Part shown: positions 1 through 60,885 of the stretch, one piece after another | Position numbering within the stretch: position 1 is the stretch's first letter | Layout of the letters: each line of letters starts with the position of its first letter | Virus record (IMG/VR): IMGVR_UViG_3300029319_000040 | Span: 1 to 60,885 of that record | Source: a virus | Lineage: Duplodnaviria; Caudoviricetes | Length of the DNA: 60,885 nt | Reading direction: 5' to 3' (one strand) | Notes under the pieces: model-generated | Database searches by the model: none | Told to the model about the DNA's origin: nothing | Seen by the model: the letters and a program-made list of their open reading frames with translations, nothing else | Program-made: the position numbers and the translations under genes

Positions 1-98
1 GACTGGTCGGCATTTTTTTTGTACTAAGAAAGTACAAAAAATATGGGATTACGTCTGCGTTTTTGTACTTTTTAAAAATCACCTTGACAAGTGTGGGA
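1..98. repeat. Terminal direct repeat / circular-assembly overlap (copy 1)
   Basis: 1-98 is identical to 60787-60884; the final base 60885 differs. Suggests a complete circular or terminally redundant genome. Confidence 0.95.
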
Positions 99-337
99 CA
101 TTTTGCATTCGATTTTATTTTTTTCAAAAAATCGTTAGACTGCTCGCCATTTTTTTTGTACTTTGGAAAAAATAACACCTGTATGCGAGCCATTTTCCGG
201 CGAACCCGACCTCCGACCTAATCGCATTACAAGTATATAATACTTTTCTGTCAGCGCATCTTAAACGCTTATATACTATAACTCCAGAAAAAAATAACTA
301 GGGGCAAAAAATTATCGCGTCCGACCCCTAAGTATAT

Positions 338-413
338 TGGGCTGGGGGTATATAATACTTCCGAATGGCCCCCCCGTACCCCATACCAGATGGGCTGGGG
401 GTATATAATACTT
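338..413 (-). promoter_or_regulatory. Exact 23-bp direct repeat with BRE/TATA-like core (338-360, 391-413)
   Basis: TGGGCTGGGGGTATATAATACTT twice; core GTATATAATACTT also at 233-245; reads AAGTATTATATAC on - strand. Confidence 0.6.
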
Positions 414-420
414 TTGGGCC

Positions 421-600
421 GTTTTGTTATTTTTTTGTACTTTTTTTGTACTTTTTATATACTTTTTTGTCTTTTTTTCTTTTTTTGTATTTTCTTTTTT
501 TGTTATTTTTTTGTCTTTTTTTATTTTTTTGTCCAGTGTTTTTTTTGTACAGTATTTTTTGTCCATATAATTTTTTGTCCAAACAAAAAATTAAAAAAAA
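421..600. repeat. Low-complexity T-tract array (T5-8 + GTAC/GTCC/GTCT)
   Basis: Runs of T recurring about every 10-11 bp; non-coding. Confidence 0.8.
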
Positions 601-606
601 GGGAGG

Positions 607-771
607 TTAGTCCTCACCCCCTTCTCCCATACATCTATTGCAGTGGCATTCAGTTCCATGATAATAGTCTGTCGCTTTATCATAGCAAGGTTCGCATCTC
701 CATGAACCGTACACATAATAGTTTTTGGTCTTCTTTCTGCCGCAGTTACTACAAATAGGAGCATTCTTCAT
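607..771 (-). CDS. Cys-rich (Zn-finger-like) microprotein, 54 aa, not in ORF track
   Basis: Read by hand: MKNAPICSNCGRKKTKNYYVYGSWRCEPCYDKATDYYHGTECHCNRCMGEGGED*; starts right after the stop of 772-969. Confidence 0.75.
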   Translation of the reverse strand: MKNAPICSNCGRKKTKNYYVYGSWRCEPCYDKATDYYHGTECHCNRCMGEGGED

Positions 772-969
772 TTACTCAATCACCTCTATCCATCCAAACT
801 CCATGTATAAGTCGCCGTTTTCATCTTCCATTTCTAGTTCAATCCTTTTGAAAAATCTGCCTGTAAATCTACAAGTCCACATTTGAAAGTCACCTACCGC
901 ACCGCGCTCGCACCTATCGCACTCGCACCCGTAAGGAATAACTTGAAGGTCAAAAGTTTCATCAGCCAT
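772..969 (-). CDS. Hypothetical small Cys-containing protein
   Basis: GGAGGTGA RBS upstream; CECDRC motif; tightly coupled to neighbours. Confidence 0.75.
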   Translation of the reverse strand: MADETFDLQVIPYGCECDRCERGAVGDFQMWTCRFTGRFFKRIELEMEDENGDLYMEFGWIEVIE

Positions 970-1440
970 TTATTCATCACCTCCGTCGGGTTGTACGGGG
1001 ATGACCTCATCGTTGATTAGGTCATATATTGCATACTGGTCAAATCTTACAGCAACTTCAAACGCATCATCAATATAATGAAGGACTTCAGTGGCATCAA
1101 GCACCAAATCATCACCATCTACCCACGCACCAAAATAAGCGGAAGGACTTTGATATTGAACCCATTGACAAAAGTTTTCAATAATCAAATGAAGTAAATG
1201 GTCATCACATAGTAGATAGTTAGATATTCTCAAATCATCGCCTAGATGTATGGCAACGGCGAAAGCCTGTCTATGTGTTGAAAAATCTTTATTGATAAAC
1301 ATAAATGTATCAGGATTAAACGGGTAGTAATCGATTTTATTATGCAATATCCCAAAAGTACACCCTCCGTTACTCTTGATATGCTCAAGAGCGAGGGGAG
1401 CAGTCAAAATTCGTTCATTGGGGTTGAATGTTTCCTCCAT
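970..1440 (-). CDS. Hypothetical protein
   Basis: 156-aa ORF with upstream AAAAGGTATATAAG promoter-like box (~1462-1475). Confidence 0.8.
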   Translation of the reverse strand: MEETFNPNERILTAPLALEHIKSNGGCTFGILHNKIDYYPFNPDTFMFINKDFSTHRQAFAVAIHLGDDLRISNYLLCDDHLLHLIIENFCQWVQYQSPSAYFGAWVDGDDLVLDATEVLHYIDDAFEVAVRFDQYAIYDLINDEVIPVQPDGGDE

Positions 1441-1499
1441 GATTTACCCTAGGCGCGACGGCTTATATACCTTTTCATGATGAAAATGTTTATATGCTA

Positions 1500-1687
1500 T
1501 CGTTTTTTAGATGGTATCATGTAAGTTTTTTATGTCCGTTTTTTGTCTTTTTTTTGTACATTTTTTGTATGTTTTTTATACTTTTTTTGTCTGTGTTTTA
1601 TTTTTTTTTGTCCAATATTTTTTGTCTTTTTTTGTCCATATAATACACTGTAATATTTTTTGTCCATTAAAAAAAATGCAAAAAAAA
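1500..1687. repeat. Second T-tract array, diverged copy of 421-600
   Basis: Same T-run/GTAC/GTCC units; shares TTTTTTGTCCATATAAT and ends in an A-run before a GC-rich segment. Confidence 0.75.
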
Positions 1688-1708
1688 TATGGGGGCCGAA
1701 GCCCCCAT
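1680..1708 (-). terminator. Hairpin + U-tract terminator
   Basis: - strand ATGGGGGC-TTCG-GCCCCCAT followed by ATTTTTTTT; perfect 8-bp stem with cUUCGg tetraloop. Confidence 0.7.
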
Positions 1709-1802
1709 GCGCCCGAAGACGACTTTGGCTCTCATTTTGATTCGCGGGTTTCAACTTCTTACTATCCTCCTATTTTGGTCATTCATTCAATACCCTTATT
1801 CC

Positions 1803-2132
1803 TTATGCTAAGTACATATTCATGTCGTCAGAAGTAAGAGTTTTGATTTCTTCACCCCACCATACCTTACGGGCTACCATGTTAAGAGCCACAGGATTTT
1901 GAAGTATTATTGAAAAAGCATTTGCAGCACTTCCTAGAGAGCCAATTGCTCCAGTTGTTACACCTGCTAATATCAACGCCTCCATCAACTTCTGTGCTGC
2001 TCTTACGCTGCCTGATGGGTAAGGTTCGTCTAGCAATTTAACGGCTGTTTCAACTGCTTCATTTAATTCTGAAACATTCTTAGCGTTCATCTGCCAATCC
2101 CTTCTTACGATTTTATCATTTGAGTTAGTCAT
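1803..2132 (-). CDS. Hypothetical protein
   Basis: 109-aa ORF, GGAGGTGA RBS, coupled to upstream gene. Confidence 0.8.
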   Translation of the reverse strand: MTNSNDKIVRRDWQMNAKNVSELNEAVETAVKLLDEPYPSGSVRAAQKLMEALILAGVTTGAIGSLGSAANAFSIILQNPVALNMVARKVWWGEEIKTLTSDDMNMYLA

Positions 2133-2584
2133 TATTCATCACCTCCTTGGTCCGGCGACTCCGGCTCATCGGTTTGATATTTCAAAGGTAAATCACATTC
2201 TGAACAGTATTTGTAAGTATAACCATCATCGGCCATTTCTTCATAAGAATCAAGGCATTCATCACAGTTGCATTCATCTCGATACATACTCCATTTCAAA
2301 CGTGCATACTCATCAAGAAGAGAATCAATATCATGGGTTTCCTCATAGTAAATATCTATGTGATAAACACATGGCTCATATTCACCCATATTCTCAACAC
2401 ATAGTCTAATATTACCACCTAAAGGCCACACTCGTTCATATTGTTCGGTTGACTCATTCAAAATATCTTGAACTACATCGTGTTGAATCTCAGGATTTCC
2501 CCACATACTAACCGAAATAATCTCATGACCCTCAAAGTTATGGGAAAGGAAATGAAGGGCCGAAGCCCCGTCATACTTCTCCAT
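2132..2584 (-). CDS. Acidic hypothetical protein with C-terminal Cys motifs
   Basis: CNCDEC and CSEC motifs; RBS present. Confidence 0.8.
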   Translation of the reverse strand: MEKYDGASALHFLSHNFEGHEIISVSMWGNPEIQHDVVQDILNESTEQYERVWPLGGNIRLCVENMGEYEPCVYHIDIYYEETHDIDSLLDEYARLKWSMYRDECNCDECLDSYEEMADDGYTYKYCSECDLPLKYQTDEPESPDQGGDE

Positions 2585-3523
2585 TTATTGCTCACCCCCT
2601 TGACTTCGATAGTTGAAGTAATCGCGGGTAACGAATACCTTGACAGGAGTGCAATAGATACCGCTCTCATTGAAGTTCTTGCCAATGTACTGCTCAACCT
2701 TAGCACCTTCAATGAAGAAGGTCATCTGCTTGCAGTCGGTCCACTGAGTGCCTCTATATGCTTGACCTGCCTTAGTGCGTTGCTTCCCCTTTTGGAACTC
2801 AACACGGCCAATAGAAAAGTAAGGGCGACCGTAACCGTCTAGGGCTAGAATGATGTGCTGGGCGTGTCGGGTGTGGTTTCTTGTAGATTCACGAAGTACG
2901 ACTTCATGAACACCCTCATCAAGCATTGAGCCACATGAACGGCATATGATTGAATTCAATGGAAATGTAGTACCACAAGAGCATAAGAAACGCTCTGAAT
3001 AGTGAAGCCCTTTGTCTAGGTTGGAAGTATGAACACCACTTCGACCACGTTGGTTCATGTCACTCATACCGCTAACCCTGTAAGGTGCTTCCCTAACTAC
3101 TCGGTTCTTATTGTCATCACCATGAGCCACAACACCAAAAGCGGAAGGATGCAACTCATTGAATTTCTGTGAACCCTTGATAGTATCTGAATCAATTACT
3201 GTGACACTAATGTCATTCAACTTGTTAATAACTGTCTTGATTCGCTGTCGTGGGCTGTAATCAATAACCCGACTTCTAGCAACTTGGCGAAGTGTCAAGA
3301 ACTCGGTTTTTTCGGTAACTTCTCCAAGAGTCTCAAGAATAGTCTCTCCAAGGACTTGAAGGTTTGAGTTAGGGGTGACCTCGTTCAACCCTGTGGCATT
3401 CGTTATCATATTCACTAATACGTTTTTACCTCGCATGATGTACCATTTTCTTATGTAGTATATAACTATTTCCTGCCAAAAATCTGAAAGTCGCCACCTG
3501 TACATATGCTTAGTGCCACTCAA
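2585..3523 (-). CDS. Hypothetical protein with Zn ribbon (true start probably ATG near 3409-3436)
   Basis: CSCG...CRSCG; TATA-like box at ~3457-3466 lies inside the annotated 5' end. Confidence 0.75.
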   Translation of the reverse strand: MSGTKHMYRWRLSDFWQEIVIYYIRKWYIMRGKNVLVNMITNATGLNEVTPNSNLQVLGETILETLGEVTEKTEFLTLRQVARSRVIDYSPRQRIKTVINKLNDISVTVIDSDTIKGSQKFNELHPSAFGVVAHGDDNKNRVVREAPYRVSGMSDMNQRGRSGVHTSNLDKGLHYSERFLCSCGTTFPLNSIICRSCGSMLDEGVHEVVLRESTRNHTRHAQHIILALDGYGRPYFSIGRVEFQKGKQRTKAGQAYRGTQWTDCKQMTFFIEGAKVEQYIGKNFNESGIYCTPVKVFVTRDYFNYRSQGGEQ

Positions 3524-3554
3524 AATTTTTTACAAAATTTTTGAAACCAAGTAT

Positions 3555-5063
3555 TTATACTCTACGTCGTCTTGTAACTCCGCCTATACCAGAACTACCG
3601 CGTCTTGGCAACGTATTTTTCTTGCTACCGCCTATCCACTCGCCGCCGGATAGAGAACCCATCGCAACGGCTATGTTACCTGTTGGAATCTGTAACTGGT
3701 CTACTGCGTGTGCAAATGCCATCGCCGCGTCGTTGTGCTTGCCCAAGTCTACAATGTTGCCCTCGCGCCACGCATGACTCTCTAATTCTTGAAGCAAAAT
3801 ATTTACTATACGTCTTGTTTCGTCATCACCATAAGGAAACATTATTTTTTCACGCTCAAACCAAACTCGCAGTCTATTCATCAGACCTTGCTTCAACACG
3901 CGATTACTAACGCGACTTTTGCGATAATCTATCGTAGCACCTTTTTGTGCCAGCAAACTTTCGTACAACTGCTGAAAACCCACATCTTCTGCTGCTAACG
4001 GTGCATTACCATATCTTTTTACCATGTCAATCAAAACATCAGCCTGTTTATCTGGTGGGAAGTCATTACGTCGCCACATATTTACAAAATGTACAAAGCC
4101 CTCGGAGTCTTGACGTACCACCACAATTACCGAATAGTCACGACCCAAACCATGTGCGGGGTCAAAACCAATAACATAACGAGAGTTGTGTATTTTTTCT
4201 GCCTCAAGCAAACCGTTCATGTTTAAGTTCTTACGAATAAGCATACGTGGGTACACGGCTGCTTCGTCATCTACAACTCTACACAGATACTCTTGTACAA
4301 AAGATAACTCGCCCATAGCCTGTTTTTGTTCTAATAAAAACTCAATAGGTCTATATTCAGGCCACAACTCTTGTGCTGGATTATTTTCTGCATCTTCTTT
4401 CCACTCATCCCAATTTTTGATAGCAGACCATGTACCAGATTTCCATGCGTCATTTTCTAACATCTCAGTATGATAAAGGTCATTCATGCTCATAGGAGTA
4501 CCAACCACATAAATGCTAGTACCGGGACTCAACATCGGCGTAATTTTTTTACGAAACCAGTCACGGGTAACACCGGGGTTCAAATCACCCATGTCATCTA
4601 GTACGTCATCGAATGCGACTGCCGCAGGGTGTTCACCACGAATAGCAGAGCCTACGCTAGTAGCACGAATCCATGCGCCGTTAGTAAAGCGTAGTTCTAA
4701 CTTGTTACCTCTACGTGGGTCAAGATACCTACTAAGTTCGGGATGCCTCTTCATATCTTCTCGTATTTCTTCAAGACGACGTATAGCCAAATCTTTACTA
4801 GCAGAAAATAACCAAATAGTAAAAGGTTTTTCACGCCATCTTTCAAATAAACATTGGTGTAGTAACTTTACTCTAAGAGTTGTAGATTTACTATGGTCCC
4901 TTGGCGCAATAATGCAAACCCGGTGAACTTGCGCTCCTTCTCTTTTACTGTACATATCCATCCATTCTCCAATGTGGTCGCCCCATGTGTAGCCCAACCA
5001 CTTGTAAAAATACTCAATACTACTTTTACTGCGAGCCATAGCAAAAGCGGAGTTATTAGACAT
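3555..5063 (-). CDS. terL: Terminase large subunit
   Basis: Walker A APRDHSKST, Walker B AVAFDD, motif III VVGTP, RNase H-like IGFDPA..DYS and HNDAAMA. Start moved from 5111 to ATG 5063 (AGGTG RBS; upstream part overlaps a microprotein). Confidence 0.93.
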   Translation of the reverse strand: MSNNSAFAMARSKSSIEYFYKWLGYTWGDHIGEWMDMYSKREGAQVHRVCIIAPRDHSKSTTLRVKLLHQCLFERWREKPFTIWLFSASKDLAIRRLEEIREDMKRHPELSRYLDPRRGNKLELRFTNGAWIRATSVGSAIRGEHPAAVAFDDVLDDMGDLNPGVTRDWFRKKITPMLSPGTSIYVVGTPMSMNDLYHTEMLENDAWKSGTWSAIKNWDEWKEDAENNPAQELWPEYRPIEFLLEQKQAMGELSFVQEYLCRVVDDEAAVYPRMLIRKNLNMNGLLEAEKIHNSRYVIGFDPAHGLGRDYSVIVVVRQDSEGFVHFVNMWRRNDFPPDKQADVLIDMVKRYGNAPLAAEDVGFQQLYESLLAQKGATIDYRKSRVSNRVLKQGLMNRLRVWFEREKIMFPYGDDETRRIVNILLQELESHAWREGNIVDLGKHNDAAMAFAHAVDQLQIPTGNIAVAMGSLSGGEWIGGSKKNTLPRRGSSGIGGVTRRRRV

Positions 5064-5071
5064 AAAAGCAC

Positions 5072-5191
5072 CTATCTTGGCCCAAGAGCCTTTTCGCCAC
5101 AATAAGGACATATTCGTTTTAATGCTTTGGCGCGTATCATTCTATCTGCTGCCCAACCACAAGAGCGACATACAACTGCTTCCCATTCCAT
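5072..5191 (-). CDS. Zn-ribbon microprotein, 39 aa, not in ORF track
   Basis: MEWEAVVCRSCGWAADRMIRAKALKRICPYCGEKALGPR*; two CxxC. Confidence 0.75.
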   Translation of the reverse strand: MEWEAVVCRSCGWAADRMIRAKALKRICPYCGEKALGPR

Positions 5192-5325
5192 CAGTATCTT
5201 CTCCCTAGTTGAAATCTAACACAATCTTTGACACATTCAAAGCAAACAACCTTTTCATCAATCCACATTACTTCACGAAAGTAAATACTACATAAAGAAC
5301 ATTGAAATTGTTGAAAATCATTCAT
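5191..5325 (-). CDS. Zn-finger microprotein, 44 aa, not in ORF track
   Basis: MNDFQQFQCSLCSIYFREVMWIDEKVVCFECVKDCVRFQLGRRY*; TGATG coupling. Confidence 0.7.
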   Translation of the reverse strand: MNDFQQFQCSLCSIYFREVMWIDEKVVCFECVKDCVRFQLGRRY

Positions 5326-5455
5326 TTCGTACCACCCTCATATATCCACAGTATATTCTTTTACCTTCTTTGTAAACTATACATTTAGTATCGCAAAGCA
5401 CCTTTTCTTTGCCGCAACTATTACATCGGCGTAATTTAGGACTTTTACTCTTCAT
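5318..5455 (-). CDS. Cys-rich microprotein, 45 aa, not in ORF track
   Basis: MKSKSPKLRRCNSCGKEKVLCDTKCIVYKEGKRIYCGYMRVVRNE*; overlaps neighbours in coupled fashion. Confidence 0.7.
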   Translation of the reverse strand: MKSKSPKLRRCNSCGKEKVLCDTKCIVYKEGKRIYCGYMRVVRNE

Positions 5456-6932
5456 TTTCCATCACCGGAGCATACAAACTCCCAACTAATCCTTGTTCGC
5501 AATCAATAATGTGAGCGCACAGACCGGGACGAGAACGATAGCCGTGTCGTGCATGATACCTGTCTGTACCTGCTAGACTTGGCAACTGTACTACAAACGC
5601 ACCATTACTTTCAGTCAAAGACCTATGATGTAGATGTCCGTGAAACCATACGTGGTTTTCACAAAGACCCCACTCTTTACGTTGCTCTTGCGCCATCAAA
5701 CTAGGAAGTCTATCCGGCTTGATAGAATCACCATGAGTAAAGCCCAACAGATTTTCCTTCCAAACAATATACTGGCGTGTGTTGGCGTTGATAACTACAT
5801 CCACATCTTCTGCATTTTCATATACCGCGCTAAGATACATCATAAGTGCTAGACTGCTCATACGGTCATGGTTGCCCGGCATAAAGACTACTTGTATAGG
5901 AGCAACTGCTCTTAGCATCTCAATATGCTCACGGGCCATTTCGCAACCACTCATCATGATTTGACCCGGACTACCAGCAACGTCTTGCGGTGTACCCTTT
6001 GTTGTTGTAGCAAAGTCAGTGTCAATGTGAAACCAATCGCTACCTGTCGGAACAATAATCTTTTCAGGTTGACCCGGCAACCTACCAATTAGATTTTGTG
6101 TTTTAGAAATCAAGCGACTGCGAGCAACACCAAAGTCATATGCTTCTCCTGTCTCATCTTCCCAACCATATTTACCCCAATGAAAATCAGTAGGGGATAT
6201 AACCGCTACATATTCACTGATAGGAGTTTCTAACTTGATTGGTTTGTACCTAGCAGAAAAATCTACATCTGCCAAAAGACTACGGAACTCATTTAACAAG
6301 TAGTAGTCTAATTCGTTGAATGCCTCTGCATCTTTTTTCATTTGACGCATCATCTTCGCTTCTGCCTTTTTCATAAAACCCATACGCTGTTTTTCAATAA
6401 TGTCATCTATCATATCATCTACATTACGAGTAAGCATATCTTCGTCAGTGTATGGGTCCATTTCATGCTTCCACTTATGCACCTTTACGTATTCAGAAAT
6501 CCACTGTCGAGGAAATCCAAACTTTAGAGCCATTTGACTGATTGTGTAACCTTTTCCTGTAAAATCACTGTAAGCATTTTTCATCATACGGTGTGTGTCG
6601 CCATCGACTACTACCATACTACCTGTCATTTTCAATGACGTAATGTATCTATCATTGTGTTTATCGTAGTAATAATCTTCGCCACTTAGCCATCCATCTT
6701 CTTCGTCAGCAAATTCAGCAGGTTTTGGTAAAGACTCAAGATTATTTGTTTTCATGTATCTATTTATGTTCATTCTCCAAGCGGCTTCGTTACCTTGTTT
6801 TTCATCAACCTTAGACAAAAATCTAGCAAACTCAGCAATATTGTGCCAACCGTTGTTTATGTATTTTTGAATTAGTTCAGCAATATAAACTGCGCGTACC
6901 TTGACGCCCGTTTTACCTGTCATAAAACACAA
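5445..6932 (-). CDS. Calcineurin-like metallophosphoesterase with N-terminal helical/HTH-like region
   Basis: DFH, GSD, GNHD, THGD, GHLH motifs in canonical order. Confidence 0.88.
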   Translation of the reverse strand: MCFMTGKTGVKVRAVYIAELIQKYINNGWHNIAEFARFLSKVDEKQGNEAAWRMNINRYMKTNNLESLPKPAEFADEEDGWLSGEDYYYDKHNDRYITSLKMTGSMVVVDGDTHRMMKNAYSDFTGKGYTISQMALKFGFPRQWISEYVKVHKWKHEMDPYTDEDMLTRNVDDMIDDIIEKQRMGFMKKAEAKMMRQMKKDAEAFNELDYYLLNEFRSLLADVDFSARYKPIKLETPISEYVAVISPTDFHWGKYGWEDETGEAYDFGVARSRLISKTQNLIGRLPGQPEKIIVPTGSDWFHIDTDFATTTKGTPQDVAGSPGQIMMSGCEMAREHIEMLRAVAPIQVVFMPGNHDRMSSLALMMYLSAVYENAEDVDVVINANTRQYIVWKENLLGFTHGDSIKPDRLPSLMAQEQRKEWGLCENHVWFHGHLHHRSLTESNGAFVVQLPSLAGTDRYHARHGYRSRPGLCAHIIDCEQGLVGSLYAPVMENEE

Positions 6933-6997
6933 TGAGTTATGTTACTTAATAAAGGGATGGGGTCAGTCTATTGTTTTTATAGTTTTTGTAACCCACT

Positions 6998-7147
6998 GAA
7001 AGAAATAACAAATAGACGTAAAGCCTAAATACACAATTCTTTTTTTTCTTCTTTAATGTCTTTAGGGTTCTTCCTAATTTTCTTAAACATCTTTGAAACA
7101 AAAAAACAATTAAAAAAACCAGCAGACGTAAAGGCATTAATTTTTTC
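6998..7147. repeat. ~150-bp imperfect palindrome A (inverted copy of 49992-50142)
   Basis: Inner arms 7035-7065 and 7081-7111 match the reverse complement of 50076-50106 (27/31) and 50029-50059 (28/31). Confidence 0.85.
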
Positions 7148-7215
7148 AGAAGAAAATTGAAAGAATAAAAACAATTCATGCAAACCTTGATTGGAAACTT
7201 AAATAATTACTAAAT

Positions 7216-7482
7216 ATGAAAATAAATGCTTTAGACCTACCGGCATTGTGGTCTGCTCTCAAAGGCAAAGAAGATTTTCAAATGTGTTACGATGAAGCAC
7301 AAACCGCTTGTTTAGATGTACCCGGCTACGTCAACAGTAGTATAGTTCTTATTGCTATTTTTGCCGAAGCACTGTTCTTTATTTTTTTGTTTATATCTAC
7401 GCGGGTAATGTTAAAACATCGTAAAAAGACTCGTAAGGACAATGGAGCCAAGCGAGGGCAGGGCCATAATAGAGAGGCTTGA
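7216..7482 (+). CDS. Small membrane protein
   Basis: One long hydrophobic helix followed by a basic tail. Confidence 0.6.
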   Translation: MKINALDLPALWSALKGKEDFQMCYDEAQTACLDVPGYVNSSIVLIAIFAEALFFIFLFISTRVMLKHRKKTRKDNGAKRGQGHNREA

Positions 7483-7735
7483 CAGCCTCCGAACTAGAAT
7501 GGACCGACAGGATGGAAGAATAGGTGAAATCGTTGGCTACATACGTCAGCCGTATGAAAATACTAGCCGTTTGATGTCGTTAGAAAGCAAAGTAGACGAG
7601 ATACAAAAGGACATACAAGAAATAAAGGCGGGTCCGGTGTACTCACTAGACCGAGCAATAAACAAAAAAATCGCAAAAAGTGGCGGAATTCTTATGATTT
7701 TGCTAATTTTAGCCCAAAGTTTAGCGATGATTTAA
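7442..7735 (+). CDS. Coiled-coil protein with C-terminal membrane anchor
   Basis: Heptad-like core, GGILMILLILAQSLAMI terminus. Confidence 0.75.
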   Translation: MEPSEGRAIIERLDSLRTRMDRQDGRIGEIVGYIRQPYENTSRLMSLESKVDEIQKDIQEIKAGPVYSLDRAINKKIAKSGGILMILLILAQSLAMI

Positions 7736-7760
7736 TAATCAGCGAAAATAGTCGCTTGTT

Positions 7761-9170
7761 ATGGTAGAGCGTAAGCCCCGTCGTTTTCCTTGGTTCACAA
7801 GAGAGGTAACGGCGGAAGAAGAAGAAGATGAGCCACAAGAACGTATTGCTACTAATACTCCACTTAGAGTAGCAGCAGGTATTCCCGATATTATGCGGGA
7901 CACCGAGGTTTTACAAAAAGACAGTAACTTTGACAATGAGTTTGACTTGTACGACAAAATGATTAAATTAGACCCCGAACTCAACGGAGCAGTCCGGGCC
8001 GTAAGCCTGACTGCTAACAATTATGAGATAGATTATTCGCGTGGTAAAAACGGCACAATAAGAAATGCTATCGAAGAACTTGTGCATAAAATTGATTTTG
8101 ATGATTTTCTTATCAACGCTATGCGTTCACTTATGGTATATGGTAACGACATCAACAAATTAGTTGGTAAAGCGGGTACAGGTATTACAGATGTTCAAAG
8201 TCTTCCAGTAAAGCAGATTACTATTGTAGACGAGCGTGGCGGTCTTGAGTCATACTTTGTAGCCACCGAAGACTCTCCAATCATTCGTGCTGTGACATAT
8301 ATGTTACGAGAGGCTACCCTTTACGAGCAAGAGTTCCCTGCCGATGAAATACTACACATTCGTATCGACTATCGCTCTAACTGGTTTACAGATAACAAAG
8401 GTCGTCGAACTTACGGTGTATGGGGCGCATCCAGATTTACGTCTTTGAAGCAACCTATTCGTGCAAAGTATAACACTATCAACAATCGTGTATCTTTGGA
8501 AGATGCGATGACCAAACAATTCATTACAATAGACAAATCTGCTATTGAACACATACAAGACCCACTTGAACAAAAAGAAAGATTACAACACATAATCGAC
8601 GAAGTTATCAAACTTTTCGATGGACTGCGAGGCGACCAGATACCAGTGCTTCCTCACTATGTACAATTACATCATGTAGATTTACAAAACACCATACCGT
8701 CTTCCGCAGACTTCCTAGACACTATCAATGCTGACATCGCAGCAGTTTTACAAGTCCCAAGAGTAGCGGCAGGTCAAGAACGCGGCTCAACCTTTGCTGC
8801 GACCTATAATGCTAACTTGTGGGCTGTACAAGCAATTAGCCGTCTTCAAAAGATTCTTGGCGAAGCAGTACACAAATTGTTTTCTATGCACCTTGATTTA
8901 CTAGGCATCAGTCATAGTATGGGCGATATACCACCAATTAGGTTTGAGGCTATGAATGAAGAGTCACCTCTTGCTATGATGCAAAGAGCGGTGCTTGGTT
9001 ACAATGCTGGTATCATTACACTAAATCAAGCACTAGATATGATTAACTTACCATTGGCTGACAGAGAAGGTGAACAAAGAAAGAAATCTTCAAACAACAG
9101 TCGTGGCATAGGTGACTTGCCTAGAGAGGATTCTCAACCGGGCGCGTCGGATTTGATGAACAATGAGTAA
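7761..9170 (+). CDS. Portal protein
   Basis: 469 aa, first large gene of head module; portal-like segments (LMVYGN, ADEILHIR, GASRF, GIITLNQA). Confidence 0.85.
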   Translation: MVERKPRRFPWFTREVTAEEEEDEPQERIATNTPLRVAAGIPDIMRDTEVLQKDSNFDNEFDLYDKMIKLDPELNGAVRAVSLTANNYEIDYSRGKNGTIRNAIEELVHKIDFDDFLINAMRSLMVYGNDINKLVGKAGTGITDVQSLPVKQITIVDERGGLESYFVATEDSPIIRAVTYMLREATLYEQEFPADEILHIRIDYRSNWFTDNKGRRTYGVWGASRFTSLKQPIRAKYNTINNRVSLEDAMTKQFITIDKSAIEHIQDPLEQKERLQHIIDEVIKLFDGLRGDQIPVLPHYVQLHHVDLQNTIPSSADFLDTINADIAAVLQVPRVAAGQERGSTFAATYNANLWAVQAISRLQKILGEAVHKLFSMHLDLLGISHSMGDIPPIRFEAMNEESPLAMMQRAVLGYNAGIITLNQALDMINLPLADREGEQRKKSSNNSRGIGDLPREDSQPGASDLMNNE

Positions 9171-9516
9171 AAAAAATGGTAGGTCGTTTAACGACAAGAT
9201 GATAGCACGTACTGTCCTACCAGTCATTTATTTGTGGATGGTATCTGCTGGCGCAGTTGTCGCTATGGGTATTTATCAACCTGACATTGTTTTAACTAAT
9301 CTTGATGGTTTTATTGCGTTGATTGCTATTATTGGTGGTGTTGCTGCTCCGGCATTTAACACTCTTATGCGTATGTGGGAATCAGAACAGGCCGCAGAAG
9401 TCGCTGAAATACCAGCAGACTTTGTGCATGAAAGAGAAAGAGAAGTTGAGCAACATCAACATACAATGATTGTAGAGAAACATGAGGCGGGTGTAACCAG
9501 TGGCAAAAAGTCCTGA
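9163..9516 (+). CDS. Two-helix membrane protein
   Basis: Two hydrophobic stretches and a charged C-terminal tail. Confidence 0.8.
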   Translation: MSKKNGRSFNDKMIARTVLPVIYLWMVSAGAVVAMGIYQPDIVLTNLDGFIALIAIIGGVAAPAFNTLMRMWESEQAAEVAEIPADFVHEREREVEQHQHTMIVEKHEAGVTSGKKS

Positions 9517-10945
9517 TGACTTTGATATGCTTGTACGCAAGGCAAAAACTCTTGCAGAGGCCACTGGTCGTTCCGAAGAAGATGTTCTAGCAGACCTAAT
9601 GGATGATGGTGTGCTTAACGAGTCTAATAAAGAAAAACGCGACCTTGTATCTGAACTAAAGGAAGCAGCCGAACTTATCAACACTGTCCAAGCAATCAAC
9701 AAAGAAGTATCTGACAATAAAGTATTGAATGGTAATGGAAACAGTACAAAGGTCGAAGTCGATACTACGCTAGAGGGAGACATAGTAGACCGGGCTATCG
9801 AATCTGTTCAACGCAAGGCTGAAAATATCAAAAAAATACTAATATTGATTTCGCCACTTTTCCTAATACTAGGTGGCGGTAGCCTAGAAATGTTTGGTAT
9901 CACAAACATGGTCGGTGACGATGAGCCTGATGATTACGATGATACCTATTACGAAGTTTGGGGATGCACTGATTACTCAGCAGAAAATTACGACGAGTAT
10001 GCAAATATGGATGATGGTACTTGTTATTATCCTACTTATGGTTGTACTAACGATGCCGCACCTAATTATGACCCCGAAGCCGATATAGATGATGGTTCAT
10101 GTGAGCCAAATCCGCCCCCACCAAGACCCGGTTGTACAGACCCCGAAGCAGAAAACTATGATGAAGATGCACAGGAAGACGACGGCTCTTGTGAATACAA
10201 TGAGCCTGAACCAGAACCAGAACCAGAACCAGAACCGGAGCCTGAGCCTGAACCTGAACCTGAACCAGAAAACAATTGCACAGTAGCCATAACTAATCAT
10301 TATAGAGGTCATGTGCAAGATGATGAAGAACAAGATGCTATTTTACTAGCATTTAGAATAGTCCCTAATGATTGCGACGAAGAAATCTTAGAAATAGATA
10401 TTGATTTGTATTCCCAAGGAAATGATGACGACCCTGAATATACTTACTTTGTTAGTGTCACTGGTGACGAAGTACACGACATATCACACACATTTGATGA
10501 TGTAGATGTAGGTGCTTGGATTCCTAGAATAACTGCATCTATTGATGATGAGATACAAGAAAGAGTTTGGTTTTGGGGAATAGACGTAGAGCAACAAGTT
10601 TGTGAAATAAATCTATATAGTATCAATATAGGAACTAACAATACATCTGCGGTTGTATTTTATGACCTTGATTGCGGCACAGAACAAAATGACCTTGGTG
10701 GTTACAATGTATCTGTACAATTCCTTGTATATGCTGTCAACTCAAGTGATGACCCTATTGAATATAACACATCTTTACATTATATTGAAGGCTATGAAGA
10801 CGATACACATATGCTTCGACTAAGTAATTTTACAAGCAACAATACAACAGTTTATGACTTCTACTGGTATGCTATATGGGAGGATGCTGACGGAGAGCAA
10901 CAATTTATCGAGCGTAGTTGGTTGAATAGAGAGTTAAGTCCTTGA
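9500..10945 (+). CDS. Membrane-anchored acidic surface protein with three GCT(D/N)..A.NYD..A..DDG.C repeats and an (EP)n linker
   Basis: TM helix ILILISPLFLILGGG; three Cys/Asp repeats; EP repeat at ~10202-10270; beta-rich C-terminus. Confidence 0.85.
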   Translation: MAKSPDDFDMLVRKAKTLAEATGRSEEDVLADLMDDGVLNESNKEKRDLVSELKEAAELINTVQAINKEVSDNKVLNGNGNSTKVEVDTTLEGDIVDRAIESVQRKAENIKKILILISPLFLILGGGSLEMFGITNMVGDDEPDDYDDTYYEVWGCTDYSAENYDEYANMDDGTCYYPTYGCTNDAAPNYDPEADIDDGSCEPNPPPPRPGCTDPEAENYDEDAQEDDGSCEYNEPEPEPEPEPEPEPEPEPEPEPENNCTVAITNHYRGHVQDDEEQDAILLAFRIVPNDCDEEILEIDIDLYSQGNDDDPEYTYFVSVTGDEVHDISHTFDDVDVGAWIPRITASIDDEIQERVWFWGIDVEQQVCEINLYSINIGTNNTSAVVFYDLDCGTEQNDLGGYNVSVQFLVYAVNSSDDPIEYNTSLHYIEGYEDDTHMLRLSNFTSNNTTVYDFYWYAIWEDADGEQQFIERSWLNRELSP

Positions 10946-10953
10946 GGTGAAAA

Positions 10954-11385
10954 ATGTTCGACATTTTACAAGAAGTCGAACTAAAAGAGCGGCTGGAAAA
11001 CTTTCAAAGTTCTACTGACAAAGGTTATCCTGAATCTGTAACGCCACTTACATACTACACTAAAAAAGAAAATGATAAGATTTTAGCCTACTCTTCTTTT
11101 TCTGATATGGGTGATTTTTACTTTGTAGGTAACACTTACGTTATGCCGCATAGTAGAGGGCAAGGAATATACGGTAGATTACTAACTAGCAGAAATAAAC
11201 ACCTGTCTGACAAACCAAAGGTAACTCTTGTGAATCCAATCGAGGGTACAGATATAGAAATACTAAAAAATCAAGTGGCTAAACAAGGCGGTGTAGAAGT
11301 TACTTGTTATGAGCAAGTTGCAGATATAATGACCCAAGACCTTTACAAAACACTATGTTGTTTGCCGGTCTACATATACAGGTGA
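10954..11385 (+). CDS. GNAT-family acetyltransferase
   Basis: Motif A YVMPHSRGQGIYGRLL (V.P..RG.G). Confidence 0.8.
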   Translation: MFDILQEVELKERLENFQSSTDKGYPESVTPLTYYTKKENDKILAYSSFSDMGDFYFVGNTYVMPHSRGQGIYGRLLTSRNKHLSDKPKVTLVNPIEGTDIEILKNQVAKQGGVEVTCYEQVADIMTQDLYKTLCCLPVYIYR

Positions 11386-11389
11386 TACC

Positions 11390-13918
11390 ATGCCGGACCC
11401 GAAGCCAAATGAGAGTCGGGACGACTATATGGATAGGTGTATGGGTGATGATAAAATGGTAGAGCAGTTTGGTAATCCTAAACAAAGGGCTGCTGTATGC
11501 AATTCTTATTTTGAAGAGGGTAAAGCAGCATCAGAAGAATACGAAGATTGGGGAGAAAATGCTACGGCAGCAGAATACAAAGGTCGTAGTGTAACACTTA
11601 ACAAACCCTTTAGAACACCTAACGAAAGTAAAAAGTTCGGTGTGTATGTTAAAAATCCTAGTGGTCGCGTAATCATTGTAAGATTTGGCGACCCTAACAT
11701 GGAAATAAAACGCGATGACCCAAAGCGACGTAAGGCATTTCGTGACCGACATAACTGCGATACTGCAACAGATAAAACTACTCCTAGATATTGGTCATGT
11801 AGACAGTGGGAAAGTGGCCGAAGAGTAGAGGCAGAGTTTTCTGTTTGTGCTAGTTGTGAAACACAGGCTGCTTGTGCCGAGGCAGAAAATTGTATGGGTA
11901 ACGCAGAGGCACAAAAAGACCCACGTTCTACACCAGCCCCACCAAAAGATAGAAAGAAAGGCTCTAAGAGAAACAAGCCGGGTTCTGCTAGACCGGGCGG
12001 TAAAATTACTTTTTCAGAAAGTGTTACTAAGTCACTACAAAAGAAAGTAAAAGAACACAACGAAAAATCAGACCGTAAAGTTACACTAGGCAAATTGAAG
12101 GCTGTATATCGTAGAGGTGCTGGTGCTTACTCTACTTCTCACAGACCGGGGGTATCAAGGGCTGCTTGGTCTATGGCAAGAGTCAATGCCTTTCTTACAT
12201 TAGTTAGAAGAGGTAGACCTGCTAATCCTAAATATACGCAAGATAACGACCTTTTACCTTCTAACCATCCTAGAGCATCAGAAGAGTTGAATAATCACTC
12301 CGAAGATTTGGTCGCTATGGGCGGTTGCGATTGTGACTGTGATGATAACGCAATCGCTGAAAGAAACGGAGAAATGTACGATAACCCCGGCGAGGCTATG
12401 GACCGTGCTAAAGAAATGGGCTGTAATAAAATACATACTCACGATATAGAAGGCAAAACTATGTTTATGCCATGCGGCGATATGGAAGAATACCGTGAGA
12501 AAATGAAAGAGGCTTCTTATCATGATAAGAAAAAATATATGGCTTCTGATGAAGATGAATGGTATGATGATGACGAAATCATGGAAATGATGCTAGACAA
12601 CGCAGAAGCAAAAGAGCATTACAATACACCAACTCCGAAATCAGATGAAACTCATAAAGAATACATGGATAGATGTATGGCTATGGGCAACAGCGAAGCA
12701 GCGTGTAAGATAGCGCATGAAGGACATAAATTCAAAGACCAAGATAAACCACATACTAGGTCTGACCACGAAGCAAAACACAAGAAAGACCATGAAGAAG
12801 ATAAGTATGGTTATGCAGAAGAAATCTCTGTTACTATCGATTTAGATGTCTCAGATGTTGTTGCAGTTGTAGAGGCTACTACAAAACAAACTATACTAGA
12901 GATACGTGGAATTGCTTTTCACGAAGGTATGAATAAGAATAAATGGTCCCTAACTCGCGAAGGTGCAGAGATTGTGGTTGAGCAAATGGTGGGAGCAGAT
13001 GTAACACTCAACCATCCCAAAGCCCGTGAGGAAGGGGCGGGTTTTACCCGCAACATGAATGGTGATGTTGACGAAGCCGTTGTCGGTGTAGTCAAACAAG
13101 CATCCATTCGTGACCTTTCCGATGGTCGTTGGGAAGTAACTTATGTGGCTCATGTAATACGCACAGAATTATTTTCTGCTCTTGAATCTGGTCTTTGGAA
13201 CCGTGAAAACTATGGAGTTTCCATAGGAGGTACAGGAATACCAGTATCGTCCTCCGAGGACGGAATTGTGTTCGGTGAAAGGTTCCGATTTGACCATCTA
13301 GCGATAGTACACAAGCCAGCATATCCAAGGGCTAATATCGAATCAGTCAAGCGAATTAAAGCCGAAAAGGTAGAAATGAAAGCATCTGAAATGCTTAAGT
13401 ATGACTCAATACTTGACCAAGAACAACAACAGGTGATTGCTATGACCGATGAAGAAATGAATGACGCTAACAGCGAGATTGAAGCACTTAAGGCTCAACT
13501 TGTTTTAGCAAACGCAAGAGTAAACGAATTTGAGGCCGCAGAAGAAGCCCGCGCAGAAGAAGTAAGAATGGAATTAGTTTCCGAGGCTTCTGAACTAGGC
13601 ATGAGCGGTCATGACGACCTATCCACAGACACACTAAAGAGTCTAATCGCATCTTGGCGCGAATCTCATCCAGACCCGGAGCCAGTAGAAATGGCTCCTG
13701 TTGCAGAACCAGAGGTTGCTTCCGAAGAAGTTATTGCTTCCGAGAAGCCAACTGCTGTGGTTTCTAACTACCTCAACGGCAAACTTGTCGAAACCGATGC
13801 AAAGGCTTACGAAAAGGCATGGAACGCATGGGCTTCCGCTTGGAACAAGACACTTGCTGTTGCAGAGCGTGATTCAATGCGCGCACCAAGTTTTGAAGAA
13901 AGAATGGAGATGATTTAA
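11390..13918 (+). CDS. Multidomain prohead protease/scaffold protein
   Basis: Lies between portal and capsid; C-terminal half has protease-like TLNHP, GVSIG and DHLAIVHKPAY, then a coiled-coil scaffold; N-terminal half is a string of small Cys/His modules. Confidence 0.8.
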   Translation: MPDPKPNESRDDYMDRCMGDDKMVEQFGNPKQRAAVCNSYFEEGKAASEEYEDWGENATAAEYKGRSVTLNKPFRTPNESKKFGVYVKNPSGRVIIVRFGDPNMEIKRDDPKRRKAFRDRHNCDTATDKTTPRYWSCRQWESGRRVEAEFSVCASCETQAACAEAENCMGNAEAQKDPRSTPAPPKDRKKGSKRNKPGSARPGGKITFSESVTKSLQKKVKEHNEKSDRKVTLGKLKAVYRRGAGAYSTSHRPGVSRAAWSMARVNAFLTLVRRGRPANPKYTQDNDLLPSNHPRASEELNNHSEDLVAMGGCDCDCDDNAIAERNGEMYDNPGEAMDRAKEMGCNKIHTHDIEGKTMFMPCGDMEEYREKMKEASYHDKKKYMASDEDEWYDDDEIMEMMLDNAEAKEHYNTPTPKSDETHKEYMDRCMAMGNSEAACKIAHEGHKFKDQDKPHTRSDHEAKHKKDHEEDKYGYAEEISVTIDLDVSDVVAVVEATTKQTILEIRGIAFHEGMNKNKWSLTREGAEIVVEQMVGADVTLNHPKAREEGAGFTRNMNGDVDEAVVGVVKQASIRDLSDGRWEVTYVAHVIRTELFSALESGLWNRENYGVSIGGTGIPVSSSEDGIVFGERFRFDHLAIVHKPAYPRANIESVKRIKAEKVEMKASEMLKYDSILDQEQQQVIAMTDEEMNDANSEIEALKAQLVLANARVNEFEAAEEARAEEVRMELVSEASELGMSGHDDLSTDTLKSLIASWRESHPDPEPVEMAPVAEPEVASEEVIASEKPTAVVSNYLNGKLVETDAKAYEKAWNAWASAWNKTLAVAERDSMRAPSFEERMEMI
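13442..13918 (+). CDS. Nested in-frame scaffolding protein (internal start), 158 aa
   Basis: AGGTGA RBS 5 nt before in-frame ATG 13442; TATA-like CTTAAGTA at ~13394; acidic coiled-coil product MTDEEMND... Confidence 0.65.
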   Translation: MTDEEMNDANSEIEALKAQLVLANARVNEFEAAEEARAEEVRMELVSEASELGMSGHDDLSTDTLKSLIASWRESHPDPEPVEMAPVAEPEVASEEVIASEKPTAVVSNYLNGKLVETDAKAYEKAWNAWASAWNKTLAVAERDSMRAPSFEERMEMI

Positions 13919-13919
13919 G

Positions 13920-14342
13920 ATGGTACAATTTAGTGGCGCAGACCCAAGAAACGGAACTCTAAAGACCGGAACCACTGTTAGTGGACCGGGACTTTTACTA
14001 ACTCACGACAGCACTAACAACACATTAGACCTAACAGCGAATAACGAAATCGCTATCGGTGTATCAGCAGGTGATTCAACCCGCGATGTTGATGGTGTTC
14101 TACAAACTTCTGCTGGAGCAAAAGTATCTTTCTTCCCATTAGGCGGAGTTTTGATGGTACAATCACAAGCATCCCAAACATACACTACCGGACTTTTAGT
14201 ATATGCACAAGCAGATGGATTAGTCGGTACAACTTCCTCTTCCCGAAAACTTTTGGGAATTTACGTAGGAGAAGGAGAAACTACTAGCAGTAGTGCTGGT
14301 GATATGATTCCTGTTATGACTGCTGGAGCGGCAACTGCTTAA
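13920..14342 (+). CDS. Capsid decoration/cement protein
   Basis: 140-aa Gly/Thr/Ala-rich beta protein immediately before the major capsid gene. Confidence 0.7.
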   Translation: MVQFSGADPRNGTLKTGTTVSGPGLLLTHDSTNNTLDLTANNEIAIGVSAGDSTRDVDGVLQTSAGAKVSFFPLGGVLMVQSQASQTYTTGLLVYAQADGLVGTTSSSRKLLGIYVGEGETTSSSAGDMIPVMTAGAATA

Positions 14343-14346
14343 GGAG

Positions 14347-15267
14347 ATGAATAAAATGGCAAACGAAACATTAGACACAATATTGAACGCAGAAGCGGCT
14401 GCTGGGCCTTTTGGACCGGGCGACCAAGTTCTTGAGCAGACTTTAAGAGACTTTATCCAACTACAATCTAACGTCATCAGCGTTGGTACAAATCTTGTCG
14501 GAGTACGAAGTGTACCTTGGCTAGACTTCAAATGGTTCACTGGAATCACTGGAACTTTTACCTACCCATTAGATGATGTAGCAATCGTAGACCCAACAAA
14601 GATTGGAACTGCTAACTACTCAGTACAATTAGAGAAGGGACAGGGACGATGCACTTTCCTAGACGCTGTAAGACTCAGAGGCGAATCCTTTGAGAACATC
14701 GACAGGCAACAGTTGGCAATCATTCGTGGTCGTGCAGATACTATCGACAACCACATTCTAACAAAATTGATGGCTGGTGCTGGACAAACCAAGGCTGCAA
14801 CTGCTACCTTTGGTGCTTCTACTGCTGATGAGGAAAAAGACTTGTTAGATTCTATGGACTTAATCTTCGCTAACGCAAAGGTTTCTGGTGACGAGCCAAT
14901 GGCTCTTGTACTACCTGCTGACAAGAGAAGTGCTATGCTAAACACACAACTCTTTGGTAACGTAGTAGAGTCAATGACTGACCACCTACGAAGAATCGCT
15001 AACTTGACTGTGTACTACTCCCGTGATTTCGGTTCATCCAGTGCGCTAGGAAACGACGCTTTGTTGATGATTCCGGGCGGAGAAACTGCTGAATTCTTCA
15101 CATACAACGGACCGGGCTACCAAGAAACAGAATTGACTCGTATTCCGGGCGTCGGTTTCGACTGGCTCTTGACTGGTTACATGGGTACTGTTATCCATGA
15201 GTTCCAAGACGGTGCATCTGCTGGTACTAACAACCGAATTGTGAAGATTACAGGCGTAAGGGCTTAA
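14347..15267 (+). CDS. Major capsid protein (HK97 fold)
   Basis: 306 aa, position after protease/decoration; IDNHIL backbone-helix-like segment, C-terminal RIVKITG. Confidence 0.8.
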   Translation: MNKMANETLDTILNAEAAAGPFGPGDQVLEQTLRDFIQLQSNVISVGTNLVGVRSVPWLDFKWFTGITGTFTYPLDDVAIVDPTKIGTANYSVQLEKGQGRCTFLDAVRLRGESFENIDRQQLAIIRGRADTIDNHILTKLMAGAGQTKAATATFGASTADEEKDLLDSMDLIFANAKVSGDEPMALVLPADKRSAMLNTQLFGNVVESMTDHLRRIANLTVYYSRDFGSSSALGNDALLMIPGGETAEFFTYNGPGYQETELTRIPGVGFDWLLTGYMGTVIHEFQDGASAGTNNRIVKITGVRA

Positions 15268-15305
15268 TCTTAACAACGGGTTGATAATACTAGGACGGTG
15301 GAAAA

Positions 15306-15737
15306 ATGACAAAGAACATTAACAGAAAATTACAAAACCTACTTGATGGTGAAGCATCTAGGCCGGTTACAGCAAACGCTACTTCTGATGTTCCTCTTTT
15401 CCCTCTTGTGTATAAGATTGAAGTTACTGGCGGAGCAACTGCTAACTACGACATCACTGTTGCAGAAAGTTGCCAAGTTATTGATATTTATATTATTAAC
15501 AACGCTGCTGGAGACACATCTGATACAATACAAGTAACAAAAGGAACTGGTTCTAACCATATTAGTAACGCTATTGACAACTCTGGTGCTGCTGGTGCTG
15601 TTGTTGCTGCTTCAAGTTTGAGTGCAAGTCACAGAACTTTGGCTGCTGGAGATACACTTCGCGTAACACAGACTGATAACTCCGGTAGCGATGCTGGTGC
15701 AACATCTGTATATGTTGTAGTGTATAGAACTGCTTAA
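15306..15737 (+). CDS. Putative virion structural protein (beta-rich)
   Basis: Small-residue-rich, LAAGDTLRV; located in head module. Confidence 0.6.
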   Translation: MTKNINRKLQNLLDGEASRPVTANATSDVPLFPLVYKIEVTGGATANYDITVAESCQVIDIYIINNAAGDTSDTIQVTKGTGSNHISNAIDNSGAAGAVVAASSLSASHRTLAAGDTLRVTQTDNSGSDAGATSVYVVVYRTA

Positions 15738-15738
15738 G

Positions 15739-16104
15739 GTGATACTTTTGGCTACTAAGGCTGGTCTTGCCAAACAACTGCGTAAGCAAGGCATACCTAT
15801 TCCGAAGGATGGCAAAATTGCTGATTATGAGCATAGGCTTAAACACTGGCTACCCGGACCCGGATGGATTGTAAGATTGGCCAAACCATCTACAAGAATG
15901 CCGGACCATCCAGTACGACTTCTAACTGATACAAAAGCGATGTATTGGATTCCTAACAGTGATATGGCTAAAGAAATTATAGAAAGCAAAATAGTGTTTG
16001 TCCTACAAAGAACTACGGAACCTCTAAAAGACACCGTAGTAATAGAGATACCAAAGGACTACGGAGTGAATAGCGATGACAGTGACAGTAACACAGATTC
16101 GTGA
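15739..16104 (+). CDS. Hypothetical protein
   Basis: 121-aa ORF in morphogenesis operon. Confidence 0.7.
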   Translation: MILLATKAGLAKQLRKQGIPIPKDGKIADYEHRLKHWLPGPGWIVRLAKPSTRMPDHPVRLLTDTKAMYWIPNSDMAKEIIESKIVFVLQRTTEPLKDTVVIEIPKDYGVNSDDSDSNTDS

Positions 16105-16507
16105 CTTGTTAAATCGCCCGCGTGGTCTTAACGAAGGCACAATTACAGAGTACATTACTATTCGTACCGCAGAAGTAAATAAAAAGGCTCGCGGTGCAAA
16201 CTTTGGTGTGACTGCTGATAACGCACCAACAGATGCTCTAAAGGAATCAGCGATAAAATTCTTAGTATGTGTAGATTGTCTGCGCGTACTTATTGATACT
16301 ATACCAGCAGTACACCCTGAAAAAAAACAGGGTACTCAAGATATTAGGTATAATCAACAATTGAAGTCCTTTGAAAAACAGGCACTTGAAGCACTCCGCA
16401 CCATAGAAGAAAAGGGAGGCTCTGCATTTTATGTAAGTAATACAGCAACCCGTGTGGGCGGAACAGCGAGTGGAGCGCAGTTATCGGGTTCTTTAAACGA
16501 TGATTGA
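16076..16507 (+). CDS. Putative head-tail adaptor-like protein
   Basis: Helical TVTQIRDLL...ITEYI...AIKFLVC pattern, size and position. Confidence 0.5.
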   Translation: MTVTVTQIRDLLNRPRGLNEGTITEYITIRTAEVNKKARGANFGVTADNAPTDALKESAIKFLVCVDCLRVLIDTIPAVHPEKKQGTQDIRYNQQLKSFEKQALEALRTIEEKGGSAFYVSNTATRVGGTASGAQLSGSLNDD

Positions 16508-16515
16508 TAGTATGA

Positions 16516-18678
16516 GTGGGTGTTATGGCGGTAGTTACTTGGATAGGCGGTAGTTCGACAGATGGAGCGGTTGCGGCGAATTGGAGTACCGGAGGACTTC
16601 CCAGCGCAGCAGATACCATCGTGTTTGATAATAACGCAACCCAAAATTGTAACTTTAGTTCGTCGGCTGTGTCTCAGGTTGTCCAGATTCAGATAAAATC
16701 TACATTTAATCATCAAATAGTTTTTGGAACATCTACTCACGCTATATCATTACAATCTATGATTATAGAAAAAACTGCTGCCATAGCAGCAACCACAGCA
16801 ACTACTTTTGCTTTTTCACACTCTTCCTTTCCTTTTACCAGTGGTGGGTTAGGTACATATGTTTCTTTTATATTAGGAAGTCCAGAACTTAATGATGCTA
16901 CTTTAGGTGTTTTTGTTGATGCTACTTCTCGTAGTAATGTAACATATACATTTGCTAATCCAGCATCTAGTAAAATGGTTATGGATGACGGTGTATATCC
17001 TAATGTAACTATAACTGCTCAAAGCGGAACTGCGTTTTTTAGTATGACTTATGGTACACCCGGAACAACTTTTGGAAAAGTAGATATGCTTAACTTCAAT
17101 GTATCTTCGGCAGTAGAAATACGAGAAAGTTCTGGTACTTATTATCCCTCTGCAAATGATAGTCTTAAGAAATTTAAGTTTGGTGGTACACTAACAATAG
17201 CAAGTAATTTTTTTGAGGCTTACAAATCACAAGTTGAATTTGTTGGCACATCTGGTACTTTGACTTTTCCAGCCGAAGGGCAAACTGCTACATATGGCGA
17301 TGGTACTTCATTTAGTACACAATTTCACGATGTTGTTATAACGGCAAACACAGCAGGTCATAGTGTAGGTTTAGCAGCAGGTAGAGTACTATCTTGTAAT
17401 TATCTTGAGATAGGGGAAGGTGCTAAATTTATTGGTCCGGCTACTCATCCCGGCGCAGAAATAAGGTCTATCAAAAGACCTTCTATATTTGGTACTTGGA
17501 ACTTTTCACAGGTAGCAGATGGTATTTACTCTTCTAACGACTCTAGGCCGTTTATGGGTGTACCACAAGGAGGCACAGGACTAATAACACATACCAAAGA
17601 TTTACTACTATTTGGTAATGACCAAAACGCTCTTGCATCTGACGCTAACTTAAGTTTTTCAAATAGCATTCTTCATGCAGACCAAGGTGTAAAAATAACT
17701 GAATCAGCAGACGCTCCCGACCATGTAGCAGGTACAGGTATTTTATGGGTCCATGATGATAACCCAAGCAACCTATACTTTACAGATGATGGGGGTAACG
17801 ATATAGCATTGACTAATGCTGGCTCTGCCGTTGGTGGCGGTGGTGGTATTACAGCACTTACAGGAAACGTAACCGCTAGTGGTTCTGGTTCTGTGGCTGC
17901 TACTATTGCTGACGAGGCTGTAACATATGCAAAGATGCAGCACGTATCAGCAACAAGCAGAGTATTAGGTAGGATTAGTTCTGGTGCTGGAGATGTTGAA
18001 GAACTTACAGGTGCTAACATTCGCACTATTGCTAATGTTGAAGATGGCGCAGATGTTACTGATGCAACCAATGTTAAATCAGCGTTAGATGGTATGTCAA
18101 TCACTAGCGTAACCCCTGCCGTAAATGATGAAATACTTATCCAAGACACAGACGATAGTGACAACCTAAAAACTGTTACATTTTCTGACATGGCTACTAC
18201 CGTACTTACTGGTGCGCCCGGTACAGGCACTATGGTAACTGAGTTTGTTGGAGTGCCTAGTGGAACCCCTAGCATAAATAGCGCAACATGGACAGACGTA
18301 AGTTTGGATGGTACTCCATTAGTAGGCTCTACATCAGATGTGCCTAACTACGCAGGTGGCGGCACTAAAAAAGGTTATACCATACCAGCAGACGGTCTTT
18401 ATTATGTTGAAGCGGCAGTAGGTTTTTCTGGATGGGCTGGTAACGATACCACTTATTACATCGCTAGAATCACACAGAATAGTAGTGGAGGAAGTGCATC
18501 GTTGGGTGCTACGTTTAGCCTTACTGGTAACAGTGATGGTGGAGACATAAATCCTGTGCAGTATTATCTAGCATTATCACAAAATGACCAAGTAGGTTTA
18601 GCAGTTTATCAGAATATTGGTTCTGCTAAAACAATTTATTTCGCGCAGTTATCAATTAGAAGGGTGTATGGAGTATGA
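16516..18678 (+). CDS. Fibre/receptor-binding-like protein
   Basis: 720 aa Gly/Thr/Ser-rich; VPQGGTG and GITALTGNV fibre motifs; C1q/TNF-like C-terminus (YTIPADGLYYV...LSQNDQVGL). Confidence 0.7.
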   Translation: MGVMAVVTWIGGSSTDGAVAANWSTGGLPSAADTIVFDNNATQNCNFSSSAVSQVVQIQIKSTFNHQIVFGTSTHAISLQSMIIEKTAAIAATTATTFAFSHSSFPFTSGGLGTYVSFILGSPELNDATLGVFVDATSRSNVTYTFANPASSKMVMDDGVYPNVTITAQSGTAFFSMTYGTPGTTFGKVDMLNFNVSSAVEIRESSGTYYPSANDSLKKFKFGGTLTIASNFFEAYKSQVEFVGTSGTLTFPAEGQTATYGDGTSFSTQFHDVVITANTAGHSVGLAAGRVLSCNYLEIGEGAKFIGPATHPGAEIRSIKRPSIFGTWNFSQVADGIYSSNDSRPFMGVPQGGTGLITHTKDLLLFGNDQNALASDANLSFSNSILHADQGVKITESADAPDHVAGTGILWVHDDNPSNLYFTDDGGNDIALTNAGSAVGGGGGITALTGNVTASGSGSVAATIADEAVTYAKMQHVSATSRVLGRISSGAGDVEELTGANIRTIANVEDGADVTDATNVKSALDGMSITSVTPAVNDEILIQDTDDSDNLKTVTFSDMATTVLTGAPGTGTMVTEFVGVPSGTPSINSATWTDVSLDGTPLVGSTSDVPNYAGGGTKKGYTIPADGLYYVEAAVGFSGWAGNDTTYYIARITQNSSGGSASLGATFSLTGNSDGGDINPVQYYLALSQNDQVGLAVYQNIGSAKTIYFAQLSIRRVYGV

Positions 18679-18854
18679 GTAAAACATTACAACAAGTATT
18701 GGCAGAACAATATCCTACACTTGACCAAGTGCTTTACGGTGTGGTCGGTTGGGATGCGACGAACAATCAATCTGTTTTTATACGCAGGGCATGGCCTTCT
18801 GACCTTGGTACTGCACCAACAGACACACAACTTACGGAGTGGATGAATGAATGA
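18675..18854 (+). CDS. Small fibre-associated protein, 59 aa, not in ORF track
   Basis: MSKTLQQVLAEQYPTL...AWPSDLGTAPTDTQLTEWMNE*; ATGA overlap with fibre gene; W...PTD.QL pattern like fibre chaperones. Confidence 0.65.
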   Translation: MSKTLQQVLAEQYPTLDQVLYGVVGWDATNNQSVFIRRAWPSDLGTAPTDTQLTEWMNE

Positions 18855-19021
18855 GCAAAAGAAAAGGAAAAATAGTGTATTTACCGCCGGAAAAGTCTTT
18901 TACCAATGTGAACATTGAAGAGACACCACATGGCTACAAGATTTACAGGCCGGGGGCAGATAGACCTTTTACAGTGATTCCGTTGTCGGCAGTTAAGCAA
19001 ATAGTATATGATAGAGAGTGA
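18851..19021 (+). CDS. Hypothetical protein, 56 aa, not in ORF track
   Basis: MSKRKGKIVYLPPEKSF...IPLSAVKQIVYDRE*; ATGA overlap. Confidence 0.65.
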   Translation: MSKRKGKIVYLPPEKSFTNVNIEETPHGYKIYRPGADRPFTVIPLSAVKQIVYDRE

Positions 19022-19025
19022 AAAA

Positions 19026-19220
19026 ATGAGTGATTTAGAAATTTGGATTCCAGTAATAATGTTAGTAGTCGGTGCAGGTGCATGGGGCTTAAATAAATAC
19101 AAGAGCGTCATGGCTGATGGTAAAATTAGTCTTGAAGAAGTCCTTGACACCGTAAGCGAAGCAACTGACAAAGTTGAAGAAATCGCTGATGCGGTGGAGG
19201 ATGCTAAGGATGGACAATAA
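19026..19220 (+). CDS. Small single-pass membrane protein (holin-like, tentative)
   Basis: N-terminal TM IWIPVIMLVVGAGAWGL, then ADGKISLEE and acidic tail. Confidence 0.6.
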   Translation: MSDLEIWIPVIMLVVGAGAWGLNKYKSVMADGKISLEEVLDTVSEATDKVEEIADAVEDAKDGQ

Positions 19221-19275
19221 TCCTCGCTATCTTTTAGAATGGCTAGACCTTTACTTTCCAGTGGAGGAATAATCA

Positions 19276-19812
19276 ATGGTTTATTATTGCTCTGTTGCTG
19301 ATGTAGGCACACGCTTGGGGCTAAACAGTGACCAGCGTACACGCGCTAATACACGCATCACAAATTCAATTCGCAGGGCTACAATAGACATTGACCAATG
19401 CTATCGTGATTATGGTAGAGATGTGCCGTCACGCGAGATAGCAAGTACCACACTAAACGGTGCTATTTCTGCTGGTGCTACTACTATTACTTTGACTAGC
19501 GGTACAGGATTTAGTAGTGCTGGTAATGGTAACGTAGATGGTGACTCCTTTAAGTGGTCTGGTAAATCTACTAACGACCTTACAGGCGTTACAGGTATAT
19601 CCTTCGACCATGCTTCCGGTGTTACCGTAGAAGAAGGAGAGCAAGCACACGTATTACGTGAAATTTGCGCTGACTTAGCAGCAGCGTATTATTATGAAGA
19701 TGAATCTACATTTCAAACAACGGGTCCACAAGGTAGTATGAGAGGAACTGTATTACGCGAGAGAGGAACTAATAATTTAGTACGTCTTGCTCACCTCGGT
19801 TCAGTAGATTGA
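19276..19812 (+). CDS. Head-tail adaptor with inserted beta domain
   Basis: YCSVADV...IRRATIDIDQ and VLREICADLAA flank a Gly/Thr-rich insert. Confidence 0.6.
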   Translation: MVYYCSVADVGTRLGLNSDQRTRANTRITNSIRRATIDIDQCYRDYGRDVPSREIASTTLNGAISAGATTITLTSGTGFSSAGNGNVDGDSFKWSGKSTNDLTGVTGISFDHASGVTVEEGEQAHVLREICADLAAAYYYEDESTFQTTGPQGSMRGTVLRERGTNNLVRLAHLGSVD

Positions 19813-19821
19813 GGTGACTAA

Positions 19822-20643
19822 ATGGCATACAGCACTACTACAAGAGGAAGAGGAAATCCGCGAACACGTTTAGCGGGAACAACACATCATAATCTTTTAA
19901 GTTTTACAACTTATGTAGATAAAGGCTCAAAAAAAATTATGGATAAATTTGGAGTTCTTTGCAGAGAGACTGTAAAACAGGCTATAATAGATGGTTATAA
20001 TGACGCTTTTATAGAAGCAAAAAAAGATGTTGGTATGCAATTAGAAGATGTTGATATTTTTGGTATGCCAAACCAAGCCGGAGTCACACAAAAATTTGTA
20101 AATAGGGCTAGTACTGCTAAATATCAAGGAAAACAACTGGTAAGGCATAATAGAAATAGAGAATCTAGCGCAGCCCAAAGAATATGGGACTCTTTAGGTT
20201 ATACTTTCTTACAAGATGCTAGAGGCTCTTATGTAAGAGCAATTGCCGGGTCAAGTGATGTGAATGACGGAAATACTCAATATAGTGGTGTTACTGCTGT
20301 TTCTGCGCCGGATGCTAACCCTAGAACTACTGAAAACAGAAAACCAAGTGGCGGATTTAATTTGGCAAAGGCTTACGAAGTAGGAGTACCACAGTTCAAA
20401 TATAATTTTAGAAGTAGTAGGCAGGGTTTTAAAGGCGTAACACCAACGCCTACTTTTTCATTTGATGCAAAGGTCGGAGAAGTATTATTAGTTAAAGATG
20501 CTAGGCATCCGGGTTTTGACGGTCTAGCGATAGTAGAAAGATTTCATGATAGGTTTAAAATACACTTAGATGAAAAGACGCTAAAACATCTAAAGATTGC
20601 TGAATTTAGTATGTTAAATAGAAGTGTTGGGAGGATGAGTTAA
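19822..20643 (+). CDS. Putative neck/tail-completion protein
   Basis: Position between adaptor and tail terminator; basic. Confidence 0.45.
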   Translation: MAYSTTTRGRGNPRTRLAGTTHHNLLSFTTYVDKGSKKIMDKFGVLCRETVKQAIIDGYNDAFIEAKKDVGMQLEDVDIFGMPNQAGVTQKFVNRASTAKYQGKQLVRHNRNRESSAAQRIWDSLGYTFLQDARGSYVRAIAGSSDVNDGNTQYSGVTAVSAPDANPRTTENRKPSGGFNLAKAYEVGVPQFKYNFRSSRQGFKGVTPTPTFSFDAKVGEVLLVKDARHPGFDGLAIVERFHDRFKIHLDEKTLKHLKIAEFSMLNRSVGRMS

Positions 20644-21716
20644 TGGCTATCGCAACCAAGACACAATATTGGACAAGTCGTATGAACGGCACAAATCCAG
20701 CAGCGTTGTCTGGTACGTTCAACGAATCTTGGTCTGAAACTGGTAACGGAGGCGCAGCCAGTGGTGAATTTTGGAGAATAAACAACAATGGTTATTGGTC
20801 ACAAACCCCTACGACAAGCGATTATACAATTGTAACAGCATTTAAGTTTCCAGATACAGGGGCGTTGCCTAGTGATGGTACTGTGCTTATGCGCCTAGAT
20901 AATGGTGATTACAGAGTAGAAGTAAGAGCAAAGGGGAACTCATCTACCCTAGACCTTGTTGGTGCTAGTACGGCTACTACACCAGACCTTGATTTAGCAT
21001 TACAAGACGAAGAAGCAGTAGCAATTATACTACGCCTTACATTAGATTCTAGTGGTAATGCTAGGTTGTTTATGCGTGAAATTATAGAAGATGATGACGG
21101 TGCTACGCACTTCTTATCTGTAACCGCTTCTAGTGGTTCTGGTAAAGATGTACGGTGGGGTAACTCTTCTGGTACAATAGATTGGGGTTCAGTGTATTAC
21201 ACAAGCCTTGGTTCTTTCGGACCAGATGAATTATTACCTTCTGATTTTGCTCAAGATGCTTTGGCTCGTATGGGTCTTTCTGTTGTAGAGCAATTAAGAA
21301 ACAGCACAAGAATGTACTTAAAGACACAAGTAGATAACTCTTCAATAGTATATGGTTATGACTTATCTTCTGAAATGCTAAATCGTTTTGCCCCACCAAC
21401 GATACACGTTTTGATAGAAAGATTGTCGTCACCAGAGTTTGAGGCTTTATCTGGTAGTAAGATAACACAGAATTACAATGTGATGATTTTTGTTACCACA
21501 AAGGGAACAAATTATGAAAATGCTTATCGCATGGGTCTAAACATTATGGGAGAAGTTTTTGATGAACTATACATAAATACAGGACTGTTAGGCACTACTG
21601 ATAGCCTAACCTCATACAACGCTGATTTAGATTCTAGGAAAGACTCTGATGATTTTATTTGCGTACATCGATTAGAACTTTCATATATGCGTAGAATCGA
21701 TATGCGTCATCGTTAG
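20643..21716 (+). CDS. Putative tail terminator with N-terminal beta domain
   Basis: Directly upstream of tail tube; C-terminal PPTIHV...YNVMIFV pattern. Confidence 0.5.
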   Translation: MAIATKTQYWTSRMNGTNPAALSGTFNESWSETGNGGAASGEFWRINNNGYWSQTPTTSDYTIVTAFKFPDTGALPSDGTVLMRLDNGDYRVEVRAKGNSSTLDLVGASTATTPDLDLALQDEEAVAIILRLTLDSSGNARLFMREIIEDDDGATHFLSVTASSGSGKDVRWGNSSGTIDWGSVYYTSLGSFGPDELLPSDFAQDALARMGLSVVEQLRNSTRMYLKTQVDNSSIVYGYDLSSEMLNRFAPPTIHVLIERLSSPEFEALSGSKITQNYNVMIFVTTKGTNYENAYRMGLNIMGEVFDELYINTGLLGTTDSLTSYNADLDSRKDSDDFICVHRLELSYMRRIDMRHR

Positions 21717-21777
21717 ATAGGTGCGAATGCTTAATAATCAATCGGGGAATCAACAAATACTGTCGAGGTGCTAACCT

Positions 21778-22806
21778 ATGGTCGAATTCTTAAATCGTTA
21801 TGTCTCACTAGAGAAAGAATCATCTTACGGGTCTGAACCTAGCGGAACTCCTGTCTACGGAGAAGTTGATGATGAAAGTATTCGTCATAACTATGAACTT
21901 ATGACCCGTATGGATATGAGCCGACCTATCAGTTCAAAGTCCGTTACTGGAACCGAGTTTTCAGAAGGCGACATCAACCTCGCTATACAGGTTGATGACT
22001 TTGTAGGCAACTTACTTTACTCTTTCTTCCCACAAGACGCACTTACAACATCGGGTTCGGCTAACATTCATACACTAACAGAGCCTTCTCTTACCAGTGC
22101 ATCTGCTGGCGTTTATCCGTCATTTACTATTCGTGTTGGACGCGAAGAAAAAGAACACACCTTTACTGGTATGATGACTAACACATTAAGCATTAGTGCT
22201 TCGGTTGGAGAATACGCTACAATGAGTGTTGGTTTTGTTGGTAAAGCAGAATCGGCAACCTCCGCTCTTGCTACTCCTACATTCGATGGTGTTGCTCTTG
22301 ACGCACTATACTTCGCTAACGGACAAGTTAGATTCGATGATGGGACCGGCAGCGCACCAGCAGCAGTAGCATCTGTTAAATCATTTAGTTTTGATATTAA
22401 CCTAAATCGTGATACAGATAACGCATATGGTATTGGTAATAGCACTTATGGTCGCGCACCTCCAGCACAGCGCAGAGAAATTAGCGGAACAATTGAGTTT
22501 AACAAAGTAGTTTATACAAGTTCTCTTGATGAGCCTACTTACGATAACTTGATTGCCGCAGACGGTCTTGAATACAACGATGGTTCTTCTCCATCAATGA
22601 AACTAAAATTACTTGATGAAGCGGGAGCAGATTTTATTGACTTTGATTTCTTCAAGGTAAGATTTGAAGCACCCGAAGCATCAGTAAGTGGTCGTGATAC
22701 TAACACAATGACCGTGAACTTTGTAGGTTTGTATGATGATAACTTAGGTGCTATGAAGGTTGTTGCATCGGGAACTCAATTATCAGGCACACAGTATGAT
22801 GCTTGA
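21778..22806 (+). CDS. Major tail tube protein
   Basis: EKESSYG, PSFTIRVG, REISGTIEF motifs; precedes chaperones and tape measure. Confidence 0.85.
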   Translation: MVEFLNRYVSLEKESSYGSEPSGTPVYGEVDDESIRHNYELMTRMDMSRPISSKSVTGTEFSEGDINLAIQVDDFVGNLLYSFFPQDALTTSGSANIHTLTEPSLTSASAGVYPSFTIRVGREEKEHTFTGMMTNTLSISASVGEYATMSVGFVGKAESATSALATPTFDGVALDALYFANGQVRFDDGTGSAPAAVASVKSFSFDINLNRDTDNAYGIGNSTYGRAPPAQRREISGTIEFNKVVYTSSLDEPTYDNLIAADGLEYNDGSSPSMKLKLLDEAGADFIDFDFFKVRFEAPEASVSGRDTNTMTVNFVGLYDDNLGAMKVVASGTQLSGTQYDA

Positions 22807-22815
22807 GGTGATTAG

Positions 22816-23010
22816 ATGAGTTTTGTAGAACTAGCAGAATCTCTTGGGTATGAAGTCGATGAGTCTTCCGCAGAAGTTCTAGGAAAAATTGAGAACAAAA
22901 GCGTAGCACTAAAATACATTCGCAGACTTCCTAAGAAGGCAACTAAAAAAGCAGCACCTAAGAAGGCTGCTGCTAAGAAAACACCTTCTAAGAAGGAGAG
23001 TGAAGAATAA
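22816..23010 (+). CDS. Small protein with Lys/Ala-rich tail
   Basis: KKATKKAAPKKAAAKK; GAGGTGA RBS. Confidence 0.75.
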   Translation: MSFVELAESLGYEVDESSAEVLGKIENKSVALKYIRRLPKKATKKAAPKKAAAKKTPSKKESEE

Positions 23011-23222
23011 TGGCAGTCGGTGACGGTGGCATTAAGATTGTCGATAAGACAAAGATTACTGTTGCAGAACTAAAAACCACACTGGCTGGTCTTGCATCAG
23101 AATTACAAACATTCCTTCGTGGTAGCACATTTGCTAACAACGATATTATTTATCAAATCATGTACGAGAGAAATAAGAACAGTAACGACGTTACTGTGTA
23201 TGTGGTGTTTGAAGACCAGTAA
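23010..23222 (+). CDS. Hypothetical protein
   Basis: 70-aa ORF, TAATG coupling. Confidence 0.75.
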   Translation: MAVGDGGIKIVDKTKITVAELKTTLAGLASELQTFLRGSTFANNDIIYQIMYERNKNSNDVTVYVVFEDQ

Positions 23223-23235
23223 TAGGTGATTGGAA

Positions 23236-23343
23236 ATGTCGAGAAGATATACAAAACCAGTAAGTGAAGAGAAGCCAAAGAAGGCTTCAAAGAAGAAAAG
23301 TGGAAAAGTGAAGAAAGATGCCGGTACTAAAAAAGAAAATTGA
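23236..23343 (+). CDS. Lys-rich peptide, 35 aa, not in ORF track
   Basis: AGGTGA RBS; MSRRYTKPVSEEKPKKASKKKSGKVKKDAGTKKEN*. Confidence 0.5.
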   Translation: MSRRYTKPVSEEKPKKASKKKSGKVKKDAGTKKEN

Positions 23344-23674
23344 ATTGAACGACGGACGCAAGATTTGGGTGCGACAAGCATCCGGTATGCAGAAACTACG
23401 AATAGAAAACATACAAGCAAAGGTGTTTCGTAAGTTTAAGCATTATGGCGACCCTACTGAATGGACAGATGAGCAAAACGAAGAGTTTGTAAATGCTCTT
23501 GATGAAGCAGGTGGAGGCGTATCTACACAGATGGCTGATTGGATTCCAGATTGTATTCTTGATGACGATATTGATGTAGATACATTGACTAGCGAAGAAT
23601 TGAGAACATTACTAGCATTTGTTCGTGGAGATGACCCGGAGGGTGCAGTCCCTTTGGGCAATTCTTCCGAGTAG
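23318..23674 (+). CDS. Tail assembly chaperone (G-like)
   Basis: Between tail tube and tape measure; in-frame slippery heptamer C CCT TTG at 23650-23656. Confidence 0.8.
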   Translation: MPVLKKKIELNDGRKIWVRQASGMQKLRIENIQAKVFRKFKHYGDPTEWTDEQNEEFVNALDEAGGGVSTQMADWIPDCILDDDIDVDTLTSEELRTLLAFVRGDDPEGAVPLGNSSE

Positions 23675-23961
23675 CCGCGCCTTTGTGTATGGCTTTCAAA
23701 GGCGTTTTACCTTCCGATTTATGGGAAAGGTATGACTGCGCGGGAGGGCAGCAACTACTTGAACTTGATTTAGTAGTAGCAAATGAAATAAATGACCGTA
23801 TAGGTGAAGCAACAAAAGATGCCAAGCGTGATGGTAAATCTATGGTTGCTAGGCGCAACCAAAAACGCGAACTCTTAAACAACAATAAAGACCTGTTCCA
23901 AGCGTTGAGAGATGCGAATGTTCCGATTGTGGGCAGTAATGAAAGTGGGGATAGTGAATGA
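23650..23961 (+). CDS. Tail assembly chaperone -1 frameshift extension (T-like)
   Basis: The -1 frame is open from 23650 into ORF 23683-23961. Confidence 0.75.
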   Translation, partial: PFGQFFRVAAPLCMAFKGVLPSDLWERYDCAGGQQLLELDLVVANEINDRIGEATKDAKRDGKSMVARRNQKRELLNNNKDLFQALRDANVPIVGSNESGDSE

Positions 23962-26900
23962 TTGAACTTTTCCCCTCATGGATAATAGCAGTAGTATTCG
24001 CTGCGACCATGCTTGTTAATCGTGCTGGCGCATCCCGTGTTTTCTTCGATGTTATCGGTGTATTTTACGGTAACAGAATGTTAAAAGATGCTAAGGCACA
24101 GTTCGCAACTCTAAATTCACTTGCTCTTGATGGGTTGTCCGGTATTGAAGATGCTGCTTCGATGTTTGGCGCAAAGATGGCTGCTCTAACCGATGACGTA
24201 ATACCTATTGCTAACAGAATCGCAGATGCGCGTATTGAGTTTGAAAAGTTCGTAGAGTCTGCTGACGATGCAGATAAAATAGCCCGTGAAGTAGTTGAGA
24301 TAGGTCAAGGTTTTGGTTTCACAGCCGACCAAGCATTGATGGCCGCAGCACGTATGGCGCAGTTGTCTTCTGTTGTCGGTCCCGATGTTATACCTACTGC
24401 TACACAAGTAGGTATGGAATTTGGTTTGATTGGTGGCATGGGAACAGAAGAGGCCATGACCAAACTAATCAACTTACAACAACAAACTAACTTTATGTTG
24501 GGAGAAAATACATTAGAACAATTCCGCGCTATGGATGCAGAAGAACAAGCCAACGTTGTTAGAGAAAACAGTATAGCGACTCTTGACCAACTAAACACAA
24601 TTGAAAACAGAAGCGCAGCAACAATGCAACATATGACTTTCGTTATGAATCAGTTTGCGTCACAGGCAGATTTGGCAAATGAAAGCATAGCAGGTATGGC
24701 TGCCCAATCCGCTACTTTGATTGAGGCTGGTGAAGAACAAGGAAAGGCTGGTCGTGCGCTAAAACAAATCTACGCTAGGTTGGGTGCTGATACAAGCGGG
24801 GCTGCTAGTGAAATAGAAAAGTTAGGAGTTGCTACAAGAGATTCAAACGGCGATATGAGAGCATTAACACAAATAGTAAATGAACTTGCTCCCGAATATG
24901 CTAAGTTGAATGGTGAACAAAAAACAAATCTTGCTATTGCAGTAGCCGGTACTCATCATTATGCGCGTTTCTTAAAATTGATGGAGAACAATGAAAGAAC
25001 ACAGGAGTTAATGATACAATCTACTTTAGGTCTTAGCCCGGCTATGGATGAAGTAAATATTAGGTTACAAAATCAAGTTACTGTTCTTAGAGAAGCCGAA
25101 GCAGAATTAGATAGATACAAAGGCACTCTCGGTGATGCACTTACGCCTTCTGTTATTATGGCTACGCAAGTACAAGCAGAATACAATAAACAACTAACTT
25201 CTGTGTTTGCTGGTAGAGGCGGTGATTTCTTAAACAACTTATTCGGTGTTTCTAAAGTAGTTCAAGATACTGCTTCTGGTTTTTTTCAAAATTTCGTTAA
25301 TATTGTTCAAATGAACGTGGCTCTTGCGACACAAAAAGTTCTTACTGCTTCTTTACGGGGAGAAGAAATGATTAGAGAAGATTTTATGTCTAGTAAATTA
25401 AGAGGTCGTCAAAGATTTAATAATTTAATAAACACAGAATTAGAGGAACAAAACCAAAAATCAGCACTTGCCGGTATGATAGCAAGAGATTTGTTGATAA
25501 ACACAGAAACTAGAGCGATGATGGAAAGAACTGTAACTGATGAACAATTAAATCAAATGAAAAATGATTTGGCACGACAAGTATCAGAACAAAGAAGACT
25601 AGAAAATGAACAAGATATAATGCAATTTGAAAGGCAAAAAACTAAGGAACAACTCGCTAGACTTTCCCTTTTGCTTAGAGAAAATGAAATAGAGCAACAA
25701 ATAACACAAGAAGCAGCAGAACAGGCTCAGTTCGCTGCTGATGACGCAGCATCAGATTTAGATAAGCACAAAACGATGGATAAAAGAACAAAAGAGGCTA
25801 AACAACTTGAAGCGAGTGCAAATGCTCGCTTAGATTCATCTATGAAAGAAATACAATTAGCCGAACAACAATTAATAATTTTACGCGAACAACATGAAGA
25901 AATGTTAGAACATGAAATGAGTTTGGAACGATTAAAAGCAGATGATAGCGATAGATTAGAGTTAATAACTTTACAACTAAACGCTTTAAAAGAAAGAAAT
26001 AAAGAATCTGCTGCGGAAATAGGTCATATTATGGCAAACAGAGAAGCAGAAAGACAAAGAGTAGCGACTCAATCACAATTGGACGACGATGAAAAAATAG
26101 AAAAACAGGCACTTGCATATGGCAAACAGGCTGTTGCTGGACAACAACTTGCTATGTCCATGATGGCTGCTGGCTCCGCTATGATGATGTTTTCAGGCGC
26201 AACAGATAATGCAGAAGATAGGCAAAAGAGAATGCGAGTTGCTATGGTGTTGATGAATACCGCTATGATACCACAAATACTTAGTATGGCAAAACTAAGT
26301 AAAGAAATGGGCATAGGCATAAATTTAGAAACAATTAAGACGCTTGTGATGAAAAATTCAACAGTAGAAACTGCAAAGGCAACAACTGGCAATACTTTAC
26401 TCGCTGGTTCATACACAGCAGTAGCGACAGCAGCGCGGGCGGCGGGCGCGGCGGCCTTTAGTGCGAGTAAATCTATCGCAAAGTCTTTAGCACCGATGGC
26501 TGCTATGATTGGAATTGGTTATCTTTTGACAGGACTTATGGAAAGGGCTGGTGTGTTTGGTGATGCAGAATTATTTAGTGAAGAAGGAACTGCTAGCATA
26601 CAAGATACAGCAGAGGCTTTTGACAATAATACTAAATCAATAACAGAATTGGCTAATGAAATAGTAGAATATCAAAATGAACTAGACAGAATTGTTGATT
26701 TAGAAGGGCAGCAGTATGAAGATAGAAGAACTCAACTATTAGATTTGATTGCTCTAAATCAAAGATTGATTGGTGTCGTAGGAAGTCAAGTAGCAGAAGA
26801 ATTAGGTTTTCAACAGGCAGCAGAAACTTTATTTGCTTTGGAAGGTCAACTAGGTGATATAGAACAAAAGTTTGGTGCTTTTGACCCTGAAACAGGTACT

Positions 26901-27455
26901 TTTAAAGAGTTCTCTGATGAGTTTGGTATATTAGAGAACATTGGGCAGATAATGAATCGTAGTGATAGATTCATGAAAGAAGAATTAGACGCATCAAGGA
27001 TAGAAGCGCAACGACTGAGTAATGAAATAAATATTTTATTAGCCAGTAATGCAGATTTCGCTGAGTTTATCGAAACTAACGGTGTTACTAGCCTTGAACA
27101 GTTTATAGAAGCACTTGCTCAAAACGACAGAGAATTAGGAAATTTACAAGATACACTTAATGGCTCAGAAGGAGATTTAGGTGCTTTCAATTCAGAAATA
27201 GAAAATTCCATACAGTTGTTTGATGAATTTAACAACGCTAGAGAAGAGTTGTTCTTTGGTTTCAAGGCTGGTAACGTCACTGGTGATTTGGTAAAGCAGA
27301 TAGAGCAGAAGGGCGTTGAAAACTTTGTAGCCAATACTGAGATAATTATGACTAACAATTTCAACGGTATGACTACCGACCAAGTAGCAGATGAAATTTT
27401 GAGAAAGATAAACGAGAGAGCGGTAACTAACGGTATAAACGTAAGTCCAGCGTAA
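23958..27455 (+). CDS. Tail tape measure protein
   Basis: 1165 aa helical Ala/Gln/Glu-rich; AGRALKQIYARL and LGVATRDSNGDMR are typical tape-measure segments. Confidence 0.92.
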   Translation: MIELFPSWIIAVVFAATMLVNRAGASRVFFDVIGVFYGNRMLKDAKAQFATLNSLALDGLSGIEDAASMFGAKMAALTDDVIPIANRIADARIEFEKFVESADDADKIAREVVEIGQGFGFTADQALMAAARMAQLSSVVGPDVIPTATQVGMEFGLIGGMGTEEAMTKLINLQQQTNFMLGENTLEQFRAMDAEEQANVVRENSIATLDQLNTIENRSAATMQHMTFVMNQFASQADLANESIAGMAAQSATLIEAGEEQGKAGRALKQIYARLGADTSGAASEIEKLGVATRDSNGDMRALTQIVNELAPEYAKLNGEQKTNLAIAVAGTHHYARFLKLMENNERTQELMIQSTLGLSPAMDEVNIRLQNQVTVLREAEAELDRYKGTLGDALTPSVIMATQVQAEYNKQLTSVFAGRGGDFLNNLFGVSKVVQDTASGFFQNFVNIVQMNVALATQKVLTASLRGEEMIREDFMSSKLRGRQRFNNLINTELEEQNQKSALAGMIARDLLINTETRAMMERTVTDEQLNQMKNDLARQVSEQRRLENEQDIMQFERQKTKEQLARLSLLLRENEIEQQITQEAAEQAQFAADDAASDLDKHKTMDKRTKEAKQLEASANARLDSSMKEIQLAEQQLIILREQHEEMLEHEMSLERLKADDSDRLELITLQLNALKERNKESAAEIGHIMANREAERQRVATQSQLDDDEKIEKQALAYGKQAVAGQQLAMSMMAAGSAMMMFSGATDNAEDRQKRMRVAMVLMNTAMIPQILSMAKLSKEMGIGINLETIKTLVMKNSTVETAKATTGNTLLAGSYTAVATAARAAGAAAFSASKSIAKSLAPMAAMIGIGYLLTGLMERAGVFGDAELFSEEGTASIQDTAEAFDNNTKSITELANEIVEYQNELDRIVDLEGQQYEDRRTQLLDLIALNQRLIGVVGSQVAEELGFQQAAETLFALEGQLGDIEQKFGAFDPETGTFKEFSDEFGILENIGQIMNRSDRFMKEELDASRIEAQRLSNEINILLASNADFAEFIETNGVTSLEQFIEALAQNDRELGNLQDTLNGSEGDLGAFNSEIENSIQLFDEFNNAREELFFGFKAGNVTGDLVKQIEQKGVENFVANTEIIMTNNFNGMTTDQVADEILRKINERAVTNGINVSPA

Positions 27456-27471
27456 GTGAAGTGGTGAAGGC

Positions 27472-30400
27472 ATGGTAAGAAGTACAACATTAGATTATCA
27501 ATTCATGCTGGCTGGCTACTATGACGATTTTAACGGTGCTAGAGCCATTCCTAACGACGATAACGACCCAACCCTTACCGCAGCCTATGACAGCGATAAA
27601 ACCCACTACGGCAATCCTATGAATGGAGAGGCTACTCTCAATCCTCGTTACCGTTGGGCTTTGCCTGATAGAAACCAAGTAGCAGGTCAAGATAAAGTAG
27701 TATCTGCTACATTCTGCTACATAAAAAGCGTAAGCCCCGCAGAATGGCTTACCTACGACATCAACAGACAAAGCCCGGAAAAGTGGGAAGGTAGAGCGCA
27801 ACTACAATATCCCGACAGTCATGTAGCAAACAAATATCGATTCAATAACTCTGGTAGTGATGGTTACTTATTATTTTGTAATGGTCATGATACAACTGGC
27901 TCTTACTACATACCAACAGGTGATTACGACTCTACCTTTGGTAGAGAAGAAAGGCAGCCTTATACTATTGAATACTACGATGATGGTACAAGCACTAGCG
28001 AAAGCAACGCAGGGGAACTAGACACAATAAATCCGTCATCAGTAACTTATATGCAACGCGCTCATCTAACAGGTTGCTGGATGGCAGAAAGAAACTTTGA
28101 TTTTAACCACTTTACAACTCCTTCTAGCGATACGGTAGAAACACCTAGACTTCACTATATGCCACATCGTTCTCCGTCCGGTATGCCTTTTTTGTGCATA
28201 CAAACTTATTTCAAAGATAATGCAAACATAGTAGTAGATAGTGAAAAAAGACCTGCCATAGCATATGATGGAATGCTAAACAGTAGACAAGATAACGATA
28301 CCTTTGGAATAAGATTTGCTATTCAATCGTTGTCTATGGGTAATTTAGCACAAAGTTATGTGGCAAACTCACCAAAACTTACAATACAAATAGGTTTTCC
28401 GTCTTCTATAACACCAACAGGAGAAAAAGGTTTTTCAGAAAATACAAATACGGCTGCTATCGAATGGGAAATAGATTTAGGTGCTAGTACCGCAGCCAAC
28501 AACGGTTTAGGCGGTACATATGATTATCATAATCAGATAACAACTTGGGACGGGTCTACATACAACCCCGCATCTTTATGGATTGACCTTGAGTTTCAGA
28601 TAGACTACACAAACAATAGATTTACTGTCTACAAAGACGGTACTGCTGTAAAAAATACTAGCGGTACTGATGGGCCTTTTGCGATGAACAACAACGGAGA
28701 TACTGGCGCGGCGTTTTTACCTAGTGCTATGAAGGGCTGGCAAATTATTGTAGAAGAAGGGACTAATGCTGCTAATGATAATCATTACACTCTTATGATA
28801 GATAGAGTAGGTTTGTATCAATGTATGACTGAAAGAGCAGATGGTACTGTTTTGCCGCCTATAACAAACATGAAGATGAGTAATCCTGTCAATGGTACTT
28901 CTACCCTCAAAATAGATATTGCTGATGATGCTGCGATGAATACATCAAACGGACAAATAGGTTTTCGTACCCAAGATTATAGTCATTTCTTGTCTAATAT
29001 TTTTACCGGCACTGTTGCAGATTGGAATTTATTGTTTTTCTACAAAGGCATAGATAGACCCATATGGAGAGGACCGTTTCAAGGAATGACTGTCAATCAA
29101 ACAGAAAGAAGTAGAACTCTAAGTTTGACCGCAAAAGACGCATTATCTGTAATGGATAGACAAGTTCCTTTGTGGGATTTGGGGCAACTAGGAGAAAACA
29201 CAACAGAAAGTTCTACTGCTTACTGGAACAAAGAATCTGTTGATTTTAACAGCGCATTTTACATGGGCGCAACCGCACTTAGGACATTTAACTCTACGGT
29301 AGGTTTAGACAAAGATGATAGTTATTTAGTAAGAAATGACCAAAGAACACAGATTTATTCTGCTCATCCTATACAGATGTATAACAACGAAGATGTTGAG
29401 TTCGGTCCAAACGATTTACAAGAACAATACGAAGGGTTTGGTATTGTGGGTTTTAGCATAAGCAGACCTGCATCTGCTGGTGGCACTACAACAACAAAAG
29501 TTTTTCTCAATGGAGCAAGCCTCTATACAACGAGTAGTACAGTAAGTACAATAAGAACAACTTCTCACAATTGCACAAGTAAAAGTCCTAGTGCAGTATC
29601 TACATACACAAGCCCCGAAGGAGATACCAAACAAGTTCTTGATTTTGCTACTAGCGATTTAGCATTTGTCCCTCTTAGTGGAGTAGAGTTTATTTATGCT
29701 GGTAGATTTTGCCCAACAGGTCAAAGAATGACTTTAAGCACTGGAGTTTCTAGTTATTCACAATATATTAATGGCAAGTATAACTTGATTTTTGACGCAG
29801 ACCCCGGATTAAAAGCAGGTGACGTTTTCTTTGTTCCTCCTGCTACCTTTGGGCATTTTAATAGTGGTAGTACCACTGATGACTATGACCAAATAACGAA
29901 CAAACCACTAAAGGTTGCTTCTACAAAAACAATAGATAATACTTGGACTGTACCCATACCATTTCCTAACGCTGGTACTACTCAAACTATGTTTAGTGGT
30001 TTAGATGGAAGTCCATCTACCTTATTTGTTGTTACTGTAACAAAAGAATATGGTAGTAGTGGTGTTGAATATGGAACTTTTACAACAACAGGCGGTTTGA
30101 CTGGTGATGTTAAAGGTGTTATATGTAGGGATTTCGGAACAATATCTCCGGCAAGCGGAACTTCAATAGCAACTAGGGCTATACATTCTACTTGGATGAG
30201 AGATTTAGCAAACTCTCTTTGGTTCAAGTATCACTTTGGTATTATACAAAATACTGCTGATGCTACTGGTACAATACAAGCGAATGTAACGCCTAACGCT
30301 ACGACTGTACAGATAGATGCTACTTCTTATGGTCAAATATCACAAAACGCTGGTTTGGCTCAAATCACCAATACAGATGGCACTGTCGATACTTTTATAT

Positions 30401-33400
30401 GGAGAAAGAAACTTACAACTGGCGGTAACTATTATCTTGTTGGTTGTTCTTTCATCAGTCAAACACATCTAAGTGGTGCGATTATCAATGTGGTTTCTAC
30501 TAGCGACAGTTACAAACATTGTTGGCTTCTTTGGTCGGATATGAGAAATGATGGTAGAGCCGATGCTGATGGTAGCACAAGAAAAACAGAGTTTGGTATT
30601 ATAGAACCTACGGTTGATAATTATAACGTAGAGTTGTTTTTCGTAGACCAAACTGATGAAAACGGAAACCCGGACTCTTTTACAGATTTGAAACTAGGTT
30701 CAGATGTAGATTTATGGGAAGTAGATGCTACAAACGACCCTTCTACTCAAGGTGCTTTTTCTAAACCGTTAGATTTTTCTACAACTACTGCTGTTACAAG
30801 TCTTGGGGATTCTAGTGGTGCTTTAGAATTGACAGTAGGTTCTGGTCATGGTGTTGTGGCGAATGACTATATCTATGTCCTTAACAGTCTGTATCATGAC
30901 AAACTTTACGAGGTCGCTGGCGTATCTTCTACTAAAATAACATTGGGTGCTGCTACTTTTCAGCAAGCAGATTCTATGGGTACTGGTGGTGCTTTCTTCG
31001 TTAAGACGACAGGAAGCGAGGAAGAAGCACTTACTCAATATCATGATTGGGAAGACAAAGCAGGTGCTTTCTTAGTAGTAGATAGTTCTAAGTTCTTCAA
31101 CCTAAATACAATAGTCAATAACGGTAAAAGTGGGCAAAGTGCTGGAGGTAGAACCGACCTTGGGGATTATGTTGCTACTGGTGAAGGTTTCCCGGTTTTG
31201 ATAGATAATTACTGGTCAGAGGCTATGGCTACGTACAAAACAGTAGAAGAACCTTATGGGCAACATCCCAATCAATTTAGACTTACTTCCGATGCTAGTA
31301 CAGCAGATAGTAGTATTTTACAAAATGATAGACACATACGTTTGGCTGCCGGAGATGAGTTTCCTACTGCTGGTTTGGGTCGAGTCATAGCAAGAAAGGG
31401 AAGTGGTCAGAATCAGACTCAAACAATTGGCTACATTACTTGGGATGCTACAAATCAAACAAACTTTACAGGAAGTGTTACAAGTGTTGATAACACCGCG
31501 TCTGCTTTGACTAAAATAACTGATTCTTCTGCTGATTTTACAGAACTTAAGAAAATTGTAGATGCTGGTCATCAACCATTCATTATTAACACGACTCAAA
31601 GTAATGCGTTAGGGATAATTGTCGCTTGTCCCTCTACCACTGTTATTCATGTTGCTACTGTCTCTAGTATGACGGCAGCAACTTATGGCACTTATAGTAA
31701 TATTGCTGGCTTTACCGCCGCTAGTAGTGACGGATATATTATACCCCCACAACTTGTTAATGTTTTTGGCTCTACACTATCTACACAATCTATCACTACC
31801 ACATCTTCTCCTTCTACATTAGAGCAAGCATTGGTGGCCGATAAAATGGCTTTTGGTAGTGAATCTAAAATACACTTCCCAAGTATGGTTATAGGCACAG
31901 GAGATAGTCAGTATGACTCTATAACTGTTCTGAATTCTGTCTCTACACAACATATGACTAGACTTATGATGAGAGTCACAGGGTTTGTAGAATCACCAAA
32001 CATAGGGACTTACTTTGAGAGTGACAAGATGAGAATGTTGTTCAACGCTGGTTTGATGAAGACTTGGCTACCACGTACTAGAATTACTGCCATGCACGAT
32101 ATAGCAAATGTACCTAACACTACAATCATGACCACAGATGGCACTACTACGGCGGCATCGCAAGATTCGTTTGGTTCGGTCTTTGATGCTAGGACTAAGA
32201 CTATTTTTGCGATTGTCAAGGGAACACAAGAGGGTAGTGGAGTAGGTAGAAGTCTAGGCGTAGCACAAACATTCTCATATCTAGTAGGTAGAGATTCAAG
32301 AATAGAATTACGACCTAAGTACAATAGTGGTTATTTGTTTGATAGAAGTAATCTGATAGTCAGTACTATGAAAGCCGACTCTGCCTCCGTAGTGACTAAT
32401 GTGAGAGTGTATTACAACAATGGTAAGGCGTTTGCAGACTTCCCTACACCAACTGTTTCAGATACTACTAGATGGCAAATAGTAGAGCATCCTAGTATCA
32501 TAAATAGTAGAGAAGCGCAATCAATAGCAAAGCATACATTTGAAAAACTAAAGGACAGTAGAATATCTATCACCGCATCTCCAATACTACAAACAAGCAG
32601 TCAACACACAACAGATAAAATGATGACAGGAGGCAGGTTTGGTTACATCGCAGATACCCATAGAGTTCTTGACCATCAAGACTATACTTACTCTTACGAT
32701 TGGGCGCACGTAGCAGCCGGTTTCACTCCCTTCCCCGGCATGGTCAACGCTATGGATGGGAACCTCAAGACTAGCACAGACCTGTATCATCGTTATGGGC
32801 AGTCTGCTCCTTACACCTCTATCACCGCTACTAGCGCATCTGATATAGAATGGACGGACCAATACTATTTCTATGGTGCTAACAGTCTAAACTACGCATT
32901 ACAAATAGTTCATGTGCCGGAAGATATGCCATATATTAGTGAGACAACAGGTAATGAAATGAGGCTGTTTGTAGGTCTTAAACCCGGTCAAAGCGGAACA
33001 GATATAGACAATGCTGAATTTGTTTTACTCATGCAAGACTATACTTTCTCTAACAGCGCAACTACTAATGGCTATACTTCTTCTACTGTCGCATCTTTGA
33101 CTGCATCTGGTGGAAGTGGTCGTATATCTTCTTTGAATGTCAAAAATAGTGGTTTCTATGAGATGTCTATACCAACTTCTTATTCTTCAACTCTAGCGGG
33201 CGCAGGGGCTAAGATAGTAGTTTCTTTCAACGCTGAATATTGTCGCGCACTTCTAAGACATAGATGTGGCGACCCTACACACGCAGATATACTGAAAAAT
33301 GCACACGGTATAACAGGATTCGCTACTAGCGTAATTACTGGTGGTAACGACAACAGTATTTTTCCTCTAGGTGGTAGAAGATACAGTGAGTTCGGTGATT

Positions 33401-34503
33401 TTGCTTACGGCAGAAGTGAATGGTATGCTCCTAGACTTCATATAGTCAATGATATGAGATTTATCCCCGGAACATTCGCAACATACACAGACCAAGGTTT
33501 GAATCTATCTAGCGAAGTCCTAACTATACAAAACGTCAACTGGAGTATAAGTGGTAGAGATACTAGCGATGTTACTTTAACTCTTGAAAGAGATGAATCG
33601 AGAGGTGCTGATAACATAGTCTCTTACATAGCCAGCAACACCATCAACCCTAGAACTGGCACTACTGGCGGCGGCCCACCTAATCCGCTTGCAGGTAGTT
33701 CCGGCTCAACAAACGTATCTGGTATGCCTGATGGTTTCGGCCCGTTACCTAGTGGACCCGCAAACCCATCCGCCTATCTACCGACTGGTGGCACTAAACC
33801 TACCCCCGCAGGTGGATGGAAAGACGGTGGTGGTGCAGGTCTACCGTCTGGTAGCGGTACTAACAATCTAACAGCAGGTGCATATGGTAACATGAAAGGT
33901 AGAATGAATCTCGATTCAGATAATTTTAGTCATCAATCTTCTTTCAACATTTTAGGTCAGAAGAGACAAGGGCCGAAGCCCGGTGCTATGAAAGAGGTAT
34001 CGGCATTCAATAGTTATATGCCAGCCTCCGGTAACGCTACAAAAACAGATGACGGTATGGTGTTACCGGGCGTAGGTCATTCTGATAACACAGGTGATAA
34101 GACTTCATCTATTGAAGGAACTACTATTGTGCCTATCGACGCTTTGAACAACGAAATCAACATAACAGGAAAGGTAACTTGTTCGGGTAGTTTTGGTGCT
34201 GATGGACAAGTATCGGTTTTGACTGTAACTGCATTATGTATAGACACAGACACTACAATAACCAATACTGTAACAATACCAGTAGGTAGTAACAACAGAA
34301 CAGTAGAATTACTACCAACTGCTTTGTTAGACGGTGCGGGTACATACGGTAACAAAATAAAAGTAACTGTAAGTCGCTCTCCCGATGCTGGTAGTGATAC
34401 GGCAGACAATCATTCGGTAATAATACACAACATAGGTGTTTCTTTCAAGAGGTCCGCTTTCTTCTCTCCAAGTCTAGGAAGTGAATTCACTCCGTTTGAA
34501 TAG
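27472..34503 (+). CDS. Very large tail tip / baseplate-receptor-binding protein
   Basis: 2343 aa, beta/Thr/Ser/Gly-rich, directly after tape measure; hub-like LSLTAKD and VVTNVRVYY segments. Confidence 0.7.
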   Translation: MVRSTTLDYQFMLAGYYDDFNGARAIPNDDNDPTLTAAYDSDKTHYGNPMNGEATLNPRYRWALPDRNQVAGQDKVVSATFCYIKSVSPAEWLTYDINRQSPEKWEGRAQLQYPDSHVANKYRFNNSGSDGYLLFCNGHDTTGSYYIPTGDYDSTFGREERQPYTIEYYDDGTSTSESNAGELDTINPSSVTYMQRAHLTGCWMAERNFDFNHFTTPSSDTVETPRLHYMPHRSPSGMPFLCIQTYFKDNANIVVDSEKRPAIAYDGMLNSRQDNDTFGIRFAIQSLSMGNLAQSYVANSPKLTIQIGFPSSITPTGEKGFSENTNTAAIEWEIDLGASTAANNGLGGTYDYHNQITTWDGSTYNPASLWIDLEFQIDYTNNRFTVYKDGTAVKNTSGTDGPFAMNNNGDTGAAFLPSAMKGWQIIVEEGTNAANDNHYTLMIDRVGLYQCMTERADGTVLPPITNMKMSNPVNGTSTLKIDIADDAAMNTSNGQIGFRTQDYSHFLSNIFTGTVADWNLLFFYKGIDRPIWRGPFQGMTVNQTERSRTLSLTAKDALSVMDRQVPLWDLGQLGENTTESSTAYWNKESVDFNSAFYMGATALRTFNSTVGLDKDDSYLVRNDQRTQIYSAHPIQMYNNEDVEFGPNDLQEQYEGFGIVGFSISRPASAGGTTTTKVFLNGASLYTTSSTVSTIRTTSHNCTSKSPSAVSTYTSPEGDTKQVLDFATSDLAFVPLSGVEFIYAGRFCPTGQRMTLSTGVSSYSQYINGKYNLIFDADPGLKAGDVFFVPPATFGHFNSGSTTDDYDQITNKPLKVASTKTIDNTWTVPIPFPNAGTTQTMFSGLDGSPSTLFVVTVTKEYGSSGVEYGTFTTTGGLTGDVKGVICRDFGTISPASGTSIATRAIHSTWMRDLANSLWFKYHFGIIQNTADATGTIQANVTPNATTVQIDATSYGQISQNAGLAQITNTDGTVDTFIWRKKLTTGGNYYLVGCSFISQTHLSGAIINVVSTSDSYKHCWLLWSDMRNDGRADADGSTRKTEFGIIEPTVDNYNVELFFVDQTDENGNPDSFTDLKLGSDVDLWEVDATNDPSTQGAFSKPLDFSTTTAVTSLGDSSGALELTVGSGHGVVANDYIYVLNSLYHDKLYEVAGVSSTKITLGAATFQQADSMGTGGAFFVKTTGSEEEALTQYHDWEDKAGAFLVVDSSKFFNLNTIVNNGKSGQSAGGRTDLGDYVATGEGFPVLIDNYWSEAMATYKTVEEPYGQHPNQFRLTSDASTADSSILQNDRHIRLAAGDEFPTAGLGRVIARKGSGQNQTQTIGYITWDATNQTNFTGSVTSVDNTASALTKITDSSADFTELKKIVDAGHQPFIINTTQSNALGIIVACPSTTVIHVATVSSMTAATYGTYSNIAGFTAASSDGYIIPPQLVNVFGSTLSTQSITTTSSPSTLEQALVADKMAFGSESKIHFPSMVIGTGDSQYDSITVLNSVSTQHMTRLMMRVTGFVESPNIGTYFESDKMRMLFNAGLMKTWLPRTRITAMHDIANVPNTTIMTTDGTTTAASQDSFGSVFDARTKTIFAIVKGTQEGSGVGRSLGVAQTFSYLVGRDSRIELRPKYNSGYLFDRSNLIVSTMKADSASVVTNVRVYYNNGKAFADFPTPTVSDTTRWQIVEHPSIINSREAQSIAKHTFEKLKDSRISITASPILQTSSQHTTDKMMTGGRFGYIADTHRVLDHQDYTYSYDWAHVAAGFTPFPGMVNAMDGNLKTSTDLYHRYGQSAPYTSITATSASDIEWTDQYYFYGANSLNYALQIVHVPEDMPYISETTGNEMRLFVGLKPGQSGTDIDNAEFVLLMQDYTFSNSATTNGYTSSTVASLTASGGSGRISSLNVKNSGFYEMSIPTSYSSTLAGAGAKIVVSFNAEYCRALLRHRCGDPTHADILKNAHGITGFATSVITGGNDNSIFPLGGRRYSEFGDFAYGRSEWYAPRLHIVNDMRFIPGTFATYTDQGLNLSSEVLTIQNVNWSISGRDTSDVTLTLERDESRGADNIVSYIASNTINPRTGTTGGGPPNPLAGSSGSTNVSGMPDGFGPLPSGPANPSAYLPTGGTKPTPAGGWKDGGGAGLPSGSGTNNLTAGAYGNMKGRMNLDSDNFSHQSSFNILGQKRQGPKPGAMKEVSAFNSYMPASGNATKTDDGMVLPGVGHSDNTGDKTSSIEGTTIVPIDALNNEINITGKVTCSGSFGADGQVSVLTVTALCIDTDTTITNTVTIPVGSNNRTVELLPTALLDGAGTYGNKIKVTVSRSPDAGSDTADNHSVIIHNIGVSFKRSAFFSPSLGSEFTPFE

Positions 34504-35206
34504 GCTCTCTTAGTGAGAGGATTCTCTTTGCCTTTTCTCTACCTATACCTTTTACTTCCATGATAGATTTCTGTGATGTTCTCTTGTTGAGTATCTTAGG
34601 TATAGTCCCGAACTTACGAAGAAGTTCTTGAGCCATGTGTGGGGTTATGCCTTGTATCGAAGAGAGTACCTTTACTCGCGGGTCCAAATCAGATGTTTGA
34701 CTAATCCTAACTTCCTCTGGTACTTTTCCTAATCTGTTGCTGATTAGATGATTAGTGTGCATGGTCATAATAAAATCTACAAAGTCGTCCATAGTAAGCA
34801 ACTCCATGAATTTTATGTTGGGGAATCGAGAATAGAACGAAATCTTGAATGCTTTTATCACTGAGCGCATCTTAGCCATTTCTTTCGCCACCAGTTGCGC
34901 CGAGGGTCTACCGCCCGGAACCCAAGGCTTCAATTTAGTACCATAAACTACCAGCATAGGATTCTCAAATGTCTCTTCTAAATCACGAAGTTGAGATACG
35001 ATAGTTCTAGTTCTTCCTATACCCAAGATAGACCTGTACAAGTCGTTTATTTCTTTGGCTTCTATGCCTATATCTCCTATGATATAATCAGCAGAATCTA
35101 ATCTAGCAACCTTGGATATTCCGTCGCTAGATTGGTTCGCATTTCCGCCCCTTATCAGCATCTTGTGGATTAACTTCTCGTTCTCACGGTCATCTATGAG
35201 AATCAT
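34487..35206 (-). CDS. ERCC4/XPF-family endonuclease with HhH domain
   Basis: ILIDDRE, ADY..IGIEAK..DL..SI, C-terminal IQGIT / VKGIGREKA HhH motifs. Confidence 0.9.
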   Translation of the reverse strand: MILIDDRENEKLIHKMLIRGGNANQSSDGISKVARLDSADYIIGDIGIEAKEINDLYRSILGIGRTRTIVSQLRDLEETFENPMLVVYGTKLKPWVPGGRPSAQLVAKEMAKMRSVIKAFKISFYSRFPNIKFMELLTMDDFVDFIMTMHTNHLISNRLGKVPEEVRISQTSDLDPRVKVLSSIQGITPHMAQELLRKFGTIPKILNKRTSQKSIMEVKGIGREKAKRILSLREPIQTE

Positions 35207-35232
35207 AGTTGTTGTTACGATAACTCCCTTTA

Positions 35233-36249
35233 TTAATTAACTCTTCTTAGATTATGCGCCCAACAATCGTGACCATCACAAAGACCGCGAGCAGCGTACC
35301 AACCAGCAGAAGGCGACCTATCGTAAGTCAACAAAGTTCTGATGTGACCTCGACTTACACTAGGATTGAAGTCTCTCCAGTTTAGAGTTTCTATGTAGGT
35401 CAATATTTCATCCTCCATAGATTTCATTTTGTCTGCCGGTACACTAGACGCTGGCGCGAACCAACGTAGGTTTTCGGCCATATGTAGTACTAAGGCTACA
35501 CGAATCTCATGACTAGGGTTGCTAACCTGTATTGCTCTATCTAGGCAGGGAGGAATGGGTACAGTGCTATGTGTACCTACTTCTCCTGAAAAAGTTCCGC
35601 TAGATACCCATTGTTCTGTTTCTGGATTATCGATAGCCCATTTTGTAATCGAGAACGTAGCAGATAAATCATCACCGCGAAACGGGTCCAAGTGGGTGTA
35701 ATCATCCACTGGTCTTGTCGGTATGACAAAATCCATAGGTGATTCTGCAAAACCACGCGCATCTATATTGACTGCCCATCTACCTCTACTAACATTATAG
35801 GTGTCTGGAATCCTAGTCATCTTCTTAGCGAAACCTACACCATCTAATGTCTTTAGGTCATGCGCTTTGCTTCGCTCATATCGATTCAATTTACGGTCCC
35901 AAGAACCTCCAATAACAGGGTCTTTGAATAGTTGGTGTACGTGGAATCCACGACCAGTAGCGACTAATCTTACATCGCCTTCTAAGCGATTTATCAGCGT
36001 TGCTACATCGCGCTTGACATCATCGATACCACCACGCTCTCCCATGTCGAAATCCCACCAAGCGCGGTCTATAACTACACTATCGTAGTCTGGTTTCCAA
36101 GGTCTTTTGGGGTCACGCTCCCTGAAAGAAAACAAAGATGTATAGCAGTTCGCTTTGCCGTTGACTGTATCTACATATGACGAAAATCTATCTAAGGAAG
36201 GACAAATACTACGTCGTAGACCAATCTCGCGGGGAAAAGAAAGTAGCAT
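35233..36249 (-). CDS. Archaeo-eukaryotic primase, PriS fused to PriL-CTD-like domain
   Basis: WWDFD, TGRGFH, RIPDTYN catalytic motifs; C-terminal PPCL..SHEIR and Cys cluster. Confidence 0.88.
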   Translation of the reverse strand: MLLSFPREIGLRRSICPSLDRFSSYVDTVNGKANCYTSLFSFRERDPKRPWKPDYDSVVIDRAWWDFDMGERGGIDDVKRDVATLINRLEGDVRLVATGRGFHVHQLFKDPVIGGSWDRKLNRYERSKAHDLKTLDGVGFAKKMTRIPDTYNVSRGRWAVNIDARGFAESPMDFVIPTRPVDDYTHLDPFRGDDLSATFSITKWAIDNPETEQWVSSGTFSGEVGTHSTVPIPPCLDRAIQVSNPSHEIRVALVLHMAENLRWFAPASSVPADKMKSMEDEILTYIETLNWRDFNPSVSRGHIRTLLTYDRSPSAGWYAARGLCDGHDCWAHNLRRVN

Positions 36250-36252
36250 AAC

Positions 36253-36414
36253 TCAACCAACCACCTGCTCATGCCCACAAGCGCAAACTGCTACAACGAT
36301 AGGAGTTCTTTCGCCACCTTCCTCGCTAGTTACACTCCATAGAGTCATCTCATCTACCCACTCGCATTCGCCGCTACCGTCGTCGTTTGCACATACTGTT
36401 ACTTCTTTACTCAT
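36253..36414 (-). CDS. Small Cys-containing protein, 53 aa, not in ORF track
   Basis: MSKEVTVCANDDGSGECEW...VCACGHEQVVG*; ATGA overlap. Confidence 0.65.
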   Translation of the reverse strand: MSKEVTVCANDDGSGECEWVDEMTLWSVTSEEGGERTPIVVAVCACGHEQVVG

Positions 36415-37262
36415 GTTATCACATCTGGTTCTAATCCGCTAAGAATCCCATCGCACGACATGGAAAAATCACACCATTCGGGGCAAAAATAATCATTCCA
36501 CTTCATCGGCCATTGATGGGAAACTAGAGACTCTATGGTGTCGTTTAAGGATTGGGGGAATGTATTAAGTGACCTTGTTGGCACTTTTTCCATAACTGCT
36601 ACACCGCAGGTTTCTCCAAGCCAAACCTCTTTACCACGCTTGCCGATTTCATCTAACATACGTTCATCAGTGCAGTCTGGAGCAATATACAAGAAGTGTG
36701 TTATGTTCTCAAACCCTGCTAGAGTCAGCATTCTATGATAGAAAACAAGTTCTTTACGGGTACGACTTAACTTGGAAGGATTCATGTTTCCAGTCTTAAG
36801 TTCTACGATGATGATACCGCCGTCGGGGTGACGTAAAACACCGTCAATCATACCACTCCAAATGATAGGGATAGTACCTTGATTTTCGGTTACGAAATCT
36901 TCATACAGGTATCTCTTCTCTTCTACCTCGACTACATCAAGACTACCAAAAGACGACGCTATACCGTGAATCAACTTAGCCATTTCATCTACCCCGACAT
37001 CTCCAGCAACACCCTCTTTTTCGGCCACTACTGGTATAACATCGGGTCCATCTACTAGGCCCGCTTCCATTACAGAATGTATAGCAGTACCACGAATCGC
37101 AGCCTCGCCAACAGGAGGACTAGGTACACCACTCATGTATCTCCACCAATACTGGCGAGGACACTTTTGGTAGTTCATGAACGAAGATTTGCTTACTCTC
37201 AAGATAGGTAGTTCCCCCACCTTGTAAGAGGATTGTTCTATCTGTTGTGGTGTAGCATCCAT
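36411..37262 (-). CDS. Cas4-like PD-(D/E)xK exonuclease with Fe-S Cys motif
   Basis: SKSS..CPRQY, GTAIH, GMIDG..IVELKTG, C-terminal C...C....C. Confidence 0.88.
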   Translation of the reverse strand: MDATPQQIEQSSYKVGELPILRVSKSSFMNYQKCPRQYWWRYMSGVPSPPVGEAAIRGTAIHSVMEAGLVDGPDVIPVVAEKEGVAGDVGVDEMAKLIHGIASSFGSLDVVEVEEKRYLYEDFVTENQGTIPIIWSGMIDGVLRHPDGGIIIVELKTGNMNPSKLSRTRKELVFYHRMLTLAGFENITHFLYIAPDCTDERMLDEIGKRGKEVWLGETCGVAVMEKVPTRSLNTFPQSLNDTIESLVSHQWPMKWNDYFCPEWCDFSMSCDGILSGLEPDVIT

Positions 37263-37399
37263 CAGATAACCTCCGCACCGAGAATATCTTCTAGGGTGCG
37301 GATAAGCAAGCGTCTAGGTACATCTCCTAGATGTGCGCCCTGTTTTAGACCGGCTATGTACCGTGTCAATCGGTGGGCCATATCATCTGGACTTCTCAT
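37262..37399 (-). CDS. Hypothetical protein, 45 aa, not in ORF track
   Basis: MRSPDDMAHRLTRY...ILGAEVI*; fills the gap with coupled ends. Confidence 0.6.
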   Translation of the reverse strand: MRSPDDMAHRLTRYIAGLKQGAHLGDVPRRLLIRTLEDILGAEVI

Positions 37400-37695
37400 T
37401 CGCTTTCCTCCGCGTAGTCATCAAGAGTAGTTTGGTTTTTGTAAAGTGGTTGTTCACAAGAAGGACAATGTGTTTCTCTTTCTATTCCTTCTATGATTGG
37501 TAGAAGTATTTCTTGATTACAAGATTCACACATTATTTCTTCTGCTTTGTCCACTTCCTTTAGATAAGAAAATAGTATCACATTAAGTCTGTGTATATCC
37601 ATACTAACAGCCTTAGTGAATTGGGTTAAGTACTGTCTCATATCCATAATATCAGACTGTACCTCCCGTATAGTTGGCTTCCGTTGTCGGCTCAT
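37396..37695 (-). CDS. Zn-ribbon protein
   Basis: CESC...CPSC. Confidence 0.8.
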   Translation of the reverse strand: MSRQRKPTIREVQSDIMDMRQYLTQFTKAVSMDIHRLNVILFSYLKEVDKAEEIMCESCNQEILLPIIEGIERETHCPSCEQPLYKNQTTLDDYAEESE

Positions 37696-37727
37696 ATATA
37701 TCCTTCACCTTGTTTGCATATAAACAT

Positions 37728-39944
37728 TTATATCCACTGAGTTTTACTCAATCCGTTCAAAGCGTTGTACAAAGGCTGTACGTCCCACTTCATCACATTG
37801 TAATAAGGTAGAACTTTATCTACTACAAACTTACTTGCCAAAGTCCTAAAACCTACTTTAGTTATACCCTCTATGTCTTTAGGGTCATCAAAGGCTACGT
37901 ATTTACCCTCATCATTAATAGTCACTAAGAAGTATGAACCAGCACCGTAACCTTTACCAAGATGTTCGTTGGCCCACATCGCACCGGCAGAAGGACCGGA
38001 CAACACCTTATACTCCTTAAGTGATTTTTCTAATTTACCCTTCATACACAGTTCCACAATCTCACAACCACCAGACACAATATCATCAATAAGAGATGTT
38101 AGATTTTTAGTTATTGCTACTTCGGGCTGACCTGATAACATAGCATTTAGAGTCTCTTTCATGGCCTCTTTCATGACTGGAGGCATCCTAGATTGTTTTA
38201 ACTCAATACCTTTGACGTACAGACTAGGCTCATGGTATTGCCCATCAGTCCATACGGTGATACCAGCGTATCTATTTTTAGCCATAATAACCATACTGTT
38301 ACACCACTTTTCAAATTCAGTAATGATAGGAAACATCTTTTCATTGATTCTTGATACTGCTTCTAGTCCAGTATCAGGGTCAGGTATCTCACAAAATACG
38401 CTATCAGTATGACCATAGCGAACTGTAAGCCCTTCTTCATTAGCCAACTCCTTCAATCTACCTAAAGTCTGTCTTGATGTGTATGTGATTGCTTGCGCTA
38501 CATCGGGGTGATACAGACCGTATTTAGAATCACCGGCTGCGCCGTACATGGATGCAACTAGAGTTTTACAGGCGAACTGCATAGTGTCCCACTTATCATG
38601 ATTGTCGGGGTCATCTTTCATCATTTTCTTGTAGTGGTTTCTTAGGTCGGTCAACTTATCCATTTGTCGGACAAGTAACCCTTTGTTTCCTTGTCTAAAA
38701 CAAGTACCGTTACCACAATCCTTCCCTTCGGGGTCTAACGTGTCCCAAGATATATTATGTAACTCGGCGTTACTATGATACATGGCCCTAATATCCAAAA
38801 TACCCATATTATGATAAATACCACTCTCAACGTCCATAACTTCTGCTCCAGTGTAGGGTCTGTAATCGAACTGTGGTTTAGTAGGTATTCTCATATCAAA
38901 TTCTTTGTCTACCAAAGAGAGTGATGTAAATAATTTAGTAACAAACGGTGTAGAGCGTAAATCGCATTGAACGATGTGTTGTATAGCACAATAATACTCG
39001 ATAGCGTTTATCAAAGAGTTTAGGCGGGGCAACAATCTTACGTCCTGTACTGCATATTTTAGATATAGAGGAAAGTCACTATAATATGTATCGTGTCCAT
39101 CTTCTAACGCTACCTTAGAGTCTTTCAAACATTCAGTAGCAACATCATCAAGACGATACCCCGAAAGTTTGCCGTTTTTCATCTCCCACAACTTTGAGAA
39201 TGCAATCATAAGGTCTATACAATTCCTCCCTACTATCGGTTGCTCCCAATCGCCAAACTTCCAACGAAAACGACGCATAGGAGACATATTACCCGGATTG
39301 ATACCGAGCGACCTACATCGTTCTGCTATGGTCTTGATGTCTGCCCCGACCACGAACCAACCAGTAATGATGTCGGGGTCACAACGCTTCATATGATTAA
39401 TAAAATGTTCTAACATAGTCTTTTCATCAGAAAAACACATAGCGTGAGTTTCGTAGTGATGGTCGCCTATCTTACTGTATTTACCGGCGTCATAATCTGG
39501 ATGCACGAACCAAACATACTCTCTTTCTGTGTAGGAGTCAAAAACTACTATAATTCTCATTTCGTTGGTGTCCGGCGACCATTCACAATCCATGAACCAA
39601 ATACGATGATTGTAGTTAGGAATAGGGGGCAAACCTTCATTTATTCTATCAGTTAGAACTCTATTTACGAAAGGTATGTTGCCTTCCCAAGTCGGCCCTA
39701 CGTCTTTGATTGCACGTAGTTGGTCTGGATGAGATACTGTTACTTTAGTTAGGTTTTCTTTGTACACGCCTTTGTAGCCAGCCTCTTTACTAACTGCCTC
39801 AACCCATTTCGCAGATTCATCAGTCACAAAGACGTAAGGCCAGTGGTCATTGTCTTTGATAACTTTACGAACATCGTTTTCATCTCTATAACGGATGATT
39901 ACTTCTCGACCTTTACCCTGTTCGACTATCATCGCAACCACCAT
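37728..39944 (-). CDS. polB: Family B DNA polymerase (likely start ATG 39932)
   Basis: Exo I MDCE, Exo III YAVQD, motif A DIRAMYHS, motif B KTLVASMYG, motif C YGHTDS, KNRY, KGIE. Confidence 0.95.
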   Translation of the reverse strand: MVVAMIVEQGKGREVIIRYRDENDVRKVIKDNDHWPYVFVTDESAKWVEAVSKEAGYKGVYKENLTKVTVSHPDQLRAIKDVGPTWEGNIPFVNRVLTDRINEGLPPIPNYNHRIWFMDCEWSPDTNEMRIIVVFDSYTEREYVWFVHPDYDAGKYSKIGDHHYETHAMCFSDEKTMLEHFINHMKRCDPDIITGWFVVGADIKTIAERCRSLGINPGNMSPMRRFRWKFGDWEQPIVGRNCIDLMIAFSKLWEMKNGKLSGYRLDDVATECLKDSKVALEDGHDTYYSDFPLYLKYAVQDVRLLPRLNSLINAIEYYCAIQHIVQCDLRSTPFVTKLFTSLSLVDKEFDMRIPTKPQFDYRPYTGAEVMDVESGIYHNMGILDIRAMYHSNAELHNISWDTLDPEGKDCGNGTCFRQGNKGLLVRQMDKLTDLRNHYKKMMKDDPDNHDKWDTMQFACKTLVASMYGAAGDSKYGLYHPDVAQAITYTSRQTLGRLKELANEEGLTVRYGHTDSVFCEIPDPDTGLEAVSRINEKMFPIITEFEKWCNSMVIMAKNRYAGITVWTDGQYHEPSLYVKGIELKQSRMPPVMKEAMKETLNAMLSGQPEVAITKNLTSLIDDIVSGGCEIVELCMKGKLEKSLKEYKVLSGPSAGAMWANEHLGKGYGAGSYFLVTINDEGKYVAFDDPKDIEGITKVGFRTLASKFVVDKVLPYYNVMKWDVQPLYNALNGLSKTQWI

Positions 39945-40054
39945 TTATCCTTTGTTTCGGTAGGGATATAACTGTTCTTGTAGCACTTGTAACAAAGACG
40001 ATGGATAGGGTGCAAGACCGCCCACCGCTTACATTTTTTACATACACCAGACAT
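39929..40054 (-). CDS. Zn-finger microprotein, 41 aa
   Basis: MSGVCKKC...LCYKC; the longer track ORF (to 40177) runs through the GC-rich intergenic segment. Confidence 0.65.
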   Translation of the reverse strand: MSGVCKKCKRWAVLHPIHRLCYKCYKNSYIPTETKDKWWLR

Positions 40055-40211
40055 AGCAATCACAAAAATTTTTTCCAAAAAATTCGTAGAAACAAGTATA
40101 TAAAGCGGAAACGGCGGGAGCGGAGGATAGACCCCCTGCCCATCCCGCGATGTTCTGCGGGAGAGAATGACCCTCATATACCGTTATTACCGGGCAAACC
40201 GCGAAATGAAC

Positions 40212-40508
40212 TTACTTTCTTCTACCTCTTGCTCTTGTCTCGATACCAAACTTGTTTAGCCACTTTAAGATAGCCATAGGCGTTACACCGTAGTCGTCGG
40301 CTATATCTGCCATACTTCTACCCAACACCTCATACTGATTTCTTAACCACTCTTCATTACGGTAGTCTTTGCTCTTTTTAACCAATCTACCGCTAAATCC
40401 CCATTCACCAAGGGGTTGTTCTACCAACCCATCTTCGGGATGAATCGTAATGCTAGTTGTGTTGCCGTCGTCGTCTGTCAATAATATTTCTGCTTTCATA
40501 TAAATCAC
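40212..40508 (-). CDS. HTH DNA-binding protein
   Basis: EWLRNQY...RSMADIADDYGVTPMAILKWLNKFGI. Confidence 0.85.
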   Translation of the reverse strand: MIYMKAEILLTDDDGNTTSITIHPEDGLVEQPLGEWGFSGRLVKKSKDYRNEEWLRNQYEVLGRSMADIADDYGVTPMAILKWLNKFGIETRARGRRK

Positions 40509-41314
40509 TCCAATAACCCCACTTGGAAAACCATGTCTCCATTAGGGAATACGAACAGAATACGGGTTCCTTGTCCGTATTCACTGAAATCTAGGAAATG
40601 TAATGTAACATCTCCCCCATAATGTTTGAGTACCGAATCGATACCGCCTTCAATAGTTACCTCGCCAGCATCTAACATTTGGTCGGGTAGAGAAAAGATA
40701 GTTTCAGTAGCACCTTTCAATTCAGAGCCTACTTTGACGGACACATAATCAGCCTCATAAGAAAAGGTAAAGCGATTAGTCTTCTGTCCATTGATAGCAT
40801 CGCACCGTAGAGCCTCAAACAATTCAGATGAGTCAAGTGTGATAGAGAACTTAGGTAGTAGCCATTCACCCGTACTTTGCACTAAATACGCCCCATCTTC
40901 TCTCAGTTGGTCGAATCTATTTAGGCTTTTCTCAGCCCAAACAGATATTGCGTCAGGACAGTTAGCAAAGGCTGGAGCGTTGAGACTACTTGTTAGGGTC
41001 GTCTTCTTGTTCCTTGATTTTATCTCCAACTTATCGTTAGCCCATGACAAAGATACTTCTGTCCCATGATACGGTAGAATTCCTAGTACCGCGTCGATAG
41101 ATGCGATTGGTATATTGACCACCGGACTTTCATTAGGTGTAGAGAAACGCGAAAGGGAAGTAACACCATCACGCACTATGTTGATTGTCTCAATACAATC
41201 ACCAATGGGACGAAGTAGAGTAGATTCTACTTGGTCTTGCTTCTTGCCAGCAACCGTTTGTGGCCGCTTAGTTAGCGTAAGAAGCCTAGTCAGCGCATCG
41301 TTTCTAACATTCAT
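40505..41314 (-). CDS. Probable sliding clamp (PCNA-like)
   Basis: 269 aa, two-domain alpha/beta pattern, in operon with RFC and PolB; no diagnostic motif. Confidence 0.55.
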   Translation of the reverse strand: MNVRNDALTRLLTLTKRPQTVAGKKQDQVESTLLRPIGDCIETINIVRDGVTSLSRFSTPNESPVVNIPIASIDAVLGILPYHGTEVSLSWANDKLEIKSRNKKTTLTSSLNAPAFANCPDAISVWAEKSLNRFDQLREDGAYLVQSTGEWLLPKFSITLDSSELFEALRCDAINGQKTNRFTFSYEADYVSVKVGSELKGATETIFSLPDQMLDAGEVTIEGGIDSVLKHYGGDVTLHFLDFSEYGQGTRILFVFPNGDMVFQVGLLE

Positions 41315-41318
41315 TCAA

Positions 41319-42299
41319 TCACTCCCAATTCAAGAAAGGTAGACCAGACCAATTTACTTTGCCATCTTTGACAGATAGAATAGTGTGTGTCTCGCCTAGA
41401 TGTTCCATGTTGTGACCCTTCATTTCTTCAATGATTGCCTTTACTGCCCATTCACCTTCGGCTAAGGATTTGTCTCCCTTAACACCAGCCGCAGGGTCAG
41501 CCTTTTTCATGTATCTAGTTAGGAATATTTGTTGTGAGAAACAACGCATAGTTCCCTTCTCCCATTCAGGGCGTTCACCGACACTCATTAGGACTTTGCC
41601 ACCAGAGCCGTTATCCACATACTCTTGAATAGGTTTCAAGTGGAATGTGAAGAACACCTTCGGTACATCTAAACCATGAATACGTTGAATAGTATCTCGG
41701 AACAGTTTGTTACGAATGCGCCATTCTGCTTGGTTGAATCTATCTCCATCTTCGGGATTGACCGGATTCTTAGAGCGATTCTGCAATACATAAGTCATAG
41801 CCTGTTCGCACCACTTGAGGAAAGTAGAGCCACCATCAAAGATGATACCAGCATATTCTTCTCCAGCCTTAACACGTTCTGCTACAATATTAGTAAACCA
41901 CGATACCTTATCGATAAGAGCCGTATAGTTCACAGAGTTATCGTCATTGAAGATAGAATCATCTAACTCATCAAAGAGAGGAAGCACTATGATATTGTCC
42001 TTTCCGGGGTACAGATAATCAACGGTCTGCTTGGCAGAATTGTCCACATCGAAGATAGCGACTTTCTTTCCAGCCTCAATCTCCGCTTTTAGAAGGTCAA
42101 GTGCGAGTCCAGTTTTAGCAGTATTCTCACGGCCAACAAGAGCCATACGAACAGGACGATACTTTGCTTGGTTGTTGTCAAACAAGTTATTGTAGTAGTC
42201 TGCATCGTAAGCCGTCTTCATGGCTGGATTAGGAGTAGCGGCAGGGGCCGCAGTTGCGGTTACACTACGACCTTTGTATTCTGATTGGCCCCAACTCAT
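41319..42299 (-). CDS. RecA-fold (Sak4/AAA_24-like) ATPase
   Basis: Walker A GRENTAKT, AIFDVD, Walker B IIFDG, FTFH. Confidence 0.75.
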   Translation of the reverse strand: MSWGQSEYKGRSVTATAAPAATPNPAMKTAYDADYYNNLFDNNQAKYRPVRMALVGRENTAKTGLALDLLKAEIEAGKKVAIFDVDNSAKQTVDYLYPGKDNIIVLPLFDELDDSIFNDDNSVNYTALIDKVSWFTNIVAERVKAGEEYAGIIFDGGSTFLKWCEQAMTYVLQNRSKNPVNPEDGDRFNQAEWRIRNKLFRDTIQRIHGLDVPKVFFTFHLKPIQEYVDNGSGGKVLMSVGERPEWEKGTMRCFSQQIFLTRYMKKADPAAGVKGDKSLAEGEWAVKAIIEEMKGHNMEHLGETHTILSVKDGKVNWSGLPFLNWE

Positions 42300-43501
42300 G
42301 CGTCCCACCCATCATCCACAGAATCTACTGGTACGTCTGCCATAGGAGCAATCGCATCGAAGGCCCACCAACCATTTACAGATAGTCGGTACTCATCATC
42401 TTGAGTCTTCCAAGGTTGTGCAATCACAAGTACCTTAGTACCAACGGCGAAGTCAATCATACTTTCTTGGGAAGCAGGGATATAGATGTCCACCACTGGA
42501 GCCATAGAAGTAATATCCAAGTCAGCAACTACTAGATTGAAGCCACCGTTGTCGCGAGGTTCAATACTAATAACTTCTGTAAGTACACCAATGAGTCTAT
42601 CCCACCATCCATCAGTCCCATGATTAGCCTCATAGAACGGACCAACGGCATCAAGATTCTTCAATAGGTCATCGCCAAGCATACTGCCCATCAGACCACC
42701 ATCTTCGCTACGGAAGGGCGGTAGAGGGAATTCAGATGCTAGTGAATCGTCGCGGTTGAACACTGATACTCCAGCCTTAGCATAACCAACACCGTTGCGA
42801 CCCATACGAACCGCATAAGTTCCGGGTACAAAGGTAGGAGGTGCATCTTCGGCAACACTACCGGAAGCCTTGATTGTTACAGGGCCGTCAGCAGTAGCGA
42901 ATAACATAGTTCTCTCTAATTCCTTAGTAGGTCTAGCGGAGCCGTACTTGAAGTTAGCATCACCCGATGGGAAAGTCGGAGACTTGTTATCCCATACTAT
43001 GTAGTAGTAAGTAGACTCATCAAGTTGCTTGATATTCTTAGGCAACTCTGTAACTGAATCTTCATCGTAGTCTGCTTCAAAAGCAACTTTGTTTCGTAGA
43101 GATGGGTTGATAGCACGACTATAAGTACCGTCGTAATTATCGGTAAAGATTACTACTTTGCCCTGTGTTACTAAGGATTCTCGTACATCTTCACTAGCCA
43201 TCTTTAGAGTGTTGTCCATCTTACGGTATAGCAATTGGCCCCAATCTTTGTATCTAGGCACACTGATAAACATACCCTTTAGGGATTCAGCACCACTTCT
43301 TTTTAACTTAGCACTTTCGGATGCCAATTGTCTTGCTGCAACTCGTAGAGCAAACACTCCGCACTCTTCGTCATTCTTTCCAGCGTTTCGCCATGCTGAA
43401 CCCTGTTCTTCAAGAACAGATTCCATTCTCGTTTTGAGAACAGATACATCAACACCAACATTCGTTGCCACATTCTTCATCATATCTTCGGTTGTAGTCA
43501 T
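42296..43501 (-). CDS. Putative single-stranded DNA-binding (RPA/OB-fold) protein
   Basis: OB-like C-terminal strands, acidic-aromatic tail DSVDDGWDA, adjacent to recombinase-like ATPase. Confidence 0.5.
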   Translation of the reverse strand: MTTTEDMMKNVATNVGVDVSVLKTRMESVLEEQGSAWRNAGKNDEECGVFALRVAARQLASESAKLKRSGAESLKGMFISVPRYKDWGQLLYRKMDNTLKMASEDVRESLVTQGKVVIFTDNYDGTYSRAINPSLRNKVAFEADYDEDSVTELPKNIKQLDESTYYYIVWDNKSPTFPSGDANFKYGSARPTKELERTMLFATADGPVTIKASGSVAEDAPPTFVPGTYAVRMGRNGVGYAKAGVSVFNRDDSLASEFPLPPFRSEDGGLMGSMLGDDLLKNLDAVGPFYEANHGTDGWWDRLIGVLTEVISIEPRDNGGFNLVVADLDITSMAPVVDIYIPASQESMIDFAVGTKVLVIAQPWKTQDDEYRLSVNGWWAFDAIAPMADVPVDSVDDGWDA

Positions 43502-43553
43502 TCTATCACTTCCTGTGTATTTTCACCCAAATCGCTTAAGCATATAAATATTC

Positions 43554-44447
43554 TCATTCTACACACTCCCTTACAAAATTGGCGAGTATAAGGTCCGACG
43601 ATATGCCGGAAATGAGGTCGCGTTGTGCATTTATCAACGCATTGACGATTAGTAGTTTCGATTCTTGTTTTGCATCAGATTCTACCATGTAGTCAAAGAT
43701 GCCTCGTAGAGTATCTGCTAAGGGTTGCCCTTTGATAATCTTCAATGCGCCATCGAAGGACTTCTCTCGTACTGCTACACGAAGGAACTTAGCGTAGTCC
43801 ACAACGGGAGTATCTAAGGAAAACAAGAACTTGTCTTTGTCTGCACCATAATTAACATATGCTTGTAAGAAATTTATAGCAGAGCGAGCATCGCTATGAT
43901 GTTTTGCTATACGCTGAATAGTATCGTCCATCCTAACGAAACCAGCGACGTTTTCTTTGAGTGTTATCTCCCGTAAAATCCTTGCTATATCCCCTTTATA
44001 GTAAGGGCGGAAATGTATTACTTTGCATCGCGATTGTAGCCAAGGAGAAACCTTAGCGAGATTGTTACAAGTCAATATGAAATAACCATGAGCATTCTCC
44101 ATAACTCCTTTGAGAGCGGATTGGGCCGCATCAGTCAATTGGTCTGCCTCATCAAGTAGGAAAATTTGTTTGTCATTACCTGTTCTCGTTCTAGGGATTA
44201 GTTCTTCTTCGATGAACCCAATACCCCTCTCATTCCTAGTAGAAGCATTGAACACATGAAGTTGCATCCCAAACTCATTAGCCAAAACGCGAGCAATAGT
44301 AGTTTTCCCTGTACCCGGTTCTTGAGAATGAAACAAGAAATTCTGCGATACATAACCCATATTCTCAAATTGGGCTACAATATCATCACGACCTATCACA
44401 TCTTTGAATGTGGTGGGCCTATGCTTCTGTGACCATATCTCAGTCAT
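43554..44447 (-). CDS. rfcS: Replication factor C small subunit (clamp loader)
   Basis: WSQKHRP, PGTGKTT, NAS..RG, LLDEAD, LQSRC. Confidence 0.93.
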   Translation of the reverse strand: MTEIWSQKHRPTTFKDVIGRDDIVAQFENMGYVSQNFLFHSQEPGTGKTTIARVLANEFGMQLHVFNASTRNERGIGFIEEELIPRTRTGNDKQIFLLDEADQLTDAAQSALKGVMENAHGYFILTCNNLAKVSPWLQSRCKVIHFRPYYKGDIARILREITLKENVAGFVRMDDTIQRIAKHHSDARSAINFLQAYVNYGADKDKFLFSLDTPVVDYAKFLRVAVREKSFDGALKIIKGQPLADTLRGIFDYMVESDAKQESKLLIVNALINAQRDLISGISSDLILANFVRECVE

Positions 44448-44695
44448 TATTCACCACCACAAATCCTGTGTTCTTCTGGTAGATGCTTAACTCGCTTTTC
44501 ACGCATACCTCTCAAAATATCCTTAATGTTTTTTAGTGCCGTGTTATATCTTTTGACTGCTACACTATCACCCATCGGTACTAAACCATCTTCTGCCAAT
44601 TCTTGAGTGCTAGTATAATCATAGCCCTCTTCATCACCAATCAACATATTCAGTATTTCCCATTCAACGTGTTTCACACTCTTTGCTCTAATCAT
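44447..44695 (-). CDS. Hypothetical protein
   Basis: 82-aa ORF downstream of a motif/TATA promoter. Confidence 0.75.
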   Translation of the reverse strand: MIRAKSVKHVEWEILNMLIGDEEGYDYTSTQELAEDGLVPMGDSVAVKRYNTALKNIKDILRGMREKRVKHLPEEHRICGGE

Positions 44696-44734
44696 TCATC
44701 ATTCCCCCTTACATATTGTACTCGACCAGTAAGG

Positions 44735-44767
44735 TTATAAACATTACGGTTAGCAGTAAGAGTGTGT
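44735..44767 (-). promoter_or_regulatory. 16-bp motif + TATA promoter
   Basis: + strand AGCAGTAAGAGTGTGT at 44752-44767, TTATA 17 nt to its left. Confidence 0.8.
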
Positions 44768-44771
44768 CGCC

Positions 44772-45170
44772 TCATGAGCGAATACAATGAAGACAAACTT
44801 GTGATTCTGGTGGGAAAACTCGGTTTCGGCCACATACTGAACACTTCTCCATCTTACTCTTTTCTTTTGGTGTTGCTACGCTAGGACTTCTTGTATATGT
44901 GATGTCGTCCTTACTGTGTATCAACTCCCTATTAATATCATATATCGCGTGTTTGGATTTAACTCCTACGGCGTTTTCTACCTTTTCACTCCCTACTATT
45001 ATGACCTGTGTATTTTTAGCAAGTAAGGAAGACAATGTGTGTGGCGAAGGAACTACTCTAACAGATTTAGTCTGTGTTAGATGTGTAGCCATCTTCTCCT
45101 TCGTCATCGGACCATGCTCCCAAAGCAGGTCTACAATCAACCTACGGATTCTTCGGTTGTTAGCACCCAT
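44772..45170 (-). CDS. Winged-helix protein with C-terminal Zn ribbon
   Basis: LLWEHGPMT...SPHTLSSLL; CSVC..CLHC. Confidence 0.75.
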   Translation of the reverse strand: MGANNRRIRRLIVDLLWEHGPMTKEKMATHLTQTKSVRVVPSPHTLSSLLAKNTQVIIVGSEKVENAVGVKSKHAIYDINRELIHSKDDITYTRSPSVATPKEKSKMEKCSVCGRNRVFPPESQVCLHCIRS

Positions 45171-45198
45171 TGACTTATGAATATATCAAACACCTTTA

Positions 45199-45492
45199 TT
45201 AATCATCCCCCAAAGAAAGCCACATCGATGACTCTACAAACGCTTCCGCGTGTCTATGCCTTCTATATTCTTGCCAATCCCACTGATTAGGTTTTAGAGC
45301 AGTAGTCTTGATTTCAGCCTCTACTGGCCTTTGGATATTTTCACTGTGGGTAAATTCTATATTGGCAATCTTGTTGATTATTTTGGCAAGCGAATTCATC
45401 ATATATTCTGCAATATTTGGACTTACAAACCAAACGAATACAACACCAATCAAAAGAGGTATGTCAAAAAGATAAGGGTTACTCATACCCAA
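45199..45492 (-). CDS. Small membrane protein
   Basis: N-terminal hydrophobic helix. Confidence 0.65.
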   Translation of the reverse strand: MGMSNPYLFDIPLLIGVVFVWFVSPNIAEYMMNSLAKIINKIANIEFTHSENIQRPVEAEIKTTALKPNQWDWQEYRRHRHAEAFVESSMWLSLGDD

Positions 45493-46157
45493 CCCACCAC
45501 CTTTTCTTTTGTCTTCTTTAGATTCTTGACAGTATCTCCACCATCCCTAACTTCGTTACGAACCTCGGCACTACCATCTATGATTTCCCTCCAATACAAA
45601 TCATTAGAACGAAACGGCTTAGGAGGCAACTGCACCTTAGACTTCTTCTTAGGCCAAACCACACGTTTGCCACTAGGCTTGATAGCATAAGCAACAATCG
45701 CGTAAATGTATTTATCTGCTACCTCATACTTACATTCATTCAGTAGTCTATGTAAATTTATATCATCCGGCCTATTCGCCTCTACAAACGAGAGAAGTAG
45801 GGGAACGGGAACGGATTGTATTTGTTGGTACACAAAGTTTCTATCTCGGACTCTAAACACACATTGTATCGCTCTAATATGGTCTTCTTTATCTTTGTTA
45901 AGAGAATCATCTACTATGACAAAATCAGAACTCTTGTCCGTAAGTTTCGGAGGCTTTTCAGTAATTATTACAAGACGATAGGAGATTAGGTCGCGCCATT
46001 CTAAAGCATCTTTCTCCGTGAATTTATCTGAATGGAGAATGAGTGTAAGATTAGCCACGCTCGGAGAAGTATTGATTTCTTTGAACATCTCGACGTAGTT
46101 GCCTTCTTTGTACGGTCTTTCGTCGGCACTATAAATCACTACTCCCAATAAGGCCAC
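45483..46157 (-). CDS. Hypothetical protein
   Basis: 224-aa coupled ORF in replication arm. Confidence 0.75.
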   Translation of the reverse strand: MALLGVVIYSADERPYKEGNYVEMFKEINTSPSVANLTLILHSDKFTEKDALEWRDLISYRLVIITEKPPKLTDKSSDFVIVDDSLNKDKEDHIRAIQCVFRVRDRNFVYQQIQSVPVPLLLSFVEANRPDDINLHRLLNECKYEVADKYIYAIVAYAIKPSGKRVVWPKKKSKVQLPPKPFRSNDLYWREIIDGSAEVRNEVRDGGDTVKNLKKTKEKVVGWV

Positions 46158-46402
46158 CCCTCTTCTATGATGTGGTTTTTGATACGGTCCATTTGTTTCC
46201 TACTGAGATTCCAAACCCTCATGACTTCTGCACTACTGATAGAGTAATGACCACAATACCATTTCAATCCGTAGGTATCTAGTATAGGTATGAGTCCAGT
46301 CTCATCCATAGCAGAGAACAACTTAGGCAAGTCGTCCTTGTAGATAGCCCTATTCACCAACTGTCGTGCGTGTGTTCTCCATTTGATAGGCTCTCCAGTC
46401 AT
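46139..46402 (-). CDS. Hypothetical protein
   Basis: ATG start coupled to upstream stop (TAATG). Confidence 0.7.
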   Translation of the reverse strand: MTGEPIKWRTHARQLVNRAIYKDDLPKLFSAMDETGLIPILDTYGLKWYCGHYSISSAEVMRVWNLSRKQMDRIKNHIIEEGWPYWE

Positions 46403-47028
46403 TACAAATCCTCCCATTCTACATCTATGACAGTATGTGTAGGTGCTTTCAAAGATGCCATATGCAACTCTATTTTGTCTAATAAGTCGGGATGAGGTTC
46501 AAGAGTATTTACTAAGTTACGCATGAAATCATTCATACGATTCTCGGCAAGAAGCAATTGAGAATCTACCCCAATCTCCTTCTTCAATTGACCTACAAGT
46601 TTCAAAGAGGTATTTGCTTGAGCAACTAACTTTGTAGCATCAGCGACCCACTCTGATGATATACCATCTTGTGCCTTTAGCACTTCTAACTCATCCAGCC
46701 ATCCGACCAAACGAAGGACAAGACCTTCTGCCATATCTAAGGTATTGATTGACTCTTCTCGCATCTTCTCTACATGGGATGCTTCTTCGGGGTCGAACTC
46801 TAAGTGATTATCCATATGATTGTCACAAGTACCTTCGGGCCAACCATATCTTACTTCTACTATATTAGGTCCGATTTCCCTATTGCTCAATTGAATTTCC
46901 AATTGTCTTTTACCAGCCAAATCACAAAAGGGACAAGGAGAAGATTTGAGAACCCATCTAAGAGTTTCAATGACTATCGGTTCACCCGACTGTGCTAGTC
47001 GTTCTTCTATCTCCCGTTGAGTTTTCAT
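46402..47028 (-). CDS. Zn-binding HTH/coiled-coil protein (possible terminase small subunit)
   Basis: CPFC...HMDNH then helical coiled-coil; function inferred only. Confidence 0.45.
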   Translation of the reverse strand: MKTQREIEERLAQSGEPIVIETLRWVLKSSPCPFCDLAGKRQLEIQLSNREIGPNIVEVRYGWPEGTCDNHMDNHLEFDPEEASHVEKMREESINTLDMAEGLVLRLVGWLDELEVLKAQDGISSEWVADATKLVAQANTSLKLVGQLKKEIGVDSQLLLAENRMNDFMRNLVNTLEPHPDLLDKIELHMASLKAPTHTVIDVEWEDL

Positions 47029-47095
47029 TTAGTTCTCTCCCACTTACAGTGCAAACATTCCCTATGCTTTGAAATCATTCCACAACATTGACATC

Positions 47096-47362
47096 TCATT
47101 CTTCTTCCCCCCTTACAACATCCCAAATGTAAACAGTACCTTGCATACCACTTTTGTAAAATCTAGCATCCTTCTTTAGCCATCTCGCGGCCTGATTGAT
47201 AGTAACACCAGCCCTTGATGAACAAATAGATTTACCGTTCTTGAAAGTAGCGTAACGTAAAACTTGCCTCAAGGTGCAAGGTCCGTTATGCAATAAATAT
47301 TCGTACATAGCATCCACCGCCCAAGGCGTTGTTCTTTTAGCCCTTGAAGTTCTAGGACTCAT
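47096..47362 (-). CDS. Winged-helix protein
   Basis: YLLHNGPCT...INQAARWLKKDARF...WDVV. Confidence 0.7.
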   Translation of the reverse strand: MSPRTSRAKRTTPWAVDAMYEYLLHNGPCTLRQVLRYATFKNGKSICSSRAGVTINQAARWLKKDARFYKSGMQGTVYIWDVVRGEEE

Positions 47363-48693
47363 TCTTGTTCACCCCAAGGATTAGGCCCGCGCTCATTTGT
47401 AACAGGTCCGATACGACACATAACACCTCGTCGCCCTCTACCTTTCTTAGCCGAAGGCTCATACTCTCTATACCAAGGCTGCCCTTGTAGATTCTCAATA
47501 ATCCAACGCTTTGCTGATTGATAGTCACCAGCAGTAACCATACGAGAAACCTCTTTGATAAGTGTGGACTTTGTAATATCTTGCATCCAAAACGCATCTT
47601 TCATGAGTAGTGTGTCTGCATCCATAACTCTCCTTCTCATCATCAAGGACTTGGCTAGAATATCTTCTAGTCGCTCATCCATAGTTACAAGCAACGGTTC
47701 ACCCCCACGATAATTTGGACTCATCATGTGGTAGCCTATTGCTATACGCCTAAAAAGGTCTGCCTCAAACGAGCGTACCTTTGGTGATTCCAACCATGCT
47801 AAGATAGAGTCATCAAACAAAACACCGCTAGGAGGATTAGCCACCGCATCATCTAATCTAGTTCGTAACCATCCTTTGATTGCTATGGCCTTTTCTGCCA
47901 ACGATACCCTTTCCTCGGTAGTCATGTTAGATTGAGCGTGTTGCGCTCTTTTGAAAGCCAACTCTTTCTCATCACTCATCTCAATATCTATGATAAAGAA
48001 ACGACGGTCAAGACCAGAATCTAACTCAAATCTAGCAGGTTGCGTACCAGCCCAAACAGTGTAGCGAGTAGTGTACTGAACCCAACCAGCCTTCATACCT
48101 TTCTGCACTCTACCATTATCTAATGATGTAAGAAGTTGGTTTTTCATATCTAGGCTATGGTCTTTCTTGGAGGCATCAGACATAGATGAGAACTCTTCAA
48201 AACCAAGGAACCCACCGCATAGTTCTCTAGCGATAGGTCTGCCCATGATGTCGCCATCTTCATTCACTGAACCAAACATACCTGCTTCTGTTATACTGTT
48301 CGGTCCCATCATAGTTCTAAATCCTTCTCCCAAATCAGCGTTGAAATTATGAAGGAGTCCAGTGCCTTCTGCTAGGAACATAAGAATCAAAACCGATTTA
48401 CCAGAACCCTTTGCACCACGAAGCATGATGTGGATTCTTGTATCAGGTAGTTGCGACATCGGAGTGTAGAACGGTATGTTACTATGTCTCAAAGGACAAG
48501 AGGTAATAGTAAAATCATTCTCTGCATCTACTAATGGAGATTCGGGGTCGAAGTCACATCTACTGCATTTGTTTAGTGCATTGAAGATATGCGCGCCAAC
48601 AGAACAAACGAATATAGGTATCTTATCATCTACACCAACATAGTGATTTCTTTTAGCGAAATCCTTTACCTCTTCTATTATATCGAAACTCAT
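47359..48693 (-). CDS. mcm: MCM-like AAA+ helicase (N-terminally short)
   Basis: HIMLRGAKGSGKS, TEAGMFGS, GGFLGFEEF, DNGRV, AGTQP, LDRRF. Confidence 0.8.
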   Translation of the reverse strand: MSFDIIEEVKDFAKRNHYVGVDDKIPIFVCSVGAHIFNALNKCSRCDFDPESPLVDAENDFTITSCPLRHSNIPFYTPMSQLPDTRIHIMLRGAKGSGKSVLILMFLAEGTGLLHNFNADLGEGFRTMMGPNSITEAGMFGSVNEDGDIMGRPIARELCGGFLGFEEFSSMSDASKKDHSLDMKNQLLTSLDNGRVQKGMKAGWVQYTTRYTVWAGTQPARFELDSGLDRRFFIIDIEMSDEKELAFKRAQHAQSNMTTEERVSLAEKAIAIKGWLRTRLDDAVANPPSGVLFDDSILAWLESPKVRSFEADLFRRIAIGYHMMSPNYRGGEPLLVTMDERLEDILAKSLMMRRRVMDADTLLMKDAFWMQDITKSTLIKEVSRMVTAGDYQSAKRWIIENLQGQPWYREYEPSAKKGRGRRGVMCRIGPVTNERGPNPWGEQE

Positions 48694-49502
48694 ATGTGAT
48701 AGCCCCCACTACTGTCATTCTCATCAAAGAAAGGAGGATTCAATCTGCCGTCGGTTTCAAAGGAGTTCAATATACCTCTGAACTCATTTACTGTTGTAGA
48801 ATCAGAATCAACCTTTAGTCCCAAACTATCTGAATAGAAATCTATTAGATGTTGAACGGCCACTTCATCTACGCCCATATTGTCACTCTTAACACAAATC
48901 AACATAGACAAATAACCATTACCACTATCTCTATCTGTTAGTTTAGCGTAAAGTTCACAGAATATCCAACAAGGGGTCATCAGTCCTAGTTCGCTATTCT
49001 GCACCCCACCTTTCATATCTTTGTCGTGGAAATCATACATAATCAAATCAGAGCCACCGATTGCCTTTTCACTATGGGCAACAGAAGTAAGCATGAATAA
49101 CTGCTCTACACCTAATTCCAAAAACAAATTGACTACATCTCTAGCCATAGGATAACACCACAACCAATTAGTAGTATCTGTTGGAGTATTAGGTTCAGGC
49201 CAATTCGTCAATCTAAGGAGGTAAATTCTATCCCCCTCTTCATCTTCTAATTCGTACACAAGCCAGCAAGGTTCTAACAAATCTGGAATAGCGTTGAAAG
49301 GCTCGACAGATTGATACCTTGAGTAAATCCTAGCGACGGGTTCTCTACCACCGATAACACTCATGGAAGATACCAAAGAAGCATGACCTGACTCTCCCTG
49401 CATAAATATAATCAGAGCAGAAGGTTTTGTTTCATGCGCCTTATCTGTCCATATAACATCAATATCTTCGTAACTCTCCATCTCAGGCATATCAATCACC
49501 AC
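48690..49502 (-). CDS. PAC2 (proteasome assembly chaperone)-like protein
   Basis: DVVNLFLELGVEQLFMLTS and DEVAVQHLI...LGLKVD resemble PAC2-family patterns; 270 aa. Confidence 0.5.
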   Translation of the reverse strand: MVIDMPEMESYEDIDVIWTDKAHETKPSALIIFMQGESGHASLVSSMSVIGGREPVARIYSRYQSVEPFNAIPDLLEPCWLVYELEDEEGDRIYLLRLTNWPEPNTPTDTTNWLWCYPMARDVVNLFLELGVEQLFMLTSVAHSEKAIGGSDLIMYDFHDKDMKGGVQNSELGLMTPCWIFCELYAKLTDRDSGNGYLSMLICVKSDNMGVDEVAVQHLIDFYSDSLGLKVDSDSTTVNEFRGILNSFETDGRLNPPFFDENDSSGGYHI

Positions 49503-49974
49503 CGTCTTTACCCAAAACCTGTTCGGATATTAATAACTGTATAGAATCTGCCATACTCTTAGGTAATTGTTCTAAGGTAGATACTCGGTGTTTAGTCGAG
49601 TCTTCATACCATACTGCCATTTCTTCAATGCTTACTGCTTGATATACAGGTATAGGTGTAGTGTAACGAGAATAAGTTTTCATCGTACTACCTTCTGGTA
49701 TTGTTCTTCTGCTAGATTTTTCTTCTCCTATCTTACGAAAGAATTTATTCTTAGACAGTATTTGAGTTACTTGATTAGTAGTGTAAGACCCTTGGTTTTT
49801 TCCATAAACATAAGTCTCCCCTTTGTTAGTCTTTCTAGTTTTAGTCGATTCTAGTTCTTTCAAGTGTTCTATAATCTCATGAGTATTAGCACTCCCCACT
49901 TCATTTAAGAAGTTCCAAATTTTCATTTTCAACTTACTGTGTCTACATCTTCTTCTATTTGCCATTCTTTTCAC
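49492..49974 (-). CDS. Winged-helix protein
   Basis: FLNEVGSANTHEII...TTNQVTQILSKNKFFRKIG. Confidence 0.7.
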   Translation of the reverse strand: MKRMANRRRCRHSKLKMKIWNFLNEVGSANTHEIIEHLKELESTKTRKTNKGETYVYGKNQGSYTTNQVTQILSKNKFFRKIGEEKSSRRTIPEGSTMKTYSRYTTPIPVYQAVSIEEMAVWYEDSTKHRVSTLEQLPKSMADSIQLLISEQVLGKDGGD

Positions 49975-49991
49975 TCTCCTAAATTAATTCA

Positions 49992-50142
49992 GAAATAATT
50001 AATCGCTACACCAATCCCCGATTCTACTAATTCTTTTTTTGTTTCATAGATGTTTCAGAGAATAATCCTCTTTTTCTAAACACACTAAAGACGAATAAAA
50101 AGAATTCGTAAAAACGGTGGGCTGGTAGCCATTATTTATTTC
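49992..50142. repeat. ~150-bp imperfect palindrome B (inverted copy of 6998-7147)
   Basis: Left arm GAAATAATTAATCGCTAC...AATTCTTTTT... mirrors the right arm; inner arms match palindrome A. Confidence 0.85.
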
Positions 50143-51011
50143 TAGTCACCTCCGAATAAATCAAAATAATTAATCGCATCGCGAGCATCTAATCTTTCAA
50201 GAATAAACACATCACTCATCTTTAGTCTACGAGTAGCACCATTTATTCTTGATTCATTTATTTTTTCTTTCTTACGCTCTGTAAATATCAAAGCACTACC
50301 TAATATACAGGCATCTTCCATTGTGATAAAACAACCCATGAATGTCTTCATATCTACTGAACAAAACGTACCTTCTAAGTTGATTGTTGGCACTGGCTGA
50401 ACGAATAGATTAGACCAATCAAGACCTACATTTACTCTAGCAACGAAAGATAAAACAGGTTTCTTAGATTTAAAATATTGTCTTTGTGTGATAAGAACTT
50501 CATGATTGCCCTCTTTGTTGGGTATAGTTGCTTTGATACATATTCTCATACCTACTGATTCCTTTTCTTCATGAGGATATGGATTGGTAGTTATTGTAGC
50601 GTCGTAGCCTCTTTCTTGTATGGTCTGTATCAAACCTATCAACCATGCGTAATCTTCAAACTTCTCTTGAGTCACCGCTTTTATTTCTGTACTCACTGGC
50701 CCTCTCCATAATGTGACAAAACAACCCTCTGAACTTTGTACCAATTCAGTCAATAGTTCTGAAAAAGGAGTTTGTAAATCCATCATACTATCATAGACAT
50801 CACGCCGATACGGTGGCGGAGATGGATGACATAAAGCAACAACCAAATCATACACTGTTCTTCTATCAGTGATATGGCCCATGAGTCTATCGTCTTGATG
50901 CAACAAGGATAAGTCACAAGACATAAGATTGCCCAATCTACCAGTAGTAAAATACTGAACCTTGATGTCCCTAGTATCGATTACTAAAGGTGCTAGATTA
51001 TCTGTGTTCAT
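50142..51011 (-). CDS. Hypothetical protein
   Basis: 289-aa ORF ending at palindrome B. Confidence 0.8.
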   Translation of the reverse strand: MNTDNLAPLVIDTRDIKVQYFTTGRLGNLMSCDLSLLHQDDRLMGHITDRRTVYDLVVALCHPSPPPYRRDVYDSMMDLQTPFSELLTELVQSSEGCFVTLWRGPVSTEIKAVTQEKFEDYAWLIGLIQTIQERGYDATITTNPYPHEEKESVGMRICIKATIPNKEGNHEVLITQRQYFKSKKPVLSFVARVNVGLDWSNLFVQPVPTINLEGTFCSVDMKTFMGCFITMEDACILGSALIFTERKKEKINESRINGATRRLKMSDVFILERLDARDAINYFDLFGGD

Positions 51012-51013
51012 TC

Positions 51014-51304
51014 TTACAACCCCCTTTGCATGGCTTTGTACTCTTCTTTTGTGTAATGGTCTTCAACTTTAGGAACAAACATTTTGATAATGTAAATCCA
51101 ATGACGTACAAGTTCTAATTCCTTCGGATGCTCTTGTAAGTTTTGAGCCTTCTCTTGTAATACTCTTAGAACTCCTTTACGAAAAACACCACTTCTAATG
51201 ATTCCTGTATAACTAACAACCCAATCAAGTTCGCCACCAAAACCATTGTGTTTGTAGAATTCACTCGTCATTTTATCTGCTAATACTTCATACCATTCAC
51301 TCAT
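51014..51304 (-). CDS. Hypothetical protein
   Basis: 96 aa; bounded by 20-bp direct repeats. Confidence 0.75.
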   Translation of the reverse strand: MSEWYEVLADKMTSEFYKHNGFGGELDWVVSYTGIIRSGVFRKGVLRVLQEKAQNLQEHPKELELVRHWIYIIKMFVPKVEDHYTKEEYKAMQRGL

Positions 51305-51306
51305 TC

Positions 51307-51636
51307 TTACAACCCCCTTTCCTTCTTGATGTTTCTTAGAACTCTAGCAAATGCCTTCCACTTCTTGTTGTATTCTCTTGTAAATTGTGAATTGTTAGGC
51401 GGCTTGACTCCGACCCACGGAGCGATACCTAAGATAACATTCTCAAGCATCTTTATTTGATGTTGGTCATAATCATTAATCACCGATTCAAAAACACTAT
51501 CCTCCATTTTACAGTTAGGACATAATACATACCCTTCTTCATCGGGTAATGTGTCCTCTTTAGATGTAGCCTCAAATTTCTCAAAGCAACCTTCACAAGT
51601 CATTGTTATGCCCATCAGATAGTCACCCCCAACCAT
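51307..51636 (-). CDS. Zn-ribbon protein
   Basis: CEGC...CPNC. Confidence 0.75.
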   Translation of the reverse strand: MVGGDYLMGITMTCEGCFEKFEATSKEDTLPDEEGYVLCPNCKMEDSVFESVINDYDQHQIKMLENVILGIAPWVGVKPPNNSQFTREYNKKWKAFARVLRNIKKERGL

Positions 51637-51929
51637 TCTTCTGCCTCTTGTAAATCTTTGAGTCTGTAAGTCAATACTAGATTAGATTGCTTGTACACTG
51701 ACCCCTTTTCTATACCATGCCAGCCTCTCATTAGATTACCAATGGTTCTAACACTAGGTAGATTGAAACCGATAGAATGAATCTGTCTTTTTGAATTGTC
51801 CCTTCTTTGTGCAATTATACCAATTATTTCATCTGCTGAAATAAATTCAGTACCGTTGTCTGCTTCTTCTTTCAAGGCTCTAAGTATAGCCTTCCTCACT
51901 CTAATATGTTTTCTTTGTCGCTTACGCAT
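51615..51929 (-). CDS. Winged-helix protein
   Basis: ILRAL...SADEII...PSVRTIGNLM...TYRL. Confidence 0.65.
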   Translation of the reverse strand: MRKRQRKHIRVRKAILRALKEEADNGTEFISADEIIGIIAQRRDNSKRQIHSIGFNLPSVRTIGNLMRGWHGIEKGSVYKQSNLVLTYRLKDLQEAEEWLGVTI

Positions 51930-51969
51930 CTCTCATTCCTCCTTGTTAAATATACATTCGTGGTCAAGT

Positions 51970-52002
51970 ATATAGTACTTGTCATTAGCAGTAAGAGTGT
52001 GT
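51970..52002 (-). promoter_or_regulatory. 16-bp motif + TATA promoter
   Basis: AGCAGTAAGAGTGTGT at 51987-52002, ATATA 17 nt left. Confidence 0.8.
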
Positions 52003-52131
52003 CACTCTTCCTCATCGGGCCAACCGCAATAATCGCACCAAGCAGTAGGAGTATCATCGTAATCTCCTTCTATAACAAGAGTGCAATCGCACCTAGGACA
52101 ACTTCTATTTCTAGCATATCCCCAACCCATT

Positions 52132-52401
52132 TCATTCATCCTCCATTATTAGTTTCAACATCACTAAGTAACCAATCAAGTCATCTATGATGTCCATATC
52201 ACTCTCAATACTATCGTTACCTCTAGCCAATCGTGATAGTTTGTCATCGATGCGTACTCTAACTCCGGCTTGTGAATCTAACTTTGAGAACAAACGAATA
52301 GGATTGTTCACACTGTCTCCATACTGCTGATTCTTAGCAATCAACAATTGACCTATGCGAGTTAGTAAATTAGTTACTTTAGCAGCGAAAGGGTCACTCA
52401 T
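52132..52401 (-). CDS. Nucleotide-modification-associated (DUF1599-like) protein
   Basis: KNQQYGDS...RIDDKLSRL...DDLIGY signature. Confidence 0.75.
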   Translation of the reverse strand: MSDPFAAKVTNLLTRIGQLLIAKNQQYGDSVNNPIRLFSKLDSQAGVRVRIDDKLSRLARGNDSIESDMDIIDDLIGYLVMLKLIMEDE

Positions 52402-52907
52402 GCTATCGCCCCCTTCCACCATGAAGGGGCAGGTCGTCCCTTCTGCCACTTAGCAAACGTCTTGGAATGATAGTATGCTCGGTATGCTTTGACTGCATCT
52501 GCATCTTTGAACTCATCCGGCATAGCCTGAGCGAAGGGAGTCAATGGGCCTTCGGGAATCAAGTGAGCCATGTTAGATAGTATCTCGATACCATCAGCAC
52601 AAAAATGAGTCTTGTCGAATCTCTTGGTGTATTCTTCTGCTAATGCGGCGGCATGATAACAAGCCCAAATGAAATTGTCTCTTGAGTCACCACAAAAACG
52701 GGTCGCGGGATGATTGTGGTAGCCACCCTTGAGAGGCGTACCTTTCTTAGTAAGAGGCATCTGCTCTGGTGTAGCACCATGTCTGATGACGGCACTACCT
52801 AGTTGCTGGTAAAGTTCTACAACCATCTTAGGTACGTGCTTGTCGCAATACATTTTGGCCGATACAATCGGGTCTTCATCTAGTACAAATATGTTCATCT
52901 CATTCAT
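52398..52907 (-). CDS. Pyrimidine-dimer DNA glycosylase / endonuclease V-like protein
   Basis: MNIFVLDEDP..SA...CDKHVPKM..E..Q, NHP, AQAMPD, AYRAYY. Confidence 0.82.
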   Translation of the reverse strand: MNEMNIFVLDEDPIVSAKMYCDKHVPKMVVELYQQLGSAVIRHGATPEQMPLTKKGTPLKGGYHNHPATRFCGDSRDNFIWACYHAAALAEEYTKRFDKTHFCADGIEILSNMAHLIPEGPLTPFAQAMPDEFKDADAVKAYRAYYHSKTFAKWQKGRPAPSWWKGAIA

Positions 52908-53277
52908 CCTCCTTGGTGCGGTCAGAGGTGGCTAGTGCCTCCCCCGACAACGATTCTGCTACTTGACTGTTGGATATAAATGTTTCTGTATTTACTATAT
53001 CCCAAACTTTTCTAGTAACTTTACCTTCTCCAGTGTAACTAAAAACTCTCACTGTTTCATTAGAATGAAATCTAGGGTCACGCTTTAGAACAGTGGTCAA
53101 TGATATAGGTGAACACGGAGAAATCTTTGGCATAGAACCATCTACATTTCTAACTGAGGTGTATAACTCATGAGCAGTAGCCGGTCCATAATCACGAATG
53201 TAATCATAACATCGGTCACGATAATTACTGTACTTGATAGCAAAGCCACCATACTTTTTTTCTGCTCTACCCATCAT
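52900..53277 (-). CDS. Winged-helix protein
   Basis: YIRDYGPATAHEL...SPISLTTVLKRDPRF...WDIV. Confidence 0.7.
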   Translation of the reverse strand: MMGRAEKKYGGFAIKYSNYRDRCYDYIRDYGPATAHELYTSVRNVDGSMPKISPCSPISLTTVLKRDPRFHSNETVRVFSYTGEGKVTRKVWDIVNTETFISNSQVAESLSGEALATSDRTKEDE

Positions 53278-53519
53278 TCTTCCTCCAGCATGGTTTTGTA
53301 CTCTTCTTCTCCTTCATTTTCCATAGCCACAATCAATTGTTTCATTTCATAAACTCTTTTGGTTCTACTCCAAAGTTTGTAGGCATTATCGCTCATCTTT
53401 TCTAATTCCTCAAGAGTATATCTATTCAAAATTCTGCTGGGCATCCTTTCTTTCATATAATAAACTAAGTCGTCTATCCATTCCCATTCAATCGGTTTCA
53501 TTCCTAACATATCATTCAC
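53274..53519 (-). CDS. Hypothetical protein
   Basis: Coupled small ORF. Confidence 0.7.
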   Translation of the reverse strand: MNDMLGMKPIEWEWIDDLVYYMKERMPSRILNRYTLEELEKMSDNAYKLWSRTKRVYEMKQLIVAMENEGEEEYKTMLEEE

Positions 53520-53820
53520 TCTCCTTGGTATTTATCCATTCTTGGTAATGCTTATAGTCTTTTTCATCAACAGTAAGAGTGTGTACATCTCGATAGTTTG
53601 CTCTGTGAACCCCGATGTCATATTCTACATCTACTGAATACAAAAACTCCCTGATTGTTTTATCGTCTATCTTATTACTTTGTAAAAGTTCATCAAGAAC
53701 ACAAACTATAACCCTTCTATCTGCATCGCTACCGTTCATAGCAGTATCAAGTATCTTAGAGAACTTGTTGAATCTAAGACTTTTCATCTTGATTAAGTGT
53801 GCATACTCTACTTCATCCAT
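53512..53820 (-). CDS. Hypothetical protein (motif copy 53569-53584 encodes HTLTVD)
   Basis: 102-aa ORF. Confidence 0.75.
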   Translation of the reverse strand: MDEVEYAHLIKMKSLRFNKFSKILDTAMNGSDADRRVIVCVLDELLQSNKIDDKTIREFLYSVDVEYDIGVHRANYRDVHTLTVDEKDYKHYQEWINTKESE

Positions 53821-54039
53821 TCAGTCCATCTCCTGTACTATCTCTTCAATCCACTCTAACTGCTTATCTACATCAGCATGATATATTCTCTGATAGAACT
53901 CAAAGAAGTCATGTACAGTATTCTCTCCGAACTCATGAATCATGTATTCGATGTTTTCTCGGTCCATCTTTGTTACATCAACTGCAACATGAACTGCAAG
54001 TGCTTTCATTTCGTGATAACTCATTCTATCGCCTCCCAT
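53821..54039 (-). CDS. Hypothetical protein
   Basis: Coupled small ORF. Confidence 0.7.
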   Translation of the reverse strand: MGGDRMSYHEMKALAVHVAVDVTKMDRENIEYMIHEFGENTVHDFFEFYQRIYHADVDKQLEWIEEIVQEMD

Positions 54040-54156
54040 GTGAGGTCAAGTCCTTGCTCGACTATCGCCTTCGCTATAAGATATTGCTCATAAGTTATAC
54101 TCTTTCCAGAACGATGTAAGTTCAATCCGTAAAACACAGTTTCGCTCATACTCATT

Positions 54157-54705
54157 CTACCACAACCATCCTAAGAATCTTCTGATTAGACCAACCTTTC
54201 TATGTAGGAGTGAATGATGTTCAGCAGTAATTGAGTCAAAACAGGCTTGTAGTTCTTCTAGTTGATTTTCTAGTGCTTCGACTCTATCTTCTAAGTCATC
54301 GTACTCTAAACCTTCTTTGATAATATCATAATCAATGTGGTCATCAATATCAAAATTATTCCACGCGGACTCGATAATACAATCTTCGATGTTGTATCTG
54401 ATGGTATCATAGTCTAAGTGGTCATTGACTTGTTCAAGAATGTCATCCTCAATGTTATATCTAATATCATTAGCATCGATGTAATCAATAACATCAATGT
54501 AATCGGACAAATCCATGTTACCCATAAAGTTCTCAATGATAGGCTCTACCTCGGTTTCTAAATCACATTCAATATACTCCCCGAAATTAGTATTCTCAAG
54601 ATGGCAGTCTACTGCTTTCTGAACCCATTCGGTATTAACCTCATCTATCACTCCTTCAATTATCGTTCTTTCGTTTATGTCTATTTCTATCTTCATTTCA
54701 ATCAC
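54157..54705 (-). CDS. Highly acidic repeat protein
   Basis: Repeated (D/H)(L/I)DY / IRYNIED units, coiled coil, basic amphipathic C-terminus. Confidence 0.8.
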   Translation of the reverse strand: MIEMKIEIDINERTIIEGVIDEVNTEWVQKAVDCHLENTNFGEYIECDLETEVEPIIENFMGNMDLSDYIDVIDYIDANDIRYNIEDDILEQVNDHLDYDTIRYNIEDCIIESAWNNFDIDDHIDYDIIKEGLEYDDLEDRVEALENQLEELQACFDSITAEHHSLLHRKVGLIRRFLGWLW

Positions 54706-54708
54706 TCC

Positions 54709-54954
54709 TTATTCTTCCTCACTACTGCTCGGACAATTAGAACTACCAGTCTCAGGTATATAACTGTTGTCGTCAGCAGTAAGAGTGTGTTCGTCTTCTT
54801 TCTTGTTCAGGTGGATATGTGGAATCATTACATCTCTAATACATCTCATACAGACATAATCTCCACCAAAGACTAATGTTAGGACATTACCTTCGCCACA
54901 AAGACAACATGAATGATATTGTAATCCAGTTTCCATTATTCTTCCTCCCCCCAA
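54709..54954 (-). CDS. Zn-finger protein (motif copy 54775-54790 encodes HTLTAD)
   Basis: CCLC...CMRC. Confidence 0.7.
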   Translation of the reverse strand: MGGGRIMETGLQYHSCCLCGEGNVLTLVFGGDYVCMRCIRDVMIPHIHLNKKEDEHTLTADDNSYIPETGSSNCPSSSEEE

Positions 54955-55322
54955 TTATTTTCAGCGTTGTAATTATAATCCTTCTTGTGGCAGAACCAAA
55001 CCGTACAACCTGTATTGTGTATTTTAGCGTAACAAACAATACTCGACCTGTAATTGAAATAATCCTGATATTGTCCTAAAGTGTTACATAGATTGTCTGT
55101 GAAAGATTTTAGCGAACCAAACTTTATGTGTGGAGAAGGTATATCCAGTGAATTATAAGCACCAAATATAGCCCTAAAGTATTTTACATCACTAGGATGA
55201 CTAGCATCACGTTTAGCCTTCCGTACCAATTTCATGACATCATCCGCATTATCAAACGGACCTTGCCAATCGCTGTCTTCTACATCATCCCAATCTAATG
55301 TGTATGTTATTTTCTGTTTCAT
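54936..55322 (-). CDS. Hypothetical protein
   Basis: 128-aa coupled ORF. Confidence 0.75.
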   Translation of the reverse strand: MKQKITYTLDWDDVEDSDWQGPFDNADDVMKLVRKAKRDASHPSDVKYFRAIFGAYNSLDIPSPHIKFGSLKSFTDNLCNTLGQYQDYFNYRSSIVCYAKIHNTGCTVWFCHKKDYNYNAENNWGEEE

Positions 55323-55687
55323 TATTCTTCACTCTCCCTGTTTGTTCTCATTTCCCATTTCTTCTTAGGTGTAATCAATTTTCTAAAGTAGCATCCTTCA
55401 TGAGTATCTATGTGGCCCAATGAATCAAGCCACCGTACGATTTCTACATCTAAGTTACTTGTGCCGTCATAGTCGTATAGCAATCCGTTCTCATTAAGAT
55501 ATAGTCCTCCATCACCATAGAATTCATCTCCACTTGTTTCCTTATCATAGATTTCAAATCCACCTCGGCCCTTTTCTTCATTGACCCATGCTTTAATTTT
55601 CATGGTTGTTTCTACTCTAGGAGTAGCACCCCATGAGCCTTCATAACAAACAAAGCAAACTACTTCTGTATCTAAACGCTCGGTCAT
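55322..55687 (-). CDS. Hypothetical protein
   Basis: 121-aa coupled ORF. Confidence 0.75.
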   Translation of the reverse strand: MTERLDTEVVCFVCYEGSWGATPRVETTMKIKAWVNEEKGRGGFEIYDKETSGDEFYGDGGLYLNENGLLYDYDGTSNLDVEIVRWLDSLGHIDTHEGCYFRKLITPKKKWEMRTNRESEE

Positions 55688-55938
55688 TCTTGTTCACCTT
55701 CCTTGAAAACTGCTTCAACATCGGGGGCATATTCTACAACCCATTCTTTGTATTTTCTTAGACTTTTGATTTCCTCTAATAACTCTAGGTTGTGTTCTTT
55801 GTGGATTCGTAAGTGTTGTTCAAGATTGCATATATCATTCTCATACCTTGTCATTTCCAAATGATAAATCTTTACAACATCATTAACGGCATCTTTTATT
55901 CTCTTCGCGCTTCTATCTATTTCTTCTACGTTTCTCAT
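55684..55938 (-). CDS. Hypothetical coiled-coil protein
   Basis: 84-aa coupled ORF. Confidence 0.7.
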   Translation of the reverse strand: MRNVEEIDRSAKRIKDAVNDVVKIYHLEMTRYENDICNLEQHLRIHKEHNLELLEEIKSLRKYKEWVVEYAPDVEAVFKEGEQE

Positions 55939-56135
55939 TCTATCATCTCCCTTATTTTAATCATTTGGACTCTATTGTGAATATGAGTTTCCTCTTTCAT
56001 TTCATCCCAATATCCAGAGGACAAAATGTTCACAATCCAATCAGCCATTTCACCGATTGAAGCATTAACTACTAAGTCCTTGTAAATATCAATCCATTCT
56101 TCATGCTTGTTTATTATCTCTTGTACTCTTGTCAT
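55935..56135 (-). CDS. Hypothetical protein
   Basis: 66 aa, downstream of motif copy 56192-56207. Confidence 0.7.
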   Translation of the reverse strand: MTRVQEIINKHEEWIDIYKDLVVNASIGEMADWIVNILSSGYWDEMKEETHIHNRVQMIKIREMIE

Positions 56136-56213
56136 TCAATCATCTCCTTCTTATCTAACGATTCTCCCTCAAGTATATGAATCTTCTGATTAGCAGTAAG
56201 AGTGTGCTAATCA

Positions 56214-57251
56214 TTATTCTTCCTCCTTCTTATCTTCTTCTTTGAAACCGAACACATCAGGCATCAGTAGTTCACAAGCCCTTTGAGCCTTTGAAGCAGA
56301 ACTGTTGATGAACTTAGCACCACCATCCTTAGCCTCTTTGATAGCCTTTAGCCAACTTTGAAGATATGATGCTGAATTTTCTAGTCCTTCCTCAAGAGCC
56401 TTCCCTTCGATTCCAGCACCCATACAGAGCATAGCCGCACCCATCTCAGCAACCAGTTCTTCTCTAGCATAATCCTCGCCTCCAAACATTCCACTCAAGT
56501 CCCTATCTAATCTTGAAGCATGACCAGTCCAATGAACTGCCTCATGGAAAGCAGTACCAACTCGACCTTCTGCCGTCTTGAATAAATCTCTGTTGGGGAG
56601 ATGGATATAATCTTGACTAGGTGAATAGTATGCTCTACCCTGCTTTGATTCTCTAAAGTCGATTTCCAAATCCTCTACCATTTTATCGAATATCCTTTCA
56701 GCATCAATGATAGCCATTTCCTTTTTCTTCTTCTCTTCCTTCTTGGTCATCTTAGGCTTCTCAATCGGTGGCAGACCTGTTTCTGCTCTGTTGAATACTA
56801 AGAAATACTTAGGATGGAATGAGTGTCTAACTCTTTCTTCTCCAGTCACCTCATCTTCTTCAATCCACCTAGACTTCTTCCAATAGACAACGGGATGAGA
56901 CTTAGCACCTTTCTGAACTCCAAAGTATTCGTCGGAACCGATAGATTTAGCGTGTTGTTCTCCCTTCTTCTTCCAGATATTGTAAGTACCCCACTGATTA
57001 TCGACATAATTATTTTCATCCCGAACTATACTTAGATACCAGACATTAGTGCCTCGATATGATTTACCAGTAGATGCTGAAACAGGTAGGTCTGTACCAA
57101 ACATTCCGAATGATTGACCACCCTTCCAAGGTTTGTTCCAAGGTCGGACTCCCTTCTCCAGATTTTCGATTATCTTTGATGCTACTTTCTTATGAACATC
57201 TAAAGCCTTCTGTCTTGCATTTCCTTTCTTCTTTGTTTTCGTTCTAGCCAT
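56214..57251 (-). CDS. ardC: ArdC-like antirestriction protein (ssDNA-binding + zincin-like domain)
   Basis: PWNKPW, TGKSYRGTN, WGTY, VFN, AYYSPSQDYIHLP, HEAVHWTGH..RLDR, YAREELVAE, SASYLQSW. Confidence 0.9.
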   Translation of the reverse strand: MARTKTKKKGNARQKALDVHKKVASKIIENLEKGVRPWNKPWKGGQSFGMFGTDLPVSASTGKSYRGTNVWYLSIVRDENNYVDNQWGTYNIWKKKGEQHAKSIGSDEYFGVQKGAKSHPVVYWKKSRWIEEDEVTGEERVRHSFHPKYFLVFNRAETGLPPIEKPKMTKKEEKKKKEMAIIDAERIFDKMVEDLEIDFRESKQGRAYYSPSQDYIHLPNRDLFKTAEGRVGTAFHEAVHWTGHASRLDRDLSGMFGGEDYAREELVAEMGAAMLCMGAGIEGKALEEGLENSASYLQSWLKAIKEAKDGGAKFINSSASKAQRACELLMPDVFGFKEEDKKEEE

Positions 57252-57296
57252 ATTAGTTGCCTCCTTCTGTTGTTATTTTACCATTCGTGGTATCGT

Positions 57297-57329
57297 TTAT
57301 AGTCTCTTCGGTCTGCACTAAGAGTGTGT
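57297..57329 (-). promoter_or_regulatory. 16-bp motif + TATA promoter of ardC
   Basis: TGCACTAAGAGTGTGT at 57314-57329, TTATA 17 nt left. Confidence 0.75.
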
Positions 57330-57587
57330 TCATTCTACCACCTGCCCTCTCTTGATAATTTCTGACTGTGTGATTGTGAAATCTCCCAATCTATCAGAGT
57401 GTCCACTAACTTGATAACCCTGAGATAACATACGCTCTGCTGATTTTCTCCAATATCCTTTTCCATCATCGGAAAAAGAATAACCCGGAATGAACTTTCT
57501 ATCTTGAAATACATAGTCTAAAGCCCCCTTCCTAGTAGTGAAAACCAAAGCACCATAATTGGCATCAGTTACAACATAAACACTCAT
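57330..57587 (-). CDS. Hypothetical protein
   Basis: 85-aa ORF with GAGGTG RBS. Confidence 0.7.
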   Translation of the reverse strand: MSVYVVTDANYGALVFTTRKGALDYVFQDRKFIPGYSFSDDGKGYWRKSAERMLSQGYQVSGHSDRLGDFTITQSEIIKRGQVVE

Positions 57588-57654
57588 GCTAACACCTCTT
57601 CACCATCTTCAACAAGTTCTTGAATAATCTTAAGCATTTCATCAGATATATCAC

Positions 57655-57918
57655 TCATTCTTCCTCGCCTCCAAACTTAATCCTTATGTGTTCTTCAACA
57701 GATATATTTTCATCTCCATGAACCATCATCATGTATTCTCTGAAACCGGATGGGTCATAAAATGCCATTTCATTACAATGTGCTATTTCATCAAACCTCT
57801 GTGCCTTTATCGTTCTACAATCTGCACAAATATGTCTTTCCTCGGCAGTAGTCGGCATCTTCTCATAGAACAATATTGGTTGTCCACATTCTGTACAAGT
57901 ATATGGTGTTCTTCTCAT
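57655..57918 (-). CDS. Zn-finger protein
   Basis: CTECG...CADC. Confidence 0.75.
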   Translation of the reverse strand: MRRTPYTCTECGQPILFYEKMPTTAEERHICADCRTIKAQRFDEIAHCNEMAFYDPSGFREYMMMVHGDENISVEEHIRIKFGGEEE

Positions 57919-57919
57919 C

Positions 57920-58147
57920 TTAGTTGCCTCCTGTGACTTGGATTATCTCTCCTTCAAACGGATTGTCAATCTTCTCATCTCTACCCTTTCCAGTTATCAA
58001 GTTGAAGTTACAAAGCATCCAGACAATTCCAGCAGAAGTATAACCTTGCTTGGCAAGTTTGATTATCTTCTCTGTCATTATCTTGTCTGCTTCATCCTCA
58101 ATTTCATTTTTCATTTGTTCTAGTTCTTTCATTGTTATCTCCATCAT
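57920..58147 (-). CDS. Hypothetical protein
   Basis: 75-aa ORF. Confidence 0.7.
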   Translation of the reverse strand: MMEITMKELEQMKNEIEDEADKIMTEKIIKLAKQGYTSAGIVWMLCNFNLITGKGRDEKIDNPFEGEIIQVTGGN

Positions 58148-58500
58148 ACCAACTCCTTCTTGTTATTTACCGATTCTCGCTCAACTATATTAATATTGTC
58201 ATCAGCAGTAAAAGTGTGTTCCGAATATCTCCTTTCGATTTTCTGAATCAATCTCTTTCTTGAATCTGATATTTCTAAGTCTGCACCATTCCAACCATTG
58301 ATTCCTTTGCATTCTCCATATGAAACCCACATTGTATATCCACCAAACAATCCATCAGAATACCAACCTCTATTTTGTAGTAGATGTCTTTTTTCTTGAC
58401 TGTCTGTGTAAATCCACAGATTTCCTTTGCCATATCTATTTTTACCTGCATTTTCCAAACTCATTCTGATTGCCTCCTTGCTACATCTGAAACTATACAT
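58144..58500 (-). CDS. Hypothetical protein (motif copy 58204-58219 encodes HTFTAD)
   Basis: 118-aa ORF. Confidence 0.7.
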   Translation of the reverse strand: MYSFRCSKEAIRMSLENAGKNRYGKGNLWIYTDSQEKRHLLQNRGWYSDGLFGGYTMWVSYGECKGINGWNGADLEISDSRKRLIQKIERRYSEHTFTADDNINIVERESVNNKKELV

Positions 58501-58643
58501 CTGATTTGAGCATCATCAAACTCGCCTCTTTGGTGCATTTTATCTATTGTCCGAATCAAGTCGTAAGCCACATCTCTATCTCCTTCAAGACATTCTGTTA
58601 GTATTCTAGCCAATCTATTATAGTTCATTTCATCATTATCCAT
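58461..58643 (-). CDS. Hypothetical protein
   Basis: 60-aa coupled ORF. Confidence 0.65.
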   Translation of the reverse strand: MDNDEMNYNRLARILTECLEGDRDVAYDLIRTIDKMHQRGEFDDAQIRCIVSDVARRQSE

Positions 58644-58931
58644 TTATTCATCCCCCTTACATTTACATTCATTTTCCAATCCTAATCCGAAGACATCAAC
58701 AATATGTCTCGGTGGATTAGGTGCATTTGGAATACAGTTGAAGCAACAGAATATACTTGGGTTTTCATCTACTAATGTTCTGATAAAACCTCCTAATTCC
58801 TCTATTCTGCTTTCATATTTTTTAGTCCATTCCGACCCATTTTCAATGATTTGATTTCTCTGTTCATAGGCCGATTCTAGTCGTTCTTCTAGTCTTTGTA
58901 TTTCTATTTCTAATTCTTTCTTGGTTGGCAT
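58644..58931 (-). CDS. Coiled-coil/Cys protein
   Basis: 95 aa, AGGAGG RBS. Confidence 0.75.
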   Translation of the reverse strand: MPTKKELEIEIQRLEERLESAYEQRNQIIENGSEWTKKYESRIEELGGFIRTLVDENPSIFCCFNCIPNAPNPPRHIVDVFGLGLENECKCKGDE

Positions 58932-58973
58932 CTCGCATTCCTCCTTGTTATTTTACAATTATTCCCTAAGTAC

Positions 58974-59498
58974 TTAAACCTTCCTATCAGCACTAAGAGT
59001 GTGTTCTTTGTTACAATCGCCACAGAGAACCATTCTCGGTCCTCTCTCTGGTATGTGCATTGAGATATGAGTTATGTTTGCCGGATTTGCATTTCCTTTG
59101 CATTTCTTACATTGAATCCTTCTCAAAGCCAATCTATGACCAATCGGTATTGAATCAGCAGAAATCATATCTTTAGTCAATTCAGCCAACTTTTTACGAA
59201 TCCTAGTGGTTTTGGTTTTGACCTTGATTTTCCTTTTGAATTCTTTGCCTGATAATGGGTCATTCATCTTGATTACTAATTCTGCCCTTGCTTTTGTTGT
59301 ATCTGTATTTCGATGTTTCAACAATGCTTTAGTCTGATTTTTACGATTGGAATGTTTGCCTCGATTTTCAGGAATATCGAATGGGAAACAATCTCGACAT
59401 AATTGTTCATCAACATCAACACGTTTGTAGCATTGAGTTCTTCTTGAACAATTTTCGCCTTTGCATTTTCTTGAACCAATTCTAATTATCTCATTCAT
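58974..59498 (-). CDS. Basic double Zn-finger protein (motif copy 58989-59004 encodes HTLSAD)
   Basis: Multiple CxxC, Lys/Arg-rich. Confidence 0.75.
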   Translation of the reverse strand: MNEIIRIGSRKCKGENCSRRTQCYKRVDVDEQLCRDCFPFDIPENRGKHSNRKNQTKALLKHRNTDTTKARAELVIKMNDPLSGKEFKRKIKVKTKTTRIRKKLAELTKDMISADSIPIGHRLALRRIQCKKCKGNANPANITHISMHIPERGPRMVLCGDCNKEHTLSADRKV

Positions 59499-59543
59499 CA
59501 GACCACATCCATGCTATAACCATAATAATACTAATCTCAAATA

Positions 59544-59894
59544 TCATTGTTCATCTACCTCCATTATCATTGAGTCTTTCACTTCTCTAATTTTATCCAA
59601 TACCTCATCTAATTGAATTGGCTTGATATTTCCGTTATGGTCAACCATCATACCTTTAGGTATTTTACTAAAGACAGGGGCAAAGTGTAAATGATAGACC
59701 AAATCATACAATTCATTCAACATTTTCTTTTGAGATATTATTTGCTCTTTTGTTGGATTTAGAATAATTTGGCTATCCCCTTCACCTTCTGAATGCCATT
59801 GACAAATAGGACAACAAGAATAGACATCACCATCACCAAGATTTTGATACTTTATTTCTTCACCACAAACATCGCACGTACTCATTTCAATCAC
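59544..59894 (-). CDS. Zn-ribbon protein
   Basis: CDVCG...CPICQW. Confidence 0.75.
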   Translation of the reverse strand: MIEMSTCDVCGEEIKYQNLGDGDVYSCCPICQWHSEGEGDSQIILNPTKEQIISQKKMLNELYDLVYHLHFAPVFSKIPKGMMVDHNGNIKPIQLDEVLDKIREVKDSMIMEVDEQ

Positions 59895-60061
59895 CAGTGA
59901 ATGATACTAAGTTCGTATCTAATTCGTCGTTCATCAGAATCTTCTCGCCATTCTGTAAGCATCTGTATCGTTTCTTTCAAGCCCATATATTCATCATCAC
60001 TTAGAATTTGAGCCATCTTCGCTTTGCATTCTTCTATTTCTTCTGTATAGTCACATTTCAT
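59891..60061 (-). CDS. Hypothetical protein, 56 aa, not in ORF track
   Basis: MKCDYTEEIEECKAKM...LSIIHW*; TAATG coupling. Confidence 0.65.
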   Translation of the reverse strand: MKCDYTEEIEECKAKMAQILSDDEYMGLKETIQMLTEWREDSDERRIRYELSIIHW

Positions 60062-60351
60062 TATGCCCACCTCACTTTGTTACCAATGGTGTTAGTGATT
60101 AGTAATCCACCATTTGCCTCAACTAGAACTACTGGTCCCTTCCTAGTTCTTGTTGGTCTTACTACCATTGGATTGATACCGAGTCTTCTTGCTACTTGAG
60201 CCATATCCTCAGACCAACCACTAGGTAGTTCTTCGTTCATTTCGTCGTTCATAAAATTGTTTGTAATCATCGCGATTCCTCCCATATTTAGTAATAGGCA
60301 ATACCTAGTATATAGACTTTGTGTTTGGCCGTTTTTTCGATTTTGAGGCAT
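60061..60351 (-). CDS. Hypothetical protein (true start probably near 60270)
   Basis: GGAGG RBS before MITNNF; first gene after the long non-coding region. Confidence 0.6.
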   Translation of the reverse strand: MPQNRKNGQTQSLYTRYCLLLNMGGIAMITNNFMNDEMNEELPSGWSEDMAQVARRLGINPMVVRPTRTRKGPVVLVEANGGLLITNTIGNKVRWA

Positions 60352-60786
60352 TTCGTACTTAAATTGTTACTTTTGGGGCATCATTTTGTATCACTGGTGA
60401 AGGTTGTATCTATTTTGATTCCTATGAAAAAGTGGTTTCAAATCGAATATGAGGTAGTGAAATCAACCTCTGATTGATAATTATTTATGGTAGAATTGTA
60501 ACATTTTGATGATAGAAAATGACTGAAAAACCTACCATCACAACTAAGCAATAGCAGATTTCAAGACATATTTTTTTGTACTTTTATTTTATCTCAAAAA
60601 AAATTAACAATATTTTTTTGTACTTTTTGTTTTCTCTACCAAAAAAGGTACAAAATTTTTTTGTACTTTTATTTTATTTCTCTAAAAAATAACATTTTAT
60701 TTTTTTTGTACTTTTATTTTTTGCGTCGAAAAAATAACAAAATTTTCAAAAATGTTAATTTTCGCCTGTATTTTATAACTTCGTTA

Positions 60787-60884
60787 GACTGGTCGGCATT
60801 TTTTTTGTACTAAGAAAGTACAAAAAATATGGGATTACGTCTGCGTTTTTGTACTTTTTAAAAATCACCTTGACAAGTGTGGGA
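60787..60884. repeat. Terminal direct repeat / circular-assembly overlap (copy 2)
   Basis: Identical to 1-98. Confidence 0.95.
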
Positions 60885-60885
60885 T

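Follow-up and report, generated by a model that had tools for sequence, protein, structure and literature searches.

Here, we report that a tailed virus genome carries two related intergenic elements, A and B, which on a slight balance of probability are shared multi-subsite regulator-binding regions coordinating the non-early operons of the virus. The elements are homologous and conserved, occur in two copies per genome, keep a fixed geometry to TATA-like boxes, and evolve in concert. The window (the whole stretch of DNA that was analysed, 60,885 nt) is a complete tailed-virus genome of 60.8 kb that encodes an archaeal-type replisome. Judged from gene content, the virus is magrovirus-like, a marine archaeal-type tailed virus. 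We found no published account of these elements in the literature.

Genome context of the two elements

Element A is intergenic, with the minus-strand nuclease gene on one side and a plus-strand ORF starting at 7216 on the other. Element B lies between the stop codon of the gene at 50142-51011 and the start of the gene at 49492-49974. The gene map agrees with the sequence-only reading, which had placed A where the two transcription arms diverge and B upstream of a wHTH-PAC2-MCM operon. The surrounding genes are:

3555-5111: terminase large subunit, which comes after the nuclease in the leftward arm
5445-6932, minus strand: Mre11-like DNA repair exonuclease (phrog_704, E 8e-63), first gene of the leftward arm
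7216-9170, plus strand: beginning of the rightward arm, with the portal gene (7761-9170) preceded by two small ORFs
47359-48693, minus strand: MCM-like AAA+ helicase
48690-49502, minus strand: PAC2-like protein
49492-49974, minus strand: small winged-helix-like protein, first gene past B, with a GTG start at 49974
50142-51011, minus strand: 289-aa protein with no family assigned, whose stop codon abuts B

The ATG at 6923 is the probable true start of the nuclease gene. The MCM identity proposed from the sequence was confirmed at the fold level, and the PAC2 label is a lead only. The wHTH label draws on weak fold matches (the best being 2od5 with E 0.07, then PadR-like LmrR, MecI, and forkhead) and on a match to Pfam DUF3860. 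This winged-helix protein next to B is fast-evolving and has paralogues encoded at 52903-53313, 47099-47368, and 44775-45185. A small winged-helix-like gene is the first after B in most lineages; it is absent from the usual place in L090, L128/9, L132/3, L147/8, and L157, and in G001 a distant homologue is located 4.5 kb away.

Anatomy, similarity, and symmetry

The elements and their parts are as follows:

6998-7147, plus strand: element A, the portal-side copy, between the diverging nuclease/terminase and portal/structural arms
6998-7034, plus strand: outer-left segment of A, with a conserved A-rich end GAAAGAAATAA and then a GC-richer stretch
7035-7065, plus strand: inner-left arm of A, 27/31 identical to the reverse complement of 50076-50106 and conserved in close relatives
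7066-7080: centre of A, 15 bp, conserved within the window's own clade
7081-7111, plus strand: inner-right arm of A, whose reverse complement is 28/31 identical to 50029-50059
7112-7147, plus strand: outer-right segment of A, ending in ATTAATTTTTTC (family consensus CGtTTTATTnTTTC)
49992-50142, minus strand: element B, the helicase-side copy, ahead of the wHTH-PAC2-MCM operon
49992-50028, minus strand: promoter-proximal outer segment of B, ending in GATTAATTATTTC
50029-50059, minus strand: arm of B homologous to the inner-right arm of A
50060-50075: centre of B, 16 bp
50076-50106, minus strand: arm of B homologous to the inner-left arm of A, with T-runs immediately past the stop codon of the gene upstream

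Coordinates, arm identities, and centre lengths had all been given earlier and were exact on recount. Element A on the plus strand and the reverse complement of B have the same polarity toward their respective downstream operons, and the two copies are inverted relative to each other because gene direction differs.

Local alignment of A with the reverse complement of B gives a score of 43. Dinucleotide-preserving shuffles (n = 2000) score 11.0 ± 1.7 with a maximum of 20, and none reaches 43; the similarity thus goes beyond AT-rich composition. A and B are mutual best-scoring 150-bp tiles in the window, and scores of 19 and 17 are the next best among unrelated tiles. An inverted-repeat search, suggested as a check, returned 161 pairs, of which the 7081-7111 arm pair is the longest (36 nt, 89%) and the 7035-7065 arm pair the third longest (31 nt, 87%). 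The outer spacers do differ between the copies, as the sequence-only reading had it, with 9/36 and 15/36 positions identical.

The description of each element as an imperfect palindrome stands for B but not for A taken alone. B is a significant palindrome, with a self-reverse-complement score of 45 against 13 ± 2.8 (0/1000 shuffles), and as DNA it folds into a full-length hairpin of -20.7 kcal/mol (z -4.09) that is equalled by 0/200 shuffles. The palindromy of A is at chance level (score 17 against 16.3 ± 3.7, reached in 406/1000 shuffles; arms 19/31), and its fold is no better than that of shuffles (z +1.17; 181/200 fold as well). A appears as a degenerate palindrome only through its homology to B and to relatives. 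Across the family, the palindrome z exceeds 3 in 44/56 helicase-side and 28/50 portal-side elements and falls below 2 in 14/50 of the latter. We found no arm-to-arm covariation (own arms 0.493, other elements' arms 0.477; own higher in 67/106) and no Rfam match in the window. Although the distal half of B points to the 3' end of a gene, its conservation and symmetry equal those of the rest, which a purely promoter-centred reading leaves unexplained.

Conservation and concerted evolution

The paired element recurs at syntenic positions in relatives, a check that the earlier reading had proposed. It is present at 72/80 portal loci and 70/80 helicase loci, 142/160 in all. Fifteen of the 18 loci without it have too little upstream DNA, and L145 and L159 hold diverged copies. 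The window has exactly two sites, as do 5/5 near-complete relatives; synteny around both elements is constant, and the relative arrangement is the same in 6/6 genomes.

Comparison of close relatives gives differences of 0.01-0.11 for inner arms, centre, and promoter flanks, less than in coding DNA, where most bins are at 0.05-0.2. The outer GC-richer stretches are more variable, at 0.20-0.32 (for the outer-left stretch of A, a mean pairwise difference of 0.23-0.32). Family-wide, the centre varies in length and sequence, and portal-side elements reach 194 bp. The core of the element is kept across relatives with a portal only 56-60% identical. The elements are conserved by sequence rather than by pairing.

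Copy-to-copy identity is 0.66 within the same genome, 0.54 across genomes, and 0.55-0.58 between orthologous copies. The same-genome copy is the maximum in 6/6 rows and 6/6 columns of the comparison, and the observed sum is reached by 1/720 permutations. Both copies of one genome carry common lineage-specific variants. The concerted evolution of A and B could also stem from gene conversion; however, recent conversion of the whole element would make the outer segments alike, and these are unrelated.

A search of 596 billion bases of cellular genomes with the most conserved 19-base pattern of the element gave 4 exact matches, where by our estimate ~4 are expected by chance, and none of the 4 is archaeal. 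In IMG/VR, 45 stretches match the pattern.

Promoter geometry and subsites

Measured from the element end, the next ATG is 73-74 nt away in 21/37 distinct flanks on the nuclease side, 67-78 nt in 29/43 on the portal side, and 53-66 nt in 36/48 on the helicase side. Within 119 distinct upstream stretches, TATA-like heptamers are concentrated at -31 to -29 relative to the ATGs (95/144 regex matches), and none occurs from -27 to -16. Counted per flank, a TATA-like box lies 28-33 nt ahead of the ATG in 73/128. With TATA-like boxes 29-31 nt before the ATGs, the elements are thus placed just upstream of core promoters. An A-rich AATW motif outside the element starts at +12 or at +17 to +22 on all three sides, and AAAAASAATT occurs five times in the window, always in or beside A and B (1.0 expected; 0/100 shuffles reach five). 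The flanks of A contain:

7167-7176, plus strand: flank motif AAAAACAATT, 20 nt outside A, of the same 10-mer class as the inner arms
6969-6978, minus strand: mirror flank motif AAAAACAATA, 20 nt beyond the left end of A, facing the nuclease gene
6946-6953, minus strand: TATA-like TTTATTAA, starting 30 nt before the ATG at 6923

On the helicase side, the window's clade probably has its TATA box in ATTAATTA, whose start is 29 nt ahead of the GTG at 49974. The portal-side flank of this clade has no clean TATA-like box at -30.

Proposed function of the elements

Three options had been raised for the pair: a master regulatory switch, twin replication origins or helicase-loading sites, and recombination sites able to invert the 43 kb between them. 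The spacing to TATA-like boxes, the conservation by sequence, and the co-variation within genomes best support the switch. A and B would then be paralogues of one upstream control region that is conserved across the family, is dyad-symmetric, and contains several subsites; each copy is ~150 bp long (~210 bp including the flank motifs) and lies directly upstream of archaeal-type core promoters. We infer that the inverted inner arms, the outer motifs, and the repeated A-tract plus AATT sites are bound by a sequence-specific, probably oligomeric viral protein. The leading candidates are the fast-evolving winged-helix protein whose gene directly follows B and the paralogues of that protein. Once bound, the regulator would jointly switch the replication and morphogenesis operons on or off, in whichever direction, after the early genes. 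The T-runs in the distal half of B may also terminate transcription arriving from the early block. A regulator needs no folded structure at these sites, since the fold of A is at shuffle level and own arms are not more complementary than others. Element similarity tracks wHTH similarity when MCM similarity is allowed for (partial r 0.41; 0/500 label permutations), but linkage alone could give this value because the wHTH gene adjoins the element. No RNA runs containing the sequence were found.

Alternative explanations

A host factor could take the place of the viral regulator, with clusters of TBP/TFB, a chromatin protein, or a host regulator bound to the elements and gene conversion keeping the two copies of a genome similar. 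We regard this as improbable. The subsites are rich in A/T tracts and resemble BRE/TATA-like sequence, the tracts recur at ~37 bp and ~10 bp (a descriptive figure only, as the sequences are related), and conservation of the core despite the divergence of the portal would suit a host protein. The lineage-specific variants common to both copies fit a genome-specific factor better, however, and the 19-base pattern is at chance level in cellular genomes, without an archaeal match. Function as a folded nucleic acid alone, be it a cruciform, a hairpin RNA, or a bidirectional terminator, is very improbable. The hairpin of B, the T-runs in both orientations, which could stop an archaeal RNA polymerase, and the gene ending at the edge of B speak for it; against it stand the shuffle-level fold of A, the portal-side elements with low palindrome scores, and the lack of arm covariation or an Rfam match, and transcription enters A from neither side. 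Site-specific recombination, in which inverted copies would flip the DNA between them, is hardly credible, although two related copies do lie in inverted orientation. Gene direction accounts for that orientation, and the longest exact run common to A and B is only 13 nt. The earlier remark that no recombinase could be recognised is upheld, as Pfam searches of 37 ORFs (a set that covers only the portal among the structural genes at 9-34 kb) found no integrase, invertase, or transposase family. A single relative arrangement is seen in the window and 5/5 relatives, and the proposed search for inversion isomers found no strand-changing joint at B in contigs from four runs of four studies, where rare forms can escape assembly into contigs. 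The suggested 43-kb inversion is therefore not supported. Chance resemblance of AT-rich DNA or a mobile miniature inverted-repeat element was also considered, given the low GC of the elements (26% and 32%) and their T/A runs, and is refuted by the composition-matched shuffles, by the syntenic positions kept across 142 loci, and by a copy number of only two per genome, always at the same two places.

The idea that A and B are replication origins or MCM-loading sites is unlikely. They might at the same time be control regions of promoters, for which polyomavirus and herpes simplex virus offer precedents. The inverted arms would be the binding sites of a viral initiator, which would load a head-to-head pair of helicase rings. 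B is directly upstream of the operon encoding the helicase with the MCM fold, most copies have dyad symmetry, and A and B co-vary within genomes, like origins with their initiators; the similarity between elements also follows that between MCM proteins (partial r 0.54). No Orc1/Cdc6 or Rep family was found in the 37 ORFs scanned, and without Orc1/Cdc6 another origin binder would be needed. The skew inflections that had been suggested as a check appear at A, where GC skew changes sign from -0.18 to +0.09, but this coincides with the gene-strand switch, and there is no change at B (-0.18 vs. -0.21). Among 200-bp windows ranked by instability, A is fourth and the neighbourhood of B sixth; the three least stable regions are, however, iteron fields away from both elements, which are more classical origin or packaging candidates. 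The window has 26 copies of the iteron TTTTTTGTMY against 1.6 expected, all at 15-580, 1539-1665, and 60572-60827, and in one relative a separate iteron field lies between the two elements. The centre has no constant length, nor does it form a distinct AT-rich unwinding element. An origin has no need of strict spacing to TATA-like boxes, yet such spacing is compatible with one, since the SV40 and herpes simplex virus origins also lie between promoters. The twin-origin proposal of the sequence-only reading thus retains weaker support than the switch.

Comparison with known systems

A close likeness for a regulator-bound pair is with OL and OR of lambdoid phages, which are ~80 bp long and have several subsites for a dimeric HTH regulator encoded by the virus; from one relative to another, the specificities of operator and regulator change in step. 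In both cases two related multi-subsite regions occupy two control points of one viral genome, and their orientation follows the controlled operons. Unlike OL and OR, the elements here measure 150-210 bp, precede archaeal TATA-type promoters, and head replication and morphogenesis operons rather than early ones. Their copies are 17.8 or 43 kb apart without a regulator gene between them, and the winged-helix protein is a candidate binder. For an operator or upstream activating site in archaea, 150-210 bp is long, which counts against a regulator-binding role. The viral DNA-binding protein F55 of SSV1 acts at repeated sites in several promoters, where short direct repeats overlap with the core promoter. 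The elements here likewise place repeated sites at several promoters of one archaeal virus and may likewise be bound by a viral protein, but they are long, dyad-symmetric, and upstream of TATA-like boxes.

Archaeal chromosomal origins have inverted ORB/mini-ORB boxes around an unwinding element. Inverted repeats associated with MCM helicase loading, a candidate role at A and B, are the point in common; in contrast, Orc1/Cdc6 was not found in the ORFs scanned, and the centre is 15-16 bp instead of a long AT-rich stretch. SV40 has a single dyad-symmetric core between two diverging transcription units, and one protein serves as helicase loader and transcription regulator. The elements resemble this control region in having a dyad-symmetric core between diverging units, but SV40 has one copy, and its pentanucleotide sites are unrelated to the motifs here. 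The oriL of herpes simplex virus is 144 bp in size. OriL is located between ul29 and ul30, and OriS is present twice, within inverted repeats (PMC10541914). These origins share with A and B that related palindromic elements occur several times per genome, between divergent genes, with one beside replication genes. The elements here differ in having no distinct AT-rich centre, in the separate iteron fields, and in the archaeal host and machinery, and initiation at them is hypothetical.

These last two systems are the models for dual-purpose regions that combine origin and promoter, a possibility that we hold to be quite unlikely for A and B. Each genome would then have two sites where a fast-evolving viral winged-helix protein recognises the inverted arms and loads a head-to-head pair of the viral MCM, and the same complex would time the replication and morphogenesis operons. 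If true, an origin architecture would for the first time be defined for an MCM that an uncultured archaeal tailed virus encodes, and archaeal tailed viruses would have a functional parallel to herpesviruses.

Genome organization and gene content

The genome in this record is closed or terminally redundant. Bases 1-98 are an exact 98-nt terminal direct repeat of 60787-60884 (repeat search of the window), and contigs from two sequencing runs (X1 and X2) cross the genome end into its start (joint 60884 to 60781); thus, the window represents a closed genome of ~60.8 kb. Based on gene content, the virus resembles the magroviruses of the abundant marine group II archaea, as its gene set matches the description in the main text of PMC5434244; the label reflects this comparison and not sequence-based family membership. 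The runs listed as containing the sequence are all metagenomes, all of them marine except one (a biofilter metagenome). The portal had no tblastn match in 50,697 phage records, and an Rfam gathering search of the whole window returned 0 matches.

Principal features of the window
3555-5111, minus strand: terminase large subunit (gene annotation of the window)
5445-6932, minus strand: Mre11-like exonuclease (phrog_704, E 8e-63)
6998-7147, plus strand: portal-side element (A), with arms 7035-7065 and 7081-7111
7761-9170, plus strand: portal (gene annotation of the window)
37728-39944, minus strand: family B DNA polymerase (gene annotation of the window)
47359-48693, minus strand: MCM-like helicase (fold comparison)
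48690-49502, minus strand: PAC2-like protein (a lead)
49492-49974, minus strand: small winged-helix-like (wHTH) protein
49992-50142, minus strand: helicase-side element (B), with arms 50029-50059 and 50076-50106
Also encoded in the window: RFC-like AAA+ protein, RadA/AAA_24-like ATPase, PD-(D/E)XK nuclease and ERCC4-HhH nuclease

The minus-strand arm runs from 6932 down, across the genome end, to 34.5 kb. It contains the nuclease first and then the terminase; an iteron-rich non-coding region separates these from small early-type genes, after which come the replication genes. The plus-strand arm carries the structural genes (7216 to 34.5 kb). Element A lies at the point where the two arms diverge, and B lies within the minus-strand arm, after the small early-type genes and ahead of the wHTH-PAC2-MCM operon. 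Among the early genes is a protein of anti-restriction type (56214-57251, minus strand) with ArdC-N and zincin-like metallopeptidase domains (Pfam, E 3e-35 and 2e-25). Two unrelated genes contain the copies of a perfect 25-nt inverted repeat (11571-11595 and 42259-42283); 24 nt at 42259 are missing from contigs of two further runs (X3 and X8), so the second copy looks like a short insertion copied from the 11571 site.

Neither Pfam nor PHROGs gave a sequence-level family for 47359-48693, 48690-49502 or 50142-51011. The putative MCM at 47359-48693 was identified by fold comparison only: a model built from 27 homologues (pLDDT 75.4) retrieved only MCM chains among the best 50 Foldseek rows (best E 2.4e-8), and sequence searches of solved structures gave no match with either the single protein or a 27-row profile. 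The PAC2 label of 48690-49502, carried by 29 of 30 atlas hits (cosine 0.93), is a lead.

A family-wide pair of non-coding elements

Elements A and B are a real pair of non-coding elements that occurs family-wide. The sequence-only reading had described them as two palindromes of ~150 bp that are inverted copies of each other. In an inverted-repeat search the described arms are the longest and third longest inverted pairs of the window, and the reported arm identities (27/31 and 28/31) and centres (15 and 16 bp) are exact. Element A aligns to the reverse complement of B with a score of 43, a value reached by 0 of 2000 dinucleotide-preserving shuffles (11.0 +/- 1.7). The best-scoring tile in the window for A is B, and vice versa; a profile search found exactly two sites. 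The outer segments ("spacers") of A and B are unlike each other. Read towards the gene that follows, A on the plus strand and the reverse complement of B have the same polarity, and they are inverted copies because the two operons run in opposite directions. The further description of each element as an imperfect palindrome holds for B, which is a strong one, but not for A, which on its own does not exceed chance.

Sequencing run X1, a possible source sample, contains a 150-nt record over B (50026-50175) with 13 differences and a depth of 8 versus ~14 for its neighbours, and its graph breaks at both inner arms of B. We read this record as a second strain variant of B co-occurring in the sample.

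We retrieved IMG/VR relatives by portal search (95) and by helicase search (115) and retained 80 loci each. An iterated nhmmer profile found the element in 72/80 portal and 70/80 helicase loci. Fifteen of the 18 misses have too little upstream DNA; a covariance-model search recovered diverged copies in two others (L145 and L159, E 6e-6 and 3e-5) and no element in the third (L064). The paired element is present in related genomes, and its position is constant. On the portal side the copy separates the nuclease gene from the portal module, which diverge from it, and the helicase-side copy lies upstream of the small wHTH-like gene, the PAC2-like gene and the helicase, or, in a few lineages, directly upstream of the PAC2-like gene. 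When five near-complete relatives were searched with a sequence-only model (R1), each had exactly two sites. The most conserved 19-base pattern, GCAGTANAGCGNTTTATTNTTT, occurs in 45 IMG/VR stretches. Its exact form has 4 matches in 596 billion bases of cellular genomes, all bacterial, with a chance expectation estimated at ~4, and this search gave no host link.

Concerted evolution of the two copies

In six genomes with both copies, the copies of the same genome are 0.60-0.70 identical (mean 0.66). Portal-side and helicase-side copies from different genomes average 0.54, and orthologous copies 0.55 and 0.58. In 6/6 rows and 6/6 columns a copy is closest to its same-genome partner, the observed same-genome sum was reached by 1 of the 720 permutations, namely the true pairing, and lineage-specific inner-arm variants are common to both copies of a genome. 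In the window, the spacers of A and B are unrelated and the arms are 87-89% alike; the likeness thus fits better with selection for a shared, putative binding specificity than with recent gene conversion of the whole element.

Compared with shuffles, A folds no better and B folds better. Dyad symmetry exceeds z > 3 in 44/56 helicase-side and 28/50 portal-side elements. The complementarity of left arms was 0.493 to their own right arm and 0.477 to those of other elements, the own value being higher in 67/106. As arms are in this sense no more complementary to their own partner, the symmetry is a property of consensus sites and not of a maintained helix. Such symmetry is what would be expected if a protein binds the element.

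Anatomy of the element and its subsites

Family consensus of the element, in order reading towards the downstream gene
A-rich end: AAAAnAATAAACG
GC-richer outer segment: often with ACTGC or GCAGT
Inner arm: TAATTCTTnATTTCTTCAATAGTnTGTT
Centre: variable
Mirrored inner arm: CTTTGAAGAAATAAAAnAAATAA
Second outer segment: with GCAGTAnAGCG
T-rich end: TTTATTnTTTC

The left outer motif is found in either orientation at the same column (alignment columns ~19-24, loci L081-L150), as GCAGT in at least 5 portal-side and at least 17 helicase-side elements and as ACTGC in at least 15 and at least 20, respectively. For the right outer motif, GCAGT is nearly invariant. Drift of the outer motifs is seen in the window's own clade, where the outer GC-richer stretches differ by 0.20-0.32, while the inner arms, centre and adjoining flanks differ by 0.01-0.11 versus mostly 0.05-0.2 for coding DNA. 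The motif AAAAASAATT occurs five times in the window (1.0 expected): two copies are in A, two in B and one 20 nt outside A. Beyond the other end of A, again at 20 nt, is a 9/10 mirror copy; if the flank motifs are counted in, the symmetric unit at A extends over about 6969-7176. The periodicity of A/T tracts in the elements is descriptive only, the sequences being related.

A different, promoter-like unit of ~64 nt is repeated upstream of small minus-strand genes (44731-44766, 51939-52002, 53521-53584, 54751-54804, 56144-56207, 57266-57329, 58156-58219 and 58941-59004). On the minus strand it consists of CACACTCTTACTGCT, ~15 nt, a TATA-like stretch, ~25 nt and AAGGAG. The 15-mer CACACTCTTACTGCT has 13 matches at <=3 mismatches (2.0 expected) and contains a GCAGTA core that is also present in the outer arms of relatives' elements. 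The early-promoter-like core CTCTTACTG was found in 9/160 fetched loci, with no clustering.

Promoter geometry

The distance from the end of the element to the next ATG is 73-74 nt on the nuclease side in 21/37 distinct flanks, 67-78 nt on the portal side in 29/43, and 53-66 nt on the helicase side in 36/48. A search of 119 distinct upstream stretches for TATA-like heptamers gave 144 hits, of which 95 start at -31 to -29 from the ATG and none between -27 and -16. In archaeal promoters the TATA box is centred ~26-27 nt before the transcription start; the boxes thus have archaeal promoter geometry for mRNAs beginning at or very near the ATG. Together, the fixed distances and the TATA-like boxes indicate that three of the four sides of the elements directly adjoin a core promoter, with the element upstream.

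In the window, the TATA-like TTTATTAA (6953-6946, minus strand) starts 30 nt before ATG 6923, as in relatives, which makes this ATG the more likely start of the nuclease gene than the listed TTG 6932. The gap at B is shorter in the window's clade, with ATTAATTA, the end of the element itself, beginning 29 nt ahead of GTG 49974. The window's portal-side flank has only a degenerate box, TTGATTGG, at the TATA place. On the fourth side, the distal end of B abuts the stop codon of 50142-51011, and its T-runs could end early transcription.

Candidate binding proteins

In most lineages the gene after B encodes a protein of 110-185 aa with a conserved N-terminal pattern. The window's wHTH protein matches Pfam DUF3860 (E 2.3e-6) and had no sequence match among solved structures. 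Its model (pLDDT 83.5) gave weak fold matches only, the best being 2od5 (E 0.07), a marine-metagenome protein with putative nucleic-acid binding, followed by PadR-like LmrR, MecI, forkhead and RTP chains. Profile searches recovered paralogues at 52903-53313, 47099-47368 and 44775-45185 (all minus strand; E 4e-6, 1e-3 and 1e-3), indicating that the virus carries a small family of predicted winged-helix proteins.

The wHTH protein diverges much faster than the helicase (33% versus 83% identity at locus L084). Allowing for MCM similarity, similarity of the element is correlated with that of the wHTH protein (partial r 0.41; 0/500 permutations), and the converse partial correlation, with MCM, is 0.54; gene adjacency (linkage) can account for both. 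The near-complete relative G001 has no wHTH gene after its helicase-side element and encodes a distant homologue 4.5 kb upstream. Complex prediction with two wHTH copies gave no answer (score 0.00, mark 0.42) and is evidence neither way.

Control region, origin or inversion site

The sequence-only reading had offered three roles for the pair: twin replication origins or helicase-loading sites, a master regulatory switch, or sites for inversion of the 43-kb segment between them. We consider it somewhat more likely than not that A and B act as upstream control regions common to the non-early operons, and this is the best of the three. An origin function, possibly in a dual role, is weaker and in our judgment unlikely. 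It would agree with the proximity of B to the MCM operon, with the dyad symmetry and with the duplex stability (A is fourth and the neighbourhood of B sixth among the least stable 200-bp windows), and it has an analogy in HSV, where PMC10541914 places OriL between ul29 and ul30 and describes paired OriS copies. However, GC skew shows no inflection at B, and at A it changes where the gene strand switches. Moreover, the three least stable regions lie elsewhere and are iteron fields, which as candidates for an origin or for packaging are more classical. The iteron TTTTTTGTMY has 26 copies (1.6 expected) at 15-580, 1539-1665 and 60572-60827, many spaced 10-12 bp. These fields occupy the large non-coding region at the genome end, are found on both sides of the gene at 970-1440, and belong to the short arc that separates B from A. 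In five relatives TTTTTTGTMY was found three times in one genome, no commoner than a reversed control; G001 has a different iteron, CTTTTGTAAC, with ~19 copies at 54.5-55.5 kb, in the same relative place.

Inversion has no support in the genomes or contigs. The arrangement is the same in 6/6 genomes, the longest exact run common to A and B is 13 nt, and no recombinase family was recognized in the 37 ORFs scanned. The contigs of four runs (X1, X2, X3 and X8; 40886-60885) contain no strand-changing joint at B; they say nothing on starts or ends.

Implications for regulation in these viruses

The main texts of PMC5434244, PMC11706807 and PMC10160649 mention no palindrome, inverted repeat, promoter or origin of replication; "origin" in the main text of PMC5434244 is evolutionary origin. 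Of the 22 papers on record that mention magroviruses in the literature searched, none also mentions a promoter. We thus found no description of cis-regulatory DNA for this virus group in the literature searched.

These viruses are known from metagenomes only, and the pair of A and B is a concrete handle on their regulation. It defines the promoters of three major operons by position and points to a transcription geometry that places the mRNA start on the ATG or very close to it. The winged-helix paralogues provide a short list of candidate binders that can be tested on synthetic DNA without host culture. The pair is also a clean example of two non-coding elements in concerted evolution within one viral genome.
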